Shown: piece by piece, positions 1-64,000 of the stretch
Numbering within the stretch: the first letter of the stretch is position 1
How the letters are laid out: every line of letters begins with the position of its first letter
Source: a virus
Virus record (IMG/VR): IMGVR_UViG_3300031595_000166
Location: 93,263 to 157,262 of that record
Length of the DNA: 64,000 bases
Direction: 5' to 3' (one strand)
The notes under the pieces: model-generated
Told to the model about the DNA's origin: nothing
Databases searched by the model: none
The model's input: the letters and a program-made list of their open reading frames with translations, nothing else
Translations under genes and position numbers: made by a program

Positions 1-512
1 ACATAATCAGAATCTTCCCCTAACATAATTCGTTCATCAAAGCCAAAGATACTATTATGCACAATTCTCTTAGCGAAAATACAGAAGCCCGGAGCATAAG
101 GAAACATATGAGATGATAATACAATGAAAACATTATATGCTTCGTGCATTATATGGTCGATTTTCCTATCAGATAACGGTTCAATCTGACAAGTAGCAAT
201 GCCTAACCCCGCATAAACAAACTCATTTATTGAATCTTTCAAGAAGTCTTTTGGCAATATAACATCTGCATCTAAAAATAGTATTAGTTCCCCAGTTGCT
301 ATCTTGGCACCAGCGTTTCTACCAGCACCGGGCAATCCACCAGTTGTTATTATTGCATTGTATTCTTTTGCTATCTCTAATGTATCATCAGAAGAATGAT
401 TGTCTGCAATTATAATCTCATAATCAGAATATGATTGTTTTTTGATTGATTCTAATAGTAATGGAAGACACTCTTCCTCATTGAATGTTGGTATAACTAT
501 GGATAATTGCAT
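1..512 (-). CDS. Glycosyltransferase family 2 (3' end runs off the window)
   Basis: Manual translation: MQLSIVIPTFNEEECL...IIIADNHSSDDT...GRNAGAKIATGELILFLDADV...GFDERIMLGEDSDY, the classic GT-A motifs. Confidence 0.9.
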   Translation of the reverse strand, partial: MQLSIVIPTFNEEECLPLLLESIKKQSYSDYEIIIADNHSSDDTLEIAKEYNAIITTGGLPGAGRNAGAKIATGELILFLDADVILPKDFLKDSINEFVYAGLGIATCQIEPLSDRKIDHIMHEAYNVFIVLSSHMFPYAPGFCIFAKRIVHNSIFGFDERIMLGEDSDY

Positions 513-518
513 TTGATT

Positions 519-655
519 CTACCAGATATGTAGGAATACGATGAACAATACTACTACCATTATTACTATGACTCCTAAGACTAACATTACATCCGCCTCA
601 TGAACCATGTGAAGATTAGAATTGCCACGAGTAGTGATACAGCAAAGAATAACAT
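519..655 (-). CDS. Two coupled 22-aa hydrophobic micro-ORFs (587..655 and 519..587)
   Basis: MLFFAVSLLVAILIFTWFMRRM* and MLVLGVIVIMVVVLFIVFLHIW*, joined by a TAATG overlap directly upstream of the GT2. Confidence 0.5.
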
Positions 656-899
656 TGGAGTTTCCTATTCTAATAGATTAGATATCTATCTATATAATAT
701 GGTATTGTGTATTCTATTTCACCTTCGCTGGATATTTCTAACGAAACTATCTGATTCGTTGATATAATACAGGTATGTATATCATAAAATGGTTCGGCAA
801 CAATGGATGAGCCATATTATGGTATTGAGGCAGACAACAACAAAACAGTTTCAACCATAGAGGGGGCTGGGACTGATCCTGGTAGTAAAAAGGATACCT

Positions 900-1871
900 A
901 TGGCAACAAGATCTAAAAAATATCAATACATTTTCGCAGAAGTTTCAGTAAAAGATAGTCTATTAGATAGCAATATAAGCAATATTGCTGGCACGCCATT
1001 CAACTTGGCTCAAAAGATATATGCAGAAGAGTCAAGACTGTCTAATTACCTTGATAAGGTATTAGAAAAAGGGTTCTCGGCAATTCAACAAGATACCGCA
1101 CACCTATTGAAACAAGGATTAACAACAATAGAGATAGCAAAATTACGCGGAGTGAATGTTAGTTCCGTAATCAAGTGCATCAATGGTCAAGGCAAGAAGG
1201 GCGGGGGATTGAAGAAGCGTTCTATTACGTTGATTAAAGAGAATAAATCTACGCTAATAATCTTCATCAATAAGATCAAGAATCTATTACCAGAATCATA
1301 TGATGACTTGAATCTACCAACATTTAGGCTTGTATCCAGCGTATTGATGGCGGACGATGATGCACAAAATTGCATTGGTATACGACAATCAGGTCGTCAA
1401 ACAAGGAACAAAATGATTAAACTAAGTTGGACAGCCAGCACATCACAAGTTTCGGGATACAATGTATACCGCGACCACAATACAACGCCACTAAACGGTA
1501 ATGTTCCAGTAGCAGGAACAACATTCACTGACAATTCTGCATTACCCGGTAAGGTCTATAACTACGAGGTAAAAGCAGTATTCAATGGCGTAGAATCACA
1601 AGCAATATCGCTATCGTCATCCGATACACATGCCAAAGCATTTGCTCTTGGCAAGATTATTCAGGATGCAACAGGTCATTTTCATGAGGCAACGGTTGCT
1701 GGAACAACGGGGGCAACGCTTCCCAAGTTCGCAACTGCATTGGGCTCGACAACCAAAGATGGTTCAGTCGTCTGGACAGTAAAATCAAGCGGTGCTACTC
1801 CAATAGCATTACTAAAATCAGGACAAAGCCCCGCGGCACCAAGCAATCTTTTGATTGTTGCTCGTAGCTAA
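900..1871 (+). CDS. HTH-containing N-terminal part joined to a fibronectin type III domain protein (possible internal start at 1413)
   Basis: GLTTIEIAKLRGVNVSSV is HTH-like; IKLSWTAS..GYNVYR..FTD..YNYEVKAV is FN3-like; AAGGA precedes ATG1413. Confidence 0.6.
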   Translation: MATRSKKYQYIFAEVSVKDSLLDSNISNIAGTPFNLAQKIYAEESRLSNYLDKVLEKGFSAIQQDTAHLLKQGLTTIEIAKLRGVNVSSVIKCINGQGKKGGGLKKRSITLIKENKSTLIIFINKIKNLLPESYDDLNLPTFRLVSSVLMADDDAQNCIGIRQSGRQTRNKMIKLSWTASTSQVSGYNVYRDHNTTPLNGNVPVAGTTFTDNSALPGKVYNYEVKAVFNGVESQAISLSSSDTHAKAFALGKIIQDATGHFHEATVAGTTGATLPKFATALGSTTKDGSVVWTVKSSGATPIALLKSGQSPAAPSNLLIVARS

Positions 1872-1899
1872 TCAATTTTATATAAATTGACTCATACTT

Positions 1900-1936
1900 T
1901 CCCCGCCCGAGGCGACTTGTTGGCGGGGATTTTTTT
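1900..1936 (+). terminator. Rho-independent terminator
   Basis: CCCCGCC...GGCGGGG stem followed by a T-run, between convergent genes. Confidence 0.8.
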
Positions 1937-1944
1937 GTAGGTTA

Positions 1945-2151
1945 TTATAGGAGGAGAAGTAGTTTCTCGATTTTTTCTTCGGTTAATGGAATTAGTTGAT
2001 CATATATTCTTAGTAAGATTTTTGTTATCTCTGGGTTGCAAACGAAGGTTATGTTTTTCAGGAGGTTGTATACAACCATATATTTGCCATGTGTATGATA
2101 GCAACATGCTGAATTTAGTTTTGTTTCGGAATTACAGATAGGGCAATTCAT
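1945..2151 (-). CDS. Family A small Zn-binding protein with C-terminal KLLLL tail
   Basis: MNCPIC..CYH.HGKY..EEKIEKLLLLL; start moved to the ATGA overlap. Confidence 0.8.
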   Translation of the reverse strand: MNCPICNSETKLNSACCYHTHGKYMVVYNLLKNITFVCNPEITKILLRIYDQLIPLTEEKIEKLLLLL

Positions 2152-2423
2152 TTTAGTAATAGTATTGTGTTGATACGATCCTCGGTTAGCCGAAACCATT
2201 TATTACGTAGAGTTATAAGAAGATGAATACTAATTTTGCCATTTGATATAAATGGATCTTTCACAGAATCATCATACACGGATATTCTATTTGAAACAGA
2301 ATCGATTCTTTGATAGACAATATGATATTTTCCTATTCTATGAGAATGCCACCATACTCTTCCTTGTTGGGCAGTTCCAATAATTAATTGATCACATTCA
2401 GGACAGGGGATAGGATTATTCAT
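2148..2423 (-). CDS. Family A small Zn-binding protein
   Basis: CPEC..HSHRIGKY..EDRINTILLLK. Confidence 0.8.
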   Translation of the reverse strand: MNNPIPCPECDQLIIGTAQQGRVWWHSHRIGKYHIVYQRIDSVSNRISVYDDSVKDPFISNGKISIHLLITLRNKWFRLTEDRINTILLLK

Positions 2424-2626
2424 TTTAGCAATAGCATAATTTCAATTCGATCTTCATCAAGAAAAACATGCCCTTTACAATTTAAAATTGATTCACCCCA
2501 TGGATTATTCGTATAAACATAAGTTCCATGTAGGAAAATATTCTCATCGCGATATGAAACCTCATATTTACCAAGTGTATGCCAATGTGAGGCATAAATT
2601 ATTTCATTGCAGATGGGGCAGTTCAT
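2420..2626 (-). CDS. Family A small Zn-binding protein
   Basis: CPIC..HWHTLGKY..LDEDRIEIMLLLK. Confidence 0.8.
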   Translation of the reverse strand: MNCPICNEIIYASHWHTLGKYEVSYRDENIFLHGTYVYTNNPWGESILNCKGHVFLDEDRIEIMLLLK

Positions 2627-2892
2627 TGTAGCAATAACAATTTCTCTATTCGTTCTTCATCTAATACAACAAAACCATTCAATGTCATCTTAGTTTCCCA
2701 ACCATAACTATCATCCTTGCCAGTGTATTTTAATTGTATTAAAGTTTTCATTTGATCACCATTGCGCGAATCGAATGCAATATATGCAATATACACCACT
2801 CGATACTTACCATATCGATGCAACGTATGACCTTGCCAGCCGATATAACTTTTACATATGGGACACAGAGGAATTTCTATTATATTATTCAT
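2623..2892 (-). CDS. Family A small Zn-binding protein
   Basis: CPIC..HTLHRYGKY..LDEERIEKLLLLQ. Confidence 0.8.
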   Translation of the reverse strand: MNNIIEIPLCPICKSYIGWQGHTLHRYGKYRVVYIAYIAFDSRNGDQMKTLIQLKYTGKDDSYGWETKMTLNGFVVLDEERIEKLLLLQ

Positions 2893-3092
2893 TGTAATAA
2901 CAATAGTTTCTCTATTCGTTCCTCATCCAATAATACTAATCTATCAATTCTAAGTATCCTTTTATTGTTAGGGTATTTTCCAGCCCAAACTGTTACAACA
3001 TTATCAGAATAGTAATATACTCTATACTTTCCAATATCATGAGGGCACATATATCCAATTGGATTATTGCAGATTGGACATCTAGCATTCAT
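2889..3092 (-). CDS. Family A small Zn-binding protein
   Basis: CPIC..CPHDIGKY..LDEERIEKLLLLQ. Confidence 0.8.
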   Translation of the reverse strand: MNARCPICNNPIGYMCPHDIGKYRVYYYSDNVVTVWAGKYPNNKRILRIDRLVLLDEERIEKLLLLQ

Positions 3093-3517
3093 TGTAATAA
3101 CAATAATTTCTCTATTCGTTCTTCATCTAACAATACTAATTTATTTAGAGCCAATATTTTATTACGATTTGAATATTCCCCAGTCCAAACAACAGTCTCA
3201 TCATTATAATAATACACACGATATTTTCCCGCATCATGCTTGCAATAAGCATCAATACCTATACCGCATATAGGGCAATCAACATGAATATCATTACAGA
3301 GTATTTCACAATTCATTTTATTCATTGTAATAAACAATAATTTCTCTATTCGTTCTTTATCAAGAAACACAAGCCTATCTTTTATACATAATACATTTAG
3401 TTCATAAGTAGTATCTACACATATTGTTATAGGATCAATAAGATAATATACAGTATATTTTTCATAAATATGAAAACAACAATCATGTATTTCTTCATTA
3501 CAGATAGGACAGTTCAT
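3089..3517 (-). CDS. Family A tandem fusion of two units created by a 1-nt insertion
   Basis: Two CPIC..H..KY units; the internal junction reads RIEKLLFITMNKMNC where neighbours read KLLLLQ*; one extra A near 3333. Confidence 0.75.
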   Translation of the reverse strand: MNCPICNEEIHDCCFHIYEKYTVYYLIDPITICVDTTYELNVLCIKDRLVFLDKERIEKLLFITMNKMNCEILCNDIHVDCPICGIGIDAYCKHDAGKYRVYYYNDETVVWTGEYSNRNKILALNKLVLLDEERIEKLLLLQ

Positions 3518-3765
3518 TTCACGGGTTCGCAATAGCCTCCGTCAGAATACATTTCACAATACAATGTAATTGTTTTTCCATTAACATTTACAATGCAATT
3601 AGTATCTTCCCCCAATTCAACTGGTAATGTATAGCATTGCACACTCGAACTTCCGGTCAATGATGCACTGATATATTGCATTGCATATGGTATTGCCCAA
3701 TCACTTTTACTTGTATTGTTTTCGCAAGGTACAAAAAACATTGACAAAAGATATAATAATATCAT
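3514..3765 (-). CDS. Cys-rich putative secreted protein
   Basis: Hydrophobic N-terminus, several Cys residues, ATGA-coupled to the next gene. Confidence 0.6.
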   Translation of the reverse strand: MILLYLLSMFFVPCENNTSKSDWAIPYAMQYISASLTGSSSVQCYTLPVELGEDTNCIVNVNGKTITLYCEMYSDGGYCEPVK

Positions 3766-3969
3766 GGTTCATCCGAATATAAAATATCTTGATATTGTTC
3801 TTGTTGTATTCGTATATTACTATAATGCATTGCACAAGAAACCAATGCCGGTATAGTAATGAATGCTACTATGATTGTTAGCAACAATGTTATATGACCG
3901 TTTATGTTTTGCCTTTGTGTGTTAGTTCCCATACCTGCTCATATATCAGGCATGTTGTATTAGTGAAAA

Positions 3970-4203
3970 TTATTTTAGGAGCAGGATTGTGTTGATTCGT
4001 TTCTCATCCAATAAGACATGCCTATCAAAATCCAATACTCTACGCCATACCGTATCAGATTTATCATATACTACTGTAATCTTAGATAGATATCTTATGA
4101 CATATATCCCAGAAACCTCATCATGAATAAACTGATGTTCATCCAAGCATATGGGGCAAGTGAATATATACAGGTCAAGTTCATCGCCTTTGCGTTCTAT
4201 CAT
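3970..4203 (-). CDS. Family A small Zn-binding protein
   Basis: CPIC..H..LDEKRINTILLLK. Confidence 0.8.
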   Translation of the reverse strand: MIERKGDELDLYIFTCPICLDEHQFIHDEVSGIYVIRYLSKITVVYDKSDTVWRRVLDFDRHVLLDEKRINTILLLK

Positions 4204-4424
4204 TTCAATACCAATAGTTTCTCAATTCGTTCAATATCAATCCACCCATCAACACTTAGTATCTCTTCGCCAGTATTATGCTTGTCATTAGAAGAATAAA
4301 CTACGGTTCTATTTTCCTGAAAATAATCATAATATACAATATACTTGCCAAAATAATGACAGCAATATGTAGGATCTTTCATCATCTTATTGCATACAGG
4401 GCATCGCAATTCTAATGTTTTCAT
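4200..4424 (-). CDS. Family A small Zn-binding protein
   Basis: CPVC..CCHYFGKY..ERIEKLLVLK. Confidence 0.8.
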   Translation of the reverse strand: MKTLELRCPVCNKMMKDPTYCCHYFGKYIVYYDYFQENRTVVYSSNDKHNTGEEILSVDGWIDIERIEKLLVLK

Positions 4425-4642
4425 TGTAGTAATAGGAGTTTTTCAATACGCTCCTTCGTATCCAGTAAGATTAACTTTTTCAATCGCAAAATTATGATAT
4501 AATCATCAGCATGATCGCGGGCGAAAACGAATGTTTCTACTGGCTCATCGAAGTAGCGAACAAGATATTTATCTACTTTGTGTTGACAACAATCATTCTT
4601 ATCAAGAACCCGAATACGTTCATTGCATTTCGGGCAGTTCAT
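4421..4642 (-). CDS. Family A small Zn-binding protein
   Basis: CPKC..CQHKVDKY..ERIEKLLLLQ. Confidence 0.8.
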   Translation of the reverse strand: MNCPKCNERIRVLDKNDCCQHKVDKYLVRYFDEPVETFVFARDHADDYIIILRLKKLILLDTKERIEKLLLLQ

Positions 4643-4848
4643 TGTAGTAATAGGAGTTTCTCAATACGCTCTTCATCAAGAAAGATTCGTTTTTTAAAAC
4701 GAAGGATATAATCTCCCGATGTACCAACATATACAATTGTTTTGTATGTAGTCAGTTCATAACATACGACTTCGTATTTGCCTGCTGCATGGACATGAAA
4801 AATACGTAAGTTTTTATTGCATACTGGGCAAGTAGAACTGTTGTTCAT
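4639..4848 (-). CDS. Family A small Zn-binding protein
   Basis: CPVC..HVHAAGKY..LDEERIEKLLLLQ. Confidence 0.8.
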   Translation of the reverse strand: MNNSSTCPVCNKNLRIFHVHAAGKYEVVCYELTTYKTIVYVGTSGDYILRFKKRIFLDEERIEKLLLLQ

Positions 4849-5054
4849 TTTAATAAAAATAATTGTTCAATGCGTTCTAATGTCAATGGGATTATATTTT
4901 TTAGTCTCAATAACAACAGATCTCCTTTGCTATGAAAACTAAAAAACCAAACCATAGTGTTATTGCCCGTAGTGTCATACTCAACATCGTATTTATCTAT
5001 TGCATGCCAGTGGTGCTTACTTTCTAAGACATCAGAACAGATAGGGCAGATCAT
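4845..5054 (-). CDS. Family A small Zn-binding protein
   Basis: CPIC..HWHAIDKY..ERIEQLFLLK. Confidence 0.8.
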   Translation of the reverse strand: MICPICSDVLESKHHWHAIDKYDVEYDTTGNNTMVWFFSFHSKGDLLLLRLKNIIPLTLERIEQLFLLK

Positions 5055-5055
5055 T

Positions 5056-5265
5056 TTATTTCAGTAGGAGGAGTTTCTCAATACGTTCTATTGTCAATAC
5101 GGCTAACTGACCAAACAATCGCAACAATAGATTTTGTATATCAAGATCCCAGACATAAGTATTTGTTCTATTATAGTTAATATAGTTAATATAATACTTT
5201 CCGATCCTATGCCAGCACATAGGATTCAACTTTTCGTGGCAGACTGGGCAAGTGTGTTCTAACAT
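5056..5265 (-). CDS. Family A small Zn-binding protein
   Basis: CPVC..CWHRIGKY..ERIEKLLLLK. Confidence 0.8.
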   Translation of the reverse strand: MLEHTCPVCHEKLNPMCWHRIGKYYINYINYNRTNTYVWDLDIQNLLLRLFGQLAVLTIERIEKLLLLK

Positions 5266-5272
5266 TTTCTTT

Positions 5273-5491
5273 TTATTTCAATAATAGTAATTGTTCTATA
5301 CGATCGAATGTTAGATGAACAAGACCGGCAAAACGCAACACATAACTATTACCATCCCATACATTGGTATTATACCGCTCATGCATAACATATTCTACCC
5401 CATACGATTTCACATCATTATTAACGATATGACTGTGTGGATCGTGGTGGAGATTGTTTCCTAGATCATTGGAACAGATTGGGCAGAGCAT
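5273..5491 (-). CDS. Family A small Zn-binding protein
   Basis: CPIC..HSH..DRIEQLLLLK. Confidence 0.8.
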   Translation of the reverse strand: MLCPICSNDLGNNLHHDPHSHIVNNDVKSYGVEYVMHERYNTNVWDGNSYVLRFAGLVHLTFDRIEQLLLLK

Positions 5492-5500
5492 TTTTTGCCT

Positions 5501-5761
5501 TTATTTGAGTAGTGAGAGTTTCTCAATTCGTTCTTCATCTAACACAACGAAGCCATCAAGCCTGAATAATTCTTTCCAATAAGAAGTAGTAGTATATTTG
5601 AGCCCAAGACTCATTCCTTCAATGTATGAAGTATCATCAGAAAGCTTAATGTAAATTAGTGTTTTGCGTTCCTTCGCCACGTAGACGATTTCATATTTTC
5701 CAAGAACATGTTCGTGCGAAAGATCTCCACTAAAATCAACATTACAGATAGGGCAGATCAT
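5501..5761 (-). CDS. Family A small Zn-binding protein
   Basis: CPIC..HEHVLGKY..LDEERIEKLSLLK. Confidence 0.8.
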   Translation of the reverse strand: MICPICNVDFSGDLSHEHVLGKYEIVYVAKERKTLIYIKLSDDTSYIEGMSLGLKYTTTSYWKELFRLDGFVVLDEERIEKLSLLK

Positions 5762-5762
5762 T

Positions 5763-5990
5763 TTATTTCAGTAGTGAGAGTTTCTCAATTCGTTCATCAT
5801 CCAATACAATCAGACCATCCATAACTAATACTAGATTTGTTATAGGTGGTACTATATCTTGTCCGGTAAAAACCACAGTTTTGTCCATTTCATCCTCAAC
5901 AAGATATCTAATCTGATGACGAACGAGAATATGACGATGATATACATGGAATACTATATGACACATTGGGCATTCACGCGTGTTATCCAT
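5763..5990 (-). CDS. Family A small Zn-binding protein
   Basis: CPMC..HRH..LDDERIEKLSLLK. Confidence 0.75.
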   Translation of the reverse strand: MDNTRECPMCHIVFHVYHRHILVRHQIRYLVEDEMDKTVVFTGQDIVPPITNLVLVMDGLIVLDDERIEKLSLLK

Positions 5991-5995
5991 TGTAG

Positions 5996-6232
5996 TTACC
6001 TCAACAATAATAGTTTTTGCCATCGATCATAAACATTCGGTCGTTTGTTTTTTAGATATGATATAAGTGTCCTATCAGATTCAAAAAAATAGTCAAGAAA
6101 CGAATCATGTAATAGGATCTCTATTAGATCTTCGTCTGATCTTAATGCAAACTCTATTCTGAATATTGTGGGCGTCAAGGCTCCCACACCAAGCACAAGC
6201 AAACCAAGGAGGGCGTATCCAATGTTTTTCAT
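5996..6232 (-). CDS. Family C protein (N-terminal TM) with KLLLL tail
   Basis: SDEDLIEILL..YLKNKRPNVYDRWQKLLLLR; paralog of 19980..20153. Confidence 0.7.
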   Translation of the reverse strand: MKNIGYALLGLLVLGVGALTPTIFRIEFALRSDEDLIEILLHDSFLDYFFESDRTLISYLKNKRPNVYDRWQKLLLLR

Positions 6233-6615
6233 TTGGGACTCTTCGTGTGTTTTGGTATTCCGTAAGTATAATCGGGATAAATAAAATCACGATACCAATG
6301 AACATATGTATATGATTTATATGTTCCACCGATTGATACTACTGCCTTGCGCCATTCTTTACCATGTCCCGACTCATCTACAAGTAAATGTGCTGCTTCA
6401 TGCAACAATAGCAGACGCTCTTTCAACATACTCTTACGAGATAGACATATCCACCCAGTATATTTATACATCGTGTGAGCATGAGCAGCACTTTTTTTGT
6501 CAATGATATCGTCTTGATCCACGCATCCGCCAACGGATATTCCCATAACTTCTTTTATGTCGCGAAGACATGGCGGGAAGTGGAATGGATTTTTGATTAG
6601 ATACTTTTGCTTCAT
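6229..6615 (-). CDS. SprT-like HExxH zinc metallopeptidase
   Basis: LLHEAAHL..GHGKEW; paralog of 54137..54610. Confidence 0.65.
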   Translation of the reverse strand: MKQKYLIKNPFHFPPCLRDIKEVMGISVGGCVDQDDIIDKKSAAHAHTMYKYTGWICLSRKSMLKERLLLLHEAAHLLVDESGHGKEWRKAVVSIGGTYKSYTYVHWYRDFIYPDYTYGIPKHTKSPK

Positions 6616-6623
6616 ATCAACAA

Positions 6624-7103
6624 TTAAATTAGTATAAGCATTTTCCTAATGCGATCCATTGACATCGTAAAATCCATACCAGATAGATCTATTTTAGAAT
6701 GCTTATTGAGAACATTGATTATGTAATCGTTGTAATCACTCATAGCTGTATATCTTGAACCAAGGTATATGTATCCTTGCTCACGATAGAAAAAATCACT
6801 ATCATCGCAGTCATTAGACATCTTCAATTCAGTTTCAGGATCTGCACCATCAATAAAATCAAAAAGAGTGTTGGCTAATGTTTTAAAATACTTTGCGTTG
6901 CTTTCTATATTGTCTGTGCTAAAATGGATGTCGTAAGAATAATAACTATTCACATCCCAAATAAAATGTGAAACGAATGTTTCTCGATATAGAAACTTGG
7001 GACTATCTTCTGGTGATGGAGGAAAAAGATCACGGAATACACCACGACCAAGCTCATACATTGTATGATTGTTCGTATTGACGAGAGTGTATTCGATACC
7101 CAT
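6624..7103 (-). CDS. Hypothetical protein with tail motif
   Basis: 159-aa ORF unrelated to families A and B but ending DRIRKMLILI. Confidence 0.7.
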   Translation of the reverse strand: MGIEYTLVNTNNHTMYELGRGVFRDLFPPSPEDSPKFLYRETFVSHFIWDVNSYYSYDIHFSTDNIESNAKYFKTLANTLFDFIDGADPETELKMSNDCDDSDFFYREQGYIYLGSRYTAMSDYNDYIINVLNKHSKIDLSGMDFTMSMDRIRKMLILI

Positions 7104-7109
7104 TTTAAT

Positions 7110-7412
7110 TTACCTTTTGATTGAACATTTAGGACAATTGCATCCTAATTTATTAGGACCCCAGTAATCGTTAGTTAGTTCTTCACCGCGCTGGATATCT
7201 TTCAATGCCAGCATATCAAAATTGGGATTGATTGGGCGTATGGTTGGCTCACAAGAATGATTGACTCCGCCACTATCACCATATACATGAAAACCAAGCG
7301 ATGGCGTTTTGATTATAGAACCTTTTGGAATGAAGCATTTAGCGAAGATTCCAATGCCATGGATCTTGCTTGGTAAGTTTTCTTTGTAGTGGAGCCAGTT
7401 ATACGTTTTCAT
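7110..7412 (-). CDS. SET-domain protein (putative lysine methyltransferase)
   Basis: SKIHGIGIFA, NHSCEP, DIQRGEELTNDY and a post-SET-like CNCPKC. Confidence 0.85.
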   Translation of the reverse strand: MKTYNWLHYKENLPSKIHGIGIFAKCFIPKGSIIKTPSLGFHVYGDSGGVNHSCEPTIRPINPNFDMLALKDIQRGEELTNDYWGPNKLGCNCPKCSIKR

Positions 7413-7676
7413 TTATTGAAGGAGGAGTAGTTTCTCAATTCGTTGTTCATCTAATACTACCCAGTCATTCAAGTCTATGACACGAACATATCGACTGTCA
7501 TGAAATAATGTCTGAAAATCAGGATTATCAATCCATACGCTAATGGCTGATAGACCTTCTACTGTATGATAGACTGCTATATATTTACCGAATTTATGAT
7601 CGTGGCTGGAATAACTATCACGGGATGACAAGAAACACTTATGGCATATGGGGCATTGTTGTTCTGTCATAGACAT
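7413..7676 (-). CDS. Family A small Zn-binding protein
   Basis: CPIC..HDHKFGKY..LDEQRIEKLLLLQ. Confidence 0.8.
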   Translation of the reverse strand: MSMTEQQCPICHKCFLSSRDSYSSHDHKFGKYIAVYHTVEGLSAISVWIDNPDFQTLFHDSRYVRVIDLNDWVVLDEQRIEKLLLLQ

Positions 7677-7685
7677 TGGAATGCT

Positions 7686-8006
7686 TTATTCTTTTTCTTT
7701 CAATAGTTTCTTTATGTCATTCGGTAATATATTATGGGCAGTTGCATCTTCCCATCTTGATATTTCCCAAGCGATACATTGATCCAATGTGAGTTTTATA
7801 TCTATTTTGACTTCCGACAACACTAATTGACATAACTTGAATTGCTTTGCCTTCTCGACAAGGTTATCATAAGCAAGTCTTTCGTTGAGAAACTCTTGTG
7901 GAAGTTCGCCGAAGACGAGCTTATACTTGTCTTGCGATATCCTCCAAGGATGTTTCTTGCGAACGTTGATTGTTATTTGTTGGAGGAGATCGGCTTTTGA
8001 TGTCAT
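7686..8006 (-). CDS. Hypothetical protein
   Basis: ORF in the co-oriented run. Confidence 0.6.
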   Translation of the reverse strand: MTSKADLLQQITINVRKKHPWRISQDKYKLVFGELPQEFLNERLAYDNLVEKAKQFKLCQLVLSEVKIDIKLTLDQCIAWEISRWEDATAHNILPNDIKKLLKEKE

Positions 8007-8069
8007 TTTCGTAGTGTCATTGTGTTCCTTATGTTGTTATGCGGTTGCGATCATGCGCAGTAGTATATT

Positions 8070-8462
8070 TTATGGATATTGTCTACCGCGCCCTATTGCT
8101 TTGTCTTTTAGTCTTCGTGATATGCTCTTTTGCTGACTTTTATTAAAAATAGAATAATCAGCAACCGAGTGAGCGCTATTATTGTGTTGACTGTCGTCCC
8201 ACACATCTATACGCTCATTATTAAACTCTTGCAGAGATATAGCCCACGTACTATCAGCACGGTAGCCGTTGGCAATAAAAAGATTGTACGCATTCTGCGC
8301 TGACGTCTTATTACCTGCGTCCAATGACAAACAACAATTATCCTTTGGCATAGGACAAAAAGACTGTGAAGATGGTTGACCAGTATTAGGATCAACTTCA
8401 GCGTGTCTATAAAATATTAGATTAGGATTACCGGTAATTTTTGACCCAGTTTTCATACACAT
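8070..8462 (-). CDS. Hypothetical protein, possible ADP-ribosyltransferase-fold toxin
   Basis: FYR...GQPSSQSF...CLSL...AHS pattern resembles Tse2/RES-like ART folds (inference). Confidence 0.45.
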   Translation of the reverse strand: MCMKTGSKITGNPNLIFYRHAEVDPNTGQPSSQSFCPMPKDNCCLSLDAGNKTSAQNAYNLFIANGYRADSTWAISLQEFNNERIDVWDDSQHNNSAHSVADYSIFNKSQQKSISRRLKDKAIGRGRQYP

Positions 8463-8485
8463 TTATTTGCTTTCAATAAAAACTG

Positions 8486-9025
8486 TTAAATATGTTTTGA
8501 GATCCATGCACTAATTGCCTGGGAATCATTTACGTTACAGCAAACAACATCATCTGGATCAAAAGAAGTTAGGTTGGTTGCTTCAATACTTACGGTTGTT
8601 GAGTCAAAACAAACATCTGTTGCCCAAGTATCTGATACCCATTCAGCTTGAATGTTACCTTCTGGTGTGGTAAATATAGAAGGAATAGGAACATTAGAAT
8701 TGGCTGTAAGTACTGCCATTAGTACCGTAACGGCGGCGCGAGCAATTGTACCAGTTACAACACCAGAAGACGTAAACTCATTAATACGGTTACACATCAA
8801 TGTAATTCGCGCATCACGAGTAACGGCTGGAGCACTAACAACATCTTGACGCAGTGTGTCAAACGGATCCTTAGCTGCTGTTGGTTGTTGTGGTGGTTGT
8901 TCCATATCATTCTCGATCTTAGTGTTCTTATATACCAATGCAAGATTATTCCTATCTGCGGAACGAGATGGAGCAGATGGAGCAGATGGAGCAGATGGAG
9001 CAGATTGTTCGGATAGATTCGACAT
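8486..9025 (-). CDS. Hypothetical protein, possible partner or antitoxin of the downstream gene
   Basis: PIPSIFTTPEGNIQAEW motif; start set downstream of the promoter at 9042-9069. Confidence 0.55.
   Translation of the reverse strand: MSNLSEQSAPSAPSAPSAPSRSADRNNLALVYKNTKIENDMEQPPQQPTAAKDPFDTLRQDVVSAPAVTRDARITLMCNRINEFTSSGVVTGTIARAAVTVLMAVLTANSNVPIPSIFTTPEGNIQAEWVSDTWATDVCFDSTTVSIEATNLTSFDPDDVVCCNVNDSQAISAWISKHI
8967..9006. repeat. 9-bp tandem repeat (GATGGAGCA) x4, encoding (SAP)n
   Basis: Seen directly in the sequence. Confidence 0.9.
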
Positions 9026-9041
9026 TTTAACCTCAGCATAC

Positions 9042-9069
9042 AATATAACCACACAAAAACCAATGTCAA
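9042..9069 (-). promoter_or_regulatory. Sigma70-type promoter
   Basis: TTGACA-N16-TATATT. Confidence 0.7.
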
Positions 9070-9291
9070 GCCCTTGGCTCAAGTTTTATCCTACACAAGA
9101 TACACTGGTGGAATATCGGGGGCGATGTAGGATACGCCGTTCCGTTTACCCTATCCCAATTTAATTAAATCCTATTGGGGATACAACGTTTAATTAACGG
9201 TTAGTTTTAACTATAAGGATGTGCGTAAGTCCTTATCTAATTTTGGATTATTGATAGATTTCGGAAACTATTTTCAATTAGAATAAATTAA

Positions 9292-9486
9292 TTATATTAA
9301 TTGAATTGATTCAATATAATCTATATCAATTCTTAATTCGCTTGGAGTATTAAGATTAATACCAATAGATCTTTCATCTATATTGGGGCGAATGTCTTCT
9401 ATGGTTCCTCTATGTTGAGAACCGCTAATCATTGTTATGAGAACATTCTTATTAATAAAGCTTTTAGCTACTGTTGCGTGTTTCAT
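9292..9486 (-). CDS. Small protein, possible Sm/LSm-like fold
   Basis: FINKNVLITMISGSQHRGTIEDI..IDIDYIESI resembles the Sm1/Sm2 pattern. Confidence 0.4.
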   Translation of the reverse strand: MKHATVAKSFINKNVLITMISGSQHRGTIEDIRPNIDERSIGINLNTPSELRIDIDYIESIQLI

Positions 9487-9592
9487 AGTATTTTACTTTC
9501 TGGTATAATACATTTATATACCTTCTATCATTCCACAAAATATAAACATCTCAATCTTTTTCACAACACCCACCTAAAACATTTTAATATCT

Positions 9593-9841
9593 CTACGGCT
9601 TCCCAAAATCTAATTCACAACACCATACCTCTTCTCGTGTCCACGGCGAAAATACCCCCTTATCCTCGCACGTCGTATCGAGATTTAGTGCAGTGGGATT
9701 AGTGTCTTGTGTGCAGAGCCACTCATCTCGGCAGTCGCTGTAATTGCCGTTGTGCTGTGTGCAGTATGGAATATCTGCTGTCGCTTGAAAACAAGCTGAT
9801 AAAAAGAGAGAAGATACAATTAGCATTATTGCGTGTTTCAT
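9593..9841 (-). CDS. Cys-rich lipoprotein
   Basis: Signal peptide with lipobox LSAC. Confidence 0.65.
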   Translation of the reverse strand: MKHAIMLIVSSLFLSACFQATADIPYCTQHNGNYSDCRDEWLCTQDTNPTALNLDTTCEDKGVFSPWTREEVWCCELDFGKP

Positions 9842-9850
9842 TTTTGATTC

Positions 9851-10756
9851 CTATCGTTGATAAACTCTAACATAATCAATCATCATTTCCTTTGGCAGAA
9901 TGGTTCTACCATCAGGATTGCCAGGCATGTTTCCACCAACCGCTACATTTAGCAGGATGTAAAACGGATGGTCATTAAATACCCACGTAGATCCGCGTGG
10001 CATATCTTGTGGCGTCTTAGTATGATACAGCATGTTGTCTACATAGAACCTAACAACATTAGGTTCCCACTCTACTGAATAGATATGGTAAGTATCTGAT
10101 AGCAAGCTCCTGCGAAGGAGTGGCAACGAAAATGTTCCAGTCATTGGATGACTGCTATGATAACCTGGCCCATGCATTGAACCGTGATTAGTCTTTGGTT
10201 CTCTGCCAATATTTTCCATGATATCGATCTCGCCACAATTTGGCCAGCCAACCTCTTGAATGTTAGCTCCAAGCATCCAGAATGCGCTCCAGATACCTTG
10301 TGTTTTTGGAATCATAATGCGTGCCTCAACACGACCATAGGTAAACTCAAACTTCTTAGCAGTAGTAAGACGAGCGGAAGTATATTGCATTCCCTGATAG
10401 TCTTCGCGTTGAGCGCGAATAGCAAGATGTCCATCACCTGTTAGGTGGGCATTTTCAATGCGGTCAGTGTAGTATTCGAGCTCGTTATTTCCCCAGCCAT
10501 TGCCACCCGTTGCATGATTCCATTTAGATGGATCAGGAGGAGTATTAGCTTGCCCGTTGAAGTCATCCGACCATACAAGTTTCCAAGACGGATCTGCAAT
10601 TTCAAGTTTTCCAGAAGGTGTGAGTAATCCCATTTGAATCTCGTTAGTTTTAGTTTTAGTGTTAGTGTTAGTGTTAGTGTTAGTGTTATATTGATATTGC
10701 GTTGTTGCAATACAACCAGTTAGTAAGGCGAGTAATAGTGTTGATATTTTTTTCAT
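9851..10756 (-). CDS. GH16 beta-1,3(4)-glucanase (laminarinase-like), lipoprotein
   Basis: WSDDF, GGNGWGNNELEYY, YTSARL, GIWSAFW, catalytic EIDIME, IDYVRVYQ; lipobox LTGC. Confidence 0.93.
   Translation of the reverse strand: MKKISTLLLALLTGCIATTQYQYNTNTNTNTNTKTKTNEIQMGLLTPSGKLEIADPSWKLVWSDDFNGQANTPPDPSKWNHATGGNGWGNNELEYYTDRIENAHLTGDGHLAIRAQREDYQGMQYTSARLTTAKKFEFTYGRVEARIMIPKTQGIWSAFWMLGANIQEVGWPNCGEIDIMENIGREPKTNHGSMHGPGYHSSHPMTGTFSLPLLRRSLLSDTYHIYSVEWEPNVVRFYVDNMLYHTKTPQDMPRGSTWVFNDHPFYILLNVAVGGNMPGNPDGRTILPKEMMIDYVRVYQR
10645..10688. repeat. (TTAGTG)n hexamer repeat encoding the TN linker of the GH16
   Basis: Seen directly in the sequence. Confidence 0.85.
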
Positions 10757-12504
10757 CTTAGAATATAATCCGATTTATGATCTTTAGTCCAGCCAGTGAA
10801 GCCATTGGTTAAATTATACTCCGGCTTAGCATACCAAGATATCCAAAACCACCCCAACGGAATATCACCCTTAGTAATAGAGCGCCAGCAACAAGATACG
10901 AATCGCCTGATACGATACAAAATAGCGATTCGCTGAGCGCGTGATGCAATCAACGTACGGGTTGGATAAAATTTAACATTGCACCCATTTAGAAAAATGT
11001 CTTCACACACTCCAACGAATGTTGTCATACTATAAAACACAAACATAAATACATGTGTAATAGGAATAAAAATCGCTGTAAGAAAAAGATGTGTAAATTG
11101 TTCTTTTTTCTCTTCAAAAAACCATACCATGAAAAGATACAAAAATTGCATAGTATATGTAATCATATAGATGAACATCAATCCGTCGAGAACAGACTTG
11201 TCATGCCATGCCAAGAATGGCAGCAACATATAGAACACAACGGCGTGAAACGACCAGTAAACACATCGTAAATAATCACCATAAAAGGGAATGGCAATAC
11301 TCCAATAAAACAAAAACCCCTTGAAGAAACGACCGCTTGTTTCAACGCGGCACGCCATCCAACGTTTTCGTTGCGAGAACAAAGATTTTAGTGTTGGCGG
11401 TGTAAACGTATATACTTTAGCTGATTGCTCAAAACCTTGAATACGTTCAATAAACGAATCAAAAATAAATCTAACAAAAGAATGCAACGGAGTAGGAGGA
11501 GGATCCCAAGACAGTTTACCATTTTTACCCCAATGAGACATTGCAACAAAAACAGCCAAAGAACTGTCATCTGTATTTCCGCAAAGGGCCTGCGGAATTT
11601 CTTCACCATCATATTCTGAAAACTTCGGCAAACTTTTTCCGAACCACCACTTAATATAGTCGCTATACTTGATAGTTTCAAGCCACCCCATAAACTTAGG
11701 AGCAGTGATAATCATATCTGACCACGATACGTAAAGTTGTCCTAGTAGGATTGGCATAGGAAGTATGTTGATATTTTCTTGCATTGCGCTAAAACTAAAG
11801 AAGTTTCGTGCAACGAAAAGATAATTTTGACCAGCAATAGTAAAAAATGAACGCCAGCCCTTCCACATATCGCCTTTATTTATACAAACTTGACCACAAA
11901 CGACTTTTCTATAATTACCAGTTAGCCAATGTTTGGTCATTAATTTTTCAACTAACTTTTGAAGAGAACCATTAGAAACAGTTTCATCAGCGTCAACACT
12001 AAAATAGACCACAGGCATAGACGACAGTTTACCGCTTTTGATGAGATTTTTCATATAATTAATGGCAGCATACACCGCTACTAATTTTCCCTGTCTTACC
12101 TCATTGTAAGAAGTATGCAAGTGAATATTTTTAGAATAGTTGCAAGAATTAACCCAATTCACGAGTTTTTGATATACGGTGGGATTTTCCGAACGACCAT
12201 CAGCAGATGCAATAATATGCAGTTCACCCGGATAATTATTAGTAGCACAGCTATCAACTGCCCTAATAATTTCCTTTAGATCGTATTCGTCTCGAAGAAG
12301 AGATGGAACAATAACCATACCCGATGGAAAATTATTCCGATCTACATCGGATGTAAATGGAAATACTTTATTAAAGAGTTTTTTAAAAGGATACACTACG
12401 TATATAAATTGTGTGTAAAATAATCCAATTAAAAACGCACTAATAATAATCCACCCAAGATTAAATCCATTACCACTGAGTAGTCTTACCGCTGCATTAA
12501 TCAT
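10753..12504 (-). CDS. Processive membrane GT2 polysaccharide synthase (cellulose/hyaluronan/chitin synthase superfamily)
   Basis: D (DGR), DAD, TDD and QRKRW motifs; one N-terminal and several C-terminal TM helices. Confidence 0.85.
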   Translation of the reverse strand: MINAAVRLLSGNGFNLGWIIISAFLIGLFYTQFIYVVYPFKKLFNKVFPFTSDVDRNNFPSGMVIVPSLLRDEYDLKEIIRAVDSCATNNYPGELHIIASADGRSENPTVYQKLVNWVNSCNYSKNIHLHTSYNEVRQGKLVAVYAAINYMKNLIKSGKLSSMPVVYFSVDADETVSNGSLQKLVEKLMTKHWLTGNYRKVVCGQVCINKGDMWKGWRSFFTIAGQNYLFVARNFFSFSAMQENINILPMPILLGQLYVSWSDMIITAPKFMGWLETIKYSDYIKWWFGKSLPKFSEYDGEEIPQALCGNTDDSSLAVFVAMSHWGKNGKLSWDPPPTPLHSFVRFIFDSFIERIQGFEQSAKVYTFTPPTLKSLFSQRKRWMACRVETSGRFFKGFLFYWSIAIPFYGDYLRCVYWSFHAVVFYMLLPFLAWHDKSVLDGLMFIYMITYTMQFLYLFMVWFFEEKKEQFTHLFLTAIFIPITHVFMFVFYSMTTFVGVCEDIFLNGCNVKFYPTRTLIASRAQRIAILYRIRRFVSCCWRSITKGDIPLGWFWISWYAKPEYNLTNGFTGWTKDHKSDYILR

Positions 12505-12533
12505 TTTTCAATCCCTCACGGTTAATAATTAAC

Positions 12534-13619
12534 TTATGGACGAAGACGTAAAATCTTTGATCGCATAGCTTCTGACTTCACATCCAATGTGATATATCTA
12601 CCACGTGATTGACTACTAGACATTGGATCAATCAACACAGTCTCGCCAACAATAATGTCTTTAACCGTGCCTACGTTTTTACAAGCGAACAAGCCCCAGA
12701 TACAATCATATACTGGTGTTCCCGTAGAAGCATTATCTGCTTGCTCGTAAGGAAGAAATGCAACATTCACGTTGCTATTAATAGCTGAAAATACCGGGCG
12801 CGACATTACTTGCTTTTCCAACACCGCAATATCAGCCAATTCAGATTGAACACGTTCCTTTTCAGCCAGTCCAGTCTTCATCAAACCATCAATTTGCAAT
12901 CGTTGAATCTCGATTCTACCCATAAGATCGGCAGCCGTTAGAATAGCTGGCATTGGCATACTATTATTGCCATTCTTATTACCAGTCAACGACTGCAATC
13001 CCAACGTAGCCTGACTAAGCAAAACATCAGTCTGAATCTTGACATGATCGTTGGAGAACAATGCGATCTGAATGTTATCCAACGCTTGTTGTTGCAATTG
13101 ATACTCTGGCAACTTTAGAATACCAGCCTCATAATTCCTCTTGGCTTCCGCAGTCAATGCAGTCTGACGCCCTAGCATCACTTGCAATGCTTTCTTTTGC
13201 TCAGCAAGGGTAGCAATATCGGTTCCACCAATCGCAACCTGTTGATTAGTAGTAGTATCAGTGAATGCCAACGCATGTTCGCCAAGCTCCTTTAGCTTAT
13301 CCAGTTTAATTAGTGCTAGCTCGCCATCTTCCAACTGAGCCTCAATACTCTTTTGCTCGGACAACGCACGACCCTTTTCAAGTTTCACCTCTGCCATTTT
13401 CAATGCAGACTGAACAACCATATCATTGTCTGGCCCAAGTATGAATGGTGCACAAAACCCATCCGTGGCAATATAATAACCTTCACGCGAAGCATATCCG
13501 CATGATCCAACAAGACTGGCGAGGGCTACAAAAGAAAATACCCTAGTTTTCCAGTGCTTGATCTTTGGCTGAACGTTAGTTGCTTCCATTGTCGTTTCAT
13601 TTCCCATTGTAGTATCCAT
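12534..13619 (-). CDS. HlyD-like membrane fusion (periplasmic adaptor) protein
   Basis: N-terminal TM, long coiled coil containing AKRNYEAGILKLPEY, beta-rich C-terminus. Confidence 0.6.
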   Translation of the reverse strand: MDTTMGNETTMEATNVQPKIKHWKTRVFSFVALASLVGSCGYASREGYYIATDGFCAPFILGPDNDMVVQSALKMAEVKLEKGRALSEQKSIEAQLEDGELALIKLDKLKELGEHALAFTDTTTNQQVAIGGTDIATLAEQKKALQVMLGRQTALTAEAKRNYEAGILKLPEYQLQQQALDNIQIALFSNDHVKIQTDVLLSQATLGLQSLTGNKNGNNSMPMPAILTAADLMGRIEIQRLQIDGLMKTGLAEKERVQSELADIAVLEKQVMSRPVFSAINSNVNVAFLPYEQADNASTGTPVYDCIWGLFACKNVGTVKDIIVGETVLIDPMSSSQSRGRYITLDVKSEAMRSKILRLRP

Positions 13620-13621
13620 GA

Positions 13622-14734
13622 TTATTTTCCTTCTCCATAAAACTTGTTGAGTTCAGTTAGCATACCGACAATCAATTCCTTATTGCTTTCCGCATCCATG
13701 ATCTGAAGTTGAATCAATGCATCTGAATTCAATGCAGTCGGAGCATCCAAGTGAGCCTGCAAACTATTATGTGTTGTAGTCAACTGAGCAATCTGTGTTT
13801 CAGTCAATGTCAACTGACGTTTGAGATCATTCATATTAGCAACAATGCTATCACGGAACCTTGTCAACTGACCAGTCAATTCATAACGAGCATTCCTAAG
13901 CTCTCGACTACGAACATCAAGGTATTGGTTCTCATTATGAATCAATGGAATACCACCGAAGTTATACGAGACGCTAACATAACCAGCCCAAGTCCAAGTA
14001 TCACTTGTTCCAGCCATTGGGGGAATGCCACCAATCTCAATATTAGTTTTCCATGCATCGAACCTATGAAGGTTGCTTGCGCGACGTTCAAACTCCATAC
14101 TGCTATTCTGAACGTGAGACATCAATTCTTCAAACGAGTTTTGCTTGGCAACATATTGCTTCGCATGCAATACATCCAACTGACCTTGTGCCTGCAATCG
14201 CTTCAGCTCCAATGAAGTAGCCAATTGTTGTAGCATAGTAATATCAGTAATGGTAGCAACACCAGCGGTCAATCGCTTATTAGCTTGCGACAAAAGATCA
14301 TTAGCATGATCCTTATGCTCATTGAGATATGTCAATGTATTATTGTAGGCAGTTTCCTTGCCAACATCGTTAAGATATTCAAGCGCTTGTTGCGCCTGAA
14401 CCATTGCAACTTGCTGATTGCAATTAGCATCAGCTAGCTTACGAACAAGAGTAGATCTGAATGCATCCAATGGAGACCAAGAAAGAGAAGCTCTTGCCTG
14501 ATATCCATTTTTTGAGATAGACCCGCCAATCGATGCAATACCAGAACTGCTGGGATAGTGAATACCCTCAACAACAATAGCAGGAAACAATAGCAACGAT
14601 GCATCACCAGCCCCACGAGCCCTAATAGCTTCACAATCTTTTGATTGCGTTGCAGTTTGAGCCATGACAGAACTTGCCATCAACACACTTGCCAATCCGA
14701 TTCCTAACGAACTAAATACCTTCTTCATTTGCAC
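13622..14734 (-). CDS. TolC-like outer membrane efflux protein
   Basis: Signal peptide; two beta-hairpin plus long-helix halves (ARASLSWSPLD; AGYVSVSYNFG); RLTAGVATITD. Confidence 0.6.
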   Translation of the reverse strand: MQMKKVFSSLGIGLASVLMASSVMAQTATQSKDCEAIRARGAGDASLLLFPAIVVEGIHYPSSSGIASIGGSISKNGYQARASLSWSPLDAFRSTLVRKLADANCNQQVAMVQAQQALEYLNDVGKETAYNNTLTYLNEHKDHANDLLSQANKRLTAGVATITDITMLQQLATSLELKRLQAQGQLDVLHAKQYVAKQNSFEELMSHVQNSSMEFERRASNLHRFDAWKTNIEIGGIPPMAGTSDTWTWAGYVSVSYNFGGIPLIHNENQYLDVRSRELRNARYELTGQLTRFRDSIVANMNDLKRQLTLTETQIAQLTTTHNSLQAHLDAPTALNSDALIQLQIMDAESNKELIVGMLTELNKFYGEGK

Positions 14735-15075
14735 AAACCTTCCGCAATGTTAGTATTACCTTCAACCACAATACACCCAAGATTACAAGGGAAACCAAGG
14801 TCAGTATGCTCATCACACCAACCATTACTTGCACGAACTTCACCATCAGGGATATCAAAATACGATATACCGATTCCACTATCCCCACCGCCACCACAAT
14901 TCACTACATAGGTGCCAGCATCAGTCTCGCAAGTGATAGTCGTGCCAGTGAAGCCAGCATCGACACTCGCCTCACCGTGCCCGCCATCCGTCGCATTGAC
15001 CCCTGCAACGGTCGTCAAGCAACCAGCAGACTGCACACCAATGGCAGTCGCAAACATCATAATCAATCGATTCAT
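14725..15075 (-). CDS. Cys-rich lipoprotein with DAG/DGG motifs
   Basis: Lipobox SAGC; VDAG and TDAG. Confidence 0.6.
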   Translation of the reverse strand: MNRLIMMFATAIGVQSAGCLTTVAGVNATDGGHGEASVDAGFTGTTITCETDAGTYVVNCGGGGDSGIGISYFDIPDGEVRASNGWCDEHTDLGFPCNLGCIVVEGNTNIAEGLCK

Positions 15076-15081
15076 TGTGAA

Positions 15082-15306
15082 TTATTCTCCGTTTTCAACC
15101 GAATACACTTCAACATTAGCCATCTCACCACGGCTAACAACAAGGTCAAACTCAACACGAGTTCCACGACCAAGATTCAATTCCCTAACCCTATCAGTCG
15201 CTCGCATAACAATGCGTTCGGCATAAGAGCCTTTTGATGGAACCGGACTCACAACAAAATGTGAGCCAACCATGTCTGCAACAATGTGATGATCGTAGGT
15301 ATTCAT
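15082..15306 (-). CDS. Small protein, possible cold-shock-like OB fold
   Basis: GTRVEFDL..ANV resembles the C-terminal half of a CSD; GAGGA RBS. Confidence 0.4.
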   Translation of the reverse strand: MNTYDHHIVADMVGSHFVVSPVPSKGSYAERIVMRATDRVRELNLGRGTRVEFDLVVSRGEMANVEVYSVENGE

Positions 15307-15339
15307 TTGATTTTCCTCACCCGTTTTTCAGGTACCGAC

Positions 15340-15368
15340 ATTATAAGCACCCTGACTTCCCGCGTCAA
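15340..15368 (-). promoter_or_regulatory. Sigma70-type promoter
   Basis: TTGACG-N17-TATAAT, upstream of the run leading into the polysaccharide cluster. Confidence 0.8.
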
Positions 15369-15393
15369 GGGGGCACGCTGCTTTTTCAGGTAG

Positions 15394-15465
15394 CTCTGGA
15401 TGTAGGACTTGAACCTACGACCCGACGGTTAACAGCCGTCTGCTCTACCACTGAGCTAATCCAGA
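15394..15465 (-). tRNA. tRNA-Asn(GTT)
   Basis: Cloverleaf: TCTGGAT/ATCCAGA acceptor, GACGG-CTGTTAA-CCGTC anticodon arm, TTCAAGT T-loop; no encoded CCA. Confidence 0.95.
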
Positions 15466-15480
15466 ATAATTTTCAGTGTG

Positions 15481-15552
15481 AGTAGGAGGTGAGGATTGAA
15501 CTCACGCATGAGACTTTTGCAGAGTCTTGCCTTTCCACTTGGCTACACCTAC
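15481..15552 (-). tRNA. tRNA-Cys(GCA)
   Basis: AGACT-CTGCAAA-AGTCT anticodon arm, GTGAG-TTCAATC-CTCAC T arm, U discriminator; one acceptor-stem mismatch. Confidence 0.9.
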
Positions 15553-15794
15553 AATCTAACTAAATCTCTAAGGACTCTAAACCTTTTTCAAGCCTAAAAT
15601 CTCTAAGCTTTTTAGCCAACAATTTGATTGCCTTTTGTTCTTTCTCAGAAAGATTGAATGCAACATAATGCACACAATGCCTATTGTATTCAATAATCTC
15701 TCTTGAAAGATCTTCAATCAATTTGCTGGCGTTTTCAATACGCCGTGCTTTCATTTGATAGTCTATCATTGTTTCCTTCCCTCGAAGCCCCGAA

Positions 15795-15823
15795 AATATA
15801 AGCACTCCAACGCCACGTGTCAA
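15795..15823 (-). promoter_or_regulatory. Sigma70-type promoter
   Basis: TTGACA-N17-TATATT. Confidence 0.8.
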
Positions 15824-15854
15824 GAGGCTCAGCCGTTGCCTACACCAACCTACA

Positions 15855-16067
15855 TTACTTCAATAGCATCAACATATCTATATACTCTTCATCCAATCGT
15901 TTTGGACTATTCAATGTAATCCTACTATTCTTATCCGAGTAATTTGCTTGTATATAGATACGAACCTCAGTATCCCAATATACGAACACAAGATACTTAC
16001 CAACAGTATGACTGCATGAAGCATAATCATATAGACAGTAATCACAAACTGGACAAGTATAGCTCAT
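15855..16067 (-). CDS. Family A protein, subfamily with SPKRL.EEYID tail
   Basis: CPVC..CSHTVGKY..LDEEYIDMLMLLK. Confidence 0.8.
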   Translation of the reverse strand: MSYTCPVCDYCLYDYASCSHTVGKYLVFVYWDTEVRIYIQANYSDKNSRITLNSPKRLDEEYIDMLMLLK

Positions 16068-16294
16068 TTCAATAACAATAACCCTTCAATACGCTCCTCA
16101 TTCAGCAACGTTAATTTTTTAATACTCAGTAGTAATGGTGAGAGACGTTCTCTTGGATATATGTCAATCAATTCATTGGGAGAATCTACACCATAATAAC
16201 CCACGCCATAATACACATCGTATTTACCATATCTATGAAAACAACACGATGACGATGACAGATACATATGACAATCTGGGCAAGTATAATTCAT
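16064..16294 (-). CDS. Family A small Zn-binding protein
   Basis: CPDC..CFHRYGKY..EERIEGLLLLK. Confidence 0.8.
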   Translation of the reverse strand: MNYTCPDCHMYLSSSSCCFHRYGKYDVYYGVGYYGVDSPNELIDIYPRERLSPLLLSIKKLTLLNEERIEGLLLLK

Positions 16295-16656
16295 TTCAAT
16301 AACAATACCATATCAATATACTCTTCACTCAATCTCTTTGGAGACTTCAATGTTAGTAAAAAACCATTCGTGTCTCCGGCTTTATTAGCTCTATACACAT
16401 TAACATAACCACCAATAAGAACAAACACAACATACTTATTGAGGGTGTGTCTACATCTAACATTTGTCATATCTCTTGAATCAAAAAACTAACTAATCTT
16501 GAATAGGATCTTGCTCCAATTATTGATATAACATTTGACTGACATATCACTGTATATAAGAACACCATATTTACCTATGCTATGATGACAATATAATACG
16601 CTTGGATCAGTATAAGATTCCTTATACATAATGAGATTACAGTTAGGACATTTCAT
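16291..16656 (-). pseudogene. Two family A fragments joined by a probable deletion (16489..16656 lacks the tail; 16291..16470 lacks CxxC)
   Basis: MKCPNC..CHHSIGKY..LFKIS*, then in the same frame FFDSRDMTNVRCRHTLNKY..SEEYIDMVLLLK*. Confidence 0.65.
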
Positions 16657-16895
16657 TTCAATAACAGCATCATATCAATATACTCTTCATCCAAGCGCTT
16701 TGGAGATTTCAATCTCAAAATACGACTGGACCTTATTGTTATTGGGTATAAATATACTCCAACTGCACCGTCGGAAAATGTTATGATATAGTATTTACCA
16801 ATATCATGTTCACACAGAACATCACACAGAACATCAAACTGGTCTTCATCAAAAAAACTTGTATTCTTATCACAGACCGGACAGGTATAACTCAT
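16653..16895 (-). CDS. Family A small Zn-binding protein
   Basis: CPVC..CEHDIGKY..LDEEYIDMMLLLK. Confidence 0.8.
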   Translation of the reverse strand: MSYTCPVCDKNTSFFDEDQFDVLCDVLCEHDIGKYYIITFSDGAVGVYLYPITIRSSRILRLKSPKRLDEEYIDMMLLLK

Positions 16896-17107
16896 TTTAG
16901 CAACAGCATCTTATCGATATAATCTTCACTCAATGTCTTTGGACTATTGAGTGTTAGTATTCGCATTGGGGATGGATCGGTAGTTTTATTATTCCAAACA
17001 TTCACACTTCCGGTATCATAAATATGGACTGAGTATCTACCAATCAGATGATGATGGTATCTTGGCAAGGGCGAGCTATTATTACAGACGGGGCAGATAT
17101 AACTCAT
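16892..17107 (-). CDS. Family A small Zn-binding protein
   Basis: CPVC..HHHLIGRY..EDYIDKMLLLK. Confidence 0.8.
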   Translation of the reverse strand: MSYICPVCNNSSPLPRYHHHLIGRYSVHIYDTGSVNVWNNKTTDPSPMRILTLNSPKTLSEDYIDKMLLLK

Positions 17108-17298
17108 TTTAGCAACAGCATCATATCAATATACTTTTCACTCAATCTTTTTGGAAAAGACAGGTTCAACAAGCATCTTTCTCCATCGTAGATGTAAGCC
17201 TCGCCATCAAAATGAATATAAGCAGTATATAAACCAACGGTATGTTCATGCAGTAGCATCGTTATAATATAATTACAGACGGGACAAGTATAATTCAT
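17104..17298 (-). CDS. Family A small Zn-binding protein
   Basis: CPVC..HEHTVGLY..EKYIDMMLLLK. Confidence 0.8.
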   Translation of the reverse strand: MNYTCPVCNYIITMLLHEHTVGLYTAYIHFDGEAYIYDGERCLLNLSFPKRLSEKYIDMMLLLK

Positions 17299-17501
17299 TT
17301 TAGTAGCAATATCATATCAATATATGTTTCATCTAAACGTTTTGGACGTTCTAGTCTAACAACAAACTTCCCAGTATACCAGATAGAAATCAGACCGTCG
17401 TTATACACATAAGCAGTATATTTACCCAGCCTATGCGTACATGTCTTTTCAATGTATTTTGATTGAAAATCTTCATTGCAGACGGGACAGATATAATTCA
17501 T
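17295..17501 (-). CDS. Family A small Zn-binding protein
   Basis: CPVC..CTHRLGKY..ETYIDMILLLK. Confidence 0.8.
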   Translation of the reverse strand: MNYICPVCNEDFQSKYIEKTCTHRLGKYTAYVYNDGLISIWYTGKFVVRLERPKRLDETYIDMILLLK

Positions 17502-17534
17502 TTCAATACCAATAATAATCCAGCATAATCATAT

Positions 17535-18710
17535 ATGCATTACGGTGATTTATACATTCAAGCAAAACTCTTTTACAAGATGGCAGAGGAAACTCTCGAC
17601 ATTCTTCCGGGGAACTTGTATAAATTCGTTATGTACAAAACACAAGGGAAAATTACACCGGAAGTAGCAGATAATTTCGTCGTTGCAAACAAGACAACAT
17701 TGTCTAAACTTAAGTTCGTTGATTGGAGTGGTAATTTCGAAAAGAATGGTAGTAAATTATTTGGTGAAGATGGAGATGGAGAACGATATATGATCTCAAC
17801 TGAATCTACACCGCCGAAGAACTCACATGTCAAACAATCATATATACTGCAAGGGAAACATCCAATACCAACACTTTATGTATTCAGATATGAGCGTGGT
17901 AGCGATGTAGAGTTTCCAAAAGAACTCGGACATTACTTGTTTCTAATGCCAGCGTTATGCGATATGTTCGATGTTGCGTATCCATATTACTTTCAAGATC
18001 CAGATCATATGAATGACTTTGTCAAGTTCGTTCAAGAAAATAAGGCTAAGATTGATTCCATTCGATCTCGATTCCAACACGAGCCAAAACCATTAGGAAG
18101 CGGATCAGATGGCTTTGTTTTTGCGATTGGCAAGGATAGGATATTGAAGATATTCAAACAGCAATTCTCATATCAAGCGGCAAAAGAATCTGCAAACCGA
18201 ATATGGAAACAACACGGCATAGCAGGAACCGAAGCATACATTGATGACATTGGTCAGATTGGAAACTTCGGAGAACACCCGGTATATTATTATATACAAG
18301 AACGAATGGAAACCGTGTTCAATTTCTTGAAGAATGATGTTGACTTCAATGGAAATAGAAGAGACAGAAAAATGTCTCAAATAACAGACTTCATGAAAGA
18401 TATAGCAAAAACTATTAAGAACGATCCAAACTATCCTGCTATATACAGGAACAAAAACAATCCAAGAATTGGTAATGCGATCAGGTCATTAGCGGAGAGA
18501 GTGTATAATCGAATTGTCTATTTTGTAAACGAAGAGATTACTGATGATTTCGCTGGTAAATTACAACCTGATTGGATGCTAAAACTAATTGAAGAGATGG
18601 CTGGAAAACTAATCACGGACAGAATGGATTTGCGATCATATAATGTTGGGATTACAGGGAACGGTTATTTGAGATTCTTTGATCCTGCATTTGATCCAAA
18701 AGAATTATAG
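17535..18710 (+). CDS. Protein kinase-like protein
   Basis: LGSGSDGFVF Gly loop, ILKIF Lys, DLRSYNV catalytic loop, FFDP. Confidence 0.75.
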   Translation: MHYGDLYIQAKLFYKMAEETLDILPGNLYKFVMYKTQGKITPEVADNFVVANKTTLSKLKFVDWSGNFEKNGSKLFGEDGDGERYMISTESTPPKNSHVKQSYILQGKHPIPTLYVFRYERGSDVEFPKELGHYLFLMPALCDMFDVAYPYYFQDPDHMNDFVKFVQENKAKIDSIRSRFQHEPKPLGSGSDGFVFAIGKDRILKIFKQQFSYQAAKESANRIWKQHGIAGTEAYIDDIGQIGNFGEHPVYYYIQERMETVFNFLKNDVDFNGNRRDRKMSQITDFMKDIAKTIKNDPNYPAIYRNKNNPRIGNAIRSLAERVYNRIVYFVNEEITDDFAGKLQPDWMLKLIEEMAGKLITDRMDLRSYNVGITGNGYLRFFDPAFDPKEL

Positions 18711-18929
18711 TAGCAACAGCATCTTTTCAATATACTCTATGTTCAGTTTATCGTATGATAATACTTCAAAAATGAACTGATGACCATAATACACGCGCGA
18801 CACACCATCATCATAAACAACAACAACATATGGACTAATGTTATGCTGGTTCGTACAAAACTTTCTATCTGGACGCTGATTTGATATAATCATATCGTCT
18901 GCATTACAGACCGGACATCTTTTACTCAT
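18705..18929 (-). CDS. Family A small Zn-binding protein
   Basis: CPVC..CTNQH..EYIEKMLLLL. Confidence 0.75.
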   Translation of the reverse strand: MSKRCPVCNADDMIISNQRPDRKFCTNQHNISPYVVVVYDDGVSRVYYGHQFIFEVLSYDKLNIEYIEKMLLLL

Positions 18930-19198
18930 ATCAATAACATCAACTTATCTAAACGATCTTTGCCAATTCTATTTTCAAGATAGGTAATCAGTTGATCTCT
19001 GAACACACCTGCTTTGGTATCTCCAATGAACTCAATGATCTCTATTGTGTCTCTACCGTCAAGAATGATTTTATTACTGCGATCAAACTCTTTTTTTGTT
19101 AGAGGTTCCCATTCATTGAATCCAATACCGGGCTTCAACTTACTACATGCAAGGCTAATATCTAAATGCAGTTCGCCCTTTTTGTTATACCTAAACAT
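18926..19198 (-). CDS. Hypothetical protein with tail motif
   Basis: Unrelated body, ending DRLDKLMLLI. Confidence 0.7.
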   Translation of the reverse strand: MFRYNKKGELHLDISLACSKLKPGIGFNEWEPLTKKEFDRSNKIILDGRDTIEIIEFIGDTKAGVFRDQLITYLENRIGKDRLDKLMLLI

Positions 19199-19237
19199 CT
19201 TTGTCTTTGAGTTTCTTTTCTGTATTTATTATTGAAA

Positions 19238-19513
19238 CTATTTGCTTCTAACAGTGCACCCTTTGAAAGACATCAGACCACCACAACACACAAGCATATT
19301 AACTTTGCGACCTGCTGGATTAGTTGCATTGGCGTGATACCAGTTTTGATCTTTTTGATCGCAACCCATAAACTGTGCTCCAAAAAAACCACGATTTGTA
19401 ATCGTGATGTCATTGAAACCATTATCCGACAATGCCTTTACGGCTTCGTCATCATTCGTGGCACAAGCAACGATTGTAATAGACATGATTGCGAACATGA
19501 ATAGATTTTTCAT
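19238..19513 (-). CDS. Phage-type small lipoprotein
   Basis: MKNLFMFAIMSITIVAC lipobox; GF..I..T, C..KD, VCCGG..KGCTVR. Confidence 0.7.
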   Translation of the reverse strand: MKNLFMFAIMSITIVACATNDDEAVKALSDNGFNDITITNRGFFGAQFMGCDQKDQNWYHANATNPAGRKVNMLVCCGGLMSFKGCTVRSK

Positions 19514-19517
19514 TTGA

Positions 19518-19910
19518 CTAAACTCCTCCGCACAGATCAGTGAAGTCTGCGTTCGTCTTAAACCCAACGCTAACCAAGTCATCAAGAACTTCCTTTGCAG
19601 TGGCAGGTGAAGTATCTTGTTCGCACATCCAAACGCCTTCCATCTCATCATTCTCAGCAACATACTCGGGAAGAATGTCAGCGAGATCCATGTGCTGATC
19701 AAACATATATCCTTCCCTGTCGAAGTAAGCACACGGCGTGAGATACACCATCTTATTTTCATCAACAGCGACATAAAAATCAGACGGCAACGATTGACTG
19801 CACAACTTATCAAAAGTCTCGCGGTCGTCATCAAGATCAAGAATCTCTTCAATGTTTCCCCAAGACACATCAACATCGCTTGCTAGTAGATTAGTCATTG
19901 TTATATCCAT
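19518..19910 (-). CDS. Acidic hypothetical protein
   Basis: ORF downstream of the promoter at 19938-19966. Confidence 0.65.
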   Translation of the reverse strand: MDITMTNLLASDVDVSWGNIEEILDLDDDRETFDKLCSQSLPSDFYVAVDENKMVYLTPCAYFDREGYMFDQHMDLADILPEYVAENDEMEGVWMCEQDTSPATAKEVLDDLVSVGFKTNADFTDLCGGV

Positions 19911-19937
19911 TCTTTCTGCCTGCTTTGAGGCGCCAGT

Positions 19938-19966
19938 AATATAACCACGAACGCACAAGCCGTCAA
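19938..19966 (-). promoter_or_regulatory. Sigma70-type promoter
   Basis: TTGACG-N17-TATATT. Confidence 0.75.
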
Positions 19967-19979
19967 CTGCGATAGTATC

Positions 19980-20153
19980 CTACATCAGCAACAATATATT
20001 TTCCCACCGTCTATATACTTGTGGCTTATATTTTTTGAGGTATCTAATGTTTTCGCTACGAGCATCGTACGAGATATAATAATGCTTAGCCCTCAATAAA
20101 TGTTCAATTATTTCTTCGTCGCTTGCAGTTTCAATCCAAGATTTTGTTCCCAT
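19980..20153 (-). CDS. Family C protein with tail (57 aa, not on the ORF track)
   Basis: MGTKSWIETASDEEIIEHLL..YLKKYKPQVYRRWENILLLM*; paralog of 5996..6232. Confidence 0.7.
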   Translation of the reverse strand: MGTKSWIETASDEEIIEHLLRAKHYYISYDARSENIRYLKKYKPQVYRRWENILLLM

Positions 20154-20156
20154 ATA

Positions 20157-20393
20157 TTATCTCAATAGTAAGAATTTTTCAATTCGTTCTTCATCAAGAA
20201 AGACCAACTTACTAAATTGAAGCAGAACAATACTTTGTTCTACAACTAGTAGTACTCTTGTCATATATTCACCGGACATACTTACATTATCGTATAATAC
20301 TTTATATTTTCCTACTAAATGATCGCAATATGGAACACCATTGCCAGACGCAGACATATTGTAATCACAGATTGGGCAATGTAATGTCTTCAT
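20157..20393 (-). CDS. Family A small Zn-binding protein
   Basis: CPIC..CDHLVGKY..LDEERIEKFLLLR. Confidence 0.8.
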   Translation of the reverse strand: MKTLHCPICDYNMSASGNGVPYCDHLVGKYKVLYDNVSMSGEYMTRVLLVVEQSIVLLQFSKLVFLDEERIEKFLLLR

Positions 20394-20587
20394 TTTAGTA
20401 GTAGTAATTTCTCTATGCGCTCTTCATCCAAGAGACACTGTTTTTCAAGATACAATACAAAAATGTTTTCGCACCAAACATTTATCCATTCAACACAATA
20501 ATAGACAGTATATTTGCTATACATATGACGGCAAAAATACTTTGTACTACTCCAATACAATTCTTTATTACAGTGGGGGCAATTCAT
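20390..20587 (-). CDS. Family A small Zn-binding protein
   Basis: CPHC..CRHMYSKY..LDEERIEKLLLLK. Confidence 0.8.
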   Translation of the reverse strand: MNCPHCNKELYWSSTKYFCRHMYSKYTVYYCVEWINVWCENIFVLYLEKQCLLDEERIEKLLLLK

Positions 20588-20634
20588 TTTAGTAGTAGGA
20601 TACACAGGTATTGACTTCGGGACAGTTGAACATA

Positions 20635-21585
20635 TTAATATTTACTGCCAGTAAACGGCTTCACCAAACCGGACGCAACATCAGATTGAAACTTCTGCCA
20701 GTAGTTTTTGGAAGTCTTCTCATAGAGTTTTAGAACTTCGGGAATATGTTCATAGCAATATTTTCTGAACCAGCCGGACGTGATACTAGAACATACCTTA
20801 GAATATGCGAAGCGGAAACTTTTGTCTGGCGACCATACACCGGGATTGCTAATTTGTGAGCGTTCTAATGCCAGCGTAAGCCCTTCTTCTAAGGCACCAG
20901 CAAGTCTAATGTCTTCGGACACTGCGAAGAACTTCTCTTTACTGCATTTAACTTGCTCTCCATCAGAAAGGTAATTTTCGTATGCCGGACGGGAACCCAG
21001 CATTACAGAACGATGCAGATCATCATGATCAAAAATATACCGAACTGAATCGTCCTTGAAAAAATAATCCTTACTAACATTCAATTTAGGATGCTTTTGT
21101 GTTGCATAACTTTCTTGTTCGCGCAACTTATGAAACTCAACAAGCTCTGGACGGATCGTTGCACCCATATGCTTCATTAGATACCAGTCGCTTGCGTGCT
21201 TCCAAAATGTTGCGTCCGAAGTGTTTCCAAACTTCTTATACTTGTGAGCGTCCTTCGTCGTCCACAATAAATCGATCGATGGAACCATCCCAAAACTCGT
21301 CTCCATATAATCTCCGTCTTCCTTCACCAAGTCAATCAACAATTCATCGCTACTACCCGGCACCGCAATATCAAACTCCACCATCGTATCTCCCTCTACG
21401 ATGACCTTGCGTCCATTATTCTCTTCATATACTCGGCGCCCTCCAACACGATCATAGTTAGATGCAATCCAAGCATTGGCTTCGTCTCTTGATGAAACAA
21501 CGAAGTCAAAATCAAGTGGCGCTCGTTTCATTGCTGAACCAAGTCTGAGCTTCATAGCACGCGAACCAATCAAGACTAAACTCAT
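20635..21585 (-). CDS. Conserved phage protein with a nucleotidyltransferase-like N-terminus
   Basis: LIGSRA..PLDFDFV (GS..DxD), HDDLH and ITSGWFR motifs. Confidence 0.6.
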   Translation of the reverse strand: MSLVLIGSRAMKLRLGSAMKRAPLDFDFVVSSRDEANAWIASNYDRVGGRRVYEENNGRKVIVEGDTMVEFDIAVPGSSDELLIDLVKEDGDYMETSFGMVPSIDLLWTTKDAHKYKKFGNTSDATFWKHASDWYLMKHMGATIRPELVEFHKLREQESYATQKHPKLNVSKDYFFKDDSVRYIFDHDDLHRSVMLGSRPAYENYLSDGEQVKCSKEKFFAVSEDIRLAGALEEGLTLALERSQISNPGVWSPDKSFRFAYSKVCSSITSGWFRKYCYEHIPEVLKLYEKTSKNYWQKFQSDVASGLVKPFTGSKY

Positions 21586-21594
21586 TTGATTATC

Positions 21595-21840
21595 CTATAT
21601 GAGGAGTAAGAGTTTTTCAATTCGTTCTTCGTCAATAAAAACTAAGTCATTCATTATAGTAATTAGTCTCAATAATCTTCTGTGTTTTTTATTAGAAGTA
21701 AATTCATACAATCTCGTTGTTGTTGAGCCGTCATCGTTCAGATCATAAACTGCTCTATATTTAGAACCAATATAGTGGGCGCACCAATCACGATTGCGAT
21801 CATCTTTTCTCATCACGAAACCACATACAGGACAATTCAT
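21595..21840 (-). CDS. Family A small Zn-binding protein
   Basis: CPVC..CAHYIGSKY..IDEERIEKLLLLI. Confidence 0.8.
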   Translation of the reverse strand: MNCPVCGFVMRKDDRNRDWCAHYIGSKYRAVYDLNDDGSTTTRLYEFTSNKKHRRLLRLITIMNDLVFIDEERIEKLLLLI

Positions 21841-22037
21841 GTTAGCAACAACAGTTTTTCAATTCGTTCTTCATCAACCAGAATCGACCTTGGGAAAAAC
21901 CCTTTGAACTGAAAACCTTTTGATGGTAGCAATTCGAATATAGTCGTACCACCACCAGAATACATAACAAGGTATTTACCAACAAAATGCTCGCAGTAAT
22001 CGTTGTGCATATATAATTTACAGATAGAGCAATTCAT
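21837..22037 (-). CDS. Family A small Zn-binding protein
   Basis: CSIC..CEHFVGKY..VDEERIEKLLLLT. Confidence 0.8.
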   Translation of the reverse strand: MNCSICKLYMHNDYCEHFVGKYLVMYSGGGTTIFELLPSKGFQFKGFFPRSILVDEERIEKLLLLT

Positions 22038-22252
22038 GTTAGCAACAATAGTTTTTCAATTCGTTCCCAACTAATCAACCCACTCATTTTTAGTAGTGGG
22101 CGCACATGCTGTATATCAGTTGAAAACACCTCCGTCGAACAAGAACCATCCGCTCTGTAATCGTAGCATACTTTTATGGATCGATGGTTGTCTGCCCAAT
22201 GATCGCAATAATTAGGAGCGCGTATTTCACGATCACAGATAGGACAATTCAT
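22034..22252 (-). CDS. Family A small Zn-binding protein
   Basis: CPIC..CDH..ERIEKLLLLT. Confidence 0.8.
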   Translation of the reverse strand: MNCPICDREIRAPNYCDHWADNHRSIKVCYDYRADGSCSTEVFSTDIQHVRPLLKMSGLISWERIEKLLLLT

Positions 22253-22585
22253 TTCTTGTTTTTCTTATCGCTTAGAATAGCGAATAGAGAAACGATTACC
22301 GCTACAATACCAATACTACAAGCAATAACCCCAGAAACATCAAGGATAGTTTGAAGCATTATCGACACTCAACAACGCTACAATCATTATCGCTTCTACA
22401 ACGCATTGTGCAAGCAACGGTTCTATCAGCAGAATAGTTCCATACCGTGTGCTCAACAACACGATGCTCTCGTGCTGCCTTTTCGCTTGCGGCATTAGAC
22501 ATACAAACGCTATCAGAACACTGCTGACTTAGTGATGACGCACAACCAGAACAGACAAACAACATTGCGATTAGCGTTTTCATAA

Positions 22586-22813
22586 TCAGTCTCCCGCGCA
22601 CCAAGAACTACTTGACCAACCAATATCCGTGCCATCAACATCGAAAAATGGCTTTACAGCATCCTTGATATCGTTCCAGTCGCTAAACGATCGAGGATTG
22701 ATTGATGCTTTATCAGCAATTTCTTTTGCTTCATTCAATGCTTTGATTGCTTCTGCAACCTTAGCATTCAATTCTTCAATGAGACCGTCGTAAGTCAATT
22801 CTAAATCAGTCAT
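22586..22813 (-). CDS. Small helical protein, paralog 3 of a tandem triplet
   Basis: ELNAKVAEA..A..GWSSSSWC. Confidence 0.7.
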   Translation of the reverse strand: MTDLELTYDGLIEELNAKVAEAIKALNEAKEIADKASINPRSFSDWNDIKDAVKPFFDVDGTDIGWSSSSWCAGD

Positions 22814-22826
22814 ATCGACTTTCTAC

Positions 22827-23072
22827 TCAACAATCTGCGGTCATAGTTGATGTCTGCCAACCAGCTTGATCAAGAGAACCAATAATGGGATCAAAATCAA
22901 TCAATTCTCCAAGTTTTTTGACATCACCAGTATAACAATGAGGGTAAGCATAACATTTCACGCCAACCGATTTTGCAAGAGCATTTGCTTGCTTGATCAG
23001 TTCTCCTGCCTCTTTGATCTTTGCGTTGATTTGATCTGCAACCGACTGAAAATCCTTTTCGATGTCGCTCAT
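22827..23072 (-). CDS. Small helical protein, paralog 2 of a tandem triplet
   Basis: QINAKIKEAGELIKQANALAK..AGWQTSTMTADC. Confidence 0.7.
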   Translation of the reverse strand: MSDIEKDFQSVADQINAKIKEAGELIKQANALAKSVGVKCYAYPHCYTGDVKKLGELIDFDPIIGSLDQAGWQTSTMTADC

Positions 23073-23082
23073 AGTAATTCCC

Positions 23083-23352
23083 TTAGCAACCAATTGAACT
23101 TGTGTGCCAACCAGCCTTATCCAACTCACCAAACAACGGATAGATATTGACCTTGCCCCTGAACTCGTCAATCTTATCCTGCTCTTCTTCGGTATCAGCG
23201 CTGTCATCATCATACTCATCGTATGTAAGAGATGATAGTCCCGCTGCCTTAGCAAGAGCATTGGCTTGCTTCATTGCTTCCGCTGCCTCTTTGATCTTTG
23301 CGTTGATCTGATTTGCAAGTTCGGTAAAATCCGTTTCAATTTTAGTGCTCAT
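23083..23352 (-). CDS. Small helical protein, paralog 1 of a tandem triplet
   Basis: QINAKIKEAAEAMKQANALAK..AGWHTSSIGC. Confidence 0.7.
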   Translation of the reverse strand: MSTKIETDFTELANQINAKIKEAAEAMKQANALAKAAGLSSLTYDEYDDDSADTEEEQDKIDEFRGKVNIYPLFGELDKAGWHTSSIGC

Positions 23353-23834
23353 TTGTTTTTCTCCTTGAATGCGTACCTATTATACAGATGATTATACAAA
23401 AATCCAAGCGTAAAACCAATCAAAAACCTATAACCAACACCAACATGATGCGGGATCAATACCAATTCACTGAATGAGATCCACACAATCATGATTAGAA
23501 AAAATCCAACCCAAAAAGAAACTTTATTGAATGCAAACATATTGTTATCTCCTTTTCTTAAACCAATCAGTAATAGATATTATCAACATTCCAACTACAC
23601 AGAATGCTGACATGAGAAACCATCCATTCATACCGCCAAACTCGACCATATCTAAGCCATTTTACCTTGCTCATTAAGCAAGAAACCGTATAGTAAATAC
23701 GGACCGTTATGCGGATTGCAATCGCTAAGATATTGCTTCCACATAACAGCACGATCATACTCGGTGAATGCACAACTGCAATCTTCACCCTTATTATTCT
23801 GGATGAACCACACTTCAAACTTTTTCATATAGAC

Positions 23835-23863
23835 AATATAAGGCTCGCGAGCCAGCTTGTCAA
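23835..23863 (-). promoter_or_regulatory. Sigma70-type promoter
   Basis: TTGACA-N17-TATATT. Confidence 0.8.
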
Positions 23864-24047
23864 GTGGTCGGGAAACTGCCTACATGGCTCTACTTGTGGG
23901 TAGACGAATAATATGTCCCATGCGAATTGCCAACTACTTTTCCATGAACAGATGGTTGTAATGTACAGCCACTTAGTAATCCTGCTAATGATATGATGAG
24001 CAATGTTTTCATATGGAACCTTATAGAATATCGCTTGTTTCTTGCGT

Positions 24048-24773
24048 CTACTTCTTATCTGGCGTCAAGAACGACTTGATATTATCCAAGTCTACACATA
24101 ATCCAACACCGGGAACAGTCGTCAAAATTGATTCTGCTACGCCAACAATGTTGCCGTCTTTATCGAATAATGCCCCACCAGAGTTTCCTCCAAAAATATG
24201 CCCGTCCAATTGAACATAATTTGCTTTGCGATCATCCTGAGGAATTTTACTACGATAGTTAGCAACAGTATGTTCCATATACGACCAATACAATCCATGT
24301 GTCTGACCAACAGTAAACACATGTTCGCCAATCATAGGAGTGTATTTAGCGATGCTTGCAATATCATGATCTGGAACGGTTCCAACAGTTTCAAGTACGG
24401 CTAAGTCAAGATCAAAACTTGTTTTGACAGCCACAGCATTATGCATTGCCTTAGGCTCTTCGTTGATACCAACGACTTCGTCTTCAACAATGTATTGAAT
24501 GGATGTACCAACAGGATCTTTTCGTTCTTGTTTTTCTGCCATGTGTTCTATACAATGAGACGCAGTCAGTATTGTATTGCTACTAATAAATGTTCCAGTG
24601 CAATATGGTCGGGTATCGCCGTCGTTATTCCTAACGACTAACGCAACCGTAGCACGACCAATATGCTCTTGCAGAGCTGGCTTTCTTGGATATCTAAGTG
24701 GAGCAGGAGGGGGAGTGGAAGAACAACTTACAACAAAAACTGATAGAACCAAGAGAGCGAATAGTTTGTGCAT
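24048..24773 (-). CDS. Trypsin-like (S1) serine protease, lipoprotein
   Basis: Catalytic triad motifs LTASHC, DLAVL, GGNSGG; lipobox VVSC. Confidence 0.9.
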   Translation of the reverse strand: MHKLFALLVLSVFVVSCSSTPPPAPLRYPRKPALQEHIGRATVALVVRNNDGDTRPYCTGTFISSNTILTASHCIEHMAEKQERKDPVGTSIQYIVEDEVVGINEEPKAMHNAVAVKTSFDLDLAVLETVGTVPDHDIASIAKYTPMIGEHVFTVGQTHGLYWSYMEHTVANYRSKIPQDDRKANYVQLDGHIFGGNSGGALFDKDGNIVGVAESILTTVPGVGLCVDLDNIKSFLTPDKK

Positions 24774-24794
24774 TTATATATACGAGATTATGCC

Positions 24795-25205
24795 TTATAC
24801 CAACAGCAAAAACTTTTGCAGGTTTTCTTTTCCATAGATGTGTTTGTTATCAAGTTGTGGAATGTAATTGCCATTGATCCAGTATCGAGTTTCTCCATTA
24901 GCAAACTCAGTAGCAGGTCCGTCTTCTCGATGAAGTTTGCCATTGATATACCAGTATTTGCTTCCATTAGCAAGCTCAATAGCAGGTCCGTCTTCTCGAT
25001 GACGATTGTCGTTGAGATACCAGCGTTTGTCTCCATTAAAATACTCAATAGCAGGACCATCTTTCCGATGATATTTGCCATTGAGATACCAATATTTGCT
25101 TCCATCAGCATACTCAATAGCAGGACCGTCTTTACGGTGAAGTTTGCCATTGAGATACCAGTGTTTGTCTCCATTAGCATGGACTTTACATTCAGGCTTA
25201 TTCAT
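24795..25205 (-). CDS. Family B HREDGPA-repeat protein (type 1 C-cap)
   Basis: 22-aa repeats WYLNGKLHR(K/E)DGPAIEYA(D/N)G; ends YGKENLQKFLLLV. Confidence 0.85.
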   Translation of the reverse strand: MNKPECKVHANGDKHWYLNGKLHRKDGPAIEYADGSKYWYLNGKYHRKDGPAIEYFNGDKRWYLNDNRHREDGPAIELANGSKYWYINGKLHREDGPATEFANGETRYWINGNYIPQLDNKHIYGKENLQKFLLLV

Positions 25206-25477
25206 ATCAGGAGTAAAAACTTTTGCAAGTTTTCTTTTCCATAGATATGTTTGTTATCGAGTTGTGGAATGTAATTGCCATTGATCCAGTATCGAGTTTC
25301 TCCATTAGCAAACTCAGTAGCAGGTCCGTCTTCTCGATGAAGTTCGCCATTGAGATACCAGTATTTGATTCCATTAGCATACTCAACAGCAGGACCATCT
25401 TCTCGATGAAGATTGCCGTTTAGATGCCAGTGTTTGTCTCCATTAGCATGGACTTTACATTCAGGCTTACCGTTCAT
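25202..25477 (-). CDS. Family B HREDGPA-repeat protein
   Basis: 2 repeats; ends QKFLLLI. Confidence 0.85.
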   Translation of the reverse strand: MNGKPECKVHANGDKHWHLNGNLHREDGPAVEYANGIKYWYLNGELHREDGPATEFANGETRYWINGNYIPQLDNKHIYGKENLQKFLLLI

Positions 25478-26235
25478 AGACACTGACATGCTGATTCGCT
25501 AAACACTTTTTGTACTCTATAACCATCAATTTCTTCGGTATATGCTTCGCACAGATCCCCAATCTCTTGACTAACAGTATAATAACCAGTATAGTTATCA
25601 GGGTCAGTACTGGACTCAGCTAATTCGTGAGAGATTACTTCATCAACAAAATCATAATTAGAGTTGTATTGAATGATAGCGAAGGTATATCGATTGCTAC
25701 CATATGCCGTATGACTATGGTATCCATTCCAACTATTACTTACCATTGTAGTTGTAATGACATTCGGCGGAAGCATAATGACATAGATTGTATTGTCATT
25801 TGGGAATGGAATAGTTCCAGCGAGAATATTATTGTTGATATCGGCAACAAGAATGCTATCATCAACAGTGATTTGTTTTGAGATTAGATTGAACCCCGAG
25901 TTTACATCAAGTTTAGGTTCGCTATAATGATCAACTGGGTCAAGCGTTCCAGACTCAATACCATACTCGCTCAATCGTTGAAGCACGGTTCCAAGATCAA
26001 GCATATTATGCCACGCGTTTTGATAGTATTGTGGCTCAATGAAGTTAGTGCCAGTCGTCCAATAACTACCATCGTAAATAAAATGCATCTCGGGTGTTTT
26101 TAGAAGCCAACCCGATGGATCATGGCGATAGACTTCATATTGACATGAAGGATTTGGATCAGTGTTTACTACCTGATCAATGTTTCCGGCACAACCAATG
26201 AATGAGAGGAGGATGATTGGGAGGAGGAGTTTCAT
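25474..26235 (-). CDS. Lipoprotein with a zincin-like HExxE motif
   Basis: Lipobox FIGC; GYHS, SHELAESSTDP, EIGDLC. Confidence 0.65.
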   Translation of the reverse strand: MKLLLPIILLSFIGCAGNIDQVVNTDPNPSCQYEVYRHDPSGWLLKTPEMHFIYDGSYWTTGTNFIEPQYYQNAWHNMLDLGTVLQRLSEYGIESGTLDPVDHYSEPKLDVNSGFNLISKQITVDDSILVADINNNILAGTIPFPNDNTIYVIMLPPNVITTTMVSNSWNGYHSHTAYGSNRYTFAIIQYNSNYDFVDEVISHELAESSTDPDNYTGYYTVSQEIGDLCEAYTEEIDGYRVQKVFSESACQCL

Positions 26236-26247
26236 TTTGGTGCTTAT

Positions 26248-26276
26248 ATAGTAAGCATCCGCGAGTCGGCTGTCAA
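26248..26276 (-). promoter_or_regulatory. Sigma70-type promoter
   Basis: TTGACA-N17-TACTAT. Confidence 0.75.
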
Positions 26277-26323
26277 CCGGTATGGAGGTGTAGGTAAATC
26301 ATTAAACGTAAGGGACTAAGTAG

Positions 26324-26646
26324 TGGTCGATGTGGGAGTCGAACCCACACTCCGGTTAAGGAACCTGATCTTCGTCATAGACACTTACTTTCGTAAGCCG
26401 CAACATTTGTTGCTTGCTATGCTGGACTATGCCTTTCCCATGATCAATTATTTGATTTTAGGGACTGCCCGTCTAGTCTCTACACCTTCCCCAATAATAA
26501 ATTGGGGCTTGGCTCGGCGTTGTCATATGCATATTGCATTTAGAGTTTCACCGAGTTTGAGCAGTTCTACATTCTAAGTTTCCTTAGACGCACTCAATTT
26601 TATTATACGCTGAGCCAGGCGCTTCTGCCAATTTAGCCAATCGACC
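26324..26646 (-). tRNA. tRNA-Leu(CAA) interrupted by a group I intron (exons 26612..26646 and 26324..26372)
   Basis: GGTCGAT/ATCGACC acceptor, CCTGG-CTC^AAGA-TCAGG anticodon arm, long variable arm, GTGGG-TTCGACT-CCCAC T arm. Confidence 0.88.
26373..26611 (-). ncRNA. Group I self-splicing intron (IC3-like, 239 nt, no ORF)
   Basis: Core elements AAACTCGGTGAAAC, ACAACGCCGAGCCAAG, GTGTAGAGACTAGACGGG, GGCATAGTCCA; terminal G. Confidence 0.88.
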
Positions 26647-26706
26647 ATAACAATAAGTTAAGAAAAAAGAAAAATGCTAAGCTAAGAAAATCAATCTAAT
26701 TTAGTA

Positions 26707-28601
<1,895 letters not shown>

Positions 28602-28648
28602 AGTTTAGTTTCCTTTTCAGTTTTTTGTTAGTAATTTACTGTCCCCAT

Positions 28649-28677
28649 AATGTAATCATGGAGCAGTGTCTTGTCAA
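28649..28677 (-). promoter_or_regulatory. Sigma70-type promoter
   Basis: TTGACA-N17-TACATT. Confidence 0.75.
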
Positions 28678-29018
28678 TGTAGTCAGATGTAGGCGTTATG
28701 CCAACTGATCCACAGTGAAACTTGTTGAAAATTGTGCGTTATACCACTCAACCAATAGAGCAGCGCTGTCTCGGAACTTAAGATTCTGATCCTGAGCCTT
28801 TTGCATTACTGCAAGTGCCGCTGGTGTTGCGACTGGTGCAGAGTCAAGACCGTTATTCATCACGAACTCAATAAGAACATTTGGGTTCGTTCGAATGTAT
28901 GTTAGTTGTGCGAGATGTTCTTCGTTTGTAAGGTTAGTAATTTTCAGATCCATTTTCGTTTCTCCTTTTTTGATGTTGTTTGTAGTACCATTTTTCTGAT
29001 TTGAATAATCCTCTTCAC

Positions 29019-29384
29019 TTATAGCAGTAATAATGTTATTGCAAGTTTCTCTTTACCATAGATTCGTTTGTTATCGAGTTGTGGAATGCGTTTATCATTG
29101 ATATAGTATTCAGTTGTTCCATCAGAACACTCAATAGCGGGACCATCTTCTCGATGACATTTGCCATTGAGATACCATTCTTTGTATCCATTAGCATACT
29201 CAATAGCAGGACATGTCAATCCCGTTTCGGGATTGATGTCTTCTCGATGACGTTTGCCATTGAGATACCAACATTTGGTTCCATCAGCATACTCAATAGC
29301 AGGTCCATTTTCCCGATGAAGATTGCCATTGAGATACCAGCGTTTGGTTCCATTAACATCAATTTTACATTCAGGCTTACTCAT
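29019..29384 (-). CDS. Family B HREDGPA-repeat protein
   Basis: Contains the INPETGLTC insert; ends KLAITLLLL. Confidence 0.85.
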   Translation of the reverse strand: MSKPECKIDVNGTKRWYLNGNLHRENGPAIEYADGTKCWYLNGKRHREDINPETGLTCPAIEYANGYKEWYLNGKCHREDGPAIECSDGTTEYYINDKRIPQLDNKRIYGKEKLAITLLLL

Positions 29385-29743
29385 ATTAGTAGTAGTAATT
29401 TTTGCAAGTTTTCTTTACCATAGATACGTTTGTTATCAAGTTGATGAATGTATTTGCCATTGATATAGTAGTAAGTTCTACCATCAGCAAACTCAACAAC
29501 AGGTCCGTCTTCTCGATGAAGATTGCCATTGAGATACCAAGTTTTGGTTCCATCAGCATCCTCAATAGCAGGTCCGTCTTCTCGATGAAGCTTGCCATTG
29601 AGATACCAAGATTTATTTCCATTAGCATACTCAATAGCAGGACCATCTTCTCGATGAAACCTGTCATTGATATACCAATATTTGTCTCTATTTTTGTAGA
29701 GTTTGTAATATGGCTTGCCAAGTAGTTTGTTTAGCCAGTTCAT
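29381..29743 (-). CDS. Family B HREDGPA-repeat protein
   Basis: NWLNKLLGKPYY N-cap; ends QKLLLLI. Confidence 0.85.
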   Translation of the reverse strand: MNWLNKLLGKPYYKLYKNRDKYWYINDRFHREDGPAIEYANGNKSWYLNGKLHREDGPAIEDADGTKTWYLNGNLHREDGPVVEFADGRTYYYINGKYIHQLDNKRIYGKENLQKLLLLI

Positions 29744-30036
29744 ATCAGTATCAGATACTTTTGCAAGTTTTCTTTTCCATAGATATGTTTGTTATCGAGT
29801 TGTGGAATGTAATTGCCATTGATCCAGTATCGAGTTTCTCCATTAGCATACTCAATAGCAGGACCATCTTCCCGATGAAGTTTGCCATTGAGACACCAGT
29901 ATTTGTCTCCATTAGCATACTCAACAGCAGGCATCGTCAATCCAGTTTCTGGATTGATTTCTTCTCGATGCCATTTGCCATTGAGAAACCAGCGTTTGTT
30001 TCCATTAGCATCAATTTTACATTTAGACTTATTCAT
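29740..30036 (-). CDS. Family B HREDGPA-repeat protein
   Basis: INPETGLTM insert; ends QKYLILI. Confidence 0.85.
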   Translation of the reverse strand: MNKSKCKIDANGNKRWFLNGKWHREEINPETGLTMPAVEYANGDKYWCLNGKLHREDGPAIEYANGETRYWINGNYIPQLDNKHIYGKENLQKYLILI

Positions 30037-30521
30037 ATCAGTATCAGATACTTTTGCAAGTTTTCTTTTCCATAGATGTGTTTGTTATCAAGCTGACAGA
30101 TGTGATTACCATTGATCCAATATCGAGTTCTTCTATCAATGTATTCAACTGCTGGACCATCATCATTATGAAGTTTGCCATCTAAGAACCATCGTTTGGT
30201 TCCGGTATTATACTCAACAATCAATCCATCTTCTCGATTAAGTTTACCATTGAGATACCATTCTTTTGTTCCATCTCCAAGCTCGATAGCTGGACCATCG
30301 TCTCTATGAAGCTCGTTATGTTGATACCAATATTTATCTCCATTAGCAACAACAACAACAGCGGGTCCATTTCTGCGATGAATCTTATTATTCATATACC
30401 AGATTTTAGTTCCGTTAGGAAACTCAATAGCCGGACCATCTTCGCGATGACGCTTATCATCAACGCGCCAATGTTTGACTCCGTAAAAATCAATTCTGAA
30501 TTGATGAACCCCCGTCTCCAT
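30033..30521 (-). CDS. Family B HREDGPA-repeat protein (diverged)
   Basis: 5 repeats; ends QKYLILI. Confidence 0.85.
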   Translation of the reverse strand: METGVHQFRIDFYGVKHWRVDDKRHREDGPAIEFPNGTKIWYMNNKIHRRNGPAVVVVANGDKYWYQHNELHRDDGPAIELGDGTKEWYLNGKLNREDGLIVEYNTGTKRWFLDGKLHNDDGPAVEYIDRRTRYWINGNHICQLDNKHIYGKENLQKYLILI

Positions 30522-30544
30522 GACGCTACATACCTTTGTTTGTA

Positions 30545-30784
30545 TTATATGACATCGAAGCCTCTATCATCATACAAGTATTCACAGCAAGGATACTTAC
30601 GCCCCAAGTCATCAACATCTTCCTCACCAGAATCTGGGTTAATATTACAATTACAGCCTCTTTTTATACAAGCATCGCAATAATAACGATCTTTTTCTTT
30701 CCTACCACTCGGGGCATACATCCATATTGCAAGTTCAGAACATTCGCAACAAGTATGCTTTGGGATGTAATCAACTACCTTCAT
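30545..30784 (-). CDS. Cys-rich putative metal-binding protein
   Basis: CCEC..CDAC..GCNCN..PCCEY. Confidence 0.65.
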   Translation of the reverse strand: MKVVDYIPKHTCCECSELAIWMYAPSGRKEKDRYYCDACIKRGCNCNINPDSGEEDVDDLGRKYPCCEYLYDDRGFDVI

Positions 30785-31040
30785 TTTATTCTCTTAGCGA
30801 TTATAGTATCGCGTCTATTTGTGTAGTGCATAATCATACTATTACAATAATCGATTGCTGCATCGCTTGCTGCAATGTATGTTTCATATAATGCATTCTC
30901 ATAATGACCGCCATCATCATCTGAATCTACATCATACCAAAAATGCGGATCTCTGGTATAACCATTGTCAAGTGTGGCTTCTTTTACTTCGCCATCTTTG
31001 ATGTAGAACCAATGTTTTTTCATTGCGTTTTCCTACGAAC

Positions 31041-31069
31041 AATCTAAGCACGCCAACGCGTCGTGTCAA
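31041..31069 (-). promoter_or_regulatory. Sigma70-type promoter
   Basis: TTGACA-N17-TAGATT. Confidence 0.75.
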
Positions 31070-31081
31070 GTGCCAGGCGGA

Positions 31082-31546
31082 CTACAATAACAACAAGGCG
31101 GCTGCAAGATTCTCTTTACCATAGATAGTTCTGTTGTCTAATTTCTGAATGTATTTACCATCAATCCAGTATTGCTTTATACCATTCGGATTCTCAATGG
31201 CTGGACCATCATCTCTATGCCTTAGATTATTCTTATACCAATATCCAGAACCATCAGGATATGTCATAGCAGGAAGACTCAATCCAGTTTCAGGATCAAT
31301 TTCATCTCGATGAGTTTTGCCATGCATATACCAATCTTTTGATCCGTCATTCCATTCAATAGCTGGAAGCAATAGACCAGTTTTTAGATCTACTTCAAAA
31401 CGATGACATTGATTATTGATATACCAGCATTTTGTTCCATCCACGAACTCAATGGCTGGACCATGTTCATTATGAAGCTTGCCATCCAACTTCCAGCGCT
31501 TATCACCATACTCATCAATTACACAAACAGGTCGTTTAATACCCAT
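31082..31546 (-). CDS. Family B HREDGPA-repeat protein (diverged)
   Basis: IDPETGLSLPA inserts; ends LAAALLLL. Confidence 0.85.
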   Translation of the reverse strand: MGIKRPVCVIDEYGDKRWKLDGKLHNEHGPAIEFVDGTKCWYINNQCHRFEVDLKTGLLLPAIEWNDGSKDWYMHGKTHRDEIDPETGLSLPAMTYPDGSGYWYKNNLRHRDDGPAIENPNGIKQYWIDGKYIQKLDNRTIYGKENLAAALLLL

Positions 31547-31590
31547 ATCTTTCCAGTAAAATACCCAGCTAAGGGCGTGATATTATTATA

Positions 31591-31896
31591 CTAAATTAGG
31601 AGCAATGCTGCTGCGAGTTTATTTTTACCGTAGATATACTTGTTATCTAACTGCTGGATACGATTATCGTTGATCCAGTATTGAGTTTTTATTCCACCAC
31701 CAGCGAACTCAACGGCTGGCCCATCAATTCGATGCCGCCGATTATTGATGAACCATGACTTGAATCCGTAGTTATCAACATATGCTGGAAGAGATAGACC
31801 AGTTTCAGGATCAATTTCATCACGATGGAAGTGTCGATCTCTTCCTTCCAGTTGCCAATATGTTGAAGTTGGAGTGGTTATTTTGATTGATTTCAT
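31591..31896 (-). CDS. Family B HREDGPA-repeat protein (diverged)
   Basis: Ends LAAALLLI. Confidence 0.8.
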   Translation of the reverse strand: MKSIKITTPTSTYWQLEGRDRHFHRDEIDPETGLSLPAYVDNYGFKSWFINNRRHRIDGPAVEFAGGGIKTQYWINDNRIQQLDNKYIYGKNKLAAALLLI

Positions 31897-31927
31897 AGCT
31901 TGGATTGAGATTATATCCCTTGTTTAA

Positions 31928-33496
31928 TTAGTTGAGAAAACTATACGCGGAATTAGTAAAAAACTCCTGAAAATTTGGATCCAAAACTGATTTTGTAAAA
32001 AACTCTTTTGCTTCTTGAAACTTACCAGTGTCAAAACGATCACCAACTTCGCTTTGAATGATGAGCATTTCTTCATCAATAGTTTTGAGTAGCAGTTCTT
32101 TCGTCAATACCGTGTCATCAATTATACAGTTATGATATAGCCAACTCCAAGTAAGCCCAAAATTAATCTGATATGTCGCTGCGTCTTCCATCAAGTTATA
32201 AATTGCTACTGCTCCAATACCACGCAACCATGATTCAAGATACTGAATTGCTACACGGATATTACTACGAAGACCGCTCATAGTTATAGCACCACGATGA
32301 GGTTCCAGCAACTCTTCTTCGGTAATTACATAATTACAATACCGGTCCATCTGATTATTTTGTGGCATCAACCAGTCGAATACTTGGCGGACAACATTAA
32401 CTAACCCAGGATGTGCAATCCAGGCTGCTGATGCTCCAAGTCTTATTTCACGCATCTTGTCTAATCTAACTTTTTCCATTGCTTCTTCGTTAGCAAGCTT
32501 ATCTCCCTTGACTGGGATCTGTGCCGCCATTCCACCGATAGCCATAATACCACGTTTATGACAAGTCTGAACAAGCAATTTACAATAAGCATTTAGAAAC
32601 GCTTTGTCCATCGTAATCTGTGATCTGTCTGGCAAAATCATATCAGAACGGTTAGAAAACTTCTTGATGAACGAATATACATAATCATACCGAGCCATAT
32701 TCATACCGACGATATAATCTTTCAATGCCCATACCACTTCGTCCATCTCAAACGCTAATGTAATCGTCTCAACTAAAACGGTAGCCTTGATCGTTCCAGT
32801 CTTCAATTTGAACTTTTCCTCAGCAAACCAAAATATATCAGACCACAAGCGAGCCTCTTCCCAATTCTCCATCTTCGGAAGATAGAAGTATGCACTCGTT
32901 CCATTATCCATCAACTCTTTGATGTTATGGTAAAAATACAATCCAAAATCCATCAATGCAGCAGGAATAGGTTCACCGTCAATCGTGAAGTGTTTCTCAA
33001 TCATATGCCAGCCGCGAGGACGAACCATCAACACGGCAGTCTTGTCATTCAACTTGTATTCCTTGGCATCCGTCTTGAATGTAATTGTCTTTCTAACCGC
33101 ATCCATCAAGTTGATCTGACCCTGAACAATGTTACCCCATGTAGGAGAATTACTGTCTTCAAGATCTGCCATGAATACATTAGCACCAGAGTTCAACGCA
33201 TTGATGATCATCTTCCTATCAGTCGGACCAGTGATCTCTACTCGTCTATCTTTCAAGTCTGCTGGAATAGGCGCTGCAATGTATCTCGAATTACGAACCC
33301 ATTCCGTATCCTTTCGGAAGTGTGGAAGCAATCCGACATCGAAGAGACTTTGTTTCACATGTCGAGCGGTAAGTAGTTCTTTTACTCTTGGAGAGAATTG
33401 CTGAACCAATGATGCAATGAACTCTATTGCACCGTTTGTGAATACTCGATTGTGTTTTTCTAAGTCTTTGATGTCGATTTTCATAATTGCCTTCAT
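31928..33496 (-). CDS. aceB: Malate synthase A
   Basis: DRRVEITGP, NALNSGA, MADLEDS, VRPRGWH, YFYLPKME, TCHKRG, GGMAAQIP, LMEDAAT. Confidence 0.95.
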   Translation of the reverse strand: MKAIMKIDIKDLEKHNRVFTNGAIEFIASLVQQFSPRVKELLTARHVKQSLFDVGLLPHFRKDTEWVRNSRYIAAPIPADLKDRRVEITGPTDRKMIINALNSGANVFMADLEDSNSPTWGNIVQGQINLMDAVRKTITFKTDAKEYKLNDKTAVLMVRPRGWHMIEKHFTIDGEPIPAALMDFGLYFYHNIKELMDNGTSAYFYLPKMENWEEARLWSDIFWFAEEKFKLKTGTIKATVLVETITLAFEMDEVVWALKDYIVGMNMARYDYVYSFIKKFSNRSDMILPDRSQITMDKAFLNAYCKLLVQTCHKRGIMAIGGMAAQIPVKGDKLANEEAMEKVRLDKMREIRLGASAAWIAHPGLVNVVRQVFDWLMPQNNQMDRYCNYVITEEELLEPHRGAITMSGLRSNIRVAIQYLESWLRGIGAVAIYNLMEDAATYQINFGLTWSWLYHNCIIDDTVLTKELLLKTIDEEMLIIQSEVGDRFDTGKFQEAKEFFTKSVLDPNFQEFFTNSAYSFLN

Positions 33497-33789
33497 ATCA
33501 GTAGTAGTAATTTTTGCAGGTTTTCTTTTCCATAGATACGTTTGTTATCAAGTTGTGGAATGTGATTACCATTGATATAGTAGTAAGTTCTACCATCAGC
33601 AAGCTCAACAGCAGGTCCGTCTTCTCGATGACATTTGCCATTGAGACACCATTCTTTGTATCCATTAGCATACTCAATAGCAGGACATGTCAATCCCGTT
33701 TCGGGATTGATGTCTTCTCGATGAAGTTTGCCATTGAGATACCAACATTTGGCTCCATTAGCACTGACTTTATATTCAGGCTTACTCAT
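33493..33789 (-). CDS. Family B HREDGPA-repeat protein
   Basis: INPETGLTC insert; ends QKLLLLI. Confidence 0.85.
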   Translation of the reverse strand: MSKPEYKVSANGAKCWYLNGKLHREDINPETGLTCPAIEYANGYKEWCLNGKCHREDGPAVELADGRTYYYINGNHIPQLDNKRIYGKENLQKLLLLI

Positions 33790-34154
33790 ATTAGTATAAG
33801 ATACTTTTGCAGGTTTTCTTTTCCATAAATTCGTTTGTTATCAAGTTGTGGAATGTGTTTATCATTCATCCAGTAGTAAGTTCTACCATCAGCACACTCA
33901 ACGGCAGGACCATCTTCTCGATGGAGCCTGTCATTGACATACCAATATTTGGTTCCATTAGCATGTTCAATGGCAGGTCCATCTTCTCGATGACGTTTGT
34001 CATTGAGATACCAGCATTTGGTTCCATCAGCATTCTCACCAGCAGGTCCGTCTTCCCGATGAAGTTTGCCATTGAGATACCAATGTAAGCTTACGTTTTT
34101 GTAGCGTTCGTAATATGGCTTACCAAGTAGTTTGTTTAGCCAATTCGTAAGCAT
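33786..34154 (-). CDS. Family B HREDGPA-repeat protein
   Basis: NWLNKLLGKPYY N-cap; ends QKYLILI. Confidence 0.85.
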   Translation of the reverse strand: MLTNWLNKLLGKPYYERYKNVSLHWYLNGKLHREDGPAGENADGTKCWYLNDKRHREDGPAIEHANGTKYWYVNDRLHREDGPAVECADGRTYYWMNDKHIPQLDNKRIYGKENLQKYLILI

Positions 34155-35392
34155 TATGGCTTGGTTGTAATCCCGAGGTCGCGTGCAGCCTTGACTGATA
34201 GCATATCAATCAACCCATTATTGAGACCAGTGGTAGACGAGCCTCCACCCATAACAACATCTGGCGTCTGTCGTTGTGCACCATAAGCTGATGCCCACGC
34301 TTTTTGCGATTCAAGCCAAGCATTCAATCGATCTTGGAAGTTGTTATTAGCACGCAACGCAAGACGTTTAGCATCTGCATCTGCCTTTGCTTCTGCAATC
34401 GTTTGTTGAGCAGCAAGCTTTGCAGTGTCAAGCGACAGTTGTGCAACTTCCTTGTTCTTTTCTGCTTGCGTAACCGCAACTGCTTTCTCTTGTTCTGCTG
34501 CCGTGACTGCCGTTGCTTTCTGAACCTCTTGATCCCACTTCGCTTTTGCAGCGGCAGCCTTACCTTGTTGTTCAACCGTCAATGTATCTTGCTCTGCACG
34601 CTTTGCATTTACAATGCTTTGTTGCACAGCACTGATGGATTCCTGCTGTTGTTTGATTTGTTGTTCAACAACCGGATCATAATCAATTCCGTTGATTGTA
34701 ATGTTGCTCGCGCCCAATGAATACTTCTGAATAGGGCTCTCTTCCTCTCGTTCAACACCATTTGGTGAGCGATCATTAGCCTTTGGCTTGACAATATCAA
34801 CAACCTTCTCTTGACCGGTGATAGGATCAGTAGTTTTGACTTGATCGTGTTCCGTTCGATACACGCCATAGACAATCTGATCCGTAATGTAGTTGATTAG
34901 ATCGGCACGCTTCTCTGCATAACTCTCCCGGGAAGACATAAGTGGACCGGACATATAGACAGACTTGTTTACAACCTGACGAACGAGTTCATGATCGATT
35001 GCTGCCATTGAATGGTAGGTTCGATGAAGTTCAAGCATTTTGTTTGAATCGTTTGGAAGAGAATAACGAAGTGAACCAGAGATGTTTCCATGTCCTCCAT
35101 CATTGAAACGAACTTTGATTGAATCGTCTTCTTCATTGCCCTCGTCTTTCTTTGCGGAGAACCAGAGTTGAGCAGAGCGTTTGTATCGTGTAATGGTTCC
35201 GAAGTTCTGCCAGTGCACGCCCGGAGTATCCCATACATGTAGTTGCCCGCCGATGATGTCTTGCTTGACAACAATCTCATCTGCATTGACAGTCGTCATT
35301 GTATTACCAATGAACAATCCACCAATAACAAGCACGCCAATGCCAAGACCAACTTTGATCCCAAGACCCACGAGATTTGTATCGTTCTTCAT
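34154..35392 (-). CDS. SPFH/Band 7 domain membrane protein
   Basis: N-terminal TM, PGVHW, VRFNDGG, AE-rich coiled coil, PDVVMGG. Confidence 0.8.
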   Translation of the reverse strand: MKNDTNLVGLGIKVGLGIGVLVIGGLFIGNTMTTVNADEIVVKQDIIGGQLHVWDTPGVHWQNFGTITRYKRSAQLWFSAKKDEGNEEDDSIKVRFNDGGHGNISGSLRYSLPNDSNKMLELHRTYHSMAAIDHELVRQVVNKSVYMSGPLMSSRESYAEKRADLINYITDQIVYGVYRTEHDQVKTTDPITGQEKVVDIVKPKANDRSPNGVEREEESPIQKYSLGASNITINGIDYDPVVEQQIKQQQESISAVQQSIVNAKRAEQDTLTVEQQGKAAAAKAKWDQEVQKATAVTAAEQEKAVAVTQAEKNKEVAQLSLDTAKLAAQQTIAEAKADADAKRLALRANNNFQDRLNAWLESQKAWASAYGAQRQTPDVVMGGGSSTTGLNNGLIDMLSVKAARDLGITTKP

Positions 35393-35646
35393 TTGTTTTT
35401 CCCTTTATGTTGTTCGTTTTCATCTTCGAGAGCCTCTTTATAGAGAGTCTCGTATAGTTTTTCTGCTTCTTTTTCAAGTCTTGCTGCTTCTAAATCTGCC
35501 TTTGCAGTTTCAAGACGAATCTTTGCTTCTTCAATCCTACTGCGAGCAGTATGTTTGGAAGACTTAGCGAATCGTAGTATTGTATGACCAACACCAGCGA
35601 TTACTCCAAGCGATACCAATAGGAAAATGACGTCTTCAATTAGCAT
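35389..35646 (-). CDS. Small TM plus coiled-coil protein upstream of the SPFH gene
   Basis: Hydrophobic N-terminus; ATGA-coupled. Confidence 0.6.
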   Translation of the reverse strand: MLIEDVIFLLVSLGVIAGVGHTILRFAKSSKHTARSRIEEAKIRLETAKADLEAARLEKEAEKLYETLYKEALEDENEQHKGKNK

Positions 35647-35666
35647 AGTATTTACCCAATCATTAC

Positions 35667-36143
35667 TTACATCAAGAGTAGAGCAATGGCAAGTTTTTCT
35701 TTTCCATAGATACGTTTGTTATCAAGTTGTGGAATGTAATTGCCATTGATATAGTAGTAAGTTCTACCATCAGCAAACTCAACAGCAGGTCCATCTTTCC
35801 GATGGAGATTGCCATTGAGATACCATTCTTTGGTTCCATTAGTATACTCAACAGCAGGCATCGTCAATCCCGTTTCGGGATTGATGTCTTCCCGATGAAG
35901 TTTGCCATTGAGATACCACCATTTGAATCCATCAGCATACTCAACAGCAGGTCCGTCGTCCCGATGCAGTATATCGTTTTGCCACCATTCTTTATTGCCA
36001 CCGGGATATTCAACCGCATGCAATGTCAGTCCAGTTTCAGGATCAATCTCATCCCTATGAAGACCCCCAAGACCATTATTGAGACGCCAATACTTGGCTC
36101 CAATAAAATGACCAGTAGTTTCAACTATACATGTAGATTGCAT
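35667..36143 (-). CDS. Family B HREDGPA-repeat protein
   Basis: Two PETGLT inserts; ends KLAIALLLM. Confidence 0.85.
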   Translation of the reverse strand: MQSTCIVETTGHFIGAKYWRLNNGLGGLHRDEIDPETGLTLHAVEYPGGNKEWWQNDILHRDDGPAVEYADGFKWWYLNGKLHREDINPETGLTMPAVEYTNGTKEWYLNGNLHRKDGPAVEFADGRTYYYINGNYIPQLDNKRIYGKEKLAIALLLM

Positions 36144-36178
36144 GAACTCTCTTATTGCGAAACGCTGACATCGAAAGT

Positions 36179-36517
36179 CTAATTGATATACCAAGCGTGA
36201 ATAAAATACCCAATAACCAATGCTCCACAGCATGCAATAACTTCACGAAGAAGATTTCTTAGGGTTGATTCAAGGAATGAACTACTACTATCATTACTTC
36301 TTGATGTAAGACCCCATGTGAATAACATGACAAGTAGCATCAGTCCGAATGCTATCGCCAACGGAATACGATTAACATTCGCTGCAACAACAACGAACCA
36401 GTTCCATAACTGCATTACAGCGAATGCTCGTACGAATAACACACCGAAAAACAATGCAAGTCCAATGTTGAACCTGTAAAACTTATCAATAAATGAGCTT
36501 AGTTTACCATATAACAT
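36179..36517 (-). CDS. Membrane protein
   Basis: Three hydrophobic segments; LWNWFV. Confidence 0.6.
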   Translation of the reverse strand: MLYGKLSSFIDKFYRFNIGLALFFGVLFVRAFAVMQLWNWFVVVAANVNRIPLAIAFGLMLLVMLFTWGLTSRSNDSSSSFLESTLRNLLREVIACCGALVIGYFIHAWYIN

Positions 36518-36528
36518 TTGCTTATTCT

Positions 36529-36885
36529 TTATTGCGAAACGCTGACATCGAATGCATCATTGACATTGCCAAAATTGACAAGCCACAACTTGTAAGTATC
36601 ATTGCTTGTGGCATAAAATCCGAACGAACATTTGTTCGCATTGTCCTCTTGAAGATACTTGACAACATATCCCTGACCGTTTGGATTCTTTTGTAGCAGA
36701 GCGCAATCAATATCTCCACCAGCAGATAGACCACGAACATTGATGCTGTAATAATAACCAGCCTTTGCTTGTGGAAGAACAATGATCTTATCATGATCAG
36801 CAGGAATGTTTCCTGCAACGAATGCAACACGCGAAGGTGAATACATTGAACCGAGAGCAAGAGCGACAATGAATGCGTTGAACAT
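36529..36885 (-). CDS. Secreted beta-sandwich protein (PPC-like)
   Basis: Signal peptide; GDIDC..L, EDNANKC, TYKLWLVN. Confidence 0.55.
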   Translation of the reverse strand: MFNAFIVALALGSMYSPSRVAFVAGNIPADHDKIIVLPQAKAGYYYSINVRGLSAGGDIDCALLQKNPNGQGYVVKYLQEDNANKCSFGFYATSNDTYKLWLVNFGNVNDAFDVSVSQ

Positions 36886-37244
36886 TTGAGTTTATCCTTT
36901 GATTTGTGCTTTTAGTTCTTCAATTTGTTTGAGTAGATCGTCAATGACTTTGATAGCAGACTTACCGCAACCAAGACAATCGCCAGTATGGCGGTTCATG
37001 CATTCCATCCGAGCGTGCTTGCAATTAGTTGCCATTACTTACGCCATTTAGAATCCAATGGAGGCGGAACATATGTCTCTTCATGTTCAACAATTTGTTT
37101 GATCCATTGACACGCTTCGTCAAGCGTTAGTCCTGCTTGCTCGAATACAAGCACGTTATCCTTTTTTACGAACAACCATATTCCGTGATTGCCATGAATA
37201 AAAGAAGTTTCGTAGTGATGTTTTAGGTTCTTCATGGTGAGTAT

Positions 37245-37273
37245 AATATAAGCACGATCGCGCCGCTTGTCAA
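37245..37273 (-). promoter_or_regulatory. Sigma70-type promoter
   Basis: TTGACA-N17-TATATT. Confidence 0.8.
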
Positions 37274-37710
37274 GATGTAGGTAGATGTCGCATAATCATC
37301 CACACCACTGGCAACAAGCAGGTGATATGTGAGATCTGATCTATTGCAATCATCAATATCTTGCCAAGAGGAGTAGATACGAATTGAATGAAACCACCAA
37401 CTGGATCCTCATTCATTTCTGGCGGGCGACGAATGTATTTCGCCCATAAAAATACCAAGTGGTATGTATCCAGATAGAAGTGAGAGAAGAATAGGATACT
37501 AATGCTTGCAAGAAACTCGAACGGACTTACTGTAAGAGCCAACAATGGAACGAAACCAAGCGTATAGATTGCACAATGCTTCGCTCTAATAGCACTGTGA
37601 TTGTGTTTAACCATTGCTTCCGCATGAGATTGGAACAACCAATCAGTGAAGAAGTGTATGAAGATTAGGATTGTTAGAATGCCACCGAAGTTTGCGAGAT
37701 ATTGAATCAT
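37270..37710 (-). CDS. DUF3307-like membrane protein
   Basis: HFFTDWLFQ, H..IY, SHFYLD, DQISH. Confidence 0.75.
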   Translation of the reverse strand: MIQYLANFGGILTILIFIHFFTDWLFQSHAEAMVKHNHSAIRAKHCAIYTLGFVPLLALTVSPFEFLASISILFFSHFYLDTYHLVFLWAKYIRRPPEMNEDPVGGFIQFVSTPLGKILMIAIDQISHITCLLPVVWMIMRHLPTS

Positions 37711-38000
37711 AATAACACCAAGAACTTTGCAAGCTTGTCTGCGTTCCAGTTTGATGATAGTGGAAGATTGAATTGACAATGGAGGAGAACTCCTCTTTTG
37801 GTATTGTAGCAGTAGCAGTGAATCGATTTGCGATCTATATTCCATTCAAGTATGTATAATTTATCCTCTATACGAATGGATAGATGCGCGCAATACCATT
37901 CCGGTGATGTAGCAGTATGTTGAAGGTAAAATACTAAACCGCAATCACATATCCTGGTGTCATTATTAGTAATAGTCTTGTTGCAGTTAGGGCAGATCAT
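37707..38000 (-). CDS. Family A variant (CxxC..CxC) with tail
   Basis: CPNC..CDCG..ADKLAKFLVLL. Confidence 0.7.
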   Translation of the reverse strand: MICPNCNKTITNNDTRICDCGLVFYLQHTATSPEWYCAHLSIRIEDKLYILEWNIDRKSIHCYCYNTKRGVLLHCQFNLPLSSNWNADKLAKFLVLL

Positions 38001-38476
38001 TATTTCCACCAATACGGAACCGATCTGTTTTTCCATGTTGCAAGTTTTCTCTTCTCGCCAATGTAGTAATTGCGATACGACTCAACAATATCATCAACCT
38101 TATATTGATCTGGCATACACTTTGGAAAATCCGTTAGTCCAATGTTTCGGATTGATACTCTTCTATTGGAATGCTTTATGTTTTCGATTATTGATTGACA
38201 CTTATGGATTTTGTTATAGCGGTATGTATATTCGGAACATAATGCGAGACCAAGTTCTGTTAGCCAATCAAAATTAGCATATGATTTACCAGCCCATATT
38301 GAACACGGATGATTTTGATGTGATGGCTTATAGACGGGCGTATATGATATATCGTTTGCAATGAGAGCGTTGTTGAGGAGTTGAGTTGTTTCAAGGATCA
38401 TCTTGACACAATGACGATCGTTGTGATACGTGGCACAATGTTGAATGTTGTTAGTATCGAGAACGAAGATATTCAT
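38000..38476 (-). CDS. Pyrimidine-dimer DNA glycosylase/endonuclease V-like family protein
   Basis: MNIFVLD, HCVKMILE..QLL, YKPSHQNHPCSIW, EYTYRY.K.H. Confidence 0.8.
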   Translation of the reverse strand: MNIFVLDTNNIQHCATYHNDRHCVKMILETTQLLNNALIANDISYTPVYKPSHQNHPCSIWAGKSYANFDWLTELGLALCSEYTYRYNKIHKCQSIIENIKHSNRRVSIRNIGLTDFPKCMPDQYKVDDIVESYRNYYIGEKRKLATWKNRSVPYWWK

Positions 38477-38919
38477 TTCAACAATTCTCCATTGTGAATA
38501 TCATTTTCAGTGATATCGATGTTGTTGTCCTTGCAGAATGTTAGGAAGTATTCCTTCCAATGAGGATCGTCGTTGGCGTATTTGAGATAGTGTTTTACAT
38601 ACATTGACTTCGGCGCTGAGAGTTCGGACAATGCTTGTAATACGGAGCAAGCATGACTCATTTTGATTGATGTAGTTGTGGTGGTAAATTGGTATTGTGA
38701 TTGTTGAAACTGAACGTTAGGGAGTTGAACGTTAGGAATCGTAATAGTGAAACTGGGTTGTATTCCAAGTGCAGAAAATAACTCCATGCTTTCTTTGTGT
38801 TTCTTTTCAATCTTTGCCATGGCGCGCTTATGATCTTTGTATAAGAAAAAGACGCCGAATGCAACTATTGATAGTCCAAGAGTGGCTGTAATTAGTGTTG
38901 GAATGAGATGCATTTGCTT

Positions 38920-40137
38920 TTAGAATTGATGCGCTTCGGTGCTGTTGGCTAGGGCGGCAGTATTCCCGTGCCCATCAACAATCTGTTGAATGTCATCCCA
39001 GTATCCCGTTCCTACGAACGACTGATGTTTCACCGCAGTATAACCTTTGGTTGCTTGCCAGTCAAGCGCTTCTTGTTGAAGACGAACGAACGCTGTCATT
39101 CCTTCTGTTTGATATGCGTTAGCAAGTTTATACGATGATAGGTTGTTAGAATGAAAACTTGCAAGCGTTATGAAGTTAAAACGAAAACCTAACTCACCAA
39201 GTTTATCCTGAAACTCCGCAATCTCTTTATCAGATAGATGGCGTTTCCAGTTGAATGAAGGACTGCAATTATAAAATAGCAACTTGTCCTTAGCATGCTC
39301 ATGAACACCATGAGCGAATGCTGCCGCTTCACCTAAATCTGGCTTATCCGTTTCCATCCAAACTGCGTCGGATACACTTGCAAAACTCAACGCACGAGCA
39401 ACACTTCGCTCAACTGGATCACCTTTCAGTTCATAAAATCCATCATCCGTTCTCTTATCGAAGTTGATGAACCTATGATCTTGTGGGTCAGCGTCCGACA
39501 TAACATATTTCGATCCATTGATGTCTGTTCTGGCTACAATTAGAACCGGAACATTACACACATCGCTTGCAAGTCTCGCGCTAATCAATCGTTTTACATG
39601 CGCGCTTGTTGGAACAACGCAGCGTCCGCTCATATGTCCGCACTTTTTTTCATGCAGATCTTCAATATGAAGGCACGATGCTCCGCTCTCAATCATGTTG
39701 CGCATAAGCAAGTAGGTATTCTTTATAGTCGAAAATCCATTATCCATATCTGCAATGATAGGAACAAGCCAATTCCTCTTTGCTCCACCAGATGAATGCT
39801 CATATCGATCGGCAGCAAGCAATGCTGAGTTGAGTTCTTTTACCAAGTTAGGAACGCTCTCAGAATTATATAAGCCCATATCTGGCAATAACTGACGAGC
39901 ACTTGTCTGCCAACCACTACAATATAGTGTAGTGGCACCTGCTAACACCATCTCTATTGCTTGATTACCATCCATGCATCCTAATGATCGAAGCGGATTA
40001 GGATCAGTGTTAAAAAGATCCCATAGTCGATTGGATCCAAGGCGGGATATCGTATAATCAATATTATAACTACCACGAAGACGCTTTACATCCTCTGGTG
40101 AATAAGCACGGAATGGATTTGGCTCATACTTTGGCAT
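38920..40137 (-). CDS. aceA: Isocitrate lyase
   Basis: Y.SGWQ, PIIAD, HIED, catalytic KKCGH, ARTD, YNCSPSFNW, FITLA, VGTGY.D. Confidence 0.95.
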   Translation of the reverse strand: MPKYEPNPFRAYSPEDVKRLRGSYNIDYTISRLGSNRLWDLFNTDPNPLRSLGCMDGNQAIEMVLAGATTLYCSGWQTSARQLLPDMGLYNSESVPNLVKELNSALLAADRYEHSSGGAKRNWLVPIIADMDNGFSTIKNTYLLMRNMIESGASCLHIEDLHEKKCGHMSGRCVVPTSAHVKRLISARLASDVCNVPVLIVARTDINGSKYVMSDADPQDHRFINFDKRTDDGFYELKGDPVERSVARALSFASVSDAVWMETDKPDLGEAAAFAHGVHEHAKDKLLFYNCSPSFNWKRHLSDKEIAEFQDKLGELGFRFNFITLASFHSNNLSSYKLANAYQTEGMTAFVRLQQEALDWQATKGYTAVKHQSFVGTGYWDDIQQIVDGHGNTAALANSTEAHQF

Positions 40138-40471
40138 CTTACAACTCCCTTTATTCCTGAGGTTCTTCCTCATCATCTTCATGGACTTCTTTTACACAAC
40201 AATCTTTACTACCACAACTATCACAATAATGATTAGTATAATCAGGGTGATTGTAATTCCAGATTATCTTTCCAATTACAATTGGAATAATACCAATCAA
40301 CCACAGCATAACGATTGTCATTTCAAACAATCTTCCATATTCCGGCGCCTTGTAATACACCAATCCAGCCATCCAGAATACAATCAATGTCATCATCACT
40401 CTGTGTCTTACGAGGATATTCTTTCTAAGCCAGACATCAACGGGGTATTCTTGCCGCATATTTTGCCTATA

Positions 40472-40915
40472 CTATTCTCGCCAATTTGGCTTCGTAGTCT
40501 TGTAATCTAATGTGAAGTATGGAACATAAACATCGTGATCCACAACAATTCCAGCCTTCTTCATTGCTTCACCAACACTCTTACCAAACTGAACGCCCAA
40601 CATAGTGTCTATCTTTTTGGCTTTTTCTAAATCGCCCGGCTCTAACATCGTATGGAATAGAACACCGTAATCTGGTTGCAATGTCAATGACACTGTAATC
40701 TTAGTATTGTTATACACATTAGCACGACTGAATACTGGAACCACTAATGATGTCTTTACTGGAACCAATTTCATTCGTGTCATAGCAGCAATTACATCTG
40801 GTTCTTGTGCAATATGCTGTTGCTTTGGATCGCCCTTTGCTTTGACTTGTGGCGGTGCCATCTGTGCTTGTTTCTCGAACAATTTTGTTAGTGTGTATAG
40901 GTCTTTTGGATTCAT
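40472..40915 (-). CDS. Hypothetical protein with N-terminal DLYxxxKLFxKxA motif
   Basis: Motif shared with the kinase-like protein at 17535. Confidence 0.65.
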   Translation of the reverse strand: MNPKDLYTLTKLFEKQAQMAPPQVKAKGDPKQQHIAQEPDVIAAMTRMKLVPVKTSLVVPVFSRANVYNNTKITVSLTLQPDYGVLFHTMLEPGDLEKAKKIDTMLGVQFGKSVGEAMKKAGIVVDHDVYVPYFTLDYKTTKPNWRE

Positions 40916-41635
40916 TCTCTAATGCGAGAATATTACCGATGGTCTTCGTGATGATCATTATTGTCATGACGATCATTATCGTGATGATCTCGATGATTCA
41001 CATCTACTCTTTCGTCTACATGAACGGGATGAACTCGAAGTGATCCATCACATGCTGATGCGAGAAAGATTAGACCTAATGCTGCGAATATAATTGATGT
41101 TCTCATTGTTGCTCCAAGACAATACTGGAATGTGCATTCACTCAACTTTCCATTCAGTATTCGGCTGAGCTAATTGCCAAGTCTTTGTATTGGCTGGACA
41201 AAAAATCCTACCATCTTTTGCATCCCAATGACTATACCTAAGAAACCCGCAAGCGATACACCTATTGTTAAGAATACGATGGGGCTTATCTTTGGACAAT
41301 TGACAAACATCTGGTTCCATTTTACAATGCGGACAACTCATCCTTTTACCCCCAGCACTTCTTGCAATTATCATTTGACCAACAAAACTGTATCCATCCT
41401 AATTGAAACATACAATTCGGTCCGTCATAATAAGTGTGATAGGAACCAATACGGAAGCGTTTTGTTAGCCACATATCATATCTTGTGCAACCGCTATCGT
41501 GCCACTCTTGTGTCTTCCTATCTTGGCATTGATGAACGAAGCCAATATGATTCCATTCAATTTGGAATGACCAACGGAATGCGGAAGAATAGGATGTCCC
41601 GCGAGTTTCTGGCTCTTCTTTGAATGTGAATAGGA

Positions 41636-41950
41636 TCATGTGAGTAGTGCTAACTGACGATATGCTTCGTCTTTCGGTATGACATAATACTCATCAACGA
41701 GTGGTTCTCCTGCTAAGATATCACATAACAAACAAACTAACACTTCGTTATCATTGTATGTATTACCATCACTATCACAAGTATGACTGATATCAAACAA
41801 TGCAATTATACAATCATCATTTGAATCTCTGCCGACGCCAGCAACAATAAATCGCGCATCAGTAAATTGCATCTTGTTTTCAATCTCAATAGACTCAACT
41901 GCATAAGGATATTCTTTGCGAAGATCTTCTATACTATTGAATGTTTTCAA
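41636..41950 (-). CDS. Hypothetical protein with a weak tail motif
   Basis: Ends AYRQLALLT. Confidence 0.6.
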   Translation of the reverse strand: MKTFNSIEDLRKEYPYAVESIEIENKMQFTDARFIVAGVGRDSNDDCIIALFDISHTCDSDGNTYNDNEVLVCLLCDILAGEPLVDEYYVIPKDEAYRQLALLT

Positions 41951-42708
41951 GACAACTCCATATGTTCATCAATACCAGCAAACTCTTCCATCTCTTTCAA
42001 TACCTCTTCACTAATGCTCGTTTCCATAGAACTCTCAATACTGACACGGATCTTTGTTAGATTTGGCGGGAATGATGATGCTTTTGCGATTGTGTATTCA
42101 ATCAATTCCTGAATTGACGCAAGCTGATTCGCAATCAATTCATAATCTGCTTTGTTCTTTCTCAACAAGTCCCTATGCTTTCGCAGACGATCAAGACGTT
42201 CGTCTTCGACTGCCGTTCTATTAGTTCTCGTGCTAAGTTCATGGATCTTATAATGAAGATCATCAGGTTCTCCTACACATCCTACTAATGAGCGTGATAT
42301 TTGAACATAGACATTGAGCAGACGACGACATTCATTTACTATGAGTGTGTTTGATCTGATTGTGGATCCGAACCTGTCAATTTTTTCCTTCAATTTATTG
42401 ACTGTTGTTTGGTCGCATGCCCGAACACCTTCAATAGTTTTTAGCCATTCATCTTGGCGCTTCTGTATTTCAACATTGTCTAATTGTTTTCTAACATACT
42501 TATGAAACGTTTTCGACGTAAGCATAATCGCTAACATTAACAATTCGAGACAAACAAAACACGCGATAGGCCACCACAGTTGCCAATTGGCAACGCCAAT
42601 AATCATTGTGAAAGCTACTAATGGTAGTTGCAATGGATGCAATAATGCATGCAATAATGCATATTTTAGCCACGTGCGGAATGGAACTTTATTGTTCATA
42701 TTGTTCAT
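41947..42708 (-). CDS. Two-TM coiled-coil membrane protein
   Basis: Hydrophobic hairpin followed by a helical region. Confidence 0.65.
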   Translation of the reverse strand: MNNMNNKVPFRTWLKYALLHALLHPLQLPLVAFTMIIGVANWQLWWPIACFVCLELLMLAIMLTSKTFHKYVRKQLDNVEIQKRQDEWLKTIEGVRACDQTTVNKLKEKIDRFGSTIRSNTLIVNECRRLLNVYVQISRSLVGCVGEPDDLHYKIHELSTRTNRTAVEDERLDRLRKHRDLLRKNKADYELIANQLASIQELIEYTIAKASSFPPNLTKIRVSIESSMETSISEEVLKEMEEFAGIDEHMELS

Positions 42709-43111
42709 GGCGACTTCAATTCCTTTTAGGATTCTAATTTTCCTACGCTGACTCAACAGTAAAATTAGGAAAGACAGAGTATCCAAGTTTTTTCAACGCA
42801 TCAATTGCGTCGTGTGATACATCAACTAACATCATAGATGATCCCATTGATTGGATGACACGAACACCTTCTATATTTTGGATTGATTGCTCGAAGTTTT
42901 CAACATTGTTTTGATTATGAACGATATATTGCATTCTAATTCTCCTTTGGATTTGATGACCACATCCTAATAGCAAGGATGATGATTACTGAACTAACAA
43001 TCATTGTGCTCGATGGAATCGTATATCCTAATTTGCCAATAATGTTCTGCATCGTGAACATACAAGCGATTGTAAATACAATTCTAATTGCAAACCATAT
43101 GAGCCAACGAA

Positions 43112-43456
43112 TCATATTAGCAACAGAACTTTTTGTAGTTTCTCTTTTCCATAAATGCGTTTGTTATCGAGTTGTGGAATATAATTGCCATTGATCCAGT
43201 ATCGAGTTTCTCCATTAGCAAACTCAGTAGCAGGTCCGTCTTCTCGATGAGATTTGTCATTGAGAAACCAATATTTGTCTCCACTAGCACCCTCAATAGC
43301 AGGTCCGTCTTCTCGATGAAGCTTGCCATTGAGATACCAACATTTGTCTCCATTAGCATACTCAACAGCAGGTCCATCTTCCCGATGACGATTGCCATTG
43401 AGATACCAGCGTTTGGTTCCATTAGTATCAATTTTACATTCAGATTTATCGATCAT
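43112..43456 (-). CDS. Family B HREDGPA-repeat protein
   Basis: 3 repeats; ends KLQKVLLLI. Confidence 0.85.
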   Translation of the reverse strand: MIDKSECKIDTNGTKRWYLNGNRHREDGPAVEYANGDKCWYLNGKLHREDGPAIEGASGDKYWFLNDKSHREDGPATEFANGETRYWINGNYIPQLDNKRIYGKEKLQKVLLLI

Positions 43457-43821
43457 CCGATGTTCCTATAATAGCAATGAGCCATCATACTTCCAAGTAG
43501 AAAGAATGCAACCAACCACACTATCCAAACAGGCAGAGACCAACCGCGTGAATCCTGCTTTCTAATTGTTCGTTCGAAGCCAAAAGACTCATCACCAATC
43601 ATCGGATGTAATGAAACCCGTATAGTAGTAGCGAGTAGCAAGAGACAATGAAAGACGACATTAGTGCAGTCTTTGCAATGAACTTACCGTCTGCTGCGGT
43701 TCCAACCTTGAAGCGCATGAAACCATAGAATGCAATGTGCATAGCAACAACCAGACCAATGAGACAACTGATTGTTATAAGAAACATGTGGAGGTTCATT
43801 TGAGTTTTCCTTTGTTTGAGT

Positions 43822-44127
43822 TCATCGTAGTAGCAACAATCTATCAATTTGATCTTCTGTGATTGTGTAGCGAATTGATTTCAATATGACTCTATCTTTC
43901 GACATATTAACGATCGAGAGCCGATTGAAGTATATCTCCGTTGTATTCTTTGACGCATTGAAAATGATAGAGTATTTTCCTAAACGGATGGTATGAGATT
44001 GACTATCACCTGATCTGATGGATGATTTGAGCGATAGTGATAGACCACAAAAACATACAGATCGATGCGATAGGGTACCATCGGTATGGTATGTATCACA
44101 ACGAGGGCAGGTATAAGCATACTTCAT
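43822..44127 (-). CDS. Family A variant with tail
   Basis: CPRC..CFCG..LGKY..TEDQIDRLLLLR. Confidence 0.75.
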   Translation of the reverse strand: MKYAYTCPRCDTYHTDGTLSHRSVCFCGLSLSLKSSIRSGDSQSHTIRLGKYSIIFNASKNTTEIYFNRLSIVNMSKDRVILKSIRYTITEDQIDRLLLLR

Positions 44128-44393
44128 ATTAGTAGCAACAACTTATCTATGCGTTCAGATGTAATATCTAATGGTAATATACTATTCACTTCGGCTATTA
44201 CGATTCCACTATGCGCGCCTATTTTTTTATAAATCCACGATATACTTTTTGCAAGAAAACATTCGATCATGTATCTATCAAGATAGAACACATAGCCTCT
44301 TGTATTGTAGTATAGATCGCAACCATCACAATGATGTTGATTGTATTGATTAGGAATAGGAGCATTGCTTTTCTGACAACGATAGCAGTTCAT
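44124..44393 (-). CDS. Family A variant with tail
   Basis: CYRC..CDGC..TSERIDKLLLLI. Confidence 0.75.
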   Translation of the reverse strand: MNCYRCQKSNAPIPNQYNQHHCDGCDLYYNTRGYVFYLDRYMIECFLAKSISWIYKKIGAHSGIVIAEVNSILPLDITSERIDKLLLLI

Positions 44394-44449
44394 CGAAGCA
44401 ACATCAACTTTTCAATATCGTTCATAACTAATGCTGTGTGGTATGCCAT
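44390..44449 (-). CDS. 19-aa tail-only micro-ORF
   Basis: MAYHTALVMNDIEKLMLLR*; ATGA-coupled to the next gene; in-frame stop three codons upstream of the ATG. Confidence 0.45.
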   Translation of the reverse strand: MAYHTALVMNDIEKLMLLR

Positions 44450-44559
44450 TGTTATTTACGTAAGTGGTAATTACTTTGTGGCGCGACCAATAAAAATACC
44501 AATGCCAATTAGAACTACTGCGAAGATCATTTGACTATTCCTTTGTTGTGAGTTATGTT

Positions 44560-44618
44560 GTCCGACACGCTACAATCAAGGCACCGACGAAGGAGGATAT
44601 AACAATAGCGTGTCGAAC
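44560..44618 (-). ncRNA. Candidate structured leader/sRNA with an anti-SD loop
   Basis: 10-bp stem CGACACGCTA/TAGCGTGTCG enclosing ATCCTCCTTCGTCGGT; begins right after the promoter. Confidence 0.45.
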
Positions 44619-44624
44619 GATCTC

Positions 44625-44653
44625 AATGTAAGGCGTCCGTCGCTGGCTGTCAA
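44625..44653 (-). promoter_or_regulatory. Sigma70-type promoter
   Basis: TTGACA-N17-TACATT. Confidence 0.75.
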
Positions 44654-44657
44654 GCCC

Positions 44658-45014
44658 TTATCGAACTTCGATGTGCAAGCCGTTAGGATTCTGATGCTCT
44701 TGTGAGTGTTGCATATTCCGTTCTTCGTGCTGTCGTAATTCTTCCTGTCTTTGTTTCTCTGCTTGATCGCGTTGTTGTTTCAAACGCTCTGCCTGGTTCA
44801 ACTGTTCTTGTCGTTGTAATTGTTGTTGAACTGCGTTTTGTCTTTGTTGTTCTTGTTGAATTTGGAATTGACGATCGCGTGCTGTGTTATCAACAACGAC
44901 TGGTGCTGGCACAACCACTTGTGGTGCAGGCGCAGGTGCGGGCGCTGGCTGTGTTGAACATCCGATTGCTAACGATGCTGCGAATAATGATATGATGATT
45001 GATTTGAATTGCAT
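44658..45014 (-). CDS. Pro/Gln-rich lipoprotein
   Basis: Lipobox AIGC; PAPAP segment; Q-rich coil. Confidence 0.65.
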   Translation of the reverse strand: MQFKSIIISLFAASLAIGCSTQPAPAPAPAPQVVVPAPVVVDNTARDRQFQIQQEQQRQNAVQQQLQRQEQLNQAERLKQQRDQAEKQRQEELRQHEERNMQHSQEHQNPNGLHIEVR

Positions 45015-45028
45015 AGTATTCTCCAATG

Positions 45029-45502
45029 CAATACGAGATTGGGTATTATCGATTCCCGCCTTCTTCACCGCTCTTCTCTAAGCGTTTCATCTGCTTCCAG
45101 TCGTCATTATTTACTGTGCCAATGTAAGCCTGTATGTCTTTCCCATCAATACTTTCTCTCGATAGGAACCTCGTGTGCCCGTCTAATAGAATGAGTTTCT
45201 TTTCACTTTGAATTAGAATGATTGGCTTACAGTATCCTAACTGCATTCCGCCAGCCATCTCTTCTATCTTGCCATGACGATCGATTGCTTCCCAATCAGC
45301 ACGATCGGAAACATCAATGGATGACATTGGAACGAATATTGGACCGAACCAATCGGCTTTGTCAATCCATTTTAGCAGTTTAGGATTATATCTTGCTAAT
45401 AAGTCTGTCTTGATGATGAAGGCTAAGTCGGAACTCTTCTTGCCACGTAAGTGCATATCTTTCTTTGTTATCTTTTGCATAAGACAATACGAGATTGGGT
45501 AT
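45029..45502. repeat. 18-bp exact direct repeat CAATACGAGATTGGGTAT (45029..45046 and 45485..45502)
   Basis: Seen directly; flanks the ParB-like gene, and each copy lies upstream of a minus-strand start. Confidence 0.85.
45046..45480 (-). CDS. ParB/Srx-like domain protein
   Basis: KPIIL..LILLDGHTRF. Confidence 0.7.
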   Translation of the reverse strand: MQKITKKDMHLRGKKSSDLAFIIKTDLLARYNPKLLKWIDKADWFGPIFVPMSSIDVSDRADWEAIDRHGKIEEMAGGMQLGYCKPIILIQSEKKLILLDGHTRFLSRESIDGKDIQAYIGTVNNDDWKQMKRLEKSGEEGGNR

Positions 45503-45826
45503 ATAGATTGGGCAGATCGGTTCCGTTCTAATTTTAGTTCTGTCTGTTCTTGACTTGCAGAATAATGGTTCTTGCCTGATTGCAAAAATCCATATACTGC
45601 TTCATCATTGCTTTCACCATATCGCCTTGTCTATTATACTCTGCCGTAATGTTCTCAATAAACACATCAAGGATTTTGACCGCCTTGTCTGCTGGGAATA
45701 GTTTGTCTTGCACGACAACAATAAGTTCGCTTATCTTTTCGACCATCATCTTGCCTGATTGTTCGAGACGCTGAAACTCTTGTGTTTGTGATAGTTGTGT
45801 ATCGTTAGACATTTTGATTGTTCCTT

Positions 45827-46036
45827 TTAGGATAGGAGTAGGAGTTTTTCAATTCGTTCCGCTGTAAGAAAGACAAGTCCATCTAAATCCAAAAGAACAG
45901 AGATTGGCGCATATGATGCAACTATTGTGCAACCTTTATCTATATCCACTGAATAGATTACGTGATACTTATGATTAATAGTATGACCACATGCACCGTA
46001 CGAGCGCATAATACCATTACATATTGGGCAATTCAT
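45827..46036 (-). CDS. Family A small Zn-binding protein
   Basis: CPIC..CGHTINHKY..ERIEKLLLLS. Confidence 0.8.
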   Translation of the reverse strand: MNCPICNGIMRSYGACGHTINHKYHVIYSVDIDKGCTIVASYAPISVLLDLDGLVFLTAERIEKLLLLS

Positions 46037-46317
46037 TTGAGTAATAAGAGTTTCTCAACCCTATCCATAGTCATAGGAACGAAGCCATCAAGCGTTAGGA
46101 TTGTTCTAATCTTTGTGCTGAGCATAGCATCACTATTGTATAGTGGTAGACGATCCCAAGTATATGTTATGTGCTTTACTTCCGTCTTACCATTCGCCGT
46201 GTAGCAGACATAGTATTGATCTTTACCTAAAAGATCTGAAAGACGGTGCGGATGGGAATCATACCAAGTATCCTGCTGGATGGAACCATTACATACTGGG
46301 CATTGTAGTGTTTTCAT
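46033..46317 (-). CDS. Family A small Zn-binding protein
   Basis: CPVC..HPH..DRVEKLLLLK. Confidence 0.8.
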   Translation of the reverse strand: MKTLQCPVCNGSIQQDTWYDSHPHRLSDLLGKDQYYVCYTANGKTEVKHITYTWDRLPLYNSDAMLSTKIRTILTLDGFVPMTMDRVEKLLLLK

Positions 46318-46601
46318 TCCATAGAACTTCCGCCAGCAGACTTCCAATCATCAAGACTAACTTTTCTCCAATCAATTTTGTTTCCATAACTGGAATGGAT
46401 ACGATCTTGAAGCCACACATTACCACAATGCTTGCAACGGTAGAGCGTGCCTATTGGCTTATCGAAGAATGGAAACTTACAAGAGTGTAATGATGCCTGA
46501 TGCTTTGGCTTTTGTGGCTTGATGATACCATAGTAGCGTGAACGAGGAAGCGTTATAATAAACCATAGACCGTATAGTATGAGCCCAATAGAGATTAGCA
46601 T
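46314..46601 (-). CDS. TM-anchored Zn-ribbon protein (paralog pair, copy 2)
   Basis: HSCKFPFF.KPIGTLYRCKHC..VSLDDW..AGG. Confidence 0.7.
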   Translation of the reverse strand: MLISIGLILYGLWFIITLPRSRYYGIIKPQKPKHQASLHSCKFPFFDKPIGTLYRCKHCGNVWLQDRIHSSYGNKIDWRKVSLDDWKSAGGSSME

Positions 46602-46605
46602 TTGG

Positions 46606-46908
46606 TTATTCCTTTGTTCCGCCAGCACGGAGCCAGTCATCAAGACTTACTTGATCCCATTCAGTGCAATAGTATTGTGCCTTATAATACAGATACCTTG
46701 AACGATATACTTGATGACAATTATTACAACGGTATAGAGTTCCTGCTGGCTTGGGAAAGAACGGCATCTTGCAGATATGTTGTTTTGGTTGCTTTGACTT
46801 TTGTGGGCGGATGATGCCATAGATGCCATTGTTAGGCTGTCGCATGGAACTAACAAGCCAGATAGCGAATGATGTTAGCAATGCGAAGCATATAATATCG
46901 ATGAACAT
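46606..46908 (-). CDS. TM-anchored Zn-ribbon protein (paralog pair, copy 1)
   Basis: HICKMPFF.KPAGTLYRCNNC..VSLDDW..AGG. Confidence 0.7.
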   Translation of the reverse strand: MFIDIICFALLTSFAIWLVSSMRQPNNGIYGIIRPQKSKQPKQHICKMPFFPKPAGTLYRCNNCHQVYRSRYLYYKAQYYCTEWDQVSLDDWLRAGGTKE

Positions 46909-46925
46909 TTGATTGTGTTCCTTTG

Positions 46926-47132
46926 TTATTTGAGGAGTAGGAGTTTATTGATTCGTTCCACTGTAAGAATGACCAGTCCTTGCACTTCTAATACAATAGA
47001 ATACACTGGCTCGTATGATATGATCATTGTTCTTCCGTTTTTTAGATTATCAACATATGCAACACGCATATTGTGATTCAAACGATGGATGCACGAGCCC
47101 CATATCTTCTCATTACATTGGGGGCAATTCAT
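46926..47132 (-). CDS. Family A small Zn-binding protein
   Basis: CPQC..CIH..ERINKLLLLK. Confidence 0.8.
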   Translation of the reverse strand: MNCPQCNEKIWGSCIHRLNHNMRVAYVDNLKNGRTMIISYEPVYSIVLEVQGLVILTVERINKLLLLK

Positions 47133-47305
47133 TTTTGAACATACGGTGAGACGAATGCAGCGAGCGCAAGTATGGCGAAGAACGTTGTGATGAGTAGGAA
47201 GCCTTGTAGTTTCATTTGATTTGTGTTCCTTGTGTGTTGTTGTTTTTGATATGCCCCGCCCTTACACTCGCTCGCATTGATTGGATGAATGCAAGAGCGG
47301 GGAGA

Positions 47306-49555
47306 TCAATTACATTGAGACTTCTTATGATCTTCTTTTTCCTCCGAACGAAAACGAGTAATAGCGTCAGTAATTTCCATCTGATCTTCAATACCGAAAC
47401 TATCAAGCAATGCCTCAATAATTTCCACTGGCAATCCTACCATATCTACCTTCTCTTTATTCGCACGAAGGTTATTACGAAGATCTTCATACGATTTATC
47501 CTTCGTCGTATATAGATACGTCTGCAACAATACTTTCAGCGCTCTTCTAACCTCTTCTTCGGTTAGTTCTTTCAGTTTCTCTTCTTTGCTCTTACCTTCA
47601 CCAACATTACCAGATTGGTTAGAATTCTGACCATTCGGCGCATCCTTATCTTCATTCACAACGGCAGAGTTATTACTCATCTTAGGTGCCTTTGCGAAGT
47701 TAGATATGGCATTAATCAACTCATCATTCAATGAGATACCAAGTCTACTAACAAGTGAATTTACTCCTGCAAGCCCAGTGGATACTTGGAATGAAGTGGC
47801 TTGTGCAATAAGTTCATCTACATCCTTGTCCTTCAAGGAATTGCCTTCATAAAACGGATTGAAGACGCTTAGCAATTCCCTGAATACGTCCTTCACATTA
47901 GTGCCAGATGCAATAGCTTGTGCCTTTGCAAGCTTATAGATGTGTCTAAGTGTTCGGTTCAAGCTGAAGTCGAATACATAACACTCATTCTTGACATCGC
48001 GGTAAGGCGTTTGAATACGGAAAATGAATTGGAAGTATTGCCAAGCAGATTCCATATCACATAGATTGAGAACGGCGCCCCATTGTTGAATGGAAACTCC
48101 GTGCGTCAATTTACCACACGTAAGGGTAATCGTTCCCTTAGCAGATGACTTGGCGATTACAATTTTGGTAATTGCATCACGAACGTTATTAGCAGTTTCA
48201 GGACTTTCACCATCATTATCACCTGCTGCAACAACGACATCGTAATGTTTGAAGACCAGATGTTTGGACAACAATTTCTTCAAGAGTTTGCATTCATCAA
48301 CGCCCGGCAATAGCCATAGCGTATGATGACGGTTATTAGGATCATATCCTTGTTCTGAGTTTTGCCGTGAGAATGGCATAACCCTTCCCGAAGATATCGT
48401 ATCGAGTAATAATTCAACGGCGGTAGCATTCACGAACTTATCTTCGAAGGTGCGGAAGAGTTTAGTGAACGTAAATCCTTCCTTGGGATCGAAGTCTTGT
48501 AGATCTTTATACCCTTCTTCGGCAAGTTTCATAACCTTGATACGAAGAGGGGATAGCCAGTAGTAGTGCCCATACTTACGAGCATTGACCTCACCAATAC
48601 GATTAATCTCACGTTGACGAGCACGCTGCTCATCCAAGTATGACCAAGTGTATTTGGCGCCAGAGAACTTATCACGAAGCAAAAACTTGAATGGCGTTCC
48701 AGACAAGTAGAGCATCTTATACTTGTCAGTAAGTAGCTTCAAGTTTTTACGGAAACGATCCGTATCAATGCCAACGTGGCATTCATCAGCAATGATGAAA
48801 ATCTCCTTGCCAATAAGCGATGCCCACTTCTTAGGATACTTCTCAAAATCGAAGTATTGCGTTGATGAGAAAATGATGGTTGGCTTAGTTAGATCGAGAC
48901 GAAGAGAACCGTCAGGATTAAGATCAGTTTCGTCCTTCATATGTATCACGTTATCATAACCAAGAAAAGAACCTTCGGGTGCGAAGGCAACGTGGTCAAT
49001 ACCTTCTTTCCAAGCATCAATCGTATCAGTTGGTCGGTTAGTTAGAATGAGAACGATAGGTGCATTGAGTGCTTTGGTGAGCAAGTAAGAACAAAACGTT
49101 TTACCAAAACGCATCTTAGCATCCCATAGAAACTCAGACTTGAATGATGCTCGTTGGAAGAACTCGGTTGTCTTAGTTAGACATTCGATTTGTTCTTCAC
49201 GTGGTGCGAAGGTGTTAAGCTTGCCTGCGAATTGCCCATTGATGAACCGTTGAATTGCTTCAATGATGATAGGATATTCCTCAACACGAAGCTCAACGGA
49301 TTCCCTACCAGCAGAATGCTTGGGAAGAAAGACGCACGTATCCCGAAACTTAGCACGAAGGAAGTCGTGAATTGGTGTGTCAGTTTGAGCATACTTGAAT
49401 GTTTTGAGAACCTTTACATCTTGCCCAAGCCAACGCTTTGCTTCATTGAGACGAATGCGAATCTGACCGTCTTGATGAACGAAGCCAACCTTGATTGACA
49501 TCCGTGGATCTTTGATCGTGGTCGGATCTTTGCCGATGACGTAAATGGTATTCAT
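47306..49555 (-). CDS. Restriction-type SF2 helicase/ATPase with an N-terminal GIY-YIG-like nuclease
   Basis: IYVI..IKVGF..R; Walker A AKMRFGKT; DECH; LSGTP; LTHGVSI; FRIQTP. Confidence 0.85.
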   Translation of the reverse strand: MNTIYVIGKDPTTIKDPRMSIKVGFVHQDGQIRIRLNEAKRWLGQDVKVLKTFKYAQTDTPIHDFLRAKFRDTCVFLPKHSAGRESVELRVEEYPIIIEAIQRFINGQFAGKLNTFAPREEQIECLTKTTEFFQRASFKSEFLWDAKMRFGKTFCSYLLTKALNAPIVLILTNRPTDTIDAWKEGIDHVAFAPEGSFLGYDNVIHMKDETDLNPDGSLRLDLTKPTIIFSSTQYFDFEKYPKKWASLIGKEIFIIADECHVGIDTDRFRKNLKLLTDKYKMLYLSGTPFKFLLRDKFSGAKYTWSYLDEQRARQREINRIGEVNARKYGHYYWLSPLRIKVMKLAEEGYKDLQDFDPKEGFTFTKLFRTFEDKFVNATAVELLLDTISSGRVMPFSRQNSEQGYDPNNRHHTLWLLPGVDECKLLKKLLSKHLVFKHYDVVVAAGDNDGESPETANNVRDAITKIVIAKSSAKGTITLTCGKLTHGVSIQQWGAVLNLCDMESAWQYFQFIFRIQTPYRDVKNECYVFDFSLNRTLRHIYKLAKAQAIASGTNVKDVFRELLSVFNPFYEGNSLKDKDVDELIAQATSFQVSTGLAGVNSLVSRLGISLNDELINAISNFAKAPKMSNNSAVVNEDKDAPNGQNSNQSGNVGEGKSKEEKLKELTEEEVRRALKVLLQTYLYTTKDKSYEDLRNNLRANKEKVDMVGLPVEIIEALLDSFGIEDQMEITDAITRFRSEEKEDHKKSQCN

Positions 49556-50610
49556 TTGGAAGCTTCACTTTCTTTTCGAAGTCTAATTGATTCTTTCAGC
49601 TTGTTCATTTCGTCGGATAGGTATCGCCTTGCTTCAAGCAAACAATGAGAAACGTAGTGTTTTTGAACTATACTAATAGCCTTTTCACGAGCCTCACTAT
49701 TACCAACTATACCACCGCGCAATGCATTATCCATGTCTTTTCTAAGTCTAATAATTTCTGATTGATATCTAGAGATATCATCAGTAGGTATATTTATAAA
49801 CGAAAGACCTAACGTATCAATAAAATCCAAAACCACTTGATAGTATAGATATTCTCTAACGAATCTATACACCATATTTACCACATTTCTGTAATCTTGT
49901 TCTTGGTTATTGTTATTGACTTTCAGTCCGCTTCTCATGAGTTCACTAATACAACATAAATCAAGTCCTAACTTATTTATGGCATCATCCACTATCTTTC
50001 TAAGATCACCATTGATGAAAAATATGGCTATATTCTTCATGTCGTGGTAGAAAGAGTTTCTATACGCCCCATCATTTGGGGGATCTGTTCTAATTGAATC
50101 GAGTATTATGTATAGAGCTTGTTGTGTGGATAGTTTTCGCTCATCTGGGAACTTATCCTCCCTTAACGAGTTTAAGTAGTTCACTGTATCTAAATTAATA
50201 GCGAATGATATCAATTCATTGCTGTCATTTCCACATAACCTTACCGCGTAATCACAAAACCCATACAACAACTGTTTTGTATCAGTAAACAATAAACTGC
50301 ATGGAACATGCAGTAATGACCCTATACCTGTTTCACCAAACAACTTAGCATATAAATTCTCGGTGGCAGCCTCTTCTCGTTTTTTCTTATCATTTTCTAC
50401 TCTGGCTTTTTGATCATCCATACCGCGTTGGTGCGAGTGATTATCTATCCACCACATACCTGCAAGCGTAATGAATGATGGAAAACAAACAACCACCATT
50501 TCTTTGCAGACCGCAATTAGACTAATTGGAACTGAACACCAGTTCAGTACTAGAATAATCCATCCTATTGAAAATAGGAATATAATTCCCATTGACATCC
50601 TAGTTATCAT
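49552..50610 (-). CDS. Membrane-anchored hypothetical protein inside the R-M locus
   Basis: Two N-terminal hydrophobic helices; ATGA-coupled to the helicase gene. Confidence 0.65.
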   Translation of the reverse strand: MITRMSMGIIFLFSIGWIILVLNWCSVPISLIAVCKEMVVVCFPSFITLAGMWWIDNHSHQRGMDDQKARVENDKKKREEAATENLYAKLFGETGIGSLLHVPCSLLFTDTKQLLYGFCDYAVRLCGNDSNELISFAINLDTVNYLNSLREDKFPDERKLSTQQALYIILDSIRTDPPNDGAYRNSFYHDMKNIAIFFINGDLRKIVDDAINKLGLDLCCISELMRSGLKVNNNNQEQDYRNVVNMVYRFVREYLYYQVVLDFIDTLGLSFINIPTDDISRYQSEIIRLRKDMDNALRGGIVGNSEAREKAISIVQKHYVSHCLLEARRYLSDEMNKLKESIRLRKESEASK

Positions 50611-50621
50611 TATTGCTGATC

Positions 50622-52253
50622 CTATATTGCGTTGGCTAGTTTATCGAAGTCTTGCGAATCAAGATCAACGACTTCTGCCTTTGATTTTTGTGTGCGTTGT
50701 TTCTTTTCTGCTTTGACTTTAGGGACGTTGGCAGGCTTAGGCGCGCGAAACATTGGGAAGTCCTTGACGAAGTTTTCACAATACTCAGCTTCATCTTTTG
50801 AAAGACCCCACCAAGCATAAACATCGGAATCATTCCAAGAACGAGTAGAATCAGGAACTGGAACCCAACTGAATACTCGTTTTGGCATATGGTGCGTTCC
50901 TTTACGAACCGATATCATCGCTTGAACTGGCTTAGTGTTTAAATAGCTTGCGAAATTTTTCGCTTCCGCTTTTGATCCAAAATGACTAATGACCATATAC
51001 GATTGTGTAATTATAGCATTAGGCTCAACAATGAATACATCGCCAGTACCATCTTTACCTTTTCCGCTTGCATTGGCAATGCACACTTTCCATCTTGGAA
51101 TACTATCAACGTTTTTAGACACAAGCTTCTTTGCTATGTGATTGATTACATCACCTTTTCCATTTCCCCCGCTACAATGGCAAGCATAGGATTCATCCTT
51201 ATCATTAGTCCATTCACTATGGTTAGTCATAATTCCATATGGAGTCTGACCAAACATAACCTGATCGATCGTAAATTTTGACTTAGTCAATGTTTTAGTC
51301 TTGATACTAATAGCAACAGTATCCGTTATGATCGGATCTTTGGGTACCAACTCATAGTTGGTACTAGTGGTGATTACCACTTTCGGATCCTTCTTAGACT
51401 TATTACTAGTGGTAATCACCACTTTAGGATCATTCTTAGAATGATCATACAAAAAGAACATTGCCCCACCCTTCAATAGGATATCAGGAAACCATTCTTT
51501 GGCATCTTCAACGGTCGTCATACTAACGACCTTATTACACGATGTCATATCATCAAGAAACTTCTCAGTCCCTTTACCATCACCGCTCATCCACTTCGAC
51601 GGAATAACCATACTTAGATACTTAGGCTTGCATTCAATAGCCTTCTCAACGAAGGCTGGATACAATGCCGATGACGAAGTTTTACCATCCGCAACCGTCA
51701 ATTGGTAAGGTGGATTACCAACGATACAATCAAACTTCACGAACTTCTTTTTGCTACCATTAGCCATAACTACCTCTATATCACCATTAGTGAAAACTTC
51801 AACTCTTTTATCATCAATGAAGTCAGCCACATATACCTCACTTGGTCGTGTCTCCCAAGTATTCATATCATCCCACGCCATAGCAAGAAAATGACGCTTA
51901 ACCAACTTCTCCGTCCTTGCAGAACAGAACGAAGTAATCATATGCTTCATAATCCATTCACGCCTAACACCCTTATCAGTAAGGTCAGGATCGTGTGCCA
52001 ACCCATTCATCAGTCGACAAAAGATCGCATACTCAAACACACCGTTCTTGCTAACTGGCACAAGCCAACGCAGGTTCCTATTGCTCCATACACCAATAGG
52101 AAACTCACTCAATACACGCTCAACCAAACTCGTTGGCGTGAATACAACAACGTCATCATTCTTCTTTTGAATGGGCGGGGGAAGTTCATCGATTAGTTGG
52201 AAACTCATTGTCATATTCCTTAGTTCATAAACCAATTCTGAATTCTTCGCCAC
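50622..52253 (-). CDS. Eco57I-like adenine DNA methyltransferase with a target-recognition region
   Basis: VFTP, degenerate motif I WLVPVSKNGVF, FDCIVGNPPYQ, VIPSKW, FSWVPVPD. Confidence 0.85.
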   Translation of the reverse strand: MAKNSELVYELRNMTMSFQLIDELPPPIQKKNDDVVVFTPTSLVERVLSEFPIGVWSNRNLRWLVPVSKNGVFEYAIFCRLMNGLAHDPDLTDKGVRREWIMKHMITSFCSARTEKLVKRHFLAMAWDDMNTWETRPSEVYVADFIDDKRVEVFTNGDIEVVMANGSKKKFVKFDCIVGNPPYQLTVADGKTSSSALYPAFVEKAIECKPKYLSMVIPSKWMSGDGKGTEKFLDDMTSCNKVVSMTTVEDAKEWFPDILLKGGAMFFLYDHSKNDPKVVITTSNKSKKDPKVVITTSTNYELVPKDPIITDTVAISIKTKTLTKSKFTIDQVMFGQTPYGIMTNHSEWTNDKDESYACHCSGGNGKGDVINHIAKKLVSKNVDSIPRWKVCIANASGKGKDGTGDVFIVEPNAIITQSYMVISHFGSKAEAKNFASYLNTKPVQAMISVRKGTHHMPKRVFSWVPVPDSTRSWNDSDVYAWWGLSKDEAEYCENFVKDFPMFRAPKPANVPKVKAEKKQRTQKSKAEVVDLDSQDFDKLANAI

Positions 52254-52588
52254 ACACTAAGTGGCTTAGCATACGGAGGATCTACCATAATGAGATCAAC
52301 CTTTGGTGGTGATGCCACGCCCATTCGAGCATTGGTCAATCGAAACTTCGCAGATTTACCTCCACCAATCACGTTGAATATAACTAAGCCTTTCGCATTC
52401 TTTTTTGAAACACTTTGATTATCGGAATAACGATTCATATCAGTACGCAATGTAGCCTCTGGCGTGTAGGCAGTAGAACTAATACTAACCAATTTTTGCT
52501 TCTTTATTTCAGCCCATATATCATTAGCCGTCATTGGAACATTACCATTTTGTCTCAACACAATCTCTGCTGCTTTCACTTTTGTCAT
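52220..52588 (-). CDS. HARE-HTH (HB1/ASXL/restriction endonuclease) domain protein
   Basis: AAEIVLR..PMT.NDIW..I..L..TPEATL. Confidence 0.75.
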   Translation of the reverse strand: MTKVKAAEIVLRQNGNVPMTANDIWAEIKKQKLVSISSTAYTPEATLRTDMNRYSDNQSVSKKNAKGLVIFNVIGGGKSAKFRLTNARMGVASPPKVDLIMVDPPYAKPLSVWRRIQNWFMN

Positions 52589-52636
52589 TGTAATTCTCCT
52601 TGTAAGTGGCAAACGTGATTGCTTGCCGATGACACC

Positions 52637-52665
52637 AACATAGGGCTCGGATTCACCGAGCGCAA
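52637..52665 (-). promoter_or_regulatory. Sigma70-type promoter (variant)
   Basis: TTGCGC-N17-TATGTT; same variant as at 63789. Confidence 0.55.
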
Positions 52666-52732
52666 GGACTGAACGTTGGTCAAGTAGTGCCACCTAACTA
52701 CTTGATATCCCGTCAATTCAACGCACATTTAC

Positions 52733-53314
52733 CTACACTGGCTTACGAAACACACTCAGTTCTTTGTCTACACGAATCTTGCCAGGATTATTCCCCTTAT
52801 ACTCTTTACCATCAAACACTCTAACAACCATCTTCCTAACGGCTTTACTCATTGCTACTACGTGTTCGGTTGGCAACTGATCAAACGATTGAATCTCGTT
52901 CAAGTTTTCCTTCAACGTATCTTCGGTATGACGAATATTCGTTTCCACTATACATACACAATCAACTACGATATCAATCGCTTGTTTTTTGGTAAGTCTT
53001 TTTCGACTGCAAAGATATGGAAAGACAATGTCATTGTATATTCGCTTATGACATTCGATTACATTGTCTGGCATAATATCAAAACCGAATGTCGTATTCA
53101 ATGCTTGTTCGAGCGAATGTCTCTTCTTCAATTTACGACGAAGAATCGCAATGACGAAGTTTCCATTTCCACAAGTTGGTTCTAACCATACGCGATCAGA
53201 TTTCCACGCATCCTTAGGGAATTGATTCAACATTGCTTCAACTAATTCAGGAGGCGTGAATACTTCACCAACATCTCTTACACGATCTTTTGATTTGATT
53301 AATGATTGCGACAT
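52733..53314 (-). CDS. Short N6-adenine methyltransferase-like protein (SAM-binding half only)
   Basis: GEVFTP, LEPTCGNGNF, GFDIMPDNV; no NPPY motif. Confidence 0.8.
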   Translation of the reverse strand: MSQSLIKSKDRVRDVGEVFTPPELVEAMLNQFPKDAWKSDRVWLEPTCGNGNFVIAILRRKLKKRHSLEQALNTTFGFDIMPDNVIECHKRIYNDIVFPYLCSRKRLTKKQAIDIVVDCVCIVETNIRHTEDTLKENLNEIQSFDQLPTEHVVAMSKAVRKMVVRVFDGKEYKGNNPGKIRVDKELSVFRKPV

Positions 53315-54136
53315 ATGATCTCTCTTATTGGTATATATCACGTAATGTGTATTCTTGTGTAATTAATGATACTTTTACAGCATACTATATGGACAGGTAT
53401 GTTCAGTAGAACAATCTGCTTCATAACGAGGCTTTATCTAATAAGGGTATGGGCATCGTATTTTACGATCAGTTTTCAGTTCTGGTCATAAACGGATACT
53501 TCTGCCACTAAGTATATAAGGGATAGGATTTACCAATCCTACCAAAATAAGACATGAAACAACATAAGCTATACTATTGGCTAATGGTGTTGATGGTCAT
53601 ATTATCATCCTTGCAGCTTACGCAAGATATGAAAAATGATCCAACTGCATTAGCCGATCTATGGGATATGTCTTGTGAATTGAACAAACGATCTTAATCG
53701 TTTCGTAAAAAACACAATCCATTTTATCCATCCTACTTCAGTGTAGGGGGATCGTGTATCTAAAATCTGATATGACTATAAGTGTATGATATCATTCACT
53801 AATTACCCATCGCCATCTTCTCCGAACACACCCTACCCACCCATCTCGGAATCTTCCTACCATTGATCACACACCAATAACGAACCATCAACAGCAGTCC
53901 CCAAAATACATTACCTTATTACCCAATCCAGTATGCCTTAGCCAACTCAACCTTACCTTCATCAGTCAGTCGTATCTTATCAACACCAGCGCAAACCTCA
54001 ATCAAGTCTCGTCGCTTCAATGCAACAGCAGTTCGAACTGGAATATCATCAAACGGGCAGCCAGAATTATTACCAGGGAAGGCAATCTCCCACGAGTAGA
54101 TATCATACAATACTTCGTACATCTTCGTTGAGATTT

Positions 54137-54610
54137 TCATCGCTTCACCTTCTCTCTGAGAAACCTATTCACAGTCTCTTCTCCATCAACCAAACACCCA
54201 TTATAGTCAATCGTCTTCTTATTCCCTATTGTAATAGGATCAAGCGTTCCGCCAATATCCAACACACACTTTGCCCACGCTGGCGTATGCACACCAAAAT
54301 CAACAATCAGGTGCCCAGCCTCGTGCAACATCAACTTCTCATTGCCAACACTCTCATAGCAAACCATACAGATATGTCTTTCACCGTTTGCCATCAACAT
54401 AGCGTGTGCAATACTATCACCCGCTTTCATTCCATATATGCTTCGTGCTTTTGGTTCAAAAACAAAACCTCCACAACCACATCCATTGATTGTTAGATGA
54501 GTAAGTTGCTTGATTGGCTTCAAACATTCGGGGAATTGATTCCTATCCGTGAATGTTCTCTTCGCTCTTTTATGAGCGATATTATGAAGTGTTCGGAATA
54601 TGTAGTTCAT
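54137..54610 (-). CDS. SprT-like HExxH zinc metallopeptidase
   Basis: MLHEAGHL..VHTPAW..IGG; paralog of 6229..6615. Confidence 0.65.
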   Translation of the reverse strand: MNYIFRTLHNIAHKRAKRTFTDRNQFPECLKPIKQLTHLTINGCGCGGFVFEPKARSIYGMKAGDSIAHAMLMANGERHICMVCYESVGNEKLMLHEAGHLIVDFGVHTPAWAKCVLDIGGTLDPITIGNKKTIDYNGCLVDGEETVNRFLREKVKR

Positions 54611-55425
54611 CCTACACCCCAACCAACAATCCCAAGACTCTCTTGCGGGCGCTCAATATCAACATACTTCTCCCCATCCCAACCATACCAGTATTGCTCG
54701 TCAAAATATGCACACATAACGCCGTCAAGCAACGGCTCAATAACAACCAAGCCATTCGTTCCGCCTTCGCACACGTCCCCTTCGTTTCTTTCAACAATCA
54801 TCACGGCACGATCAAAAGATGATGCCACTGCAACACATCTTGAATTGCTTCGATCTATGGTCGTAATAGCATACAATCGCTTCTGACCAACGTATTCAGC
54901 AGGCATATCTTTCTGCACGTGGCATCCAGTTTTCAATGCTACAACATTAGTAAGTGCATTCTGATATTGTTCTTTGTTCATAGCTCAATCCCCACCCCTG
55001 AAAAACCATCCCATAGTAATAGAAAACCCTAACACTACCAAAACCACAAACACTGTACTAATAATTAGAGACATAGTCATTCTCCTTATCCTACTCCATT
55101 TATAGTTCAATCACACCGTTCTTCAATGCATTATAGCAACGCAATGCAAGTTGACCAGTAGTATTCGTGGTATATACATCAGTATAATACTCGCTGTCAT
55201 CGTCATCCTCACAAGGAATAACAACTTCACTTTCAGTAATCAAACCGCGCCGAACCAGATCATCTGCTGTATCCCATTCATAATCTTCTAACGGTCCGGT
55301 TAGTTCCGTTCCAATGCAACGAGATAGAATGCTTGCTTCATTATCTGATATGACCTTCATTGTATTGCTCCTATTATGTTCTCAGGCAAACCCACCAATG
55401 ACGATAGGCTTGCCCAATCCTATAA

Positions 55426-55737
55426 TTAGAGAATTGGATCCGTGCCCGGAATAAAATCATACTCGTCGTCAGCATTACTACGAGCATCCTGCTTATCTGC
55501 CACTCGATTGGGCTGATAGTTATCACGCGTCCGACTTCCATTGCCAGCAGGCTTGAAGTAGATCTTTGCCGTCCGCTCACCTTCGCACGGAATATTTGCG
55601 ATTACTGCAATGCGCATAAAACCAAGGGTAAGTATTCCGCACATAATTTCCCTGTCCGGATTATTCTTACACTCTTTAATCTCGCACTCCACGATTATCT
55701 GATCACTATTATTCTTCGACATCACCATAGTATTCAC
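55426..55737 (-). CDS. Small beta-rich protein with an acidic tail (possibly ssDNA-binding)
   Basis: Beta-rich N-terminus, disordered linker, ends DDEYDFIPGTDPIL. Confidence 0.35.
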   Translation of the reverse strand: MNTMVMSKNNSDQIIVECEIKECKNNPDREIMCGILTLGFMRIAVIANIPCEGERTAKIYFKPAGNGSRTRDNYQPNRVADKQDARSNADDEYDFIPGTDPIL

Positions 55738-56785
55738 TTACCTTTTACCTATATGATATACAACCCAACAAGACGAAACCATTTTCGTCCGTTTCAGATC
55801 TCATCACAAGAAACTTACGAATTACTTTCTCCAACTTCCATAAAACGCATACACCAATATACCAACAAGACCACATAAAACACTAATGCTTAGCCACGAT
55901 GGTGCCGCATATACCTCATAAATGAACCAGCAGAACCCAAACACAAGCACCAATGCACTTACAACCAACGTTATACGTGCTCCTCGATCAATAACTCTAT
56001 CCCAATTCATTATAGTCTCCCAGCGAACTTCTTATTCTCATTCGCATTCTTGATTAGACGATCCCTATCTGCCTTTGTGTATTGGAAGCCGGGGTAATTT
56101 TCAATACGGCTGTTCATACACATACCACACTTGACGCAGAAGCACAATCCGTTATGTGTCATATGGTAGTCGAACTCATTGTTAGTATTCTTATGACTAC
56201 AAGTTGCTCGTTCAAGTTTCTTGTCAGTGAATGCCTTTACATTATTCATTAAGCTCTCCCAACTTCTTTGGTTGTAAGTCCTTTGAACTGAATGAACTCA
56301 ATGAATTCCGCAGCAGTTGCAGGCTCACAGATATTCACGAGTTGTTCTCCATACATTTTCCTGCCAAGAGCAGATTGGCTTGTGAGTTTTCCAGCAGCAT
56401 CGTAATGCTCCAAGAACTCCACAACAACACCAAGCGGTTGCATATCAGTCCAGATTGTTTCGTGTTCCGGTGAAGCCGAAACCATAGAGCATTTGATCAC
56501 ATAACCTTCGGGCGTTGTGTATGTGCTCCAACCTCCAATGAGTGCCATTTCATTCGACCACCAGCCGTATAGGGGACTAATTTTGTTAGACATTGTCTTA
56601 TCCTTTCAATGATATTACAGCCAAAACAATGGTTGCGATTGCGATGATTGCGACGTTTTTGTATGGTGATGTTTTTGAGATTGTGTTATCAAGTTCTTCT
56701 TGTGCTGGCATCACTACCATTGCTGATAGCATACCCATTCCTAATATGATGTATGTTTCCATATGGAACCTTTTGATGTGCGTAT

Positions 56786-56813
56786 AGTATAGCAACTGGA
56801 CGCTGGAAGTCAA
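56786..56813 (-). promoter_or_regulatory. Sigma70-type promoter
   Basis: TTGACT-N16-TATACT. Confidence 0.65.
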
Positions 56814-56820
56814 GGGGGTG

Positions 56821-56861
56821 AAAAAGAAAAACCCATCCGAAGCGCGTGCTCTGGATGGGTT
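56821..56861 (-). terminator. Rho-independent terminator
   Basis: ACCCATCC..GGATGGGT stem followed by TTTTCTTTTT on the minus strand. Confidence 0.85.
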
Positions 56862-56914
56862 AATGTAAGCAACTTGAACACAAGTGTGGAAGATAGCGCC
56901 CTTATGAAGGGAAT

Positions 56915-56956
56915 CCAATTACAACCGTCGAGGGGAGGATGTGCTATTGTAATTGG
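56915..56956 (-). ncRNA. Candidate sRNA hairpin with an anti-SD loop, between tRNA-Lys and the terminator
   Basis: 10-bp stem CCAATTACAA/TTGTAATTGG enclosing ATCCTCCCCTCGACGG. Confidence 0.45.
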
Positions 56957-56996
56957 CAACGCTCAATTGAGTTTTGATTGCTTACCTAAGCTGTTG

Positions 56997-57070
56997 TGGA
57001 TCTCCTCAGATTTGAACTGAGCCTAAAGGATTAAAAGTCCACTGTGCTAAGCCACTAACACTAGAGATCC
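56997..57070 (-). tRNA. tRNA-Lys(TTT)
   Basis: GGATCTC/GAGATCC acceptor, CTTTTAA loop, CTCAG-TTCAAAT-CTGAG T arm; weak anticodon stem. Confidence 0.85.
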
Positions 57071-57441
57071 ATTCCCCGAATAAGCATCGATAGGACACGC
57101 TCTTCCGCCACCGCGACAACATTGTTGATACCAATGTTGATACGACCTAATACTTATCTTCCTTACGAACCCAAACAACTGTGGGCGGAAGAGGCAAACC
57201 AAACGCTTCCCTAAACCTAAACCACCTATAACTCCAACTATACCCTCGTTGCCACGTCTCTTTAAGACAACGATACCTTAGGATTAGATTCTTGATCATT
57301 GTTTCTTCTCTTCCTCTTTACGTTTTGCTTCCGCTTTCTTTGCACCGCGACAGGAATAACATTCGCAGAGACACAAGGATGCTCCGTATTCATAACAGCA
57401 ACATCCATCTGCATTACAGCCGTAGTATAGTTGTGCTGGCA

Positions 57442-57756
57442 TTACTCCGAAGCCTTTTCTTCCGTTGTTTCAACAACAACGCTATCGTCCTTCACGTGAA
57501 TGCTCTTCAAGAACTTCGTCTTCTCTTCGCCTTCGAACGGCATCGGACGACCAAGAAGTTTCCAAGCATACTGGCGAACGTGATAGTTATCTGCATTGAC
57601 AGTAGCCCCAGGATTTTTCGGATCCCTTTTCTTGAACGGATCCTCCATCGATAGAAACTTCTCTGGCGGACACTCGCCATTCTTCATCGCCTTGATTGCC
57701 TGAGCTCGCGTGTAAACCTTCTCTGCCTTGACTTTATTCTTGTTATTATTACCCAT
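57442..57756 (-). CDS. Hypothetical protein
   Basis: AGGAG RBS; ORF. Confidence 0.65.
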   Translation of the reverse strand: MGNNNKNKVKAEKVYTRAQAIKAMKNGECPPEKFLSMEDPFKKRDPKNPGATVNADNYHVRQYAWKLLGRPMPFEGEEKTKFLKSIHVKDDSVVVETTEEKASE

Positions 57757-58703
57757 GTTAATTCTCCTGGTTGATTACCATTTCTGAATTGATTGACTAA
57801 CGACCTGACTTACGATACTGCAAACCAAAAAACGCAAACAAAAATCCGAACCCAATAAACACACAAGCAATTACCACGCGCATTGATCCGTGTCCGTTAG
57901 TGAACATACTCCATACACCAAACAATACATAGAACAATGCGAGGACAAAACGCTTCGTTGAAGACTTCATGACTGCTTACAACTTTCTGCAACTACGCTA
58001 AGCATACTAAACTCAGCAACCACATCCGTATCATCCGAATGGTTCGCCAATGACTTAGCCGTCTGAACAATTTCCATCGGAGTGAAGTCGGCATACACGG
58101 ATGCCAACGATTCAAGTGGCAATTCCGATTCCGCATTACCGTCATACCACGGTAGCAATGAATCTGGAATGTGCTTCCGCATTTTCACAACATCAAAATC
58201 TGGCAACTGCATATGATTATGCAACAGTGCCATGAATAAACAGTCCATAGTTTTACGAGTAGCAAACTTTTTGCTCATACAGATCTCCTATTTTCGTAAA
58301 CGATTTTCATCGTCCAAGCAATACATGACAGCACGCCATAACAGACAAAAAACGCACCAACAATATACCATACCAATGAGCGAGTTCCATGGAACATAAT
58401 GCTAAGCCCACAAACAATATTCCAAACTGATATTACAAGCTCAAACCAATTGCTTTTCATTTTAACTCACTAGGTATTACAGTATATACCATATATGCAC
58501 CAAGACCAATCAACCACACACCAAGACCAATCAATAATGCTGAATGCGGCGGGGAAATGATATCATATAAGCCAACACAGATATCTGCCAGTCCTATAAC
58601 TAACCAAAAACTCTTCATATGAATTTTCCTATTGTGTGTTATGGCGCGCTCGGAATTGATACCGATCTCATCTCTATGGATTAACACGCGCTCATCAACT
58701 TAC

Positions 58704-58732
58704 AATCTAACCACGCCCAGCAGACTTGTCAA
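58704..58732 (-). promoter_or_regulatory. Sigma70-type promoter
   Basis: TTGACA-N17-TAGATT. Confidence 0.75.
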
Positions 58733-58787
58733 GCCCAGCCAGCCCAGCGATATACCGTATACAAACCAACAATTAGCATCACGCCAA

Positions 58788-59303
58788 TCATTTACTGACA
58801 GACAATGACAAGTCAGCAACCATCGTGTAATGAACATCAACCGCAGACGCAGGCACACACGTGCTTAGATCAACAGTGATGGTAGCACTACCAGTAGTAA
58901 GAATACCAACAAGGGTTGCATTGTCAAGCAGAATCGGAAGCGGAACGACACCATTGACGGGAGTAAAATCCGTTTCAGACAACAGTTGTTGTGGTTGATT
59001 GTCATTGTTGATGAACACGCGTGCGTGCTTGAACGATGATAGATCACCAGACAACTGGTTCTCAGTGAAGACAACAGTAAGCGTACCATTCTTCTTCAAC
59101 TGCGAAAGAGGATCATGAATATCAATCGTCGTGCTTTGAGTTGTAGTGAAGACGGTTGCATTGGAACAGATTGGAGGAGAGAAACCACCGAGTGATGGTA
59201 GAGCGAATTGCATATCTTCATTGACAACAATGGTATCTGAAAGAGTTCCAGATACACACGCACACACACTTGCACACGCGAGCATAGATAGTAGAGTTTT
59301 CAT
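58788..59303 (-). CDS. Lipoprotein
   Basis: Lipobox VCAC; beta-rich body. Confidence 0.65.
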   Translation of the reverse strand: MKTLLSMLACASVCACVSGTLSDTIVVNEDMQFALPSLGGFSPPICSNATVFTTTQSTTIDIHDPLSQLKKNGTLTVVFTENQLSGDLSSFKHARVFINNDNQPQQLLSETDFTPVNGVVPLPILLDNATLVGILTTGSATITVDLSTCVPASAVDVHYTMVADLSLSVSK

Positions 59304-59320
59304 TGTTCGATTTCCTTTTA

Positions 59321-59707
59321 TTAGATCGCTGTTAGCTTATACTTCTTGCCATCAATCTCAACTTCTTTACCATCGCAAGGATCGGATTGCTTGTTGAGTT
59401 TTGCAACTTCCAGTTTCCAATCGGCTTCGGAATATTGCTTGTCATTGAGATACCAGTATTTGGTTCCATTAGTAAACTCAACAGCAGGTCCATCTTCTCG
59501 ATGATATTTGCCATTGAGATACCAACATTTGTTTCCCTTAGTATCCTCAATAGCAGGTCCATCTTTCCGATGGAGATTGCCATTGAGATACCATTCTTTG
59601 TTTCCATTAGCATACTCAACAGCAGGTCCATCTTCTCGATGACATTTGCCATTGAGAAACCATTCGCGAGTTCCGTTGTCGTAAACCTTTACAGTGTATT
59701 CAATCAT
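59321..59707 (-). CDS. Family B HREDGPA-repeat protein (type 2 caps)
   Basis: MIEYTVKV N-cap; C-cap DPCDGKEVEIDGKKYKLTAI. Confidence 0.85.
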   Translation of the reverse strand: MIEYTVKVYDNGTREWFLNGKCHREDGPAVEYANGNKEWYLNGNLHRKDGPAIEDTKGNKCWYLNGKYHREDGPAVEFTNGTKYWYLNDKQYSEADWKLEVAKLNKQSDPCDGKEVEIDGKKYKLTAI

Positions 59708-59721
59708 TTGATTTTACCCTC

Positions 59722-60552
59722 TCAAAACAACCAATCAAAACCAAGTTTTCCCGCGGGACTAACAAGGCTAACATTCGGATTGCCAATCGAAACACCTGAT
59801 GGCAACGTGAATGCATTACCAAAATGGCTTACATTCGCATCAATGTGCACGACACCACCACGCACGAAGAAACGAAAATGCCTACGAGAACCGAACTCAA
59901 AACCAAGCAGAGCATCCTCATATGTATATGCAATAACCGGACTGCTCTTGACATTAGGAACAGAGGACGGGAAGAAACCACCACCATCAAAAGTTAGAGT
60001 AAGACTAACAGGAGACTTGAATGGATCAAGAGTTGCGTGTCCTGAAAGACCTTCACCAACATAATTGTAGTTGCCGCCAACACCAACCTTCAACCACGGA
60101 AGGAACGGGCTAACGAGAAGACCAATCTCCGCTCCACCGGGAAAACCAACGCTTGAATACAAACCCGCATGGAGCTTATACGGACTTGAACTACTAATGT
60201 CAGGATGGTATTCCGTTCGATAGTTCGGCTGCGCGACCGGCTCAGACTGAACTGGCACAGCAGTAGGGACAGACACAGTCGAACTATTCCAACCGGGCGG
60301 AACAACAAGCTGATTCGGCACAACCAATTGAGATTCAATTGATGGAACGATCAACTCAGGTTGAGCAACAGGAGGCGCAGTAATCTGATTGACGATATCA
60401 TTCGCAATCTGCGTATCAGAGTGGACAGTTTTCGATGCATCATCAACAACAGTCTCGCTATTATTCGACGGACTCTCTTGCGCCATTGCAGTGGTTGCAA
60501 CGCTAACAACGCACAATGCAAACAGTGAGCTAATGATCTCTCTCGTATTCAT
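59722..60552 (-). CDS. Outer-membrane beta-barrel protein
   Basis: Signal peptide, Pro-rich linker, amphipathic strands, C-terminal Phe (GFDWLF). Confidence 0.7.
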   Translation of the reverse strand: MNTREIISSLFALCVVSVATTAMAQESPSNNSETVVDDASKTVHSDTQIANDIVNQITAPPVAQPELIVPSIESQLVVPNQLVVPPGWNSSTVSVPTAVPVQSEPVAQPNYRTEYHPDISSSSPYKLHAGLYSSVGFPGGAEIGLLVSPFLPWLKVGVGGNYNYVGEGLSGHATLDPFKSPVSLTLTFDGGGFFPSSVPNVKSSPVIAYTYEDALLGFEFGSRRHFRFFVRGGVVHIDANVSHFGNAFTLPSGVSIGNPNVSLVSPAGKLGFDWLF

Positions 60553-61416
60553 TTCGGGTTCCTTTTGTTGACAAGCAGGCTGACAAACAATACCAACGAC
60601 AGAACAAACAATCCGTAATACGCACCAGTCATAGCAATGATCCACCAAGCATTATTCAACTTGATGCTAATGAATGTCATTAGAATACTACCAGCAAACC
60701 AAGCTGTTAGCAGAATGCTTCTATCTATAATAGACATATGCTTTGTTATTTCTCTCATAAACAACTCTCTGTCTGAGCATCGTTATGCCCTTCTAATTCA
60801 AGTTCCTTATCCAACTCTTGTTCAATCTTCTGCAACTCAATGCGAAGTTTCTTTTGCTCAATCGATTTTTGAAGTCGAATCGTTTCCTTTTTTTCTCTAC
60901 TAACCTTTTTGTAGGAAGAGATTCTTGCACCTATGTGTATGCAGAATAGAAACAGCTCTGTCATGTGAAGAACTTCCCATGTAAGAACTACTGGCCAGAA
61001 CAAACCATAAACAAAAGAACGTTCCCCATCGTAATCATTATACTTTGCTTTTATATATCCAGCATAGCACGAACCAACAACAGCATAGGTAAATATGCTT
61101 GCTAAGACAATTGATATACTCATGCTATTTCCTCAAAATCAATATCGATACACGGCAACACGAACTCGCCAACAGAATCCAATTGACTATGATGAAAGAT
61201 GGTTCCAACGAGTTTCTTTACTACCTTATTGCCGAGAGTTCCAGTCTCATATTCAGCATTGAATATTGCAGTCGTTGCTCTCCAATGATTGGAGTCAACT
61301 TCGAAGTGTGTGATTTTTACTTCGTGTTTTACTGCACGATGAAGAGCAGAACGAAGCGCTTGTTTCACTCCGAAGTTCGGTGCAATGAAGATATGAACAT
61401 TGTTGATACGCATTGG

Positions 61417-61830
61417 TTATACTGCCACCAACTTATACTTCTTGCCATCAATATCAACTTCTTTGCCATCACAAGGATCGGGTCGCTTGTGTAGTTTTGC
61501 AACTTCAAGTTTCCAATTGGCTTCGGAATAATATTTGTCATTGAGATACCAAGATTTGGTTCCATCAGCACATTCAACAGCAGGACCATCTTCCCGATGA
61601 CGTTTGCCATTGAGATACCAACATTTGCTTCCATCAGCAAACTCAACAGCAGGTAGCGAAACTCCTGTTTCGCTTCTATCTTCTCGATGACATTTGCCAT
61701 TGAGATACCAAGATTTGTATCCATTAGTAAACTCAACAGCAGGTCCATCTTCTCGATGATATTTGCCATTCAGATGCCATTCACGAGTCCCGTTAGAGTA
61801 AACCTTTACAGTGTATTCAATCATTAACAT
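61417..61830 (-). CDS. Family B HREDGPA-repeat protein (type 2 caps)
   Basis: RSETGVSL insert; ends DGKKYKLVAV. Confidence 0.85.
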   Translation of the reverse strand: MLMIEYTVKVYSNGTREWHLNGKYHREDGPAVEFTNGYKSWYLNGKCHREDRSETGVSLPAVEFADGSKCWYLNGKRHREDGPAVECADGTKSWYLNDKYYSEANWKLEVAKLHKRPDPCDGKEVDIDGKKYKLVAV

Positions 61831-62073
61831 TATCCTATACCGAGTATTTCAGTTGAACGATATTCTCTTTGCCATTAGTGTCAATGAGAATTAGCCTTGG
61901 CGTTTCCGTATGAAGAATTGCGGTCGGGCAAGTAAAACCTTTCTTGAACTCACCGATATCAATTAGGAGTTTCACATTTGAAAACACCCAGTGAGTTTCG
62001 CTAATGTCAGTAGGAGAACCAGAATTGTATGAGATGATATTGTTGATTGCTTTCATTGCTTTGTTCCTTGTAT

Positions 62074-62484
62074 TTAGATTGCCGTTAGTTTATACTTCTT
62101 ACCATCAATCTCAACTTCTTTACCATCGCAAGGATCGGGTCGCTTGTGTAGTTTTGCAACTTCAAGTTTCCAATTGGCTTCGGAATAATTCATATTATTG
62201 AGATACCAGTATTTGTCTCCATTAGCATACTCAATAGCAGGTCCGTCTTCCCGATGACGATTGCCATTGAGAAACCAATGTTTGGTTCCATTAGCATACT
62301 CAATAGCAGGACATGTCAATCCCGTTTCGGGATTGATGTCTTCCCGATGACGTTTGCCATTGAGATACCAACATTTGTCTCCATTAGCAAACTCAACAGC
62401 AGGACCATCTTCCCGATGATGTTTGCCATTGAGATACCATTCACGAGTTCCGTTGTCGTGGACTTTTACCTTATATTCAATCAT
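62074..62484 (-). CDS. Family B HREDGPA-repeat protein (type 2 caps)
   Basis: INPETGLTC insert; ends DGKKYKLTAI. Confidence 0.85.
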   Translation of the reverse strand: MIEYKVKVHDNGTREWYLNGKHHREDGPAVEFANGDKCWYLNGKRHREDINPETGLTCPAIEYANGTKHWFLNGNRHREDGPAIEYANGDKYWYLNNMNYSEANWKLEVAKLHKRPDPCDGKEVEIDGKKYKLTAI

Positions 62485-62817
62485 TTTTGAGTGTCCTTCT
62501 TAGTTCCAAACTTTTCTTTGAGTTCATGAACAGCCCAACGAGCAAGTTCATTTCCAATTGTTGTTAGAATTGCAGTTGCAGTCATAACAATGATGTAAGG
62601 GCGCCAACTATCTTTCCAGTCTTCTTGTGGATTGAACATCACTTATGTGATTCCATTGTCTCTTTTGCCAATTCAATCAATCTAACTGGAACGCTTCCGT
62701 CCTCGGCATATAACCCGAGAAAATCACAAACTGCATCGGCAAGCAACTCTACATTACCGTCAAAATTGTTGCAGTTAGCACGCAACCAACCCTTTGCTTT
62801 TCGTTCCTCAACTGGCT

Positions 62818-63759
62818 TCATTGATTACCTTTCTCAATTCTAAACTCAACATCCTTATCATAACTGGCTTTTATGATTTCTTCAAGAGTCTTCTCTGCTT
62901 GTTCAAGCACGAAGCGTTCGACTTCAAAAGTGGATTGAAACCGAGCCCGGCTGACGTCGATGGCGCGGTCGCTGCGCAAAATGTTTGCATCAAAATCAAA
63001 CCAACCATGAGTAGTGAGAACTTCTTTTGCACCACCTAATGGGTTTTTCGTGATGATGTAATTTTTTGAAGATTCAGTCTTATCGCATGGACAATTTACA
63101 TGCCAGACCTTCTTATCACAGACAGGAATGTCCTTTACCTTCTTTGCTGGCTTTGCTTTCTTCGTTCGCTTTGCGATATGAACTCGCCCATCGCTTGGAG
63201 GATTACGAAGACTCTTTACTACTTCGATTGCCTCATCACGATAGAACAATGTTGCATCACTCTTCTTGAATTGCCAACCACCAAGATACTCGTTCCAGTA
63301 TTCGAGTTGCATTACATTCTTGTCGTCCATAATCTCTTGACGGACAACATAATCGCAACCACCTGTATTAGTATACAGATCAGCCAGAGAATACTCATAT
63401 CCATAATCAACGATTGAATTACGCAAGTCTTTAATGATCTCCCTGCGTTCAGTTTCGTTAGTCTCATTATACCATAGATCACACAGAACATAAATGCCAG
63501 CATCCCTAAGCGCGAGTTCAATTACATCATCAATGAAGCCTTCACTTAGACCATTTTCTCGCATAGCACGTTCAATATCATATAGCATTCCATGCTGATG
63601 TTTGTTAGTCTTGAATGTAAGAACATCATCAACCTTCTTGTATATACTACCATTCCACATGATCATATCATCAGTGGAATGAACCACTGGCGGTGGCAAT
63701 AATGTGATTTGTGGCATAGCATTCTCAGGGATCACTAACTTGTATTCTAATTGAGCCAT
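62818..63759 (-). CDS. Hypothetical protein
   Basis: 313-aa ORF downstream of a promoter. Confidence 0.7.
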   Translation of the reverse strand: MAQLEYKLVIPENAMPQITLLPPPVVHSTDDMIMWNGSIYKKVDDVLTFKTNKHQHGMLYDIERAMRENGLSEGFIDDVIELALRDAGIYVLCDLWYNETNETERREIIKDLRNSIVDYGYEYSLADLYTNTGGCDYVVRQEIMDDKNVMQLEYWNEYLGGWQFKKSDATLFYRDEAIEVVKSLRNPPSDGRVHIAKRTKKAKPAKKVKDIPVCDKKVWHVNCPCDKTESSKNYIITKNPLGGAKEVLTTHGWFDFDANILRSDRAIDVSRARFQSTFEVERFVLEQAEKTLEEIIKASYDKDVEFRIEKGNQ

Positions 63760-63788
63760 ATCCTTTACCCTCTTTTCAGACTGCTACC

Positions 63789-63817
63789 AACATAAGCACG
63801 CGCGCACGCACGCGCAA
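63789..63817 (-). promoter_or_regulatory. Sigma70-type promoter (variant)
   Basis: TTGCGC-N17-TATGTT with an almost purely GC spacer. Confidence 0.6.
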
Positions 63818-64000
63818 GTGCCCTGCGTAGGATACCTTACTACATTACGGGCTTGTTCTTCTTACTCATTGTCATTCTTCATCTGCTGATTGTGGCTCAT
63901 CATGGTAAGTGCCATCATCCCATCGATATACACCAGTGTATATAACGAGCTGTCCTTTGTTGTCTGTATCCAACTCGCATGGGGCTACACCACTAACCAG

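Follow-up and report, generated by a model that had tools for sequence, protein, structure and literature searches.

A common C-terminal tail on otherwise unrelated proteins of a jumbo phage as a candidate docking tag for the phage's own MoxR ATPase

About a quarter of the proteins of an uncultured jumbo phage, a member of a family of myoviruses with genomes of 360-480 kb, are otherwise unrelated and share a ten-residue tail at their C-terminus. This tail may serve as a docking tag for the MoxR ATPase of the phage itself, working with the adjacent DUF2201 zincin-peptidase/vWA protein, an explanation to which we give about an even chance. No description of such a tag or arrangement was found in the literature searched.

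A ten-residue tail under selection on unrelated proteins

The window analysed is a stretch of 64,000 nucleotides (positions 93,263 to 157,262 of IMG/VR record IMGVR_UViG_3300031595_000166). The consensus E-x-[IL]-[EDQ]-K-[LY]-L-L-L-x-COOH ends 51 ORFs of the window (34 of family A, 12 of family B, 2 of family C and 3 singletons) and about 88 ORFs of the whole 157-kb contig, two tailed families sitting outside the window. With a 10-position profile and a cut-off of 8 bits, 50 window ORFs are retained, ORF 31591 (5.3 bits) makes 51, and a 19-codon micro-ORF at 44390 matches besides; every one of them lies on the minus strand, and tailed genes stand in tandem arrays (Table 1). One tail on about 50 unrelated proteins, as the original prediction had it, is thus borne out on a larger scale. 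Its counts of 12 family B and two family C proteins held, and its approximately 35 family A proteins became 34. Both singletons it listed (6624 and 18926) and the micro-ORF match the profile, the three type 2 family B proteins are untagged as it described, and the weak tail it ascribed to ORF 41636 gave no match (-3.8 bits). Singleton 37707 had been missed.

Table 1. Tailed genes of the window, and untailed family B genes serving as internal control.
Feature	Position	Strand	Remark
15 family A ORFs (CPxC zinc site, beta-meander, tail helix)	1945..6023	-	
Two-unit family A fusion, internal degenerate tail	3089-3517	-	inside 1945..6023 cluster
Family C ORF, tailed	5996..6232	-	
159-aa singleton, tailed	6624..7103	-	
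Family A ORF, tailed	7413..7676	-	
Seven family A ORFs, mostly Y-I-D-M tail variant	15855..17501	-	
Family A ORF 18705 and 90-aa singleton 18926, both tailed	18705..19198	-	
Family C ORF 19980 and two family A ORFs, tailed	19980..20605	-	
Three family A ORFs, tailed	21595..22252	-	
Two family B (H-R-E-D-G-P-A repeat) ORFs, tailed	24795..25489	-	
Six family B ORFs, tailed; tail degenerate in three	29019..31896	-	
Family B ORFs 33493, 33786 and 35667, tailed, among untagged genes	33493..36233	-	
109-aa CxxC singleton, tailed	37707..38036	-	13.8 bits
Family B ORF 43112, divergent family A ORFs 43822 and 44124, tailed	43112..44393	-	
Putative 19-codon ORF, little beyond tail	44390..44449	-	18.0 bits
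Family A ORFs 45827, 46033 and 46926, tailed	45827..47132	-	
Three type 2 family B ORFs, same repeat body, without tail (internal control)	59321..62484	-	

The C-terminal enrichment that the original prediction proposed to look for genome-wide was found on the contig: 73 of 326 called genes score for the tail, against a mean of 0.03 and a maximum of 1 in 500 shuffles, and internal matches number 5 in 41,753 windows scored. Among database homologues of family A, the tail is flush with the C-terminus in 152 of 154, which agrees with the tag having been placed flush with the stop codon and supports a free C-terminus. Fixed distance to that end, an invariant penultimate residue (Leu at -2 throughout the scored set) and a variable last residue are all features of the tail. 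Positions -5 to -2 are nonpolar, and about 40% of tails have Lys, Gln or Arg as residue -1; the presence of Lys, Gln or Ile there is explained in part by ATGA stop-start overlaps, which occur at 47 of the 88 tailed genes. The two-unit fusion at 3089 is unlikely to be an assembly error, judging from its identical length of 142 aa in other contigs of the population.

Judged from the sequences, selection on the tail is at the protein level, given a dN/dS of 0.09 for the tail against 0.34 and a Leu at -2 spelled with all six codons; the peptide had indeed been proposed, rather than the DNA, as its target. Tail dS is high (0.94) and dN low (0.08), and the last six codons have 80 DNA spellings across the 88 tailed genes. 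Leu codon use in tails differs from that of the genome and is biased towards A/G endings, plausibly through overlap with the start region of the next gene. The bodies share nothing (profile probabilities below 1%). Pfam gave no significant match for representatives of families A, B, C, D and E or for two singletons, no fold reached Z 5 in a search with family A, and Atlas matches were all under 0.9 and to unnamed clusters only. Long matches of P0015 and P0016 to the family A profile were Ig-repeat artefacts.

Tail versions among relatives and a candidate reader

In most relatives the tail is a sister version with Phe at -2; one (G006) has an I-K-D-I-I-E tail, with Glu as last residue in 85 of 108 and Asp at -4, and one (G005, a complete genome) has no tail at all. 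In heavily tailed genomes, 12-25% of genes are tailed. Choice of Leu, Phe or Ile is exclusive per genome, which suggests a shaped pocket, and the Leu/Phe switch follows phage phylogeny. Three unrelated bodies switch at -2 together with the lineage: family D, with Leu in the lineage of the window, has Phe in G004, G007 and G010; family B has Leu in the window's lineage, Phe in L369, L327, L337 and L347, and is untagged in G005; a zinc family of 200 aa behaves likewise. This joint switching points to one common reader, in support of the common partner originally proposed; the accompanying idea would make the bodies adaptors, but they may instead be clients. Loose DNA patterns for Phe tails and for the tails of G034-G037 were too noisy to use.

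A candidate for this reader is encoded 11 kb past the contig end, where overlapping contigs hold a MoxR AAA+ ATPase and a DUF2201 peptidase-vWA, flanked by tailed genes. The contig start is overlapped by L379 (100% over 6,639 nt) and L377 (100% over 11,618 nt), so that the pair belongs to this phage. It is present in every tailed genome checked that spans the locus, and its neighbours are accessory genes, at a distance from the structural module, which holds no tailed gene (0 of 91 in G001). G006 also keeps the pair, surrounded by tailed genes of its own; its MoxR is divergent and had no relatives in the viral collection searched. Immediately upstream of MoxR, 12 of 49 loci have a tailed gene, largely of one inherited family; at other upstream ranks the number is 1-4. 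In the loci read, the pair has no large third gene as a conserved neighbour.

The candidate reader (10001-11128 of L377) is an AAA+ module related to the MoxR/midasin clade, with Walker A and Walker B motifs, a sensor 1 and an arginine finger that are invariant in 53 sequences. Among solved proteins, midasin gives its best sequence matches; by target-normalised TM, CbbQ2 comes first of the 50 matches listed (0.60). Its Pfam AAA match is marginal. An extra helical domain occupies its C-terminal part (residues ~247-375). The DUF2201 gene (11666-13759 of L377) matches, in its G001 orthologue, PF13203 (DUF2201_N) and PF09967 (DUF2201), a zincin peptidase fused to a vWA domain; HExxH and DxSxS (MIDAS) are invariant in 47 sequences, and a 47-residue insertion is found in the window's lineage. 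G005 has an intact MoxR despite having no tails, and a frameshift splits its DUF2201 gene.

Covariation cannot single out MoxR, since 24 of its columns separate the Leu- and Phe-tail lineages equally, over a single well-sampled switch and with a MoxR tree built by a quick method. Position 327 is only a lead as a putative tail-specificity site: it is Gly beside 77 Phe tails and 6 others, and Ala in the window's lineage and in L358, L370 and L418 (one to three Leu/Met-type ends), L363 being a counter-example (Ala with one Phe tail). Changes in postS1 and at W117 are confounded, as they track ClpP loss as well as tail type.

A predicted complex of MoxR, peptidase, vWA and window ORF 2889 scored 0.59 (best control 0.00; 0.00 with MoxR replaced), a weak value, in a range where passes are more often wrong than right, and one returned without an interface, so that the tail as contact point is not implied by it. 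Runs agreed in at least 96% of contacts, with a partner pLDDT of at least 81. In calibration, 58 of 80 solved complexes attained the mark, as did 2 of 110 mismatches, but 7 of these solved complexes and both mismatches scored 0.60 or under; the job predicted here differed from these in having four chains and a monomeric MoxR. The AAA+ unfoldase suggested in the original prediction thus finds a candidate in the MoxR that the phage itself encodes, together with its peptidase-vWA; the genomic grounds for it are moderate and the structural ones weak.

Docking tag and competing explanations

If the tail is a docking tag, residues -9, -6/-5 and the invariant -2 of its helix would face a site on MoxR, which might be the extra C-terminal helical domain. 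Docking might then bring the small tailed proteins to an ATP-driven remodelling or cleavage machine during infection or, alternatively, host targets held by the variable bodies might be delivered to it. The lineage-wide switch at -2, the pair in every tailed locus-spanning genome checked, tailed genes near MoxR, the predicted complex and the NorQ/NorD and CbbQO precedents count for the docking tag; the tail-less G005 with its MoxR and the single well-sampled Leu/Phe switch count against it, and a change of host would likewise yield a lineage-wide switch. Indeed, the tail might dock on a host protein (Clp/Hsp100 N-domain, chaperone, RNA polymerase or similar), lineages differing by host. Such readers of phage adaptors are known, for example ClpC for SPO1 Gp53 (PMC6873191), the switch follows phylogeny as host range might, and G005 has MoxR and no tails. 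However, tails ranging from Leu-rich to I-K-D-I-I-E among relatives probably exceed the usual tolerance of a conserved host surface, and tailed genes cluster around MoxR/vWA; we find a host reader unlikely. We also find it quite unlikely that another phage protein reads the tail, be it DUF2201 itself, a small unannotated protein, phage ClpP or trigger factor. DUF2201 has its HExxH and MIDAS intact, travels with MoxR, bears the lineage-specific insertion and is split in G005, but the complex scored nothing with MoxR replaced though both DUF2201 halves were present. ClpP pairs occur in 10 of 12 near-complete relatives, but ClpP is ruled out by its absence from G001, which has 66 tails, and from G002. 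A standalone vWA (contig 7443-8465), absent only from G005 in a first comparison, is also ruled out, as it is missing in G018 (97% complete) and G023 (92%), whose MoxR loci hold several tails.

Nonpolar C-termini are known degrons, and acidic ends generally stabilise against Tsp, FtsH, Lon and Clp. The tail could shorten the life of early proteins through these host proteases, as its mostly aliphatic last four residues and its absence from the structural module would allow. A plain degron nevertheless fits poorly with a conserved helix of 10-13 residues with fixed spacing, beyond mere hydrophobicity, with a last residue that is often Lys or Gln, or Glu with Asp at -4 in G006, and with the exclusive choice of Leu, Phe or Ile, and we hold it improbable. 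Without any common partner, the tail could be a structural helix or a cassette of DNA that recombination has spread; this is largely refuted as sole explanation and very improbable. Tandem arrays and unusual Leu codons speak for it, as does the family A model, in which the tail is predicted with confidence as a helix (residues 57-66) that follows the beta-sheet directly and may also be partly structural there. The original prediction had counted a core helix on homologous bodies against itself; the helix after the sheet is indeed predicted, but the bodies are unrelated, family B folds occur without tail, the tail has diverged in synonymous sites and spelling, and concerted Leu/Phe switching is left unexplained. 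Known head-packaging signals of the T4 type are N-terminal and cleaved, and the structural module holds no tailed gene; a counterpart of the T4 capsid targeting sequence, for proteins to be injected, is thus most improbable, even though small, variable proteins are typical cargo and a role in virion assembly has been suggested for MoxR-vWA (PMC7824862). Both degron and head packaging, raised originally as alternatives, fit less well than the docking tag.

Several known systems resemble parts of this proposal. NorQ, of the MoxR AAA+/vWA pair NorQ-NorD, grips a hydrophobic extreme C-terminus, as proposed here: it binds the last two residues of NorD, whose removal abolishes the complex (PMC13036017). 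In that pair, the tail is carried by the one vWA partner and docks on the postS1 loop, whereas here about 90 small non-vWA proteins bear it, the vWA partner has none, and MoxR has its extra helical domain. The Rubisco activase CbbQ-CbbO is likewise a MoxR/vWA pair recognising a client C-terminal motif with a key penultimate residue, required at a fixed distance from the end, the last residue being free (PMC4660213), but it has one client, a three-residue motif, no peptidase and no library of variable proteins. Group 2.2 jumbo phages have the same two-gene architecture, AAA+ and DUF2201_N/DUF2201, the MoxR and metallopeptidase-vWA pair being proposed for virion assembly (PMC7824862); no tagged proteins were described, and here the pair lies among accessory genes. 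The vWA-MoxR-VMAP ternary systems combine MoxR, vWA, a zincin peptidase and fast-diverging small proteins that also end in a conserved peptide, of FxSxx-COOH type (PMC7159879). They are bacterial, with VMAP and one small protein per locus, in contrast to dozens of folded proteins genome-wide in a virus, with no VMAP seen in the loci read. SPO1 Gp53 also redirects an AAA+ machine through an adaptor, as proposed here, but is a single protein acting on the host ATPase ClpC (PMC6873191).

A rather unlikely extension of the docking tag is a targeting system of the phage's own, in which 25 to >100 fast-evolving adaptors would plug into the MoxR ring and its vWA-zincin peptidase by their common tail, each small protein capturing a different host target, e.g. 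defence proteins, for unfolding or cleavage. It would be a ubiquitin-free counterpart of F-box adaptor libraries; the likeness to F-box/SOCS-box proteins, a constant docking part with a variable binding part, is an analogy with no homology claimed.

Most jumbo-phage genes are small orphans, and here a short tag unites 12-25% of the genes of heavily tailed genomes, putting them in one functional class with a testable partner. The phage MoxR/peptidase-vWA pair, whose role has hitherto only been guessed, for virion assembly, would gain clients or adaptors, and the natural Leu, Phe and Ile tail versions are ready-made specificity swaps. If the small proteins are adaptors, the phage would encode a programmable protein-targeting system and, with it, a catalogue of candidate anti-defence binders.

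A C-terminal peptide on unrelated proteins

Nearly all genes of the viral contig (157,262 nt, 38% GC), of which the window is the right end, lie on the minus strand. A profile of the ten C-terminal residues of the tailed proteins, with consensus E-[RNE]-[IL]-[EQD]-K-[LY]-L-L-L-x-COOH, scores 88 ORF ends on the whole contig, 50-51 of these in the window. It matches 73 of the 326 called genes, versus 0.03 in shuffles, with 5 internal matches in 41,753 sequence windows. Tailed window ORFs belong to families A (34), B (12) and C (2) or are singletons (3); ORF 37707 matches the profile. Elsewhere on the contig, family D (13 members), family E and further singletons are tailed. The C-terminal enrichment that was originally to be checked is thus present on the contig, and the tail, described as flush with the stop codon, is so in 152/154 homologues; three window singletons are tailed, but ORF 41636, noted as a weak member, fails the profile.

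The bodies had been described as unrelated, and once the last 14 residues were removed, profile-profile comparison of families A, B, D and E indeed gave probabilities below 1%. In family A, tails are 68% identical among members versus 27% for bodies; tails from different clusters share 45% identity. The predicted family A model (pLDDT 94) combines a CxxC/His site with four strands and closes with a helix at 57-66; a search of solved structures gave no clear relative, and the motif suggests zinc binding. Family B, a short-repeat protein, has tail-less versions in the window and in the related genome G005.

Synonymous spelling and selection on the peptide, both claimed earlier, were borne out: on the contig, Leu at -2 (the penultimate position) is encoded by all six Leu codons, and the last six codons have 80 DNA spellings among 88 tails; in 33 reciprocal pairs, dN/dS is 0.086 in the tail versus 0.337 in the body. 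A- or G-ending Leu codons are used in excess. The stop codon overlaps an ATG in 47/88 tailed genes, which probably accounts for some of the preference for Lys, Gln or Ile at -1.

Tail versions among related jumbo phages

The relative G001 (406 kb, 95% complete) was recovered by a DNA pattern for the tail, and the left 80 kb of the contig is colinear with it at 64-95% identity. From its genes, we read G001 as a myovirus jumbo phage whose structural module occupies roughly 110-220 kb. IMG/VR contains 316 relatives of the putative G001 capsid gene, and the top 80 are at least 76% identical to it. As for the host, the window's malate synthase gives no more than a hint of myxobacteria: among named cellular sequences it is closest to those of Polyangiaceae and Labilithrix (55-56%). 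Malate synthase and isocitrate lyase form a complete glyoxylate shunt on the phage; their nearest homologues appear to lie on other phage-like contigs, with Polyangiaceae next. L418, a 383-kb contig of the same phage family, was found within a Chitinophagales metagenome bin, and is probably mis-binned or infecting.

The Leu tail is common to G001 and G002. A sister version in which -2 is Phe (e.g. K-L-K-T-Y-L-L-F-S) occurs in G004, G007, G010 and the majority of some 50 other loci, G006 bears the tag L-T-x-D-E-L-M-I-K-D-I-I-E on 108/680 genes, and the complete genome G005 has no tail. In a search by body alone, position -2 of family D proved to be Leu across the window's lineage and Phe in G004, G007 and G010; the tails of family B are of the Phe type in L369, L327, L337 and L347; a 200-residue zinc family shows the same switch, with one exception (Leu in G018). 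Since three unrelated bodies change this residue together, the change is best explained by one reader, viral or cellular, differing between lineages, in line with the common partner originally proposed.

Features of the contig and of related phages
Feature	Location	Remark
Four co-oriented genes	window 9851-14734	one GH16 hydrolase; no Pfam match for the other three
tRNA-Asn, tRNA-Cys, tRNA-Lys genes	window 15393-15552 and 56996-57070	
Malate synthase	window 31928-33496	
Isocitrate lyase	window 38920-40182	
Tail-bearing ORF	window 44390	19 codons; additional to family and singleton ORFs
ResIII-type helicase and DNA methyltransferase-like gene	window 47306-53341	methyltransferase-like gene 543 aa
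Four tandem 510-560-aa paralogues	L001:17747 to L002:5249 (contig 17747-24249)	central domain conserved; no Pfam match; five in G001
DUF2201 peptidase, window lineage	L377:11666-13759	47-residue insertion, not in Phe-tail phages
Second MoxR paralogue	G010:142830, G004:193092, G007:129416	adjoins IscA-like and thioredoxin-like genes, without vWA neighbour; in G010 the immediately preceding gene is tailed (309 aa)
Divergent MoxR and DUF2201	G006 417-422 kb	amid tailed genes
Second, quite different tag	G006 (L228-L247, L270-L271)	
DnaJ-like, trigger factor, lone M41-like peptidase, Hsp20, DUF444	G001 222927-238348, 286733, 311937	protein quality-control kit, rich for a phage
ClpP-bearing relatives	G004, G006, G007, G010, G012, G018-G024, G026	

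The MoxR/DUF2201 pair as candidate reader

The genome of G001 contains genes for a MoxR-type AAA+ ATPase and for a DUF2201 peptidase-vWA. At its start, the window's contig is identical (100%) to L379 over 6,639 nt and to L377 over 11,618 nt; therefore the window's phage carries the pair, about 11 kb past the contig end. Five tailed genes lie upstream of it and eight downstream, and in G004 and G006 tailed genes intervene between its two members. Walker motifs (MoxR), HExxH and MIDAS (DUF2201) are all intact, and this MoxR has an additional helical domain beyond the lid. The tail-less G005 counts against MoxR as reader, since it retains an intact MoxR; its DUF2201 gene is frameshifted, which may be due to decay, to a naturally split gene or to faulty assembly. 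A further point against is that the Leu/Phe switch is well sampled once only, so that 24 MoxR columns fit it equally well; position 327 (Gly/Ala) offers a lead, to which there is one counter-example.

Standalone vWA and phage ClpP were ruled out as readers, each being absent from heavily tailed genomes. ClpP, mostly encoded by two genes in tandem, occurs in 10/12 near-complete relatives; G001, G002 and G005 have none, and their MoxRs are sisters in which W117 and the postS1 loop have changed.

The predicted complex of MoxR, the peptidase and vWA halves and window ORF 2889 scored 0.59 (0.56, 0.60, 0.59), a score that gives no interface and does not bear on the tail as contact. Two unrelated partners scored 0.00, as did ORF 2889 with MoxR replaced; contact agreement between runs was at least 96% and partner pLDDT at least 81. 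In calibration the mark was reached by 58/80 solved complexes and 2/110 mismatches, but of those that reached it, only 7 solved complexes and both mismatches did so at 0.60 or below, and the MoxR job is unlike the calibration set. The prediction thus weakly favours MoxR as the contact of ORF 2889.

Proposed docking on MoxR and its alternatives

A literature search, with most subscription journals outside it, returned no description of a C-terminal tag that phages carry genome-wide and in lineage-specific form. This analysis adds the Leu/Phe switch across three families, the complete relative without tails, the rejection of two candidate readers and a controlled prediction that points weakly to MoxR. 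For jumbo phages, a MoxR/peptidase-vWA pair was recorded earlier and proposed to act in virion assembly (PMC7824862). Bacterial vWA-MoxR systems resemble ours in that some of their components are small proteins whose C-terminal peptide is conserved (PMC7159879).

A change of host would give the same Leu/Phe switch if the tail docked on a host protein, which we consider unlikely. A host degron, or reading by another phage protein, is slightly less probable again, each to the same degree. We regard a structural or recombinational origin as improbable, and a packaging signal as the most improbable reading; in G001, 0/91 genes of the structural module are tagged versus 58/470 elsewhere.

Docking of each small protein's tail on phage MoxR is the likeliest reading, to which we give about an even chance. 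It would resemble two cases of C-terminal docking, on a MoxR and on a MoxR-type machine: NorD on NorQ, which depends on the two terminal residues of NorD (PMC13036017), and Rubisco on CbbQO, which depends on the identity and position of the penultimate residue but not on the last one (PMC4660213). Once docked, the tailed proteins may be clients, activated or removed by the machine, or they may be adaptors, whose variable bodies would deliver host targets to a machine that unfolds or cleaves them; the adaptor version fits the hypervariable yet constrained bodies and the lineage-specific expansions.

Follow-up and report, generated by a model that had tools for sequence, protein, structure and literature searches.

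Huge phages are rich in unexplained small genes. A described case close to the one reported here comes from Bacillus phage G, in which a zinc ribbon of the gp32 type has undergone a lineage-specific expansion to about 35 copies, and a nucleic-acid-binding or regulatory role was proposed for it (Iyer et al. 2021, PMC7824862). In our scan of phage G this module came up at 29 sites, mostly in one array at 353-371 kb. Our locus is the terminal 64 kb (the window, i.e., the whole stretch analysed) of a 157-kb fragment from an uncultured huge phage, and it resembles the phage G case in that a jumbo phage carries tens of tandem copies of a module with a CPxC start, a second Cys knuckle, beta strands and a C-terminal helix conserved family-wide. 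However, the second knuckle of phage G is CxNxC followed by Tyr, whereas that of our family is [C/H]xH; the phage G module ends proteins of ~200 aa while our units are proteins of ~65-100 aa, and the tail motifs are unlike each other. An hhalign comparison covered 12 columns at the CPxC knuckle (probability 73%) rather than the whole module, and our family HMM scored phage G ORFs at 10-11 bits. Phage G is the nearest precedent, with homology to our zinc family not detectable at the level of sequence profiles, and a literature search on the tail motif and on similar families returned the phage G remark alone.

Poxvirus ankyrin proteins comprise many paralogues with a variable target-binding part and a C-terminal PRANC/F-box-like domain. 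Our family is similar in having paralogues, a variable part, a shared C-terminal element and a copy content that varies by strain, but it differs in fold, host domain and size, is without a ubiquitin system, and its shared element is a 13-residue helix. The DNA gyrase inhibitor YacG is comparable as a protein of ~65 aa with a single zinc knuckle that acts by protein binding. Unlike the arrays described here, YacG is a single-copy host gene; its NCBIfam model touched 1 of 34 units (E 0.009, far under a meaningful score) and its fold was unmatched.

Census and arrangement of the zinc family

Units were counted with an HMM iterated on the ORFs of the contig, which yielded 42 domains in 41 ORFs contig-wide, 36 of them inside the window, with per-domain E-values of 1e-10 to 5e-26 for nearly every domain. 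These counts and the arrays establish as real the large, tandem family proposed from a sequence-only reading. Its members measure ~65-100 aa, lie on the minus strand throughout in operon-like arrays and occupy ~7% of the 157-kb fragment. The window contains 16 units at 1945-6023 (the main array, with the fused pair at 3089-3532 counted as two), 1 at 7413, 8 at 15855-17501 (including two remnants), 1 at 18705, 2 at 20157-20605, 3 at 21595-22252, 2 at 43822-44393 and 3 at 45827-47132. The sequence-only reading had claimed about 37; 36 have HMM support, and the further unit placed at 37.7 kb is doubtful, with 9.5 bits only. The chaining of genes by ATGA overlaps, also proposed there, was found in 26 of 40 tails (ending xxA-TGA). 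The features of the window are the following.

1945..2151, minus strand: unit 1 of the main array (HMM domain 17-83 of ORF 1945-2199, E 3e-19); the longest ORF reaches 2199, but translation probably begins at 2151, with the methionine of MNCP
2148..2423, minus strand: unit 2, 91 aa (E 4e-16)
2420..2626, minus strand: unit 3, 68 aa (E 4e-24)
2623..2892, minus strand: unit 4, 89 aa (E 3e-20)
2889..3092, minus strand: unit 5, 67 aa, the one folded by AlphaFold2 (E 5e-26)
3089..3532, minus strand: units 6 and 7, fused in a single 147-aa ORF (two HMM domains)
3514..3932, minus strand: two small non-family genes within the main array (ORFs without HMM match)
3970..4203, minus strand: unit 8, 77 aa, with a residue other than His at the fourth ligand position (E 4e-17, alignment)
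4200-4424, 4421-4642, 4639-4848, 4845-5054, 5056-5265 and 5273-5491, minus strand: units 9-14 (E 8e-18 to 2e-22)
5501-5761 and 5763-6023, minus strand: units 15-16 (E 2.5e-21 and 2.6e-17)
7413..7676, minus strand: lone unit, 87 aa (E 7e-20)
15855-16067 and 16064-16294, minus strand: two units of the second cluster (HMM)
16291..16656, minus strand: deletion scar (incomplete HMM matches over columns 1-41 and 15-69)
16653-16895, 16892-17107, 17104-17298 and 17295-17501, minus strand: four units with a cluster-specific tail variant (HMM; clade SH-aLRT 97)
18705..18929, minus strand: lone unit, 74 aa (E 9e-13)
20157-20393 and 20390-20605, minus strand: two units (HMM)
21595-21840, 21837-22037 and 22034-22252, minus strand: three units (HMM)
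37707..38036, minus strand: 109-aa candidate, divergent and doubtful, that carries CPxC, CxH and an end resembling the tail (family HMM score 9.5 bits)
43822-44127 and 44124-44393, minus strand: two divergent units (E 4e-13 and 9e-14)
45827-46036, 46033-46347 and 46926-47132, minus strand: three units (HMM)

The fusion of units 6 and 7 arose by loss of the stop codon of the upstream unit; strains L014 and L016 have them as two genes, and L015, L017, L018, L020 and L021 carry the fusion. The non-family genes encode 83 aa, with a hydrophobic start and rich in Cys, and 56 aa, with one hydrophobic span; the related loci L014, L017, L018, L021 and L022 all have gene calls for both at the equivalent place. 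In the deletion scar, 16489-16656 is what is left of an N-terminal part and 16291-16470 of a C-terminal part, both in the same frame and separated by a stop; strains L011 and L012 have full units there plus three more in between. Local duplication at 15.9-17.5 kb was borne out by the cluster's own tail variant and by the grouping of 6 of its 7 units in one clade (SH-aLRT 97).

Predicted fold, conservation and searches for relatives

Column conservation was derived from 197 aligned members, over which the scaffold CPxC ... [CH]xH ... GKY described in the sequence-only reading holds. Both Cys of CPxC are conserved at 100%, the third ligand column is C in 68% or H in 28%, the fourth is H in 97%, and G-K-Y comes after the ligand pair; the spacing is C-x2-C-x8-30-[C/H]-x-H. 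The putative zinc site, at which a single zinc ion would hold the protein together, is formed by both Cys of CPxC and by the [C/H]xH pair. The AlphaFold2 model of unit 5 (pLDDT 95.6) has four strands and a helix at 57-66, and predicts a four-stranded antiparallel sheet, one face of which is covered by the C-terminal helix. In the model, the [C/H]xH ligands sit on strand 1, as residues i and i+2.

On strands 1 and 2, constant columns take turns with variable ones. The zinc site, the sheet face under the helix and the helix itself are constant, so that the core is conserved, but the open sheet face and the loops are near random (column entropy 3.5-4.2 bits), in agreement with the earlier description of a fixed scaffold with highly divergent residues in between; there are three variable loops, two of which differ in length. 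Tyr and Trp are found on the sheet. The aromatic richness noted in the sequence-only reading needs correction, the content being hardly raised (11.3% vs 9.9% in long ORFs). The median pI is 6.35, with 19 of the 42 units acidic and 12 basic, and this mixed net charge argues against a uniform nucleic-acid binder. A homodimer model of one unit with zinc scored 0.00, which counts neither for nor against self-association.

The family went unrecognised in the sequence-only reading, and it remained so after HMM-library, profile and fold searches: Pfam, PHROG, NCBIfam, PADLOC, PDB and BFVD gave no significant match. Single units and all 34 aligned produced scattered knuckle-level matches under the cutoffs in Pfam, PHROGs, NCBIfam and PADLOC; no PHROG family was matched by more than 1 of 34 members (best E 0.003), and PADLOC gave one chance match. 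The PDB profile search returned short C2H2 or RING knuckle matches of ~20 residues only, and the best Foldseek hits had E 0.54 against PDB and 0.019 against BFVD. In a wide fold search with VIA-align, the best Z was 4.7 and nothing was outstanding, which leaves room for an unlisted family. A classical C2H2 finger, which has the beta-beta-alpha fold and the spacing C-x2-4-C-x12-H-x3-5-H and carries its two His on the helix, was rejected given the different spacing and the location of the last ligands on strand 1, and no Pfam C2H2 model reached its cutoff. In the comparison with zinc ribbons, which have two CxxC knuckles on beta hairpins that supply two ligands each on a three-stranded sheet, the first knuckle agrees but the second pair is on a strand instead of in a CxxC turn; zinc-ribbon Pfam models matched single members only (E 0.03-0.2), and the fold searches gave no significant match.

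By tblastn, one unit matched none of 50,697 phage records. A degenerate DNA pattern for the tail had a single chance match in IMG/VR, in a giant-virus MAG, and a protein-pattern scan of IMG/VR matched 148 stretches, none of them relatives. The family was found in metagenomes only, as 282 clusters at 50% identity in many samples, and the distant members are likewise in arrays.

A shared C-terminal tail and the turnover of old units

The tail is a 13-residue C-terminal helix that also ends many unrelated proteins of the phage. Among the 115 ORFs that end in four aliphatic residues, 38 are members of the zinc family; what had been taken as the family's own signature is instead a genome-wide C-terminal tag common to unrelated families. 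The use of all six Leu codons in the tail shows that its protein sequence is what is preserved, and on the same ground we rejected the idea that it acts in DNA as a coupling or recombination signal. A type 1 secretion signal, prompted by a nearby TolC/HlyD-like gene set, was dropped on argument: an ABC exporter was not seen, and a cytoplasmic protein folded around zinc would be a poor substrate. The phage also has a MORN-like repeat family, with 12 copies in the window, that shares the strand, the array type and the C-terminal helix tag with the zinc family; in its model, too, the body is rich in beta structure and the terminal helix is modelled with confidence. Its body differs, hhalign against the zinc family covers the last 31 columns only (probability 16%), and its copies are far closer to each other (52-84% identity). 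This same alignment, confined to the tail region, led us to reject MORN repeat proteins (~23-residue hairpins, G-x-W/Y...G) as an identity.

A gene accordion, understood as amplification in the recent past, was proposed in the sequence-only reading and does not fit the data. No paralogue pair exceeds 65% identity, best matches have a median of 42% and paralogues overall one of 32%, and the order of the 16-unit array is unchanged in near-identical strains. Orthologues are 92-100% identical across samples. In line with the sequence-only reading, unit content varies among related genomes: relatives with conserved flanks have 8 units in the main array vs 16 here, eight in the 20-kb cluster (20157..20605, strain L027) vs 2 here, and 12 in the 16-kb cluster vs 8 here. 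At the position of the unit at 18705..18929, L027 has a different unit, 35% identical. Strain variation consists of the presence, absence or replacement of whole old, divergent units.

In strain comparisons, scaffold columns, with which the tail columns are grouped, have a pN/pS of 0.10 (19 synonymous and 7 non-synonymous changes), and variable columns one of ~1.0 (8 synonymous, 31 non-synonymous), the insert columns being at ~1.0 as well. Scaffold and variable columns differ by Fisher p = 1.7e-5, on small substitution counts and with strains that are not independent. Pooled over whole genes, orthologues are under purifying selection (pN/pS 0.17-0.54). These data do not demonstrate positive selection: the value at variable columns fits neutrality as well as diversifying selection.

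Possible functions of the family

Our working hypothesis, plausible but held tentatively, is that the zinc family is a binder repertoire in which a constant core and a shared docking helix accompany an unconstrained or diversifying surface. This reading is based on the 42 units, the ligands conserved at 96-100%, the alternating columns, the AlphaFold2 model and the tail common to several families, as well as on the pN/pS split, the whole-gene purifying selection, the unit turnover, the arrays of distant members and the median pI. Such a family would be restricted to a lineage of huge phages, with array genes that would be co-transcribed and translationally coupled. Through the constant helix all members may share one docking or address function, the variable sheet face may contact different host or phage targets, and the repertoire would shift between strains by loss, gain or replacement of whole units. 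The family may act in anti-defence or host takeover; described defence and anti-defence families in PHROGs and PADLOC gave no profile match, and the present analysis identified no target, no partner of the units and no reader of the tail. Counting against the binder repertoire, a pN/pS of ~1 is equally expected under plain neutrality, so that the surface may not matter at all; the helix, packed on the sheet in the model, could be mere core and not a docking element; and there is no relative of known function by fold or sequence. A modular adaptor system appears unlikely to us: about a hundred small proteins with unrelated bodies would plug one C-terminal helix into a single hub (candidates include a protease or unfoldase of the host, a receptor of the capsid or of a compartment, and a scaffold of the phage), and the zinc family would be the largest class, for strain-variable target recognition.

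If the surface is irrelevant, the units may be stable zinc-folded carriers of the shared helix with a generic, tail-dependent job, either as cargo sent to one place (e.g., packed in the capsid) or as competitors or decoys that saturate a tail-reading machine, present in many copies for dose or robustness while the variable face drifts. This explanation is possible, if on the whole improbable: it accommodates the pN/pS split, the tail common to unrelated families, the terminal helix of the MORN-like family and the loss or swapping of units without visible compensation, but old paralogues are retained separately with near-identical orthologues across samples, a dose effect would be better met by fewer or recent copies, loop length is variable, a trait of binder scaffolds, and nothing was found to link the units to the capsid or to a protease. 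Sequence-specific or structural nucleic-acid binders, i.e., small zinc-finger regulators or DNA-coating proteins, are suggested by the phage G precedent (Iyer et al. 2021, PMC7824862), by weak C2H2 finger profile matches across the knuckle, by Tyr and Trp on the sheet and by the 12 basic units. We consider them distinctly unlikely, as the median pI and the 19 acidic units speak against them, the ligand spacing and the strand position of the last two ligands do not fit the C2H2 fold, the similarity to phage G is limited to a 12-residue knuckle, and known DNA-binding folds were unmatched. The fused pair, the deletion scar, the dispensability of units between strains and the apparent neutrality of over half of the columns could indicate decaying or selfish filler, a relic hitch-hiking in operons without present function. 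Such an origin is very improbable in view of the strong purifying selection on scaffold and tail columns, the nearly always intact ORFs with coupled starts, and the persistence of the family in 282 clusters across many samples.

The zinc family has a confident and simple predicted fold without relative in the curated libraries searched. With its fixed core, free surface, shared tag and unit turnover, it offers a tractable entry to the diversification of host-interaction proteins and to tag reading in huge phages. Were the units specific binders, their 65-aa zinc scaffold would be of interest for protein engineering, and a modular adaptor system, if true, would give bacterial viruses an equivalent of the gene families for substrate receptors in large viruses of eukaryotes.

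Promoter-like sites were no more numerous than the shuffled expectation and are silent on expression timing. Terminator-like sites in the first region numbered 11, against 4.1 +/- 2.4 expected.

The CPxC units and their predicted fold

Positions 1945-6023 hold a chain of minus-strand genes of 64-104 aa that, in the ORF listing, follow one common plan. A family HMM started from 12 seeds and iterated to convergence over the contig's 1,087 ORFs identified 42 domains, which lie in 41 ORFs; the window contains 36 of these domains, this main array 16. The domains in the window fall where the sequence-only reading had placed its units, except that its 37.7-kb unit corresponds to a doubtful candidate (37707-38036) scoring only 9.5 bits. 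In the ORF at 3089-3532, loss of a stop codon has fused two units that two related strains carry as individual genes, and 16291-16656 is a deletion scar with N-terminal and C-terminal remnants in the same frame and a stop in between; L011 and L012, two related metagenomic loci, contain both full counterparts of these remnants, with three extra units between them. Most genes are linked through ATGA overlaps, as had been claimed: the ending xxA-TGA occurs in 26 of 40 tails.

Other genes in and beside the main array
3514-3932, minus strand: two small non-family genes within the array, encoding a Cys-rich protein of 83 aa with a hydrophobic start and a protein of 56 aa with one hydrophobic span
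7110-7412, minus strand: 100-aa protein between the solitary unit and the main array, with a weak SET-domain match (precomputed tables, related contigs)

Genes of equal size are called at positions matching 3514-3932 in five related loci, and two small hydrophobic proteins likewise occupy the middle of a distant array (L024:1410-1816).

In an alignment of 197 sequences (42 from the contig, the remainder metagenomic), every member has the two Cys of CPxC, the third ligand position is C in 68% and H in 28%, and the fourth is H in 97%. The ligands are followed by G-K-Y and by strand 2 with alternating conserved positions, strand 3 carries a V-[Y/W] pair and strand 4 Leu positions, and the tail, LDEERIEKLLLLK, ends one residue ahead of the stop. 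The remaining positions are near random (entropy 3.5-4.2 bits), in agreement with the fixed scaffold and divergent remainder noticed initially, and length varies in two loops, between the knuckles and between strands 3 and 4. From an alignment of 34 paralogues, AlphaFold2 predicted strands at 15-20, 23-28, 33-37 and 44-49 and a helix at 57-66 (pLDDT 95.6). Because conserved and variable positions alternate on strands 1 and 2, we infer that the helix and the zinc site bury one sheet face and leave the other open and variable; zinc binding by the units is likewise putative, as is every function considered below.

The C-terminal tail and the distribution of the family

The tail was counted in ORFs of at least 40 aa whose end consists of four aliphatic residues and at most one more. 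This ending occurs in 115 contig ORFs, only 38 of which are CPxC units; the other carriers include a MORN-like repeat family and several other families and singletons with the same acidic-Lys-aliphatic ending.

Tail-bearing genes
5996-6232, 6624-7103, 18926-19198 and 19980-20153: examples of tail-bearing ORFs
24795-36233 and 43112-43456, minus strand: MORN-like repeat family, 12 copies, 52-84% identical

Leu in the tail is encoded by all six of its codons, which places the constraint at the protein level. The AlphaFold2 model of the MORN-like family (pLDDT 95.6) has the tail as a confident terminal helix (88-97), and in a profile comparison with the CPxC family only the last 31 columns align, weakly. 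As unrelated families have it in common, the fixed tail of the sequence-only reading is a genome-wide tag, which in the CPxC family appears additionally to be part of the core.

No library searched (curated families, PDB by sequence, fold searches, PADLOC) recognized the family, nor had the first reading. Searching 1.84 billion representatives exhaustively with the family profile gave 282 clusters at E <= 0.001, of which 110 reached <= 1e-10. One match, a long repeat protein, is a false positive; the other listed matches are 53-141 aa long, and 10 of 10 clusters with sources checked came from metagenomes only. IMG/VR beyond this record gave no further relative, and the cultured phages searched gave none. 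Distant members are likewise arranged in arrays, making up 12 of 16 consecutive genes in L024 and occurring on a 6.3-kb JGI contig with a run of ~20 small genes.

In one sentence, Iyer et al. 2021 (PMC7824862) credit Bacillus phage G with ~35 copies of a zinc ribbon that might serve as transcription factors or as structural DNA-binding proteins. We located this module at 29 places, mostly in one array at 353-371 kb.

Phage G loci
L026 (phage G 352.5-371.5 kb) and L025:26153-28126: zinc-ribbon array, proteins of ~200 aa

There too the array is tandem, and each ~200-aa protein ends in a CPxC module and a conserved C-terminal helix of phage G's own; however, a profile comparison with the CPxC family aligns the knuckle only. 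The phage G expansion is the nearest precedent and thus the same kind of thing, but the alignment falls short of showing common membership. The CPxC family is therefore a second zinc-module expansion in a huge phage, unrelated or undetectably related to the first and here coupled to a genome-wide tag.

Turnover, selection and possible function

The closest paralogues are 65% identical (median best match 42%, median pair 32%), and terminal branches of the paralogue tree have a median length of 0.83 changes per site. On this tree, units of the same cluster tend to group together (16 changes of cluster vs 23.7 in shuffles, with 0 of 200 shuffles as low), and one clade (SH-aLRT 97) takes in six of the seven units at 15.9-17.5 kb. 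The paralogues are old; the local duplication proposed for that cluster did happen, but long ago. The proposed gene-accordion expansion, understood as recent amplification, does not fit this divergence or the near-identical strains from several samples, which keep the order of the 16-unit array at 96-100% identity. In more distant relatives whose flanks are conserved, the differences lie in individual units, and the copy-number comparison suggested at the outset revealed differing content: the main array of L032 has 8 units instead of 16 (six orthologous at 92-99%, two divergent; flanking proteins 85-100% identical), L010 has 7-8, L027 has eight against the window's two in the 20-kb cluster, six of the eight being at most 49% identical to any window unit, as well as a different unit in the 18.7-kb slot, L011 has 12 against 8 in the 16-kb cluster, and L015 and L029 have three added units in a cluster just upstream of the window. 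What the relatives show is turnover of cassettes within a set of old paralogues rather than a recent amplification.

At L011:587-1369, an extra unit and a 180-aa DUF7448 gene lie between units adjacent in the window (~16650), with flanks 99-100% identical. Beside the array in another strain contig, where L020 has family units, lies a gene that may be a mobile-element insertion.

Gene beside the array
L021:1-517 (ERZ27245619), just past the counterpart of window ~15.4-15.6 kb: TnpB/Cas12f-like gene (OrfB_IS605, Cas12f1-like TNB)

Pooled over orthologues, whole-gene pN/pS ranged from 0.17 to 0.54 in the family and from 0.09 to 0.27 in neighbouring genes; these ranges omit one comparison (L010), for which the neighbours offered eight substitutions across 234 sites. 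When differences in 26 units were each counted once and split by column class, scaffold and tail columns had 19 synonymous and 7 non-synonymous changes (pN/pS 0.10), variable columns 8 and 31 (1.00) and insert columns 2 and 7 (0.96), a contrast (Fisher p = 1.7e-5) drawn from small counts in related strains. The core is under strong constraint; that the units are functionless filler we consider very improbable. The positive selection for which a test had been suggested does not appear as an excess in the variable columns. The surface either drifts neutrally or experiences diversifying selection that averages to one, and the small counts from related strains fit both.

Our preferred reading, held tentatively, is a repertoire of modular binders, in which a tiny zinc-stabilized scaffold would display a variable face and loops, the constant C-terminal helix, common to other families, would serve as a docking or address element, the arrays would be co-expressed and strains would swap units. 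A pN/pS of ~1 fits equally well a generic tail-dependent role, e.g., as cargo or decoy, in which only scaffold and tail matter and the surface drifts; we regard this main rival as possible but rather unlikely. Nucleic-acid binding by the units seems improbable, and a uniform role of this kind is disfavoured by their mixed charge (median pI 6.35; 19 units acidic, 12 basic).

The source fragment and its other genes

The window comprises bases 93263-157262 of a 157,262-bp IMG/VR virus record (completeness 32%, CheckV), and the contig is a piece of a very large phage. Long ORFs elsewhere on it resemble NAD-dependent DNA ligase, glutamyl-tRNA synthetase and NAD-salvage enzymes, judging by eye from N-terminal sequences, and a DUF7275 protein in the window (profile match) has relatives in 730 cultured phage records. 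Both glyoxylate-shunt enzymes are phage-encoded, and a helicase/methylase-like gene group possibly represents a restriction-modification or anti-restriction module carried by the phage.

Other genes in the window
31928-33496, minus strand: malate synthase (Pfam, E 2e-97)
38920-40182, minus strand: isocitrate lyase (Pfam, E 1e-80)
47306-53341, minus strand: ResIII/SNF2-like helicase (749 aa) adjoining an Eco57I-type methylase-like protein (543 aa), and more possible methylase genes

Follow-up and report, generated by a model that had tools for sequence, protein, structure and literature searches.

The locus lies on IMG/VR virus record IMGVR_UViG_3300031595_000166, a fragment of 157 kb; its positions 93,263 to 157,262, a stretch of 64,000 nucleotides, are referred to as the window. 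Four tightly packed core genes occupy positions 9851 to 14728 of the window, all on the minus strand, as a preliminary description of this DNA had located them. Together with their flanking features, they read as follows:

15340..15368, minus strand: sigma-70-like promoter candidate (TTGACG, 17-nt spacer, TATAAT), a consensus match only, 11/12
15082..15306, minus strand: ORF of 74 aa, the first past the promoter candidate, with no Pfam match
14725..15075, minus strand: ORF of 116 aa, N-terminally hydrophobic and otherwise Cys/Gly-rich, with no Pfam or PHROG match
13622..14728, minus strand: channel (OMF), predicted TolC fold, 368 aa
12534..13619, minus strand: periplasmic adaptor (MFP), predicted EmrA/HlyD-type architecture
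10753..12504, minus strand: GT2, 583 aa, membrane-integrated, predicted processive synthase type
9851..10756, minus strand: GH16 lipoprotein, predicted laminarinase-type endo-beta-1,3-glucanase
9593..9841, minus strand: Cys-rich ORF of 82 aa with an LSAC lipobox, 9 nt past GH16

The packing is operon-like, with 2 nt between channel and adaptor, 29 nt between adaptor and GT2, and a 4-nt overlap of GT2 and GH16 that suggests translational coupling of these two genes. While the location of the channel ORF stood, its originally assigned start, a GTG at 14734, was revised to the ATG at 14728, which is most likely because the resulting 368-aa form matches the database form and because this ATG overlaps the stop codon of the upstream 116-aa ORF as ATGA. 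Judged from its sequence, the product of the 116-aa ORF is probably secreted, and that of the 82-aa ORF is a probable lipoprotein, a homologue of which is encoded near the cluster in the sister phage fragment L002. The promoter candidate sits just downstream of tRNA-Asn and marks a possible start of the operon.

A chance arrangement of these genes can be excluded, since their order is conserved across independent contigs and genomes. All four recur in the sister phage fragments L002 and L003, so that GH16 is kept at 3/3 phage loci; one sister fragment holds all four genes at the same position, and the downstream flanking genes of L002 are shared with 70% and 95% amino acid identity. A search of bacterial genomes, proposed in the preliminary description, additionally revealed homologues in Myxococcota that had not been known to it. 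There, the order OMF-MFP-GT2 is conserved at loci L010, L011 (two copies), L014, and L015, and MFP-GT2 adjacency was found at L019 to L026. These triads are rare (6 of 401 Myxococcota genomes sampled), and no published description of them was found.

The channel had been called TolC-like by eye, and the fold comparison suggested at the time bore this out. Its AF2 model reached a pLDDT of 92.5 and a pTM of 0.83, and a Foldseek search of the PDB with this model returned TolC-family channels at every one of ranks 1 to 39 (E-values of 3e-11 to 4e-4). A TolC-type OMF protomer contributes four beta-strands to a 12-stranded trimeric barrel and has long antiparallel helices and two structural repeats. 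The phage protein carries a Sec signal peptide and was modeled as two structural repeats comprising four beta-strands (residues 52–59, 78–86, 228–237, and 248–257 by DSSP) and long helical hairpins, each pair of strands being followed by helices of 30 to 67 residues; a Cys34/Cys105 pair is invariant. With its sequence, no match was obtained among the Pfam (OEP, PF02321), NCBIfam, and PHROG models, and in its family of 434 representatives Pfam OEP was matched by 5 of 114 members (best E-value 1.3e-5). As modeled, the channel is a TolC-fold outer-membrane factor, which by sequence belongs to a distant sister family and not to the canonical OEP members.

For the adaptor, whose gene is always positioned between the channel and GT2 genes, the AF2 model was of moderate quality (pLDDT 74, pTM 0.44). 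It consists of an N-terminal membrane helix (residues 23–52), one beta-strand (54–61), an alpha-helical hairpin of approximately 200 residues (helices 66–164, 170–212, and 224–272), and a C-terminal beta domain of six strands (284–359). Foldseek placed EmrA first (1e-7), followed by MacA, EmrAB-TolC, HlyD, and LipC, and EmrA and MacA aligned over residues 49–361 of the model. In VIA-align, at this pTM of 0.44, the hairpins of Smc and chemoreceptors (Z = 12.3) tied with MacA, HlyD, LipC, and EmrA (Z = 11.0 to 11.9); the full-length matches that take in hairpin and beta domain alike were MFPs (EmrA, MacA). In the ESM Atlas, which uses an independent ESM model, all structural neighbors outside the protein's own family were MFP families as well. 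Sequence profiles contributed no match: the window adaptor matched no Pfam, NCBIfam, or PHROG model, 0/14 members of its family matched the HlyD, Biotin_lipoyl, or RND-MFP Pfam models at E <= 0.05, and a PDB profile search returned nothing relevant. According to the models, the adaptor is thus a membrane-anchored protein of MFP (EmrA/HlyD-type) architecture, in agreement with the HlyD-like assignment first made by eye.

The glycosyltransferase retains the motif set originally noted (D, DxD, TDD, and QRKRW) as D102, D171xD173, T311-D312-D313, and Q378-R379-x-R381-W382. Across 12 phage and bacterial homologues, D102, D171, D173, D312-D313, Q378, R379, R381, and W382 are invariant, and T311 is invariant among the six phage-like GT2 homologues. 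Hydropathy indicates hydrophobic helices at residues 19–37, 414–432, 442–460, and 473–500, i.e., a single helix near the N-terminus and three or more toward the C-terminus, and the Arg-rich C-terminal tail is conserved. Processive, channel-forming synthases typically show QRxRW and TDD motifs together with membrane helices bundled at the C-terminus. Profile similarity is low throughout. The window protein scored 17.9 bits against Pfam Glyco_tranf_2_3, below the 27-bit cut-off, while Pfam GT2 models were matched by 6 of the 12 family members (4e-7 to 7e-6); NCBIfam gave weak matches to PgaC, NodC, and HpnB far below the cut-offs, a PDB sequence search gave no match, and alignment of the GT2 profile to E. 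coli BcsA (hhalign) was not significant (probability 1%). The ESM Atlas model resembled GT2/chitin-synthase-like families with TM-scores of 0.59 to 0.64 over about 400 residues. No c-di-GMP domain was recognizable in the phage system. Taken together, the sequence features indicate that GT2 is a divergent, membrane-embedded synthase of the processive type.

The NodC and HpnB matches fall into the N-terminal half of GT2, and one of its Atlas feature neighbors is a cluster automatically named 'putative ceramide glucosyltransferase'. Both would suit a scheme in which no long polymer is made and GT2 instead produces a glycolipid or short oligosaccharides (in the manner of NodC or of a ceramide or hopanoid glycosyltransferase), with adaptor and channel exporting a signal or a surface lipid and GH16 attacking foreign glucans such as fungal or prey walls. 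The lack of an adjacent GH16 in most bacterial triads points the same way. However, we consider this very improbable, as the invariant motifs and the C-terminal helix bundle speak for processivity, the synthase and GH16 appear translationally coupled, and the published pairings of a TolC-type duct with a GT2 have to date concerned polymers (PMC13438883).

For GH16, the early description as a lipoprotein with an intact EIDIME motif proved accurate. It scored 86.6 bits against PF00722 (cut-off 22; 1.8e-24), and its best PDB matches, down to 1e-53, were beta-1,3-glucanases and laminarinases, led by the beta-1,3-glucanase 2hyk (6e-84) and by 3atg (1e-75). Identity to a solved beta-1,3-glucanase is about 60% across 243 aligned residues, and the catalytic block GEIDIMEN is identical to that of 2hyk. 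An LTGC lipobox is followed by an Asn/Thr-rich linker. Among the Myxococcota triads, an adjacent GH16 occurs at L011 only and is divergent (29% identity). Because the phage GH16 is much closer to actinobacterial laminarinases than to that of L011, it may have been added separately and serve a different purpose.

We consider it likely, though well short of certain, that the operon encodes a self-contained, synthase-dependent, tripartite machine for polysaccharide synthesis and export on a huge phage, with GH16 trimming a product that is likely a beta-1,3-containing glucan. The inner-membrane GT2 would polymerize a UDP-sugar and itself form the membrane pore by which the chain leaves, the adaptor, anchored in the membrane, would span the periplasm by means of its very long alpha-hairpin, and the dedicated TolC-fold channel would carry the chain over the outer membrane. 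In other synthase systems, BcsZ, AlgL, and PslG trim or release the polymer, and the GH16 lipoprotein could do the same in the periplasm. Since a laminarinase-type beta-1,3-glucanase is coupled to the synthase, the most likely product would be a glucan with beta-1,3 linkages, either curdlan-like or of mixed linkage. The infected cell would be coated by or embedded in this polymer during infection, and the phage might benefit through receptor masking, superinfection exclusion, aggregation, or protection.

The genes next to the related clusters hint at a different product of the same machine. In both L002 and L003, a UDP-glucose 6-dehydrogenase-like gene directly follows GH16, with the N-terminal and central domains of Pfam UDPG_MGDP_dh and a PDB match to 4a7p (7e-29). 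At the bacterial locus L014, a full dehydrogenase of the same family and a polysaccharide deacetylase follow GT2, and at L011 a heparinase II/III-like lyase adjoins the triad. The has and cps3 operons are classically recognized by a synthase that comes with a UDP-glucose dehydrogenase, and chloroviruses, too, carry such a pair. Judged by their sequences, the dehydrogenase-like and deacetylase neighbors are easier to reconcile with an acidic or N-acetylated polymer than with a neutral glucan. Such a polymer could be a beta-glycan with glucuronic acid (resembling cellubiuronic acid or hyaluronan) or a chain similar to chitin or PNAG, in which case GH16 would either act specifically on it or be a passenger without relation to it. 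The weak matches and structural neighbors of GT2 (PgaC, NodC, and chitin-synthase-like families, not cellulose synthases) are in line with this. On the other hand, the dehydrogenase-like gene of the sister phages is shortened to 333 aa, without the C-terminal UDP-binding domain, and is absent from the 157-kb record, whereas GH16, with its close resemblance to a solved beta-1,3-glucanase and its coupling to the synthase, was retained at each of the phage loci. We regard an acidic or N-acetylated product as unlikely, yet deserving more weight than the short-product scheme, and prefer the beta-1,3-containing glucan.

Comparison with known systems places this preferred reading in context, and two parallels drawn in the preliminary description were judged apt (PMC13438883). 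In Sinorhizobium meliloti, a tripartite complex of BgsA, BgsB, and TolC was proposed to synthesize and export a mixed-linkage beta-1,3/1,4-glucan (PMC13438883, PMC5567048). Like the phage operon, it combines an inner-membrane GT2, an HlyD-type MFP encoded beside it, and a TolC-type channel, and the beta-1,3 linkages of its polymer would fit the phage GH16. However, rhizobia use a housekeeping TolC encoded elsewhere, whereas the phage channel is dedicated, compact (368 aa), and first in the triad. The phage system further differs by an adaptor family without HlyD Pfam match, the lack of a recognizable c-di-GMP domain, the added GH16 lipoprotein, and its carrier. In the cyanobacterial Xcs system, a synthase, an HlyD-like protein, and TolC secrete cellulose (Maeda et al. 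2018 via PMC13438883, PMC12430437). Xcs shares with the phage operon these three components plus an associated glucanase-like one, but its genes are scattered, its synthase is a cellulose synthase (the phage GT2 profile gave no significant alignment to BcsA), and its hydrolase is not a GH16. The Myxococcota triads, in turn, consist of true homologues of the three core genes, identically arranged, and their GT2s are 30–40% identical to that of the phage, but they are chromosomal, of high GC content (58–68%), and have the different neighbors mentioned above (deacetylase, UDP-sugar dehydrogenase, heparinase-like lyase). Chloroviruses encode hyaluronan or chitin synthases and a UDP-glucose dehydrogenase, and the infected cell extrudes a polysaccharide coat (PMC5408694). 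They too are large DNA viruses with a membrane GT2 synthase, the likeness to the phage GT2 being at the level of the GT2 superfamily; however, their eukaryotic host has just one membrane, which makes an adaptor and an outer-membrane channel unnecessary.

With regard to origin, the phylogeny of GT2 suggested at the outset was calculated, and the phage-like GT2s formed one clade (100/100) beside a Polyangiaceae/Myxococcales clade. The Myxococcota triads are a probable source of the phage genes, and the triad was most likely acquired once by the phage lineage from Myxococcota-like bacteria and then kept under selection. In composition, the cluster (GC 0.40, GC3 0.32–0.38) matches the record (0.38 and 0.34) and not the bacterial loci (GC 0.58–0.68). 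All four phage genes are under purifying selection, with pN of 0.23–0.30 versus pS of 0.68–0.76. As a separate observation, a phage of 38% GC is a poor fit to high-GC Myxococcota as host. A complete trans-envelope system had been expected to be unusual in a phage. GT2 and OMF had no match among 50,697 GenBank phages, no TolC fold was present among the BFVD viral structures, and no comparable full gene set was found in the other phage collections searched. A tblastn search of GT2 against 72,556 plasmids likewise returned nothing at E <= 0.01.

Finally, the nature of the carrier was considered, as the preliminary description would have been overturned by a cellular contig. The record is labeled 'provirus' in IMG/VR, includes metabolic genes of a cellular kind (for malate synthase and isocitrate lyase, and one that is gltX-like), and contains five large ORFs without PHROG or Pfam match, two of which were searched against phages without a match. 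Terminase (Terminase_6N) and major capsid protein (Gp23) also had no match on the 157-kb fragment. These points would suit a plasmid, another extrachromosomal piece, or other cellular DNA of a low-GC diderm, on which the cluster would be an ordinary bacterial exopolysaccharide operon. However, the missing virion genes are uninformative because CheckV estimates the record to be 32% complete relative to viral references, and the record has further content that is phage-like. Approximately 295 mostly tiny ORFs lie nearly all on a single strand at a coding density of 89%; tRNAs are encoded; the base composition is uniform, without a host-like block; and lineage-specific families of tagged mini-proteins occur throughout the record and flank the cluster on both sides. 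Phage-typical genes include an RnlA-type RNA ligase (phrog_562, 9e-46), a match to phrog_2141 (8e-80), which itself matches 730 phage records, NAMPT and NMNAT/Nudix, an NAD-dependent ligase, a Dda-like helicase, and HNH endonucleases. A cellular replicon is therefore improbable in our estimation, and from its gene content the carrier looks like a huge, uncultured phage with a diderm host.

Weighing all of the above, we give about even credence to the full scenario, in which a huge phage that infects a diderm bacterium of the soil, probably one of the Myxococcota, brings along a complete trans-envelope nanomachine, including a viral TolC-type outer-membrane channel, and causes its host cell to extrude a coat of polysaccharide. 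The dedicated channel and the virus as carrier set the operon apart from the BgsA-BgsB-TolC and Xcs systems. If the scenario is true, it would be the bacterial-virus counterpart of hyaluronan and chitin production by chloroviruses and provide the first viral outer-membrane factor, and it would bring to light a family of dedicated OMF-MFP-synthase systems, not described before, in Myxococcota.

The preliminary description had placed four adjacent, co-oriented genes at 9851-14734, and the minus-strand open reading frames (ORFs) were found there. Only the start of the channel was revised: the ORF stood, while the GTG at 14734 is better replaced by the ATG at 14728, which fits the 368-aa database form of the protein (P0007).

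Features of the operon and its surroundings in the window
15368-15340, minus strand: promoter-like site TTGACG-17-TATAAT, directly past tRNA-Asn and tRNA-Cys
14725-15075, minus strand: 116-aa ORF, small Cys-rich, probably exported protein, ends in ATGA on the channel ATG at 14728
13622-14728, minus strand: channel (TolC-fold outer-membrane factor, OMF), ATG start, 368 aa
12534-13619, minus strand: ORF of the adaptor (MFP-type)
10753-12504, minus strand: ORF of the GT2 synthase
9851-10756, minus strand: ORF of the GH16 protein
9593-9841, minus strand: 82-aa ORF of a probable Cys-rich lipoprotein, begins 9 nt past GH16

Channel and adaptor are separated by 2 nt and adaptor and GT2 by 29 nt, and GT2 and GH16 overlap by 4 nt, so that the four genes are packed like an operon. 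Around it, Rfam returned only two tRNAs and no riboswitch or other element. The Cys-rich small ORFs at 14725-15075 and 9593-9841 bracket the operon and could be either extra components or unrelated; a homologue of the 82-aa lipoprotein ORF lies close to the cluster of L002, a metagenome contig from a sister phage.

For the channel, Pfam, NCBIfam and PHROGs gave nothing directly, and sequence and profile searches of the PDB gave nothing usable. An exhaustive profile search brought together 434 representatives of its family, almost all measuring 350-380 aa, and Pfam OEP was touched by 5 of 114 family members. The AlphaFold2 model, computed with the family alignment, reached a pLDDT of 92.5 and a pTM of 0.83, and its topology is that of TolC, with two repeats of two strands and long helices each. 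The first 39 Foldseek matches in the PDB were all outer-membrane factors (E 3e-11 to 4e-4), including TolC, ST50, VceC, CusC, OprM, OprN, CmeC and MtrE, and were followed by a steep drop in score. The TolC-like call made for 13622..14734 by pattern recognition was thereby borne out. C34 and C105 are invariant over 114 family members, as are P51 and R81. A disulphide between the two cysteines is probable and would pin the N-terminal helix to the first of the long helices; we know of no such disulphide in canonical TolC. The channel domain also occurs at the C-terminus of longer proteins, namely at residues 777-1112 of P0085 (1117 aa) and 360-596 of P0137 (605 aa).

Neither the adaptor nor its 13 relatives matched Pfam; NCBIfam and PHROGs held nothing for the adaptor, and PDB sequence and profile searches returned nothing usable. 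Its AlphaFold2 model (pLDDT 74) consists of a membrane helix, one strand, a hairpin of approximately 200 residues and a C-terminal beta domain, i.e. the MFP architecture expected from the earlier HlyD-like call on 12534..13619. Foldseek ranked EmrA first (1e-7), followed by MacA, EmrAB-TolC, HlyD and LipC. With VIA-align, generic coiled coils were level with EmrA, MacA, HlyD and LipC on Z, and the listed alignments spanning the hairpin and the beta domain, from approximately residue 50 to the C-terminus, were those to MFPs. The named neighbours of an independent ESM model were solely MFP families.

The GT2 is very divergent, with a score of 17.9 bits for Pfam Glyco_tranf_2_3, where the cut-off is 27, weak NCBIfam matches to HpnB, NodC and PgaC, and nothing usable from sequence and profile searches of the PDB. 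The D, DxD, TDD and QRKRW motifs read from the sequence contain a core that is invariant over 12 phage-like and bacterial homologues (D102, D171xD173, D312-D313 and Q378-R379-x-R381-W382), half of which reach Pfam GT2 models, with E-values down to 4e-7. With regards to the fold, approximately 400 residues of the ESM Atlas model align to GT2 and chitin-synthase-like families (TM 0.59-0.64), and the predicted assignment is that of this model. Hydropathy indicates a single membrane helix at the N-terminal end and three or more at the C-terminal end, and hhalign gave no significant alignment of the GT2 profile to E. coli BcsA. The enzyme is therefore of the processive type, and kinship to cellulose synthase is not demonstrable. 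Its C-terminal cytosolic tail of approximately 60 residues (10753-10935) is conserved and Arg- and Trp-rich, with R525, R531, R534, R541, G546, D547, W554 and W572 invariant. The tail may serve regulation or nucleotide binding; the GT2 gave no match to PilZ.

The fourth protein matches Pfam PF00722 with 86.6 bits and the solved beta-1,3-glucanase 2hyk with an E-value of 6e-84, and the next PDB matches are more beta-1,3-glucanases and laminarinases. The EIDIME motif noticed earlier lies in the catalytic block GEIDIMEN, identical in 2hyk, and the lipoprotein reading agrees with an N-terminus composed of a signal peptide, an LTGC lipobox and an Asn/Thr-rich linker.

A word-based search of 5.8 billion proteins returned only five GT2 relatives, all with 45-67% identity and an abundance of low-GC-type residues. 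Two GT2 homologues, P0002 and P0006, sit on contigs of 140 kb and 27 kb and are putatively of phage origin, judged solely by their low-GC-type amino-acid make-up. All four genes, 55-65% identical and with their order preserved, recur on the metagenome contigs L002 and L003, whose GC content is 0.37-0.39. Downstream of the cluster, L002 continues with homologues of window 6624-7103 (70% amino-acid identity), bearing the C-terminal tag of the lineage, and of 7110-7412 (95%). Since cluster and downstream genes are common to the window and L002, the latter is part of a sister phage and syntenic with the window. The gene at 7110-7412 (minus strand) encodes a 100-aa SET-domain protein (Pfam SET 2.9e-10), and its 95% identity to L002 is far above that of the neighbouring genes.

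Broad channel alignments were too diverse for a pattern scan, and a five-sequence alignment gave a usable pattern. The channel family led to bacterial metagenome-assembled genomes (MAGs) of Myxococcota type, labelled Polyangiaceae, Myxococcales, 'delta proteobacterium' or 'Proteobacteria', in which the search for the cluster recovered OMF, MFP and GT2 genes in conserved order, with two copies in one MAG. These triad loci have 58-68% GC. Among 401 sampled genomes of Myxococcota, six contained the GT2, with the adaptor gene upstream in each wherever the flank was available. A further locus, L013, from an unpublished genome, also shows the triad; it was left out of the GT2 tree, and the conclusions are independent of it. 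The triad is present two or three times in some bacteria. The Myxococcales MAG locus L011 holds two tandem triads with a GH16 and a heparinase II/III-like gene ahead of them, and in G375 (loci L019, L024 and L026) the GT2 occurs three times, with two identical copies lying approximately 14 kb apart in opposite orientation.

In the maximum-likelihood tree of the GT2, eight low-GC sequences formed one group (100/100), which midpoint rooting placed beside a Polyangiaceae/Myxococcales clade and within the bacterial diversity, the root itself not being established. The simplest reading would be a single capture of the triad from such bacteria, a direction of transfer that we infer. Between the window and L002, pN was 0.23-0.30 and pS 0.68-0.76 (saturated) for all four genes, and GC and GC3 of the cluster are those of the rest of the record. 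Because pN is far below pS and the composition is record-like, the cluster genes are long-resident and maintained by selection, and are neither a recent graft nor an assembly artefact.

The window covers bases 93263-157262 of the record, which is 157,262 bp long, belongs to a parent contig of 160.6 kb and is labelled 'provirus' in IMG/VR, with a CheckV completeness estimate of 32%; the whole genome would be roughly 490 kb. It contains approximately 295 ORFs, mostly tiny and almost all on the same strand, and three tRNAs lie in the window. An NAD-dependent ligase, a Dda-like helicase, HNH endonucleases, NAMPT, an RnlA-type RNA ligase, an NMNAT/Nudix protein and a gltX-like synthetase were found, together with a phrog_2141 protein with relatives in 730 phage records, jumbo phages included. 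Small proteins sharing an ...LLLL(K/Q) end tag occur over a stretch that starts 84 kb ahead of the window and reaches 47 kb inside it, and those closest to the cluster (7413-7676 and 16064-16294) lie one on each side. The possibility that the cluster is host flank or an assembly chimera was rejected on account of its composition, this tagged family on both sides and the synteny with L002. Against a viral identity stand the cell-type enzymes, the lack of any terminase or capsid match on the 157-kb fragment, where searches for Terminase_6N and Gp23 came up empty, and several large ORFs of the record that match nothing; for two large neighbouring ORFs no phage match was obtained. We regard the record as very probably viral. 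Its host must be diderm, because an outer-membrane channel and lipoproteins are encoded; the gene source suggests a host among the Myxococcota, although the 38% GC of the record urges caution.

Several metabolic genes accompany the operon. Malate synthase (31928-33496, minus strand; MS_TIM-barrel 2e-97) and isocitrate lyase (38920-40182, minus strand; ICL 1.3e-80) lie 5 kb apart on one strand of the window and would together furnish a phage record with the full glyoxylate shunt. Left of the window, the RnlA-type ligase lies at record positions 70943-72016 (L008), NAMPT and the NMNAT/Nudix protein, an NAD salvage pair, at 83263-85732 (L009), and the gltX-like glutamyl-tRNA synthetase at 36114-37538 (L006). 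A GT1-family glycosyltransferase (record 90444-91697, L009:10444-11697, plus strand; Glycos_transf_1 1.8e-8), 12 kb upstream of the operon, is a second sugar-handling gene on the record.

Tripartite synthase systems have been proposed for the rhizobial mixed-linkage glucan (BgsA, BgsB and TolC) and for cyanobacterial cellulose (PMC13438883), and the likeness to both suggested in the preliminary description holds, as the phage operon matches their architecture of synthase, adaptor and TolC-type channel. By this scheme, the GT2 would polymerise the chain and pass it through the inner membrane, and the adaptor and the TolC-type duct would lead it out of the cell. In other synthase systems, dedicated hydrolases or lyases act on the chain in the periplasm, and the coupled GH16 lipoprotein would act on it there. 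The laminarinase character of the GH16 points to beta-1,3 linkages in the predicted polymer. Just downstream of GH16, both sister-phage contigs carry a UDP-glucose 6-dehydrogenase-like gene (L002:5082-6083 and L003:4662-5045), truncated to 333 aa that comprise only an N-terminal and a central domain and retain the catalytic-Cys motif GGSC; the 157-kb record has no copy. In the bacterial locus L014, a full dehydrogenase of that family and a polysaccharide deacetylase follow the GT2. Given these neighbours and the heparinase II/III-like gene of L011, uronic acid or N-acetyl sugars could be among the constituents of the polymer. The phage might benefit through receptor masking, superinfection exclusion, aggregation or protection, and the chloroviruses are the nearest analogy (PMC5408694).

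The operon is most likely a tripartite synthase-dependent exporter of a known type; new are its virus carrier and a dedicated channel and adaptor that current sequence models miss. Phages are known to alter host surface sugars through single enzymes, and in the literature, with partial journal coverage, we found neither a phage-encoded set of synthase, adaptor and outer-membrane channel nor a published description of the Myxococcota triad. No match was obtained by tblastn for GT2 or channel in 50,697 GenBank phage records, nor for GT2 in 72,556 plasmids, and a pattern taken from the close GT2 alignment turned up no other copy in IMG/VR or in 185,579 species genomes. PHROGs has no family for GT2, adaptor or channel, and none of the viral structures in BFVD has a TolC fold (best E 0.04, TM 0.20).

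Current engineering of mixed-linkage glucan needs a separate supply of tolC (PMC13438883). If our reading is true, the operon would be a compact, self-sufficient four-gene cassette that makes and exports a beta-glucan-type polymer, of interest for heterologous production, and it would point to dedicated tripartite exporters of polysaccharide as a family in Myxococcota, with a channel and an adaptor that current Pfam models miss. If the operon works as read, the virus would equip its host with a new secretion route across the envelope and enclose the infected cell in polymer, which would bear on superinfection exclusion, soil aggregation and the protection of cells by long-latency huge phages.
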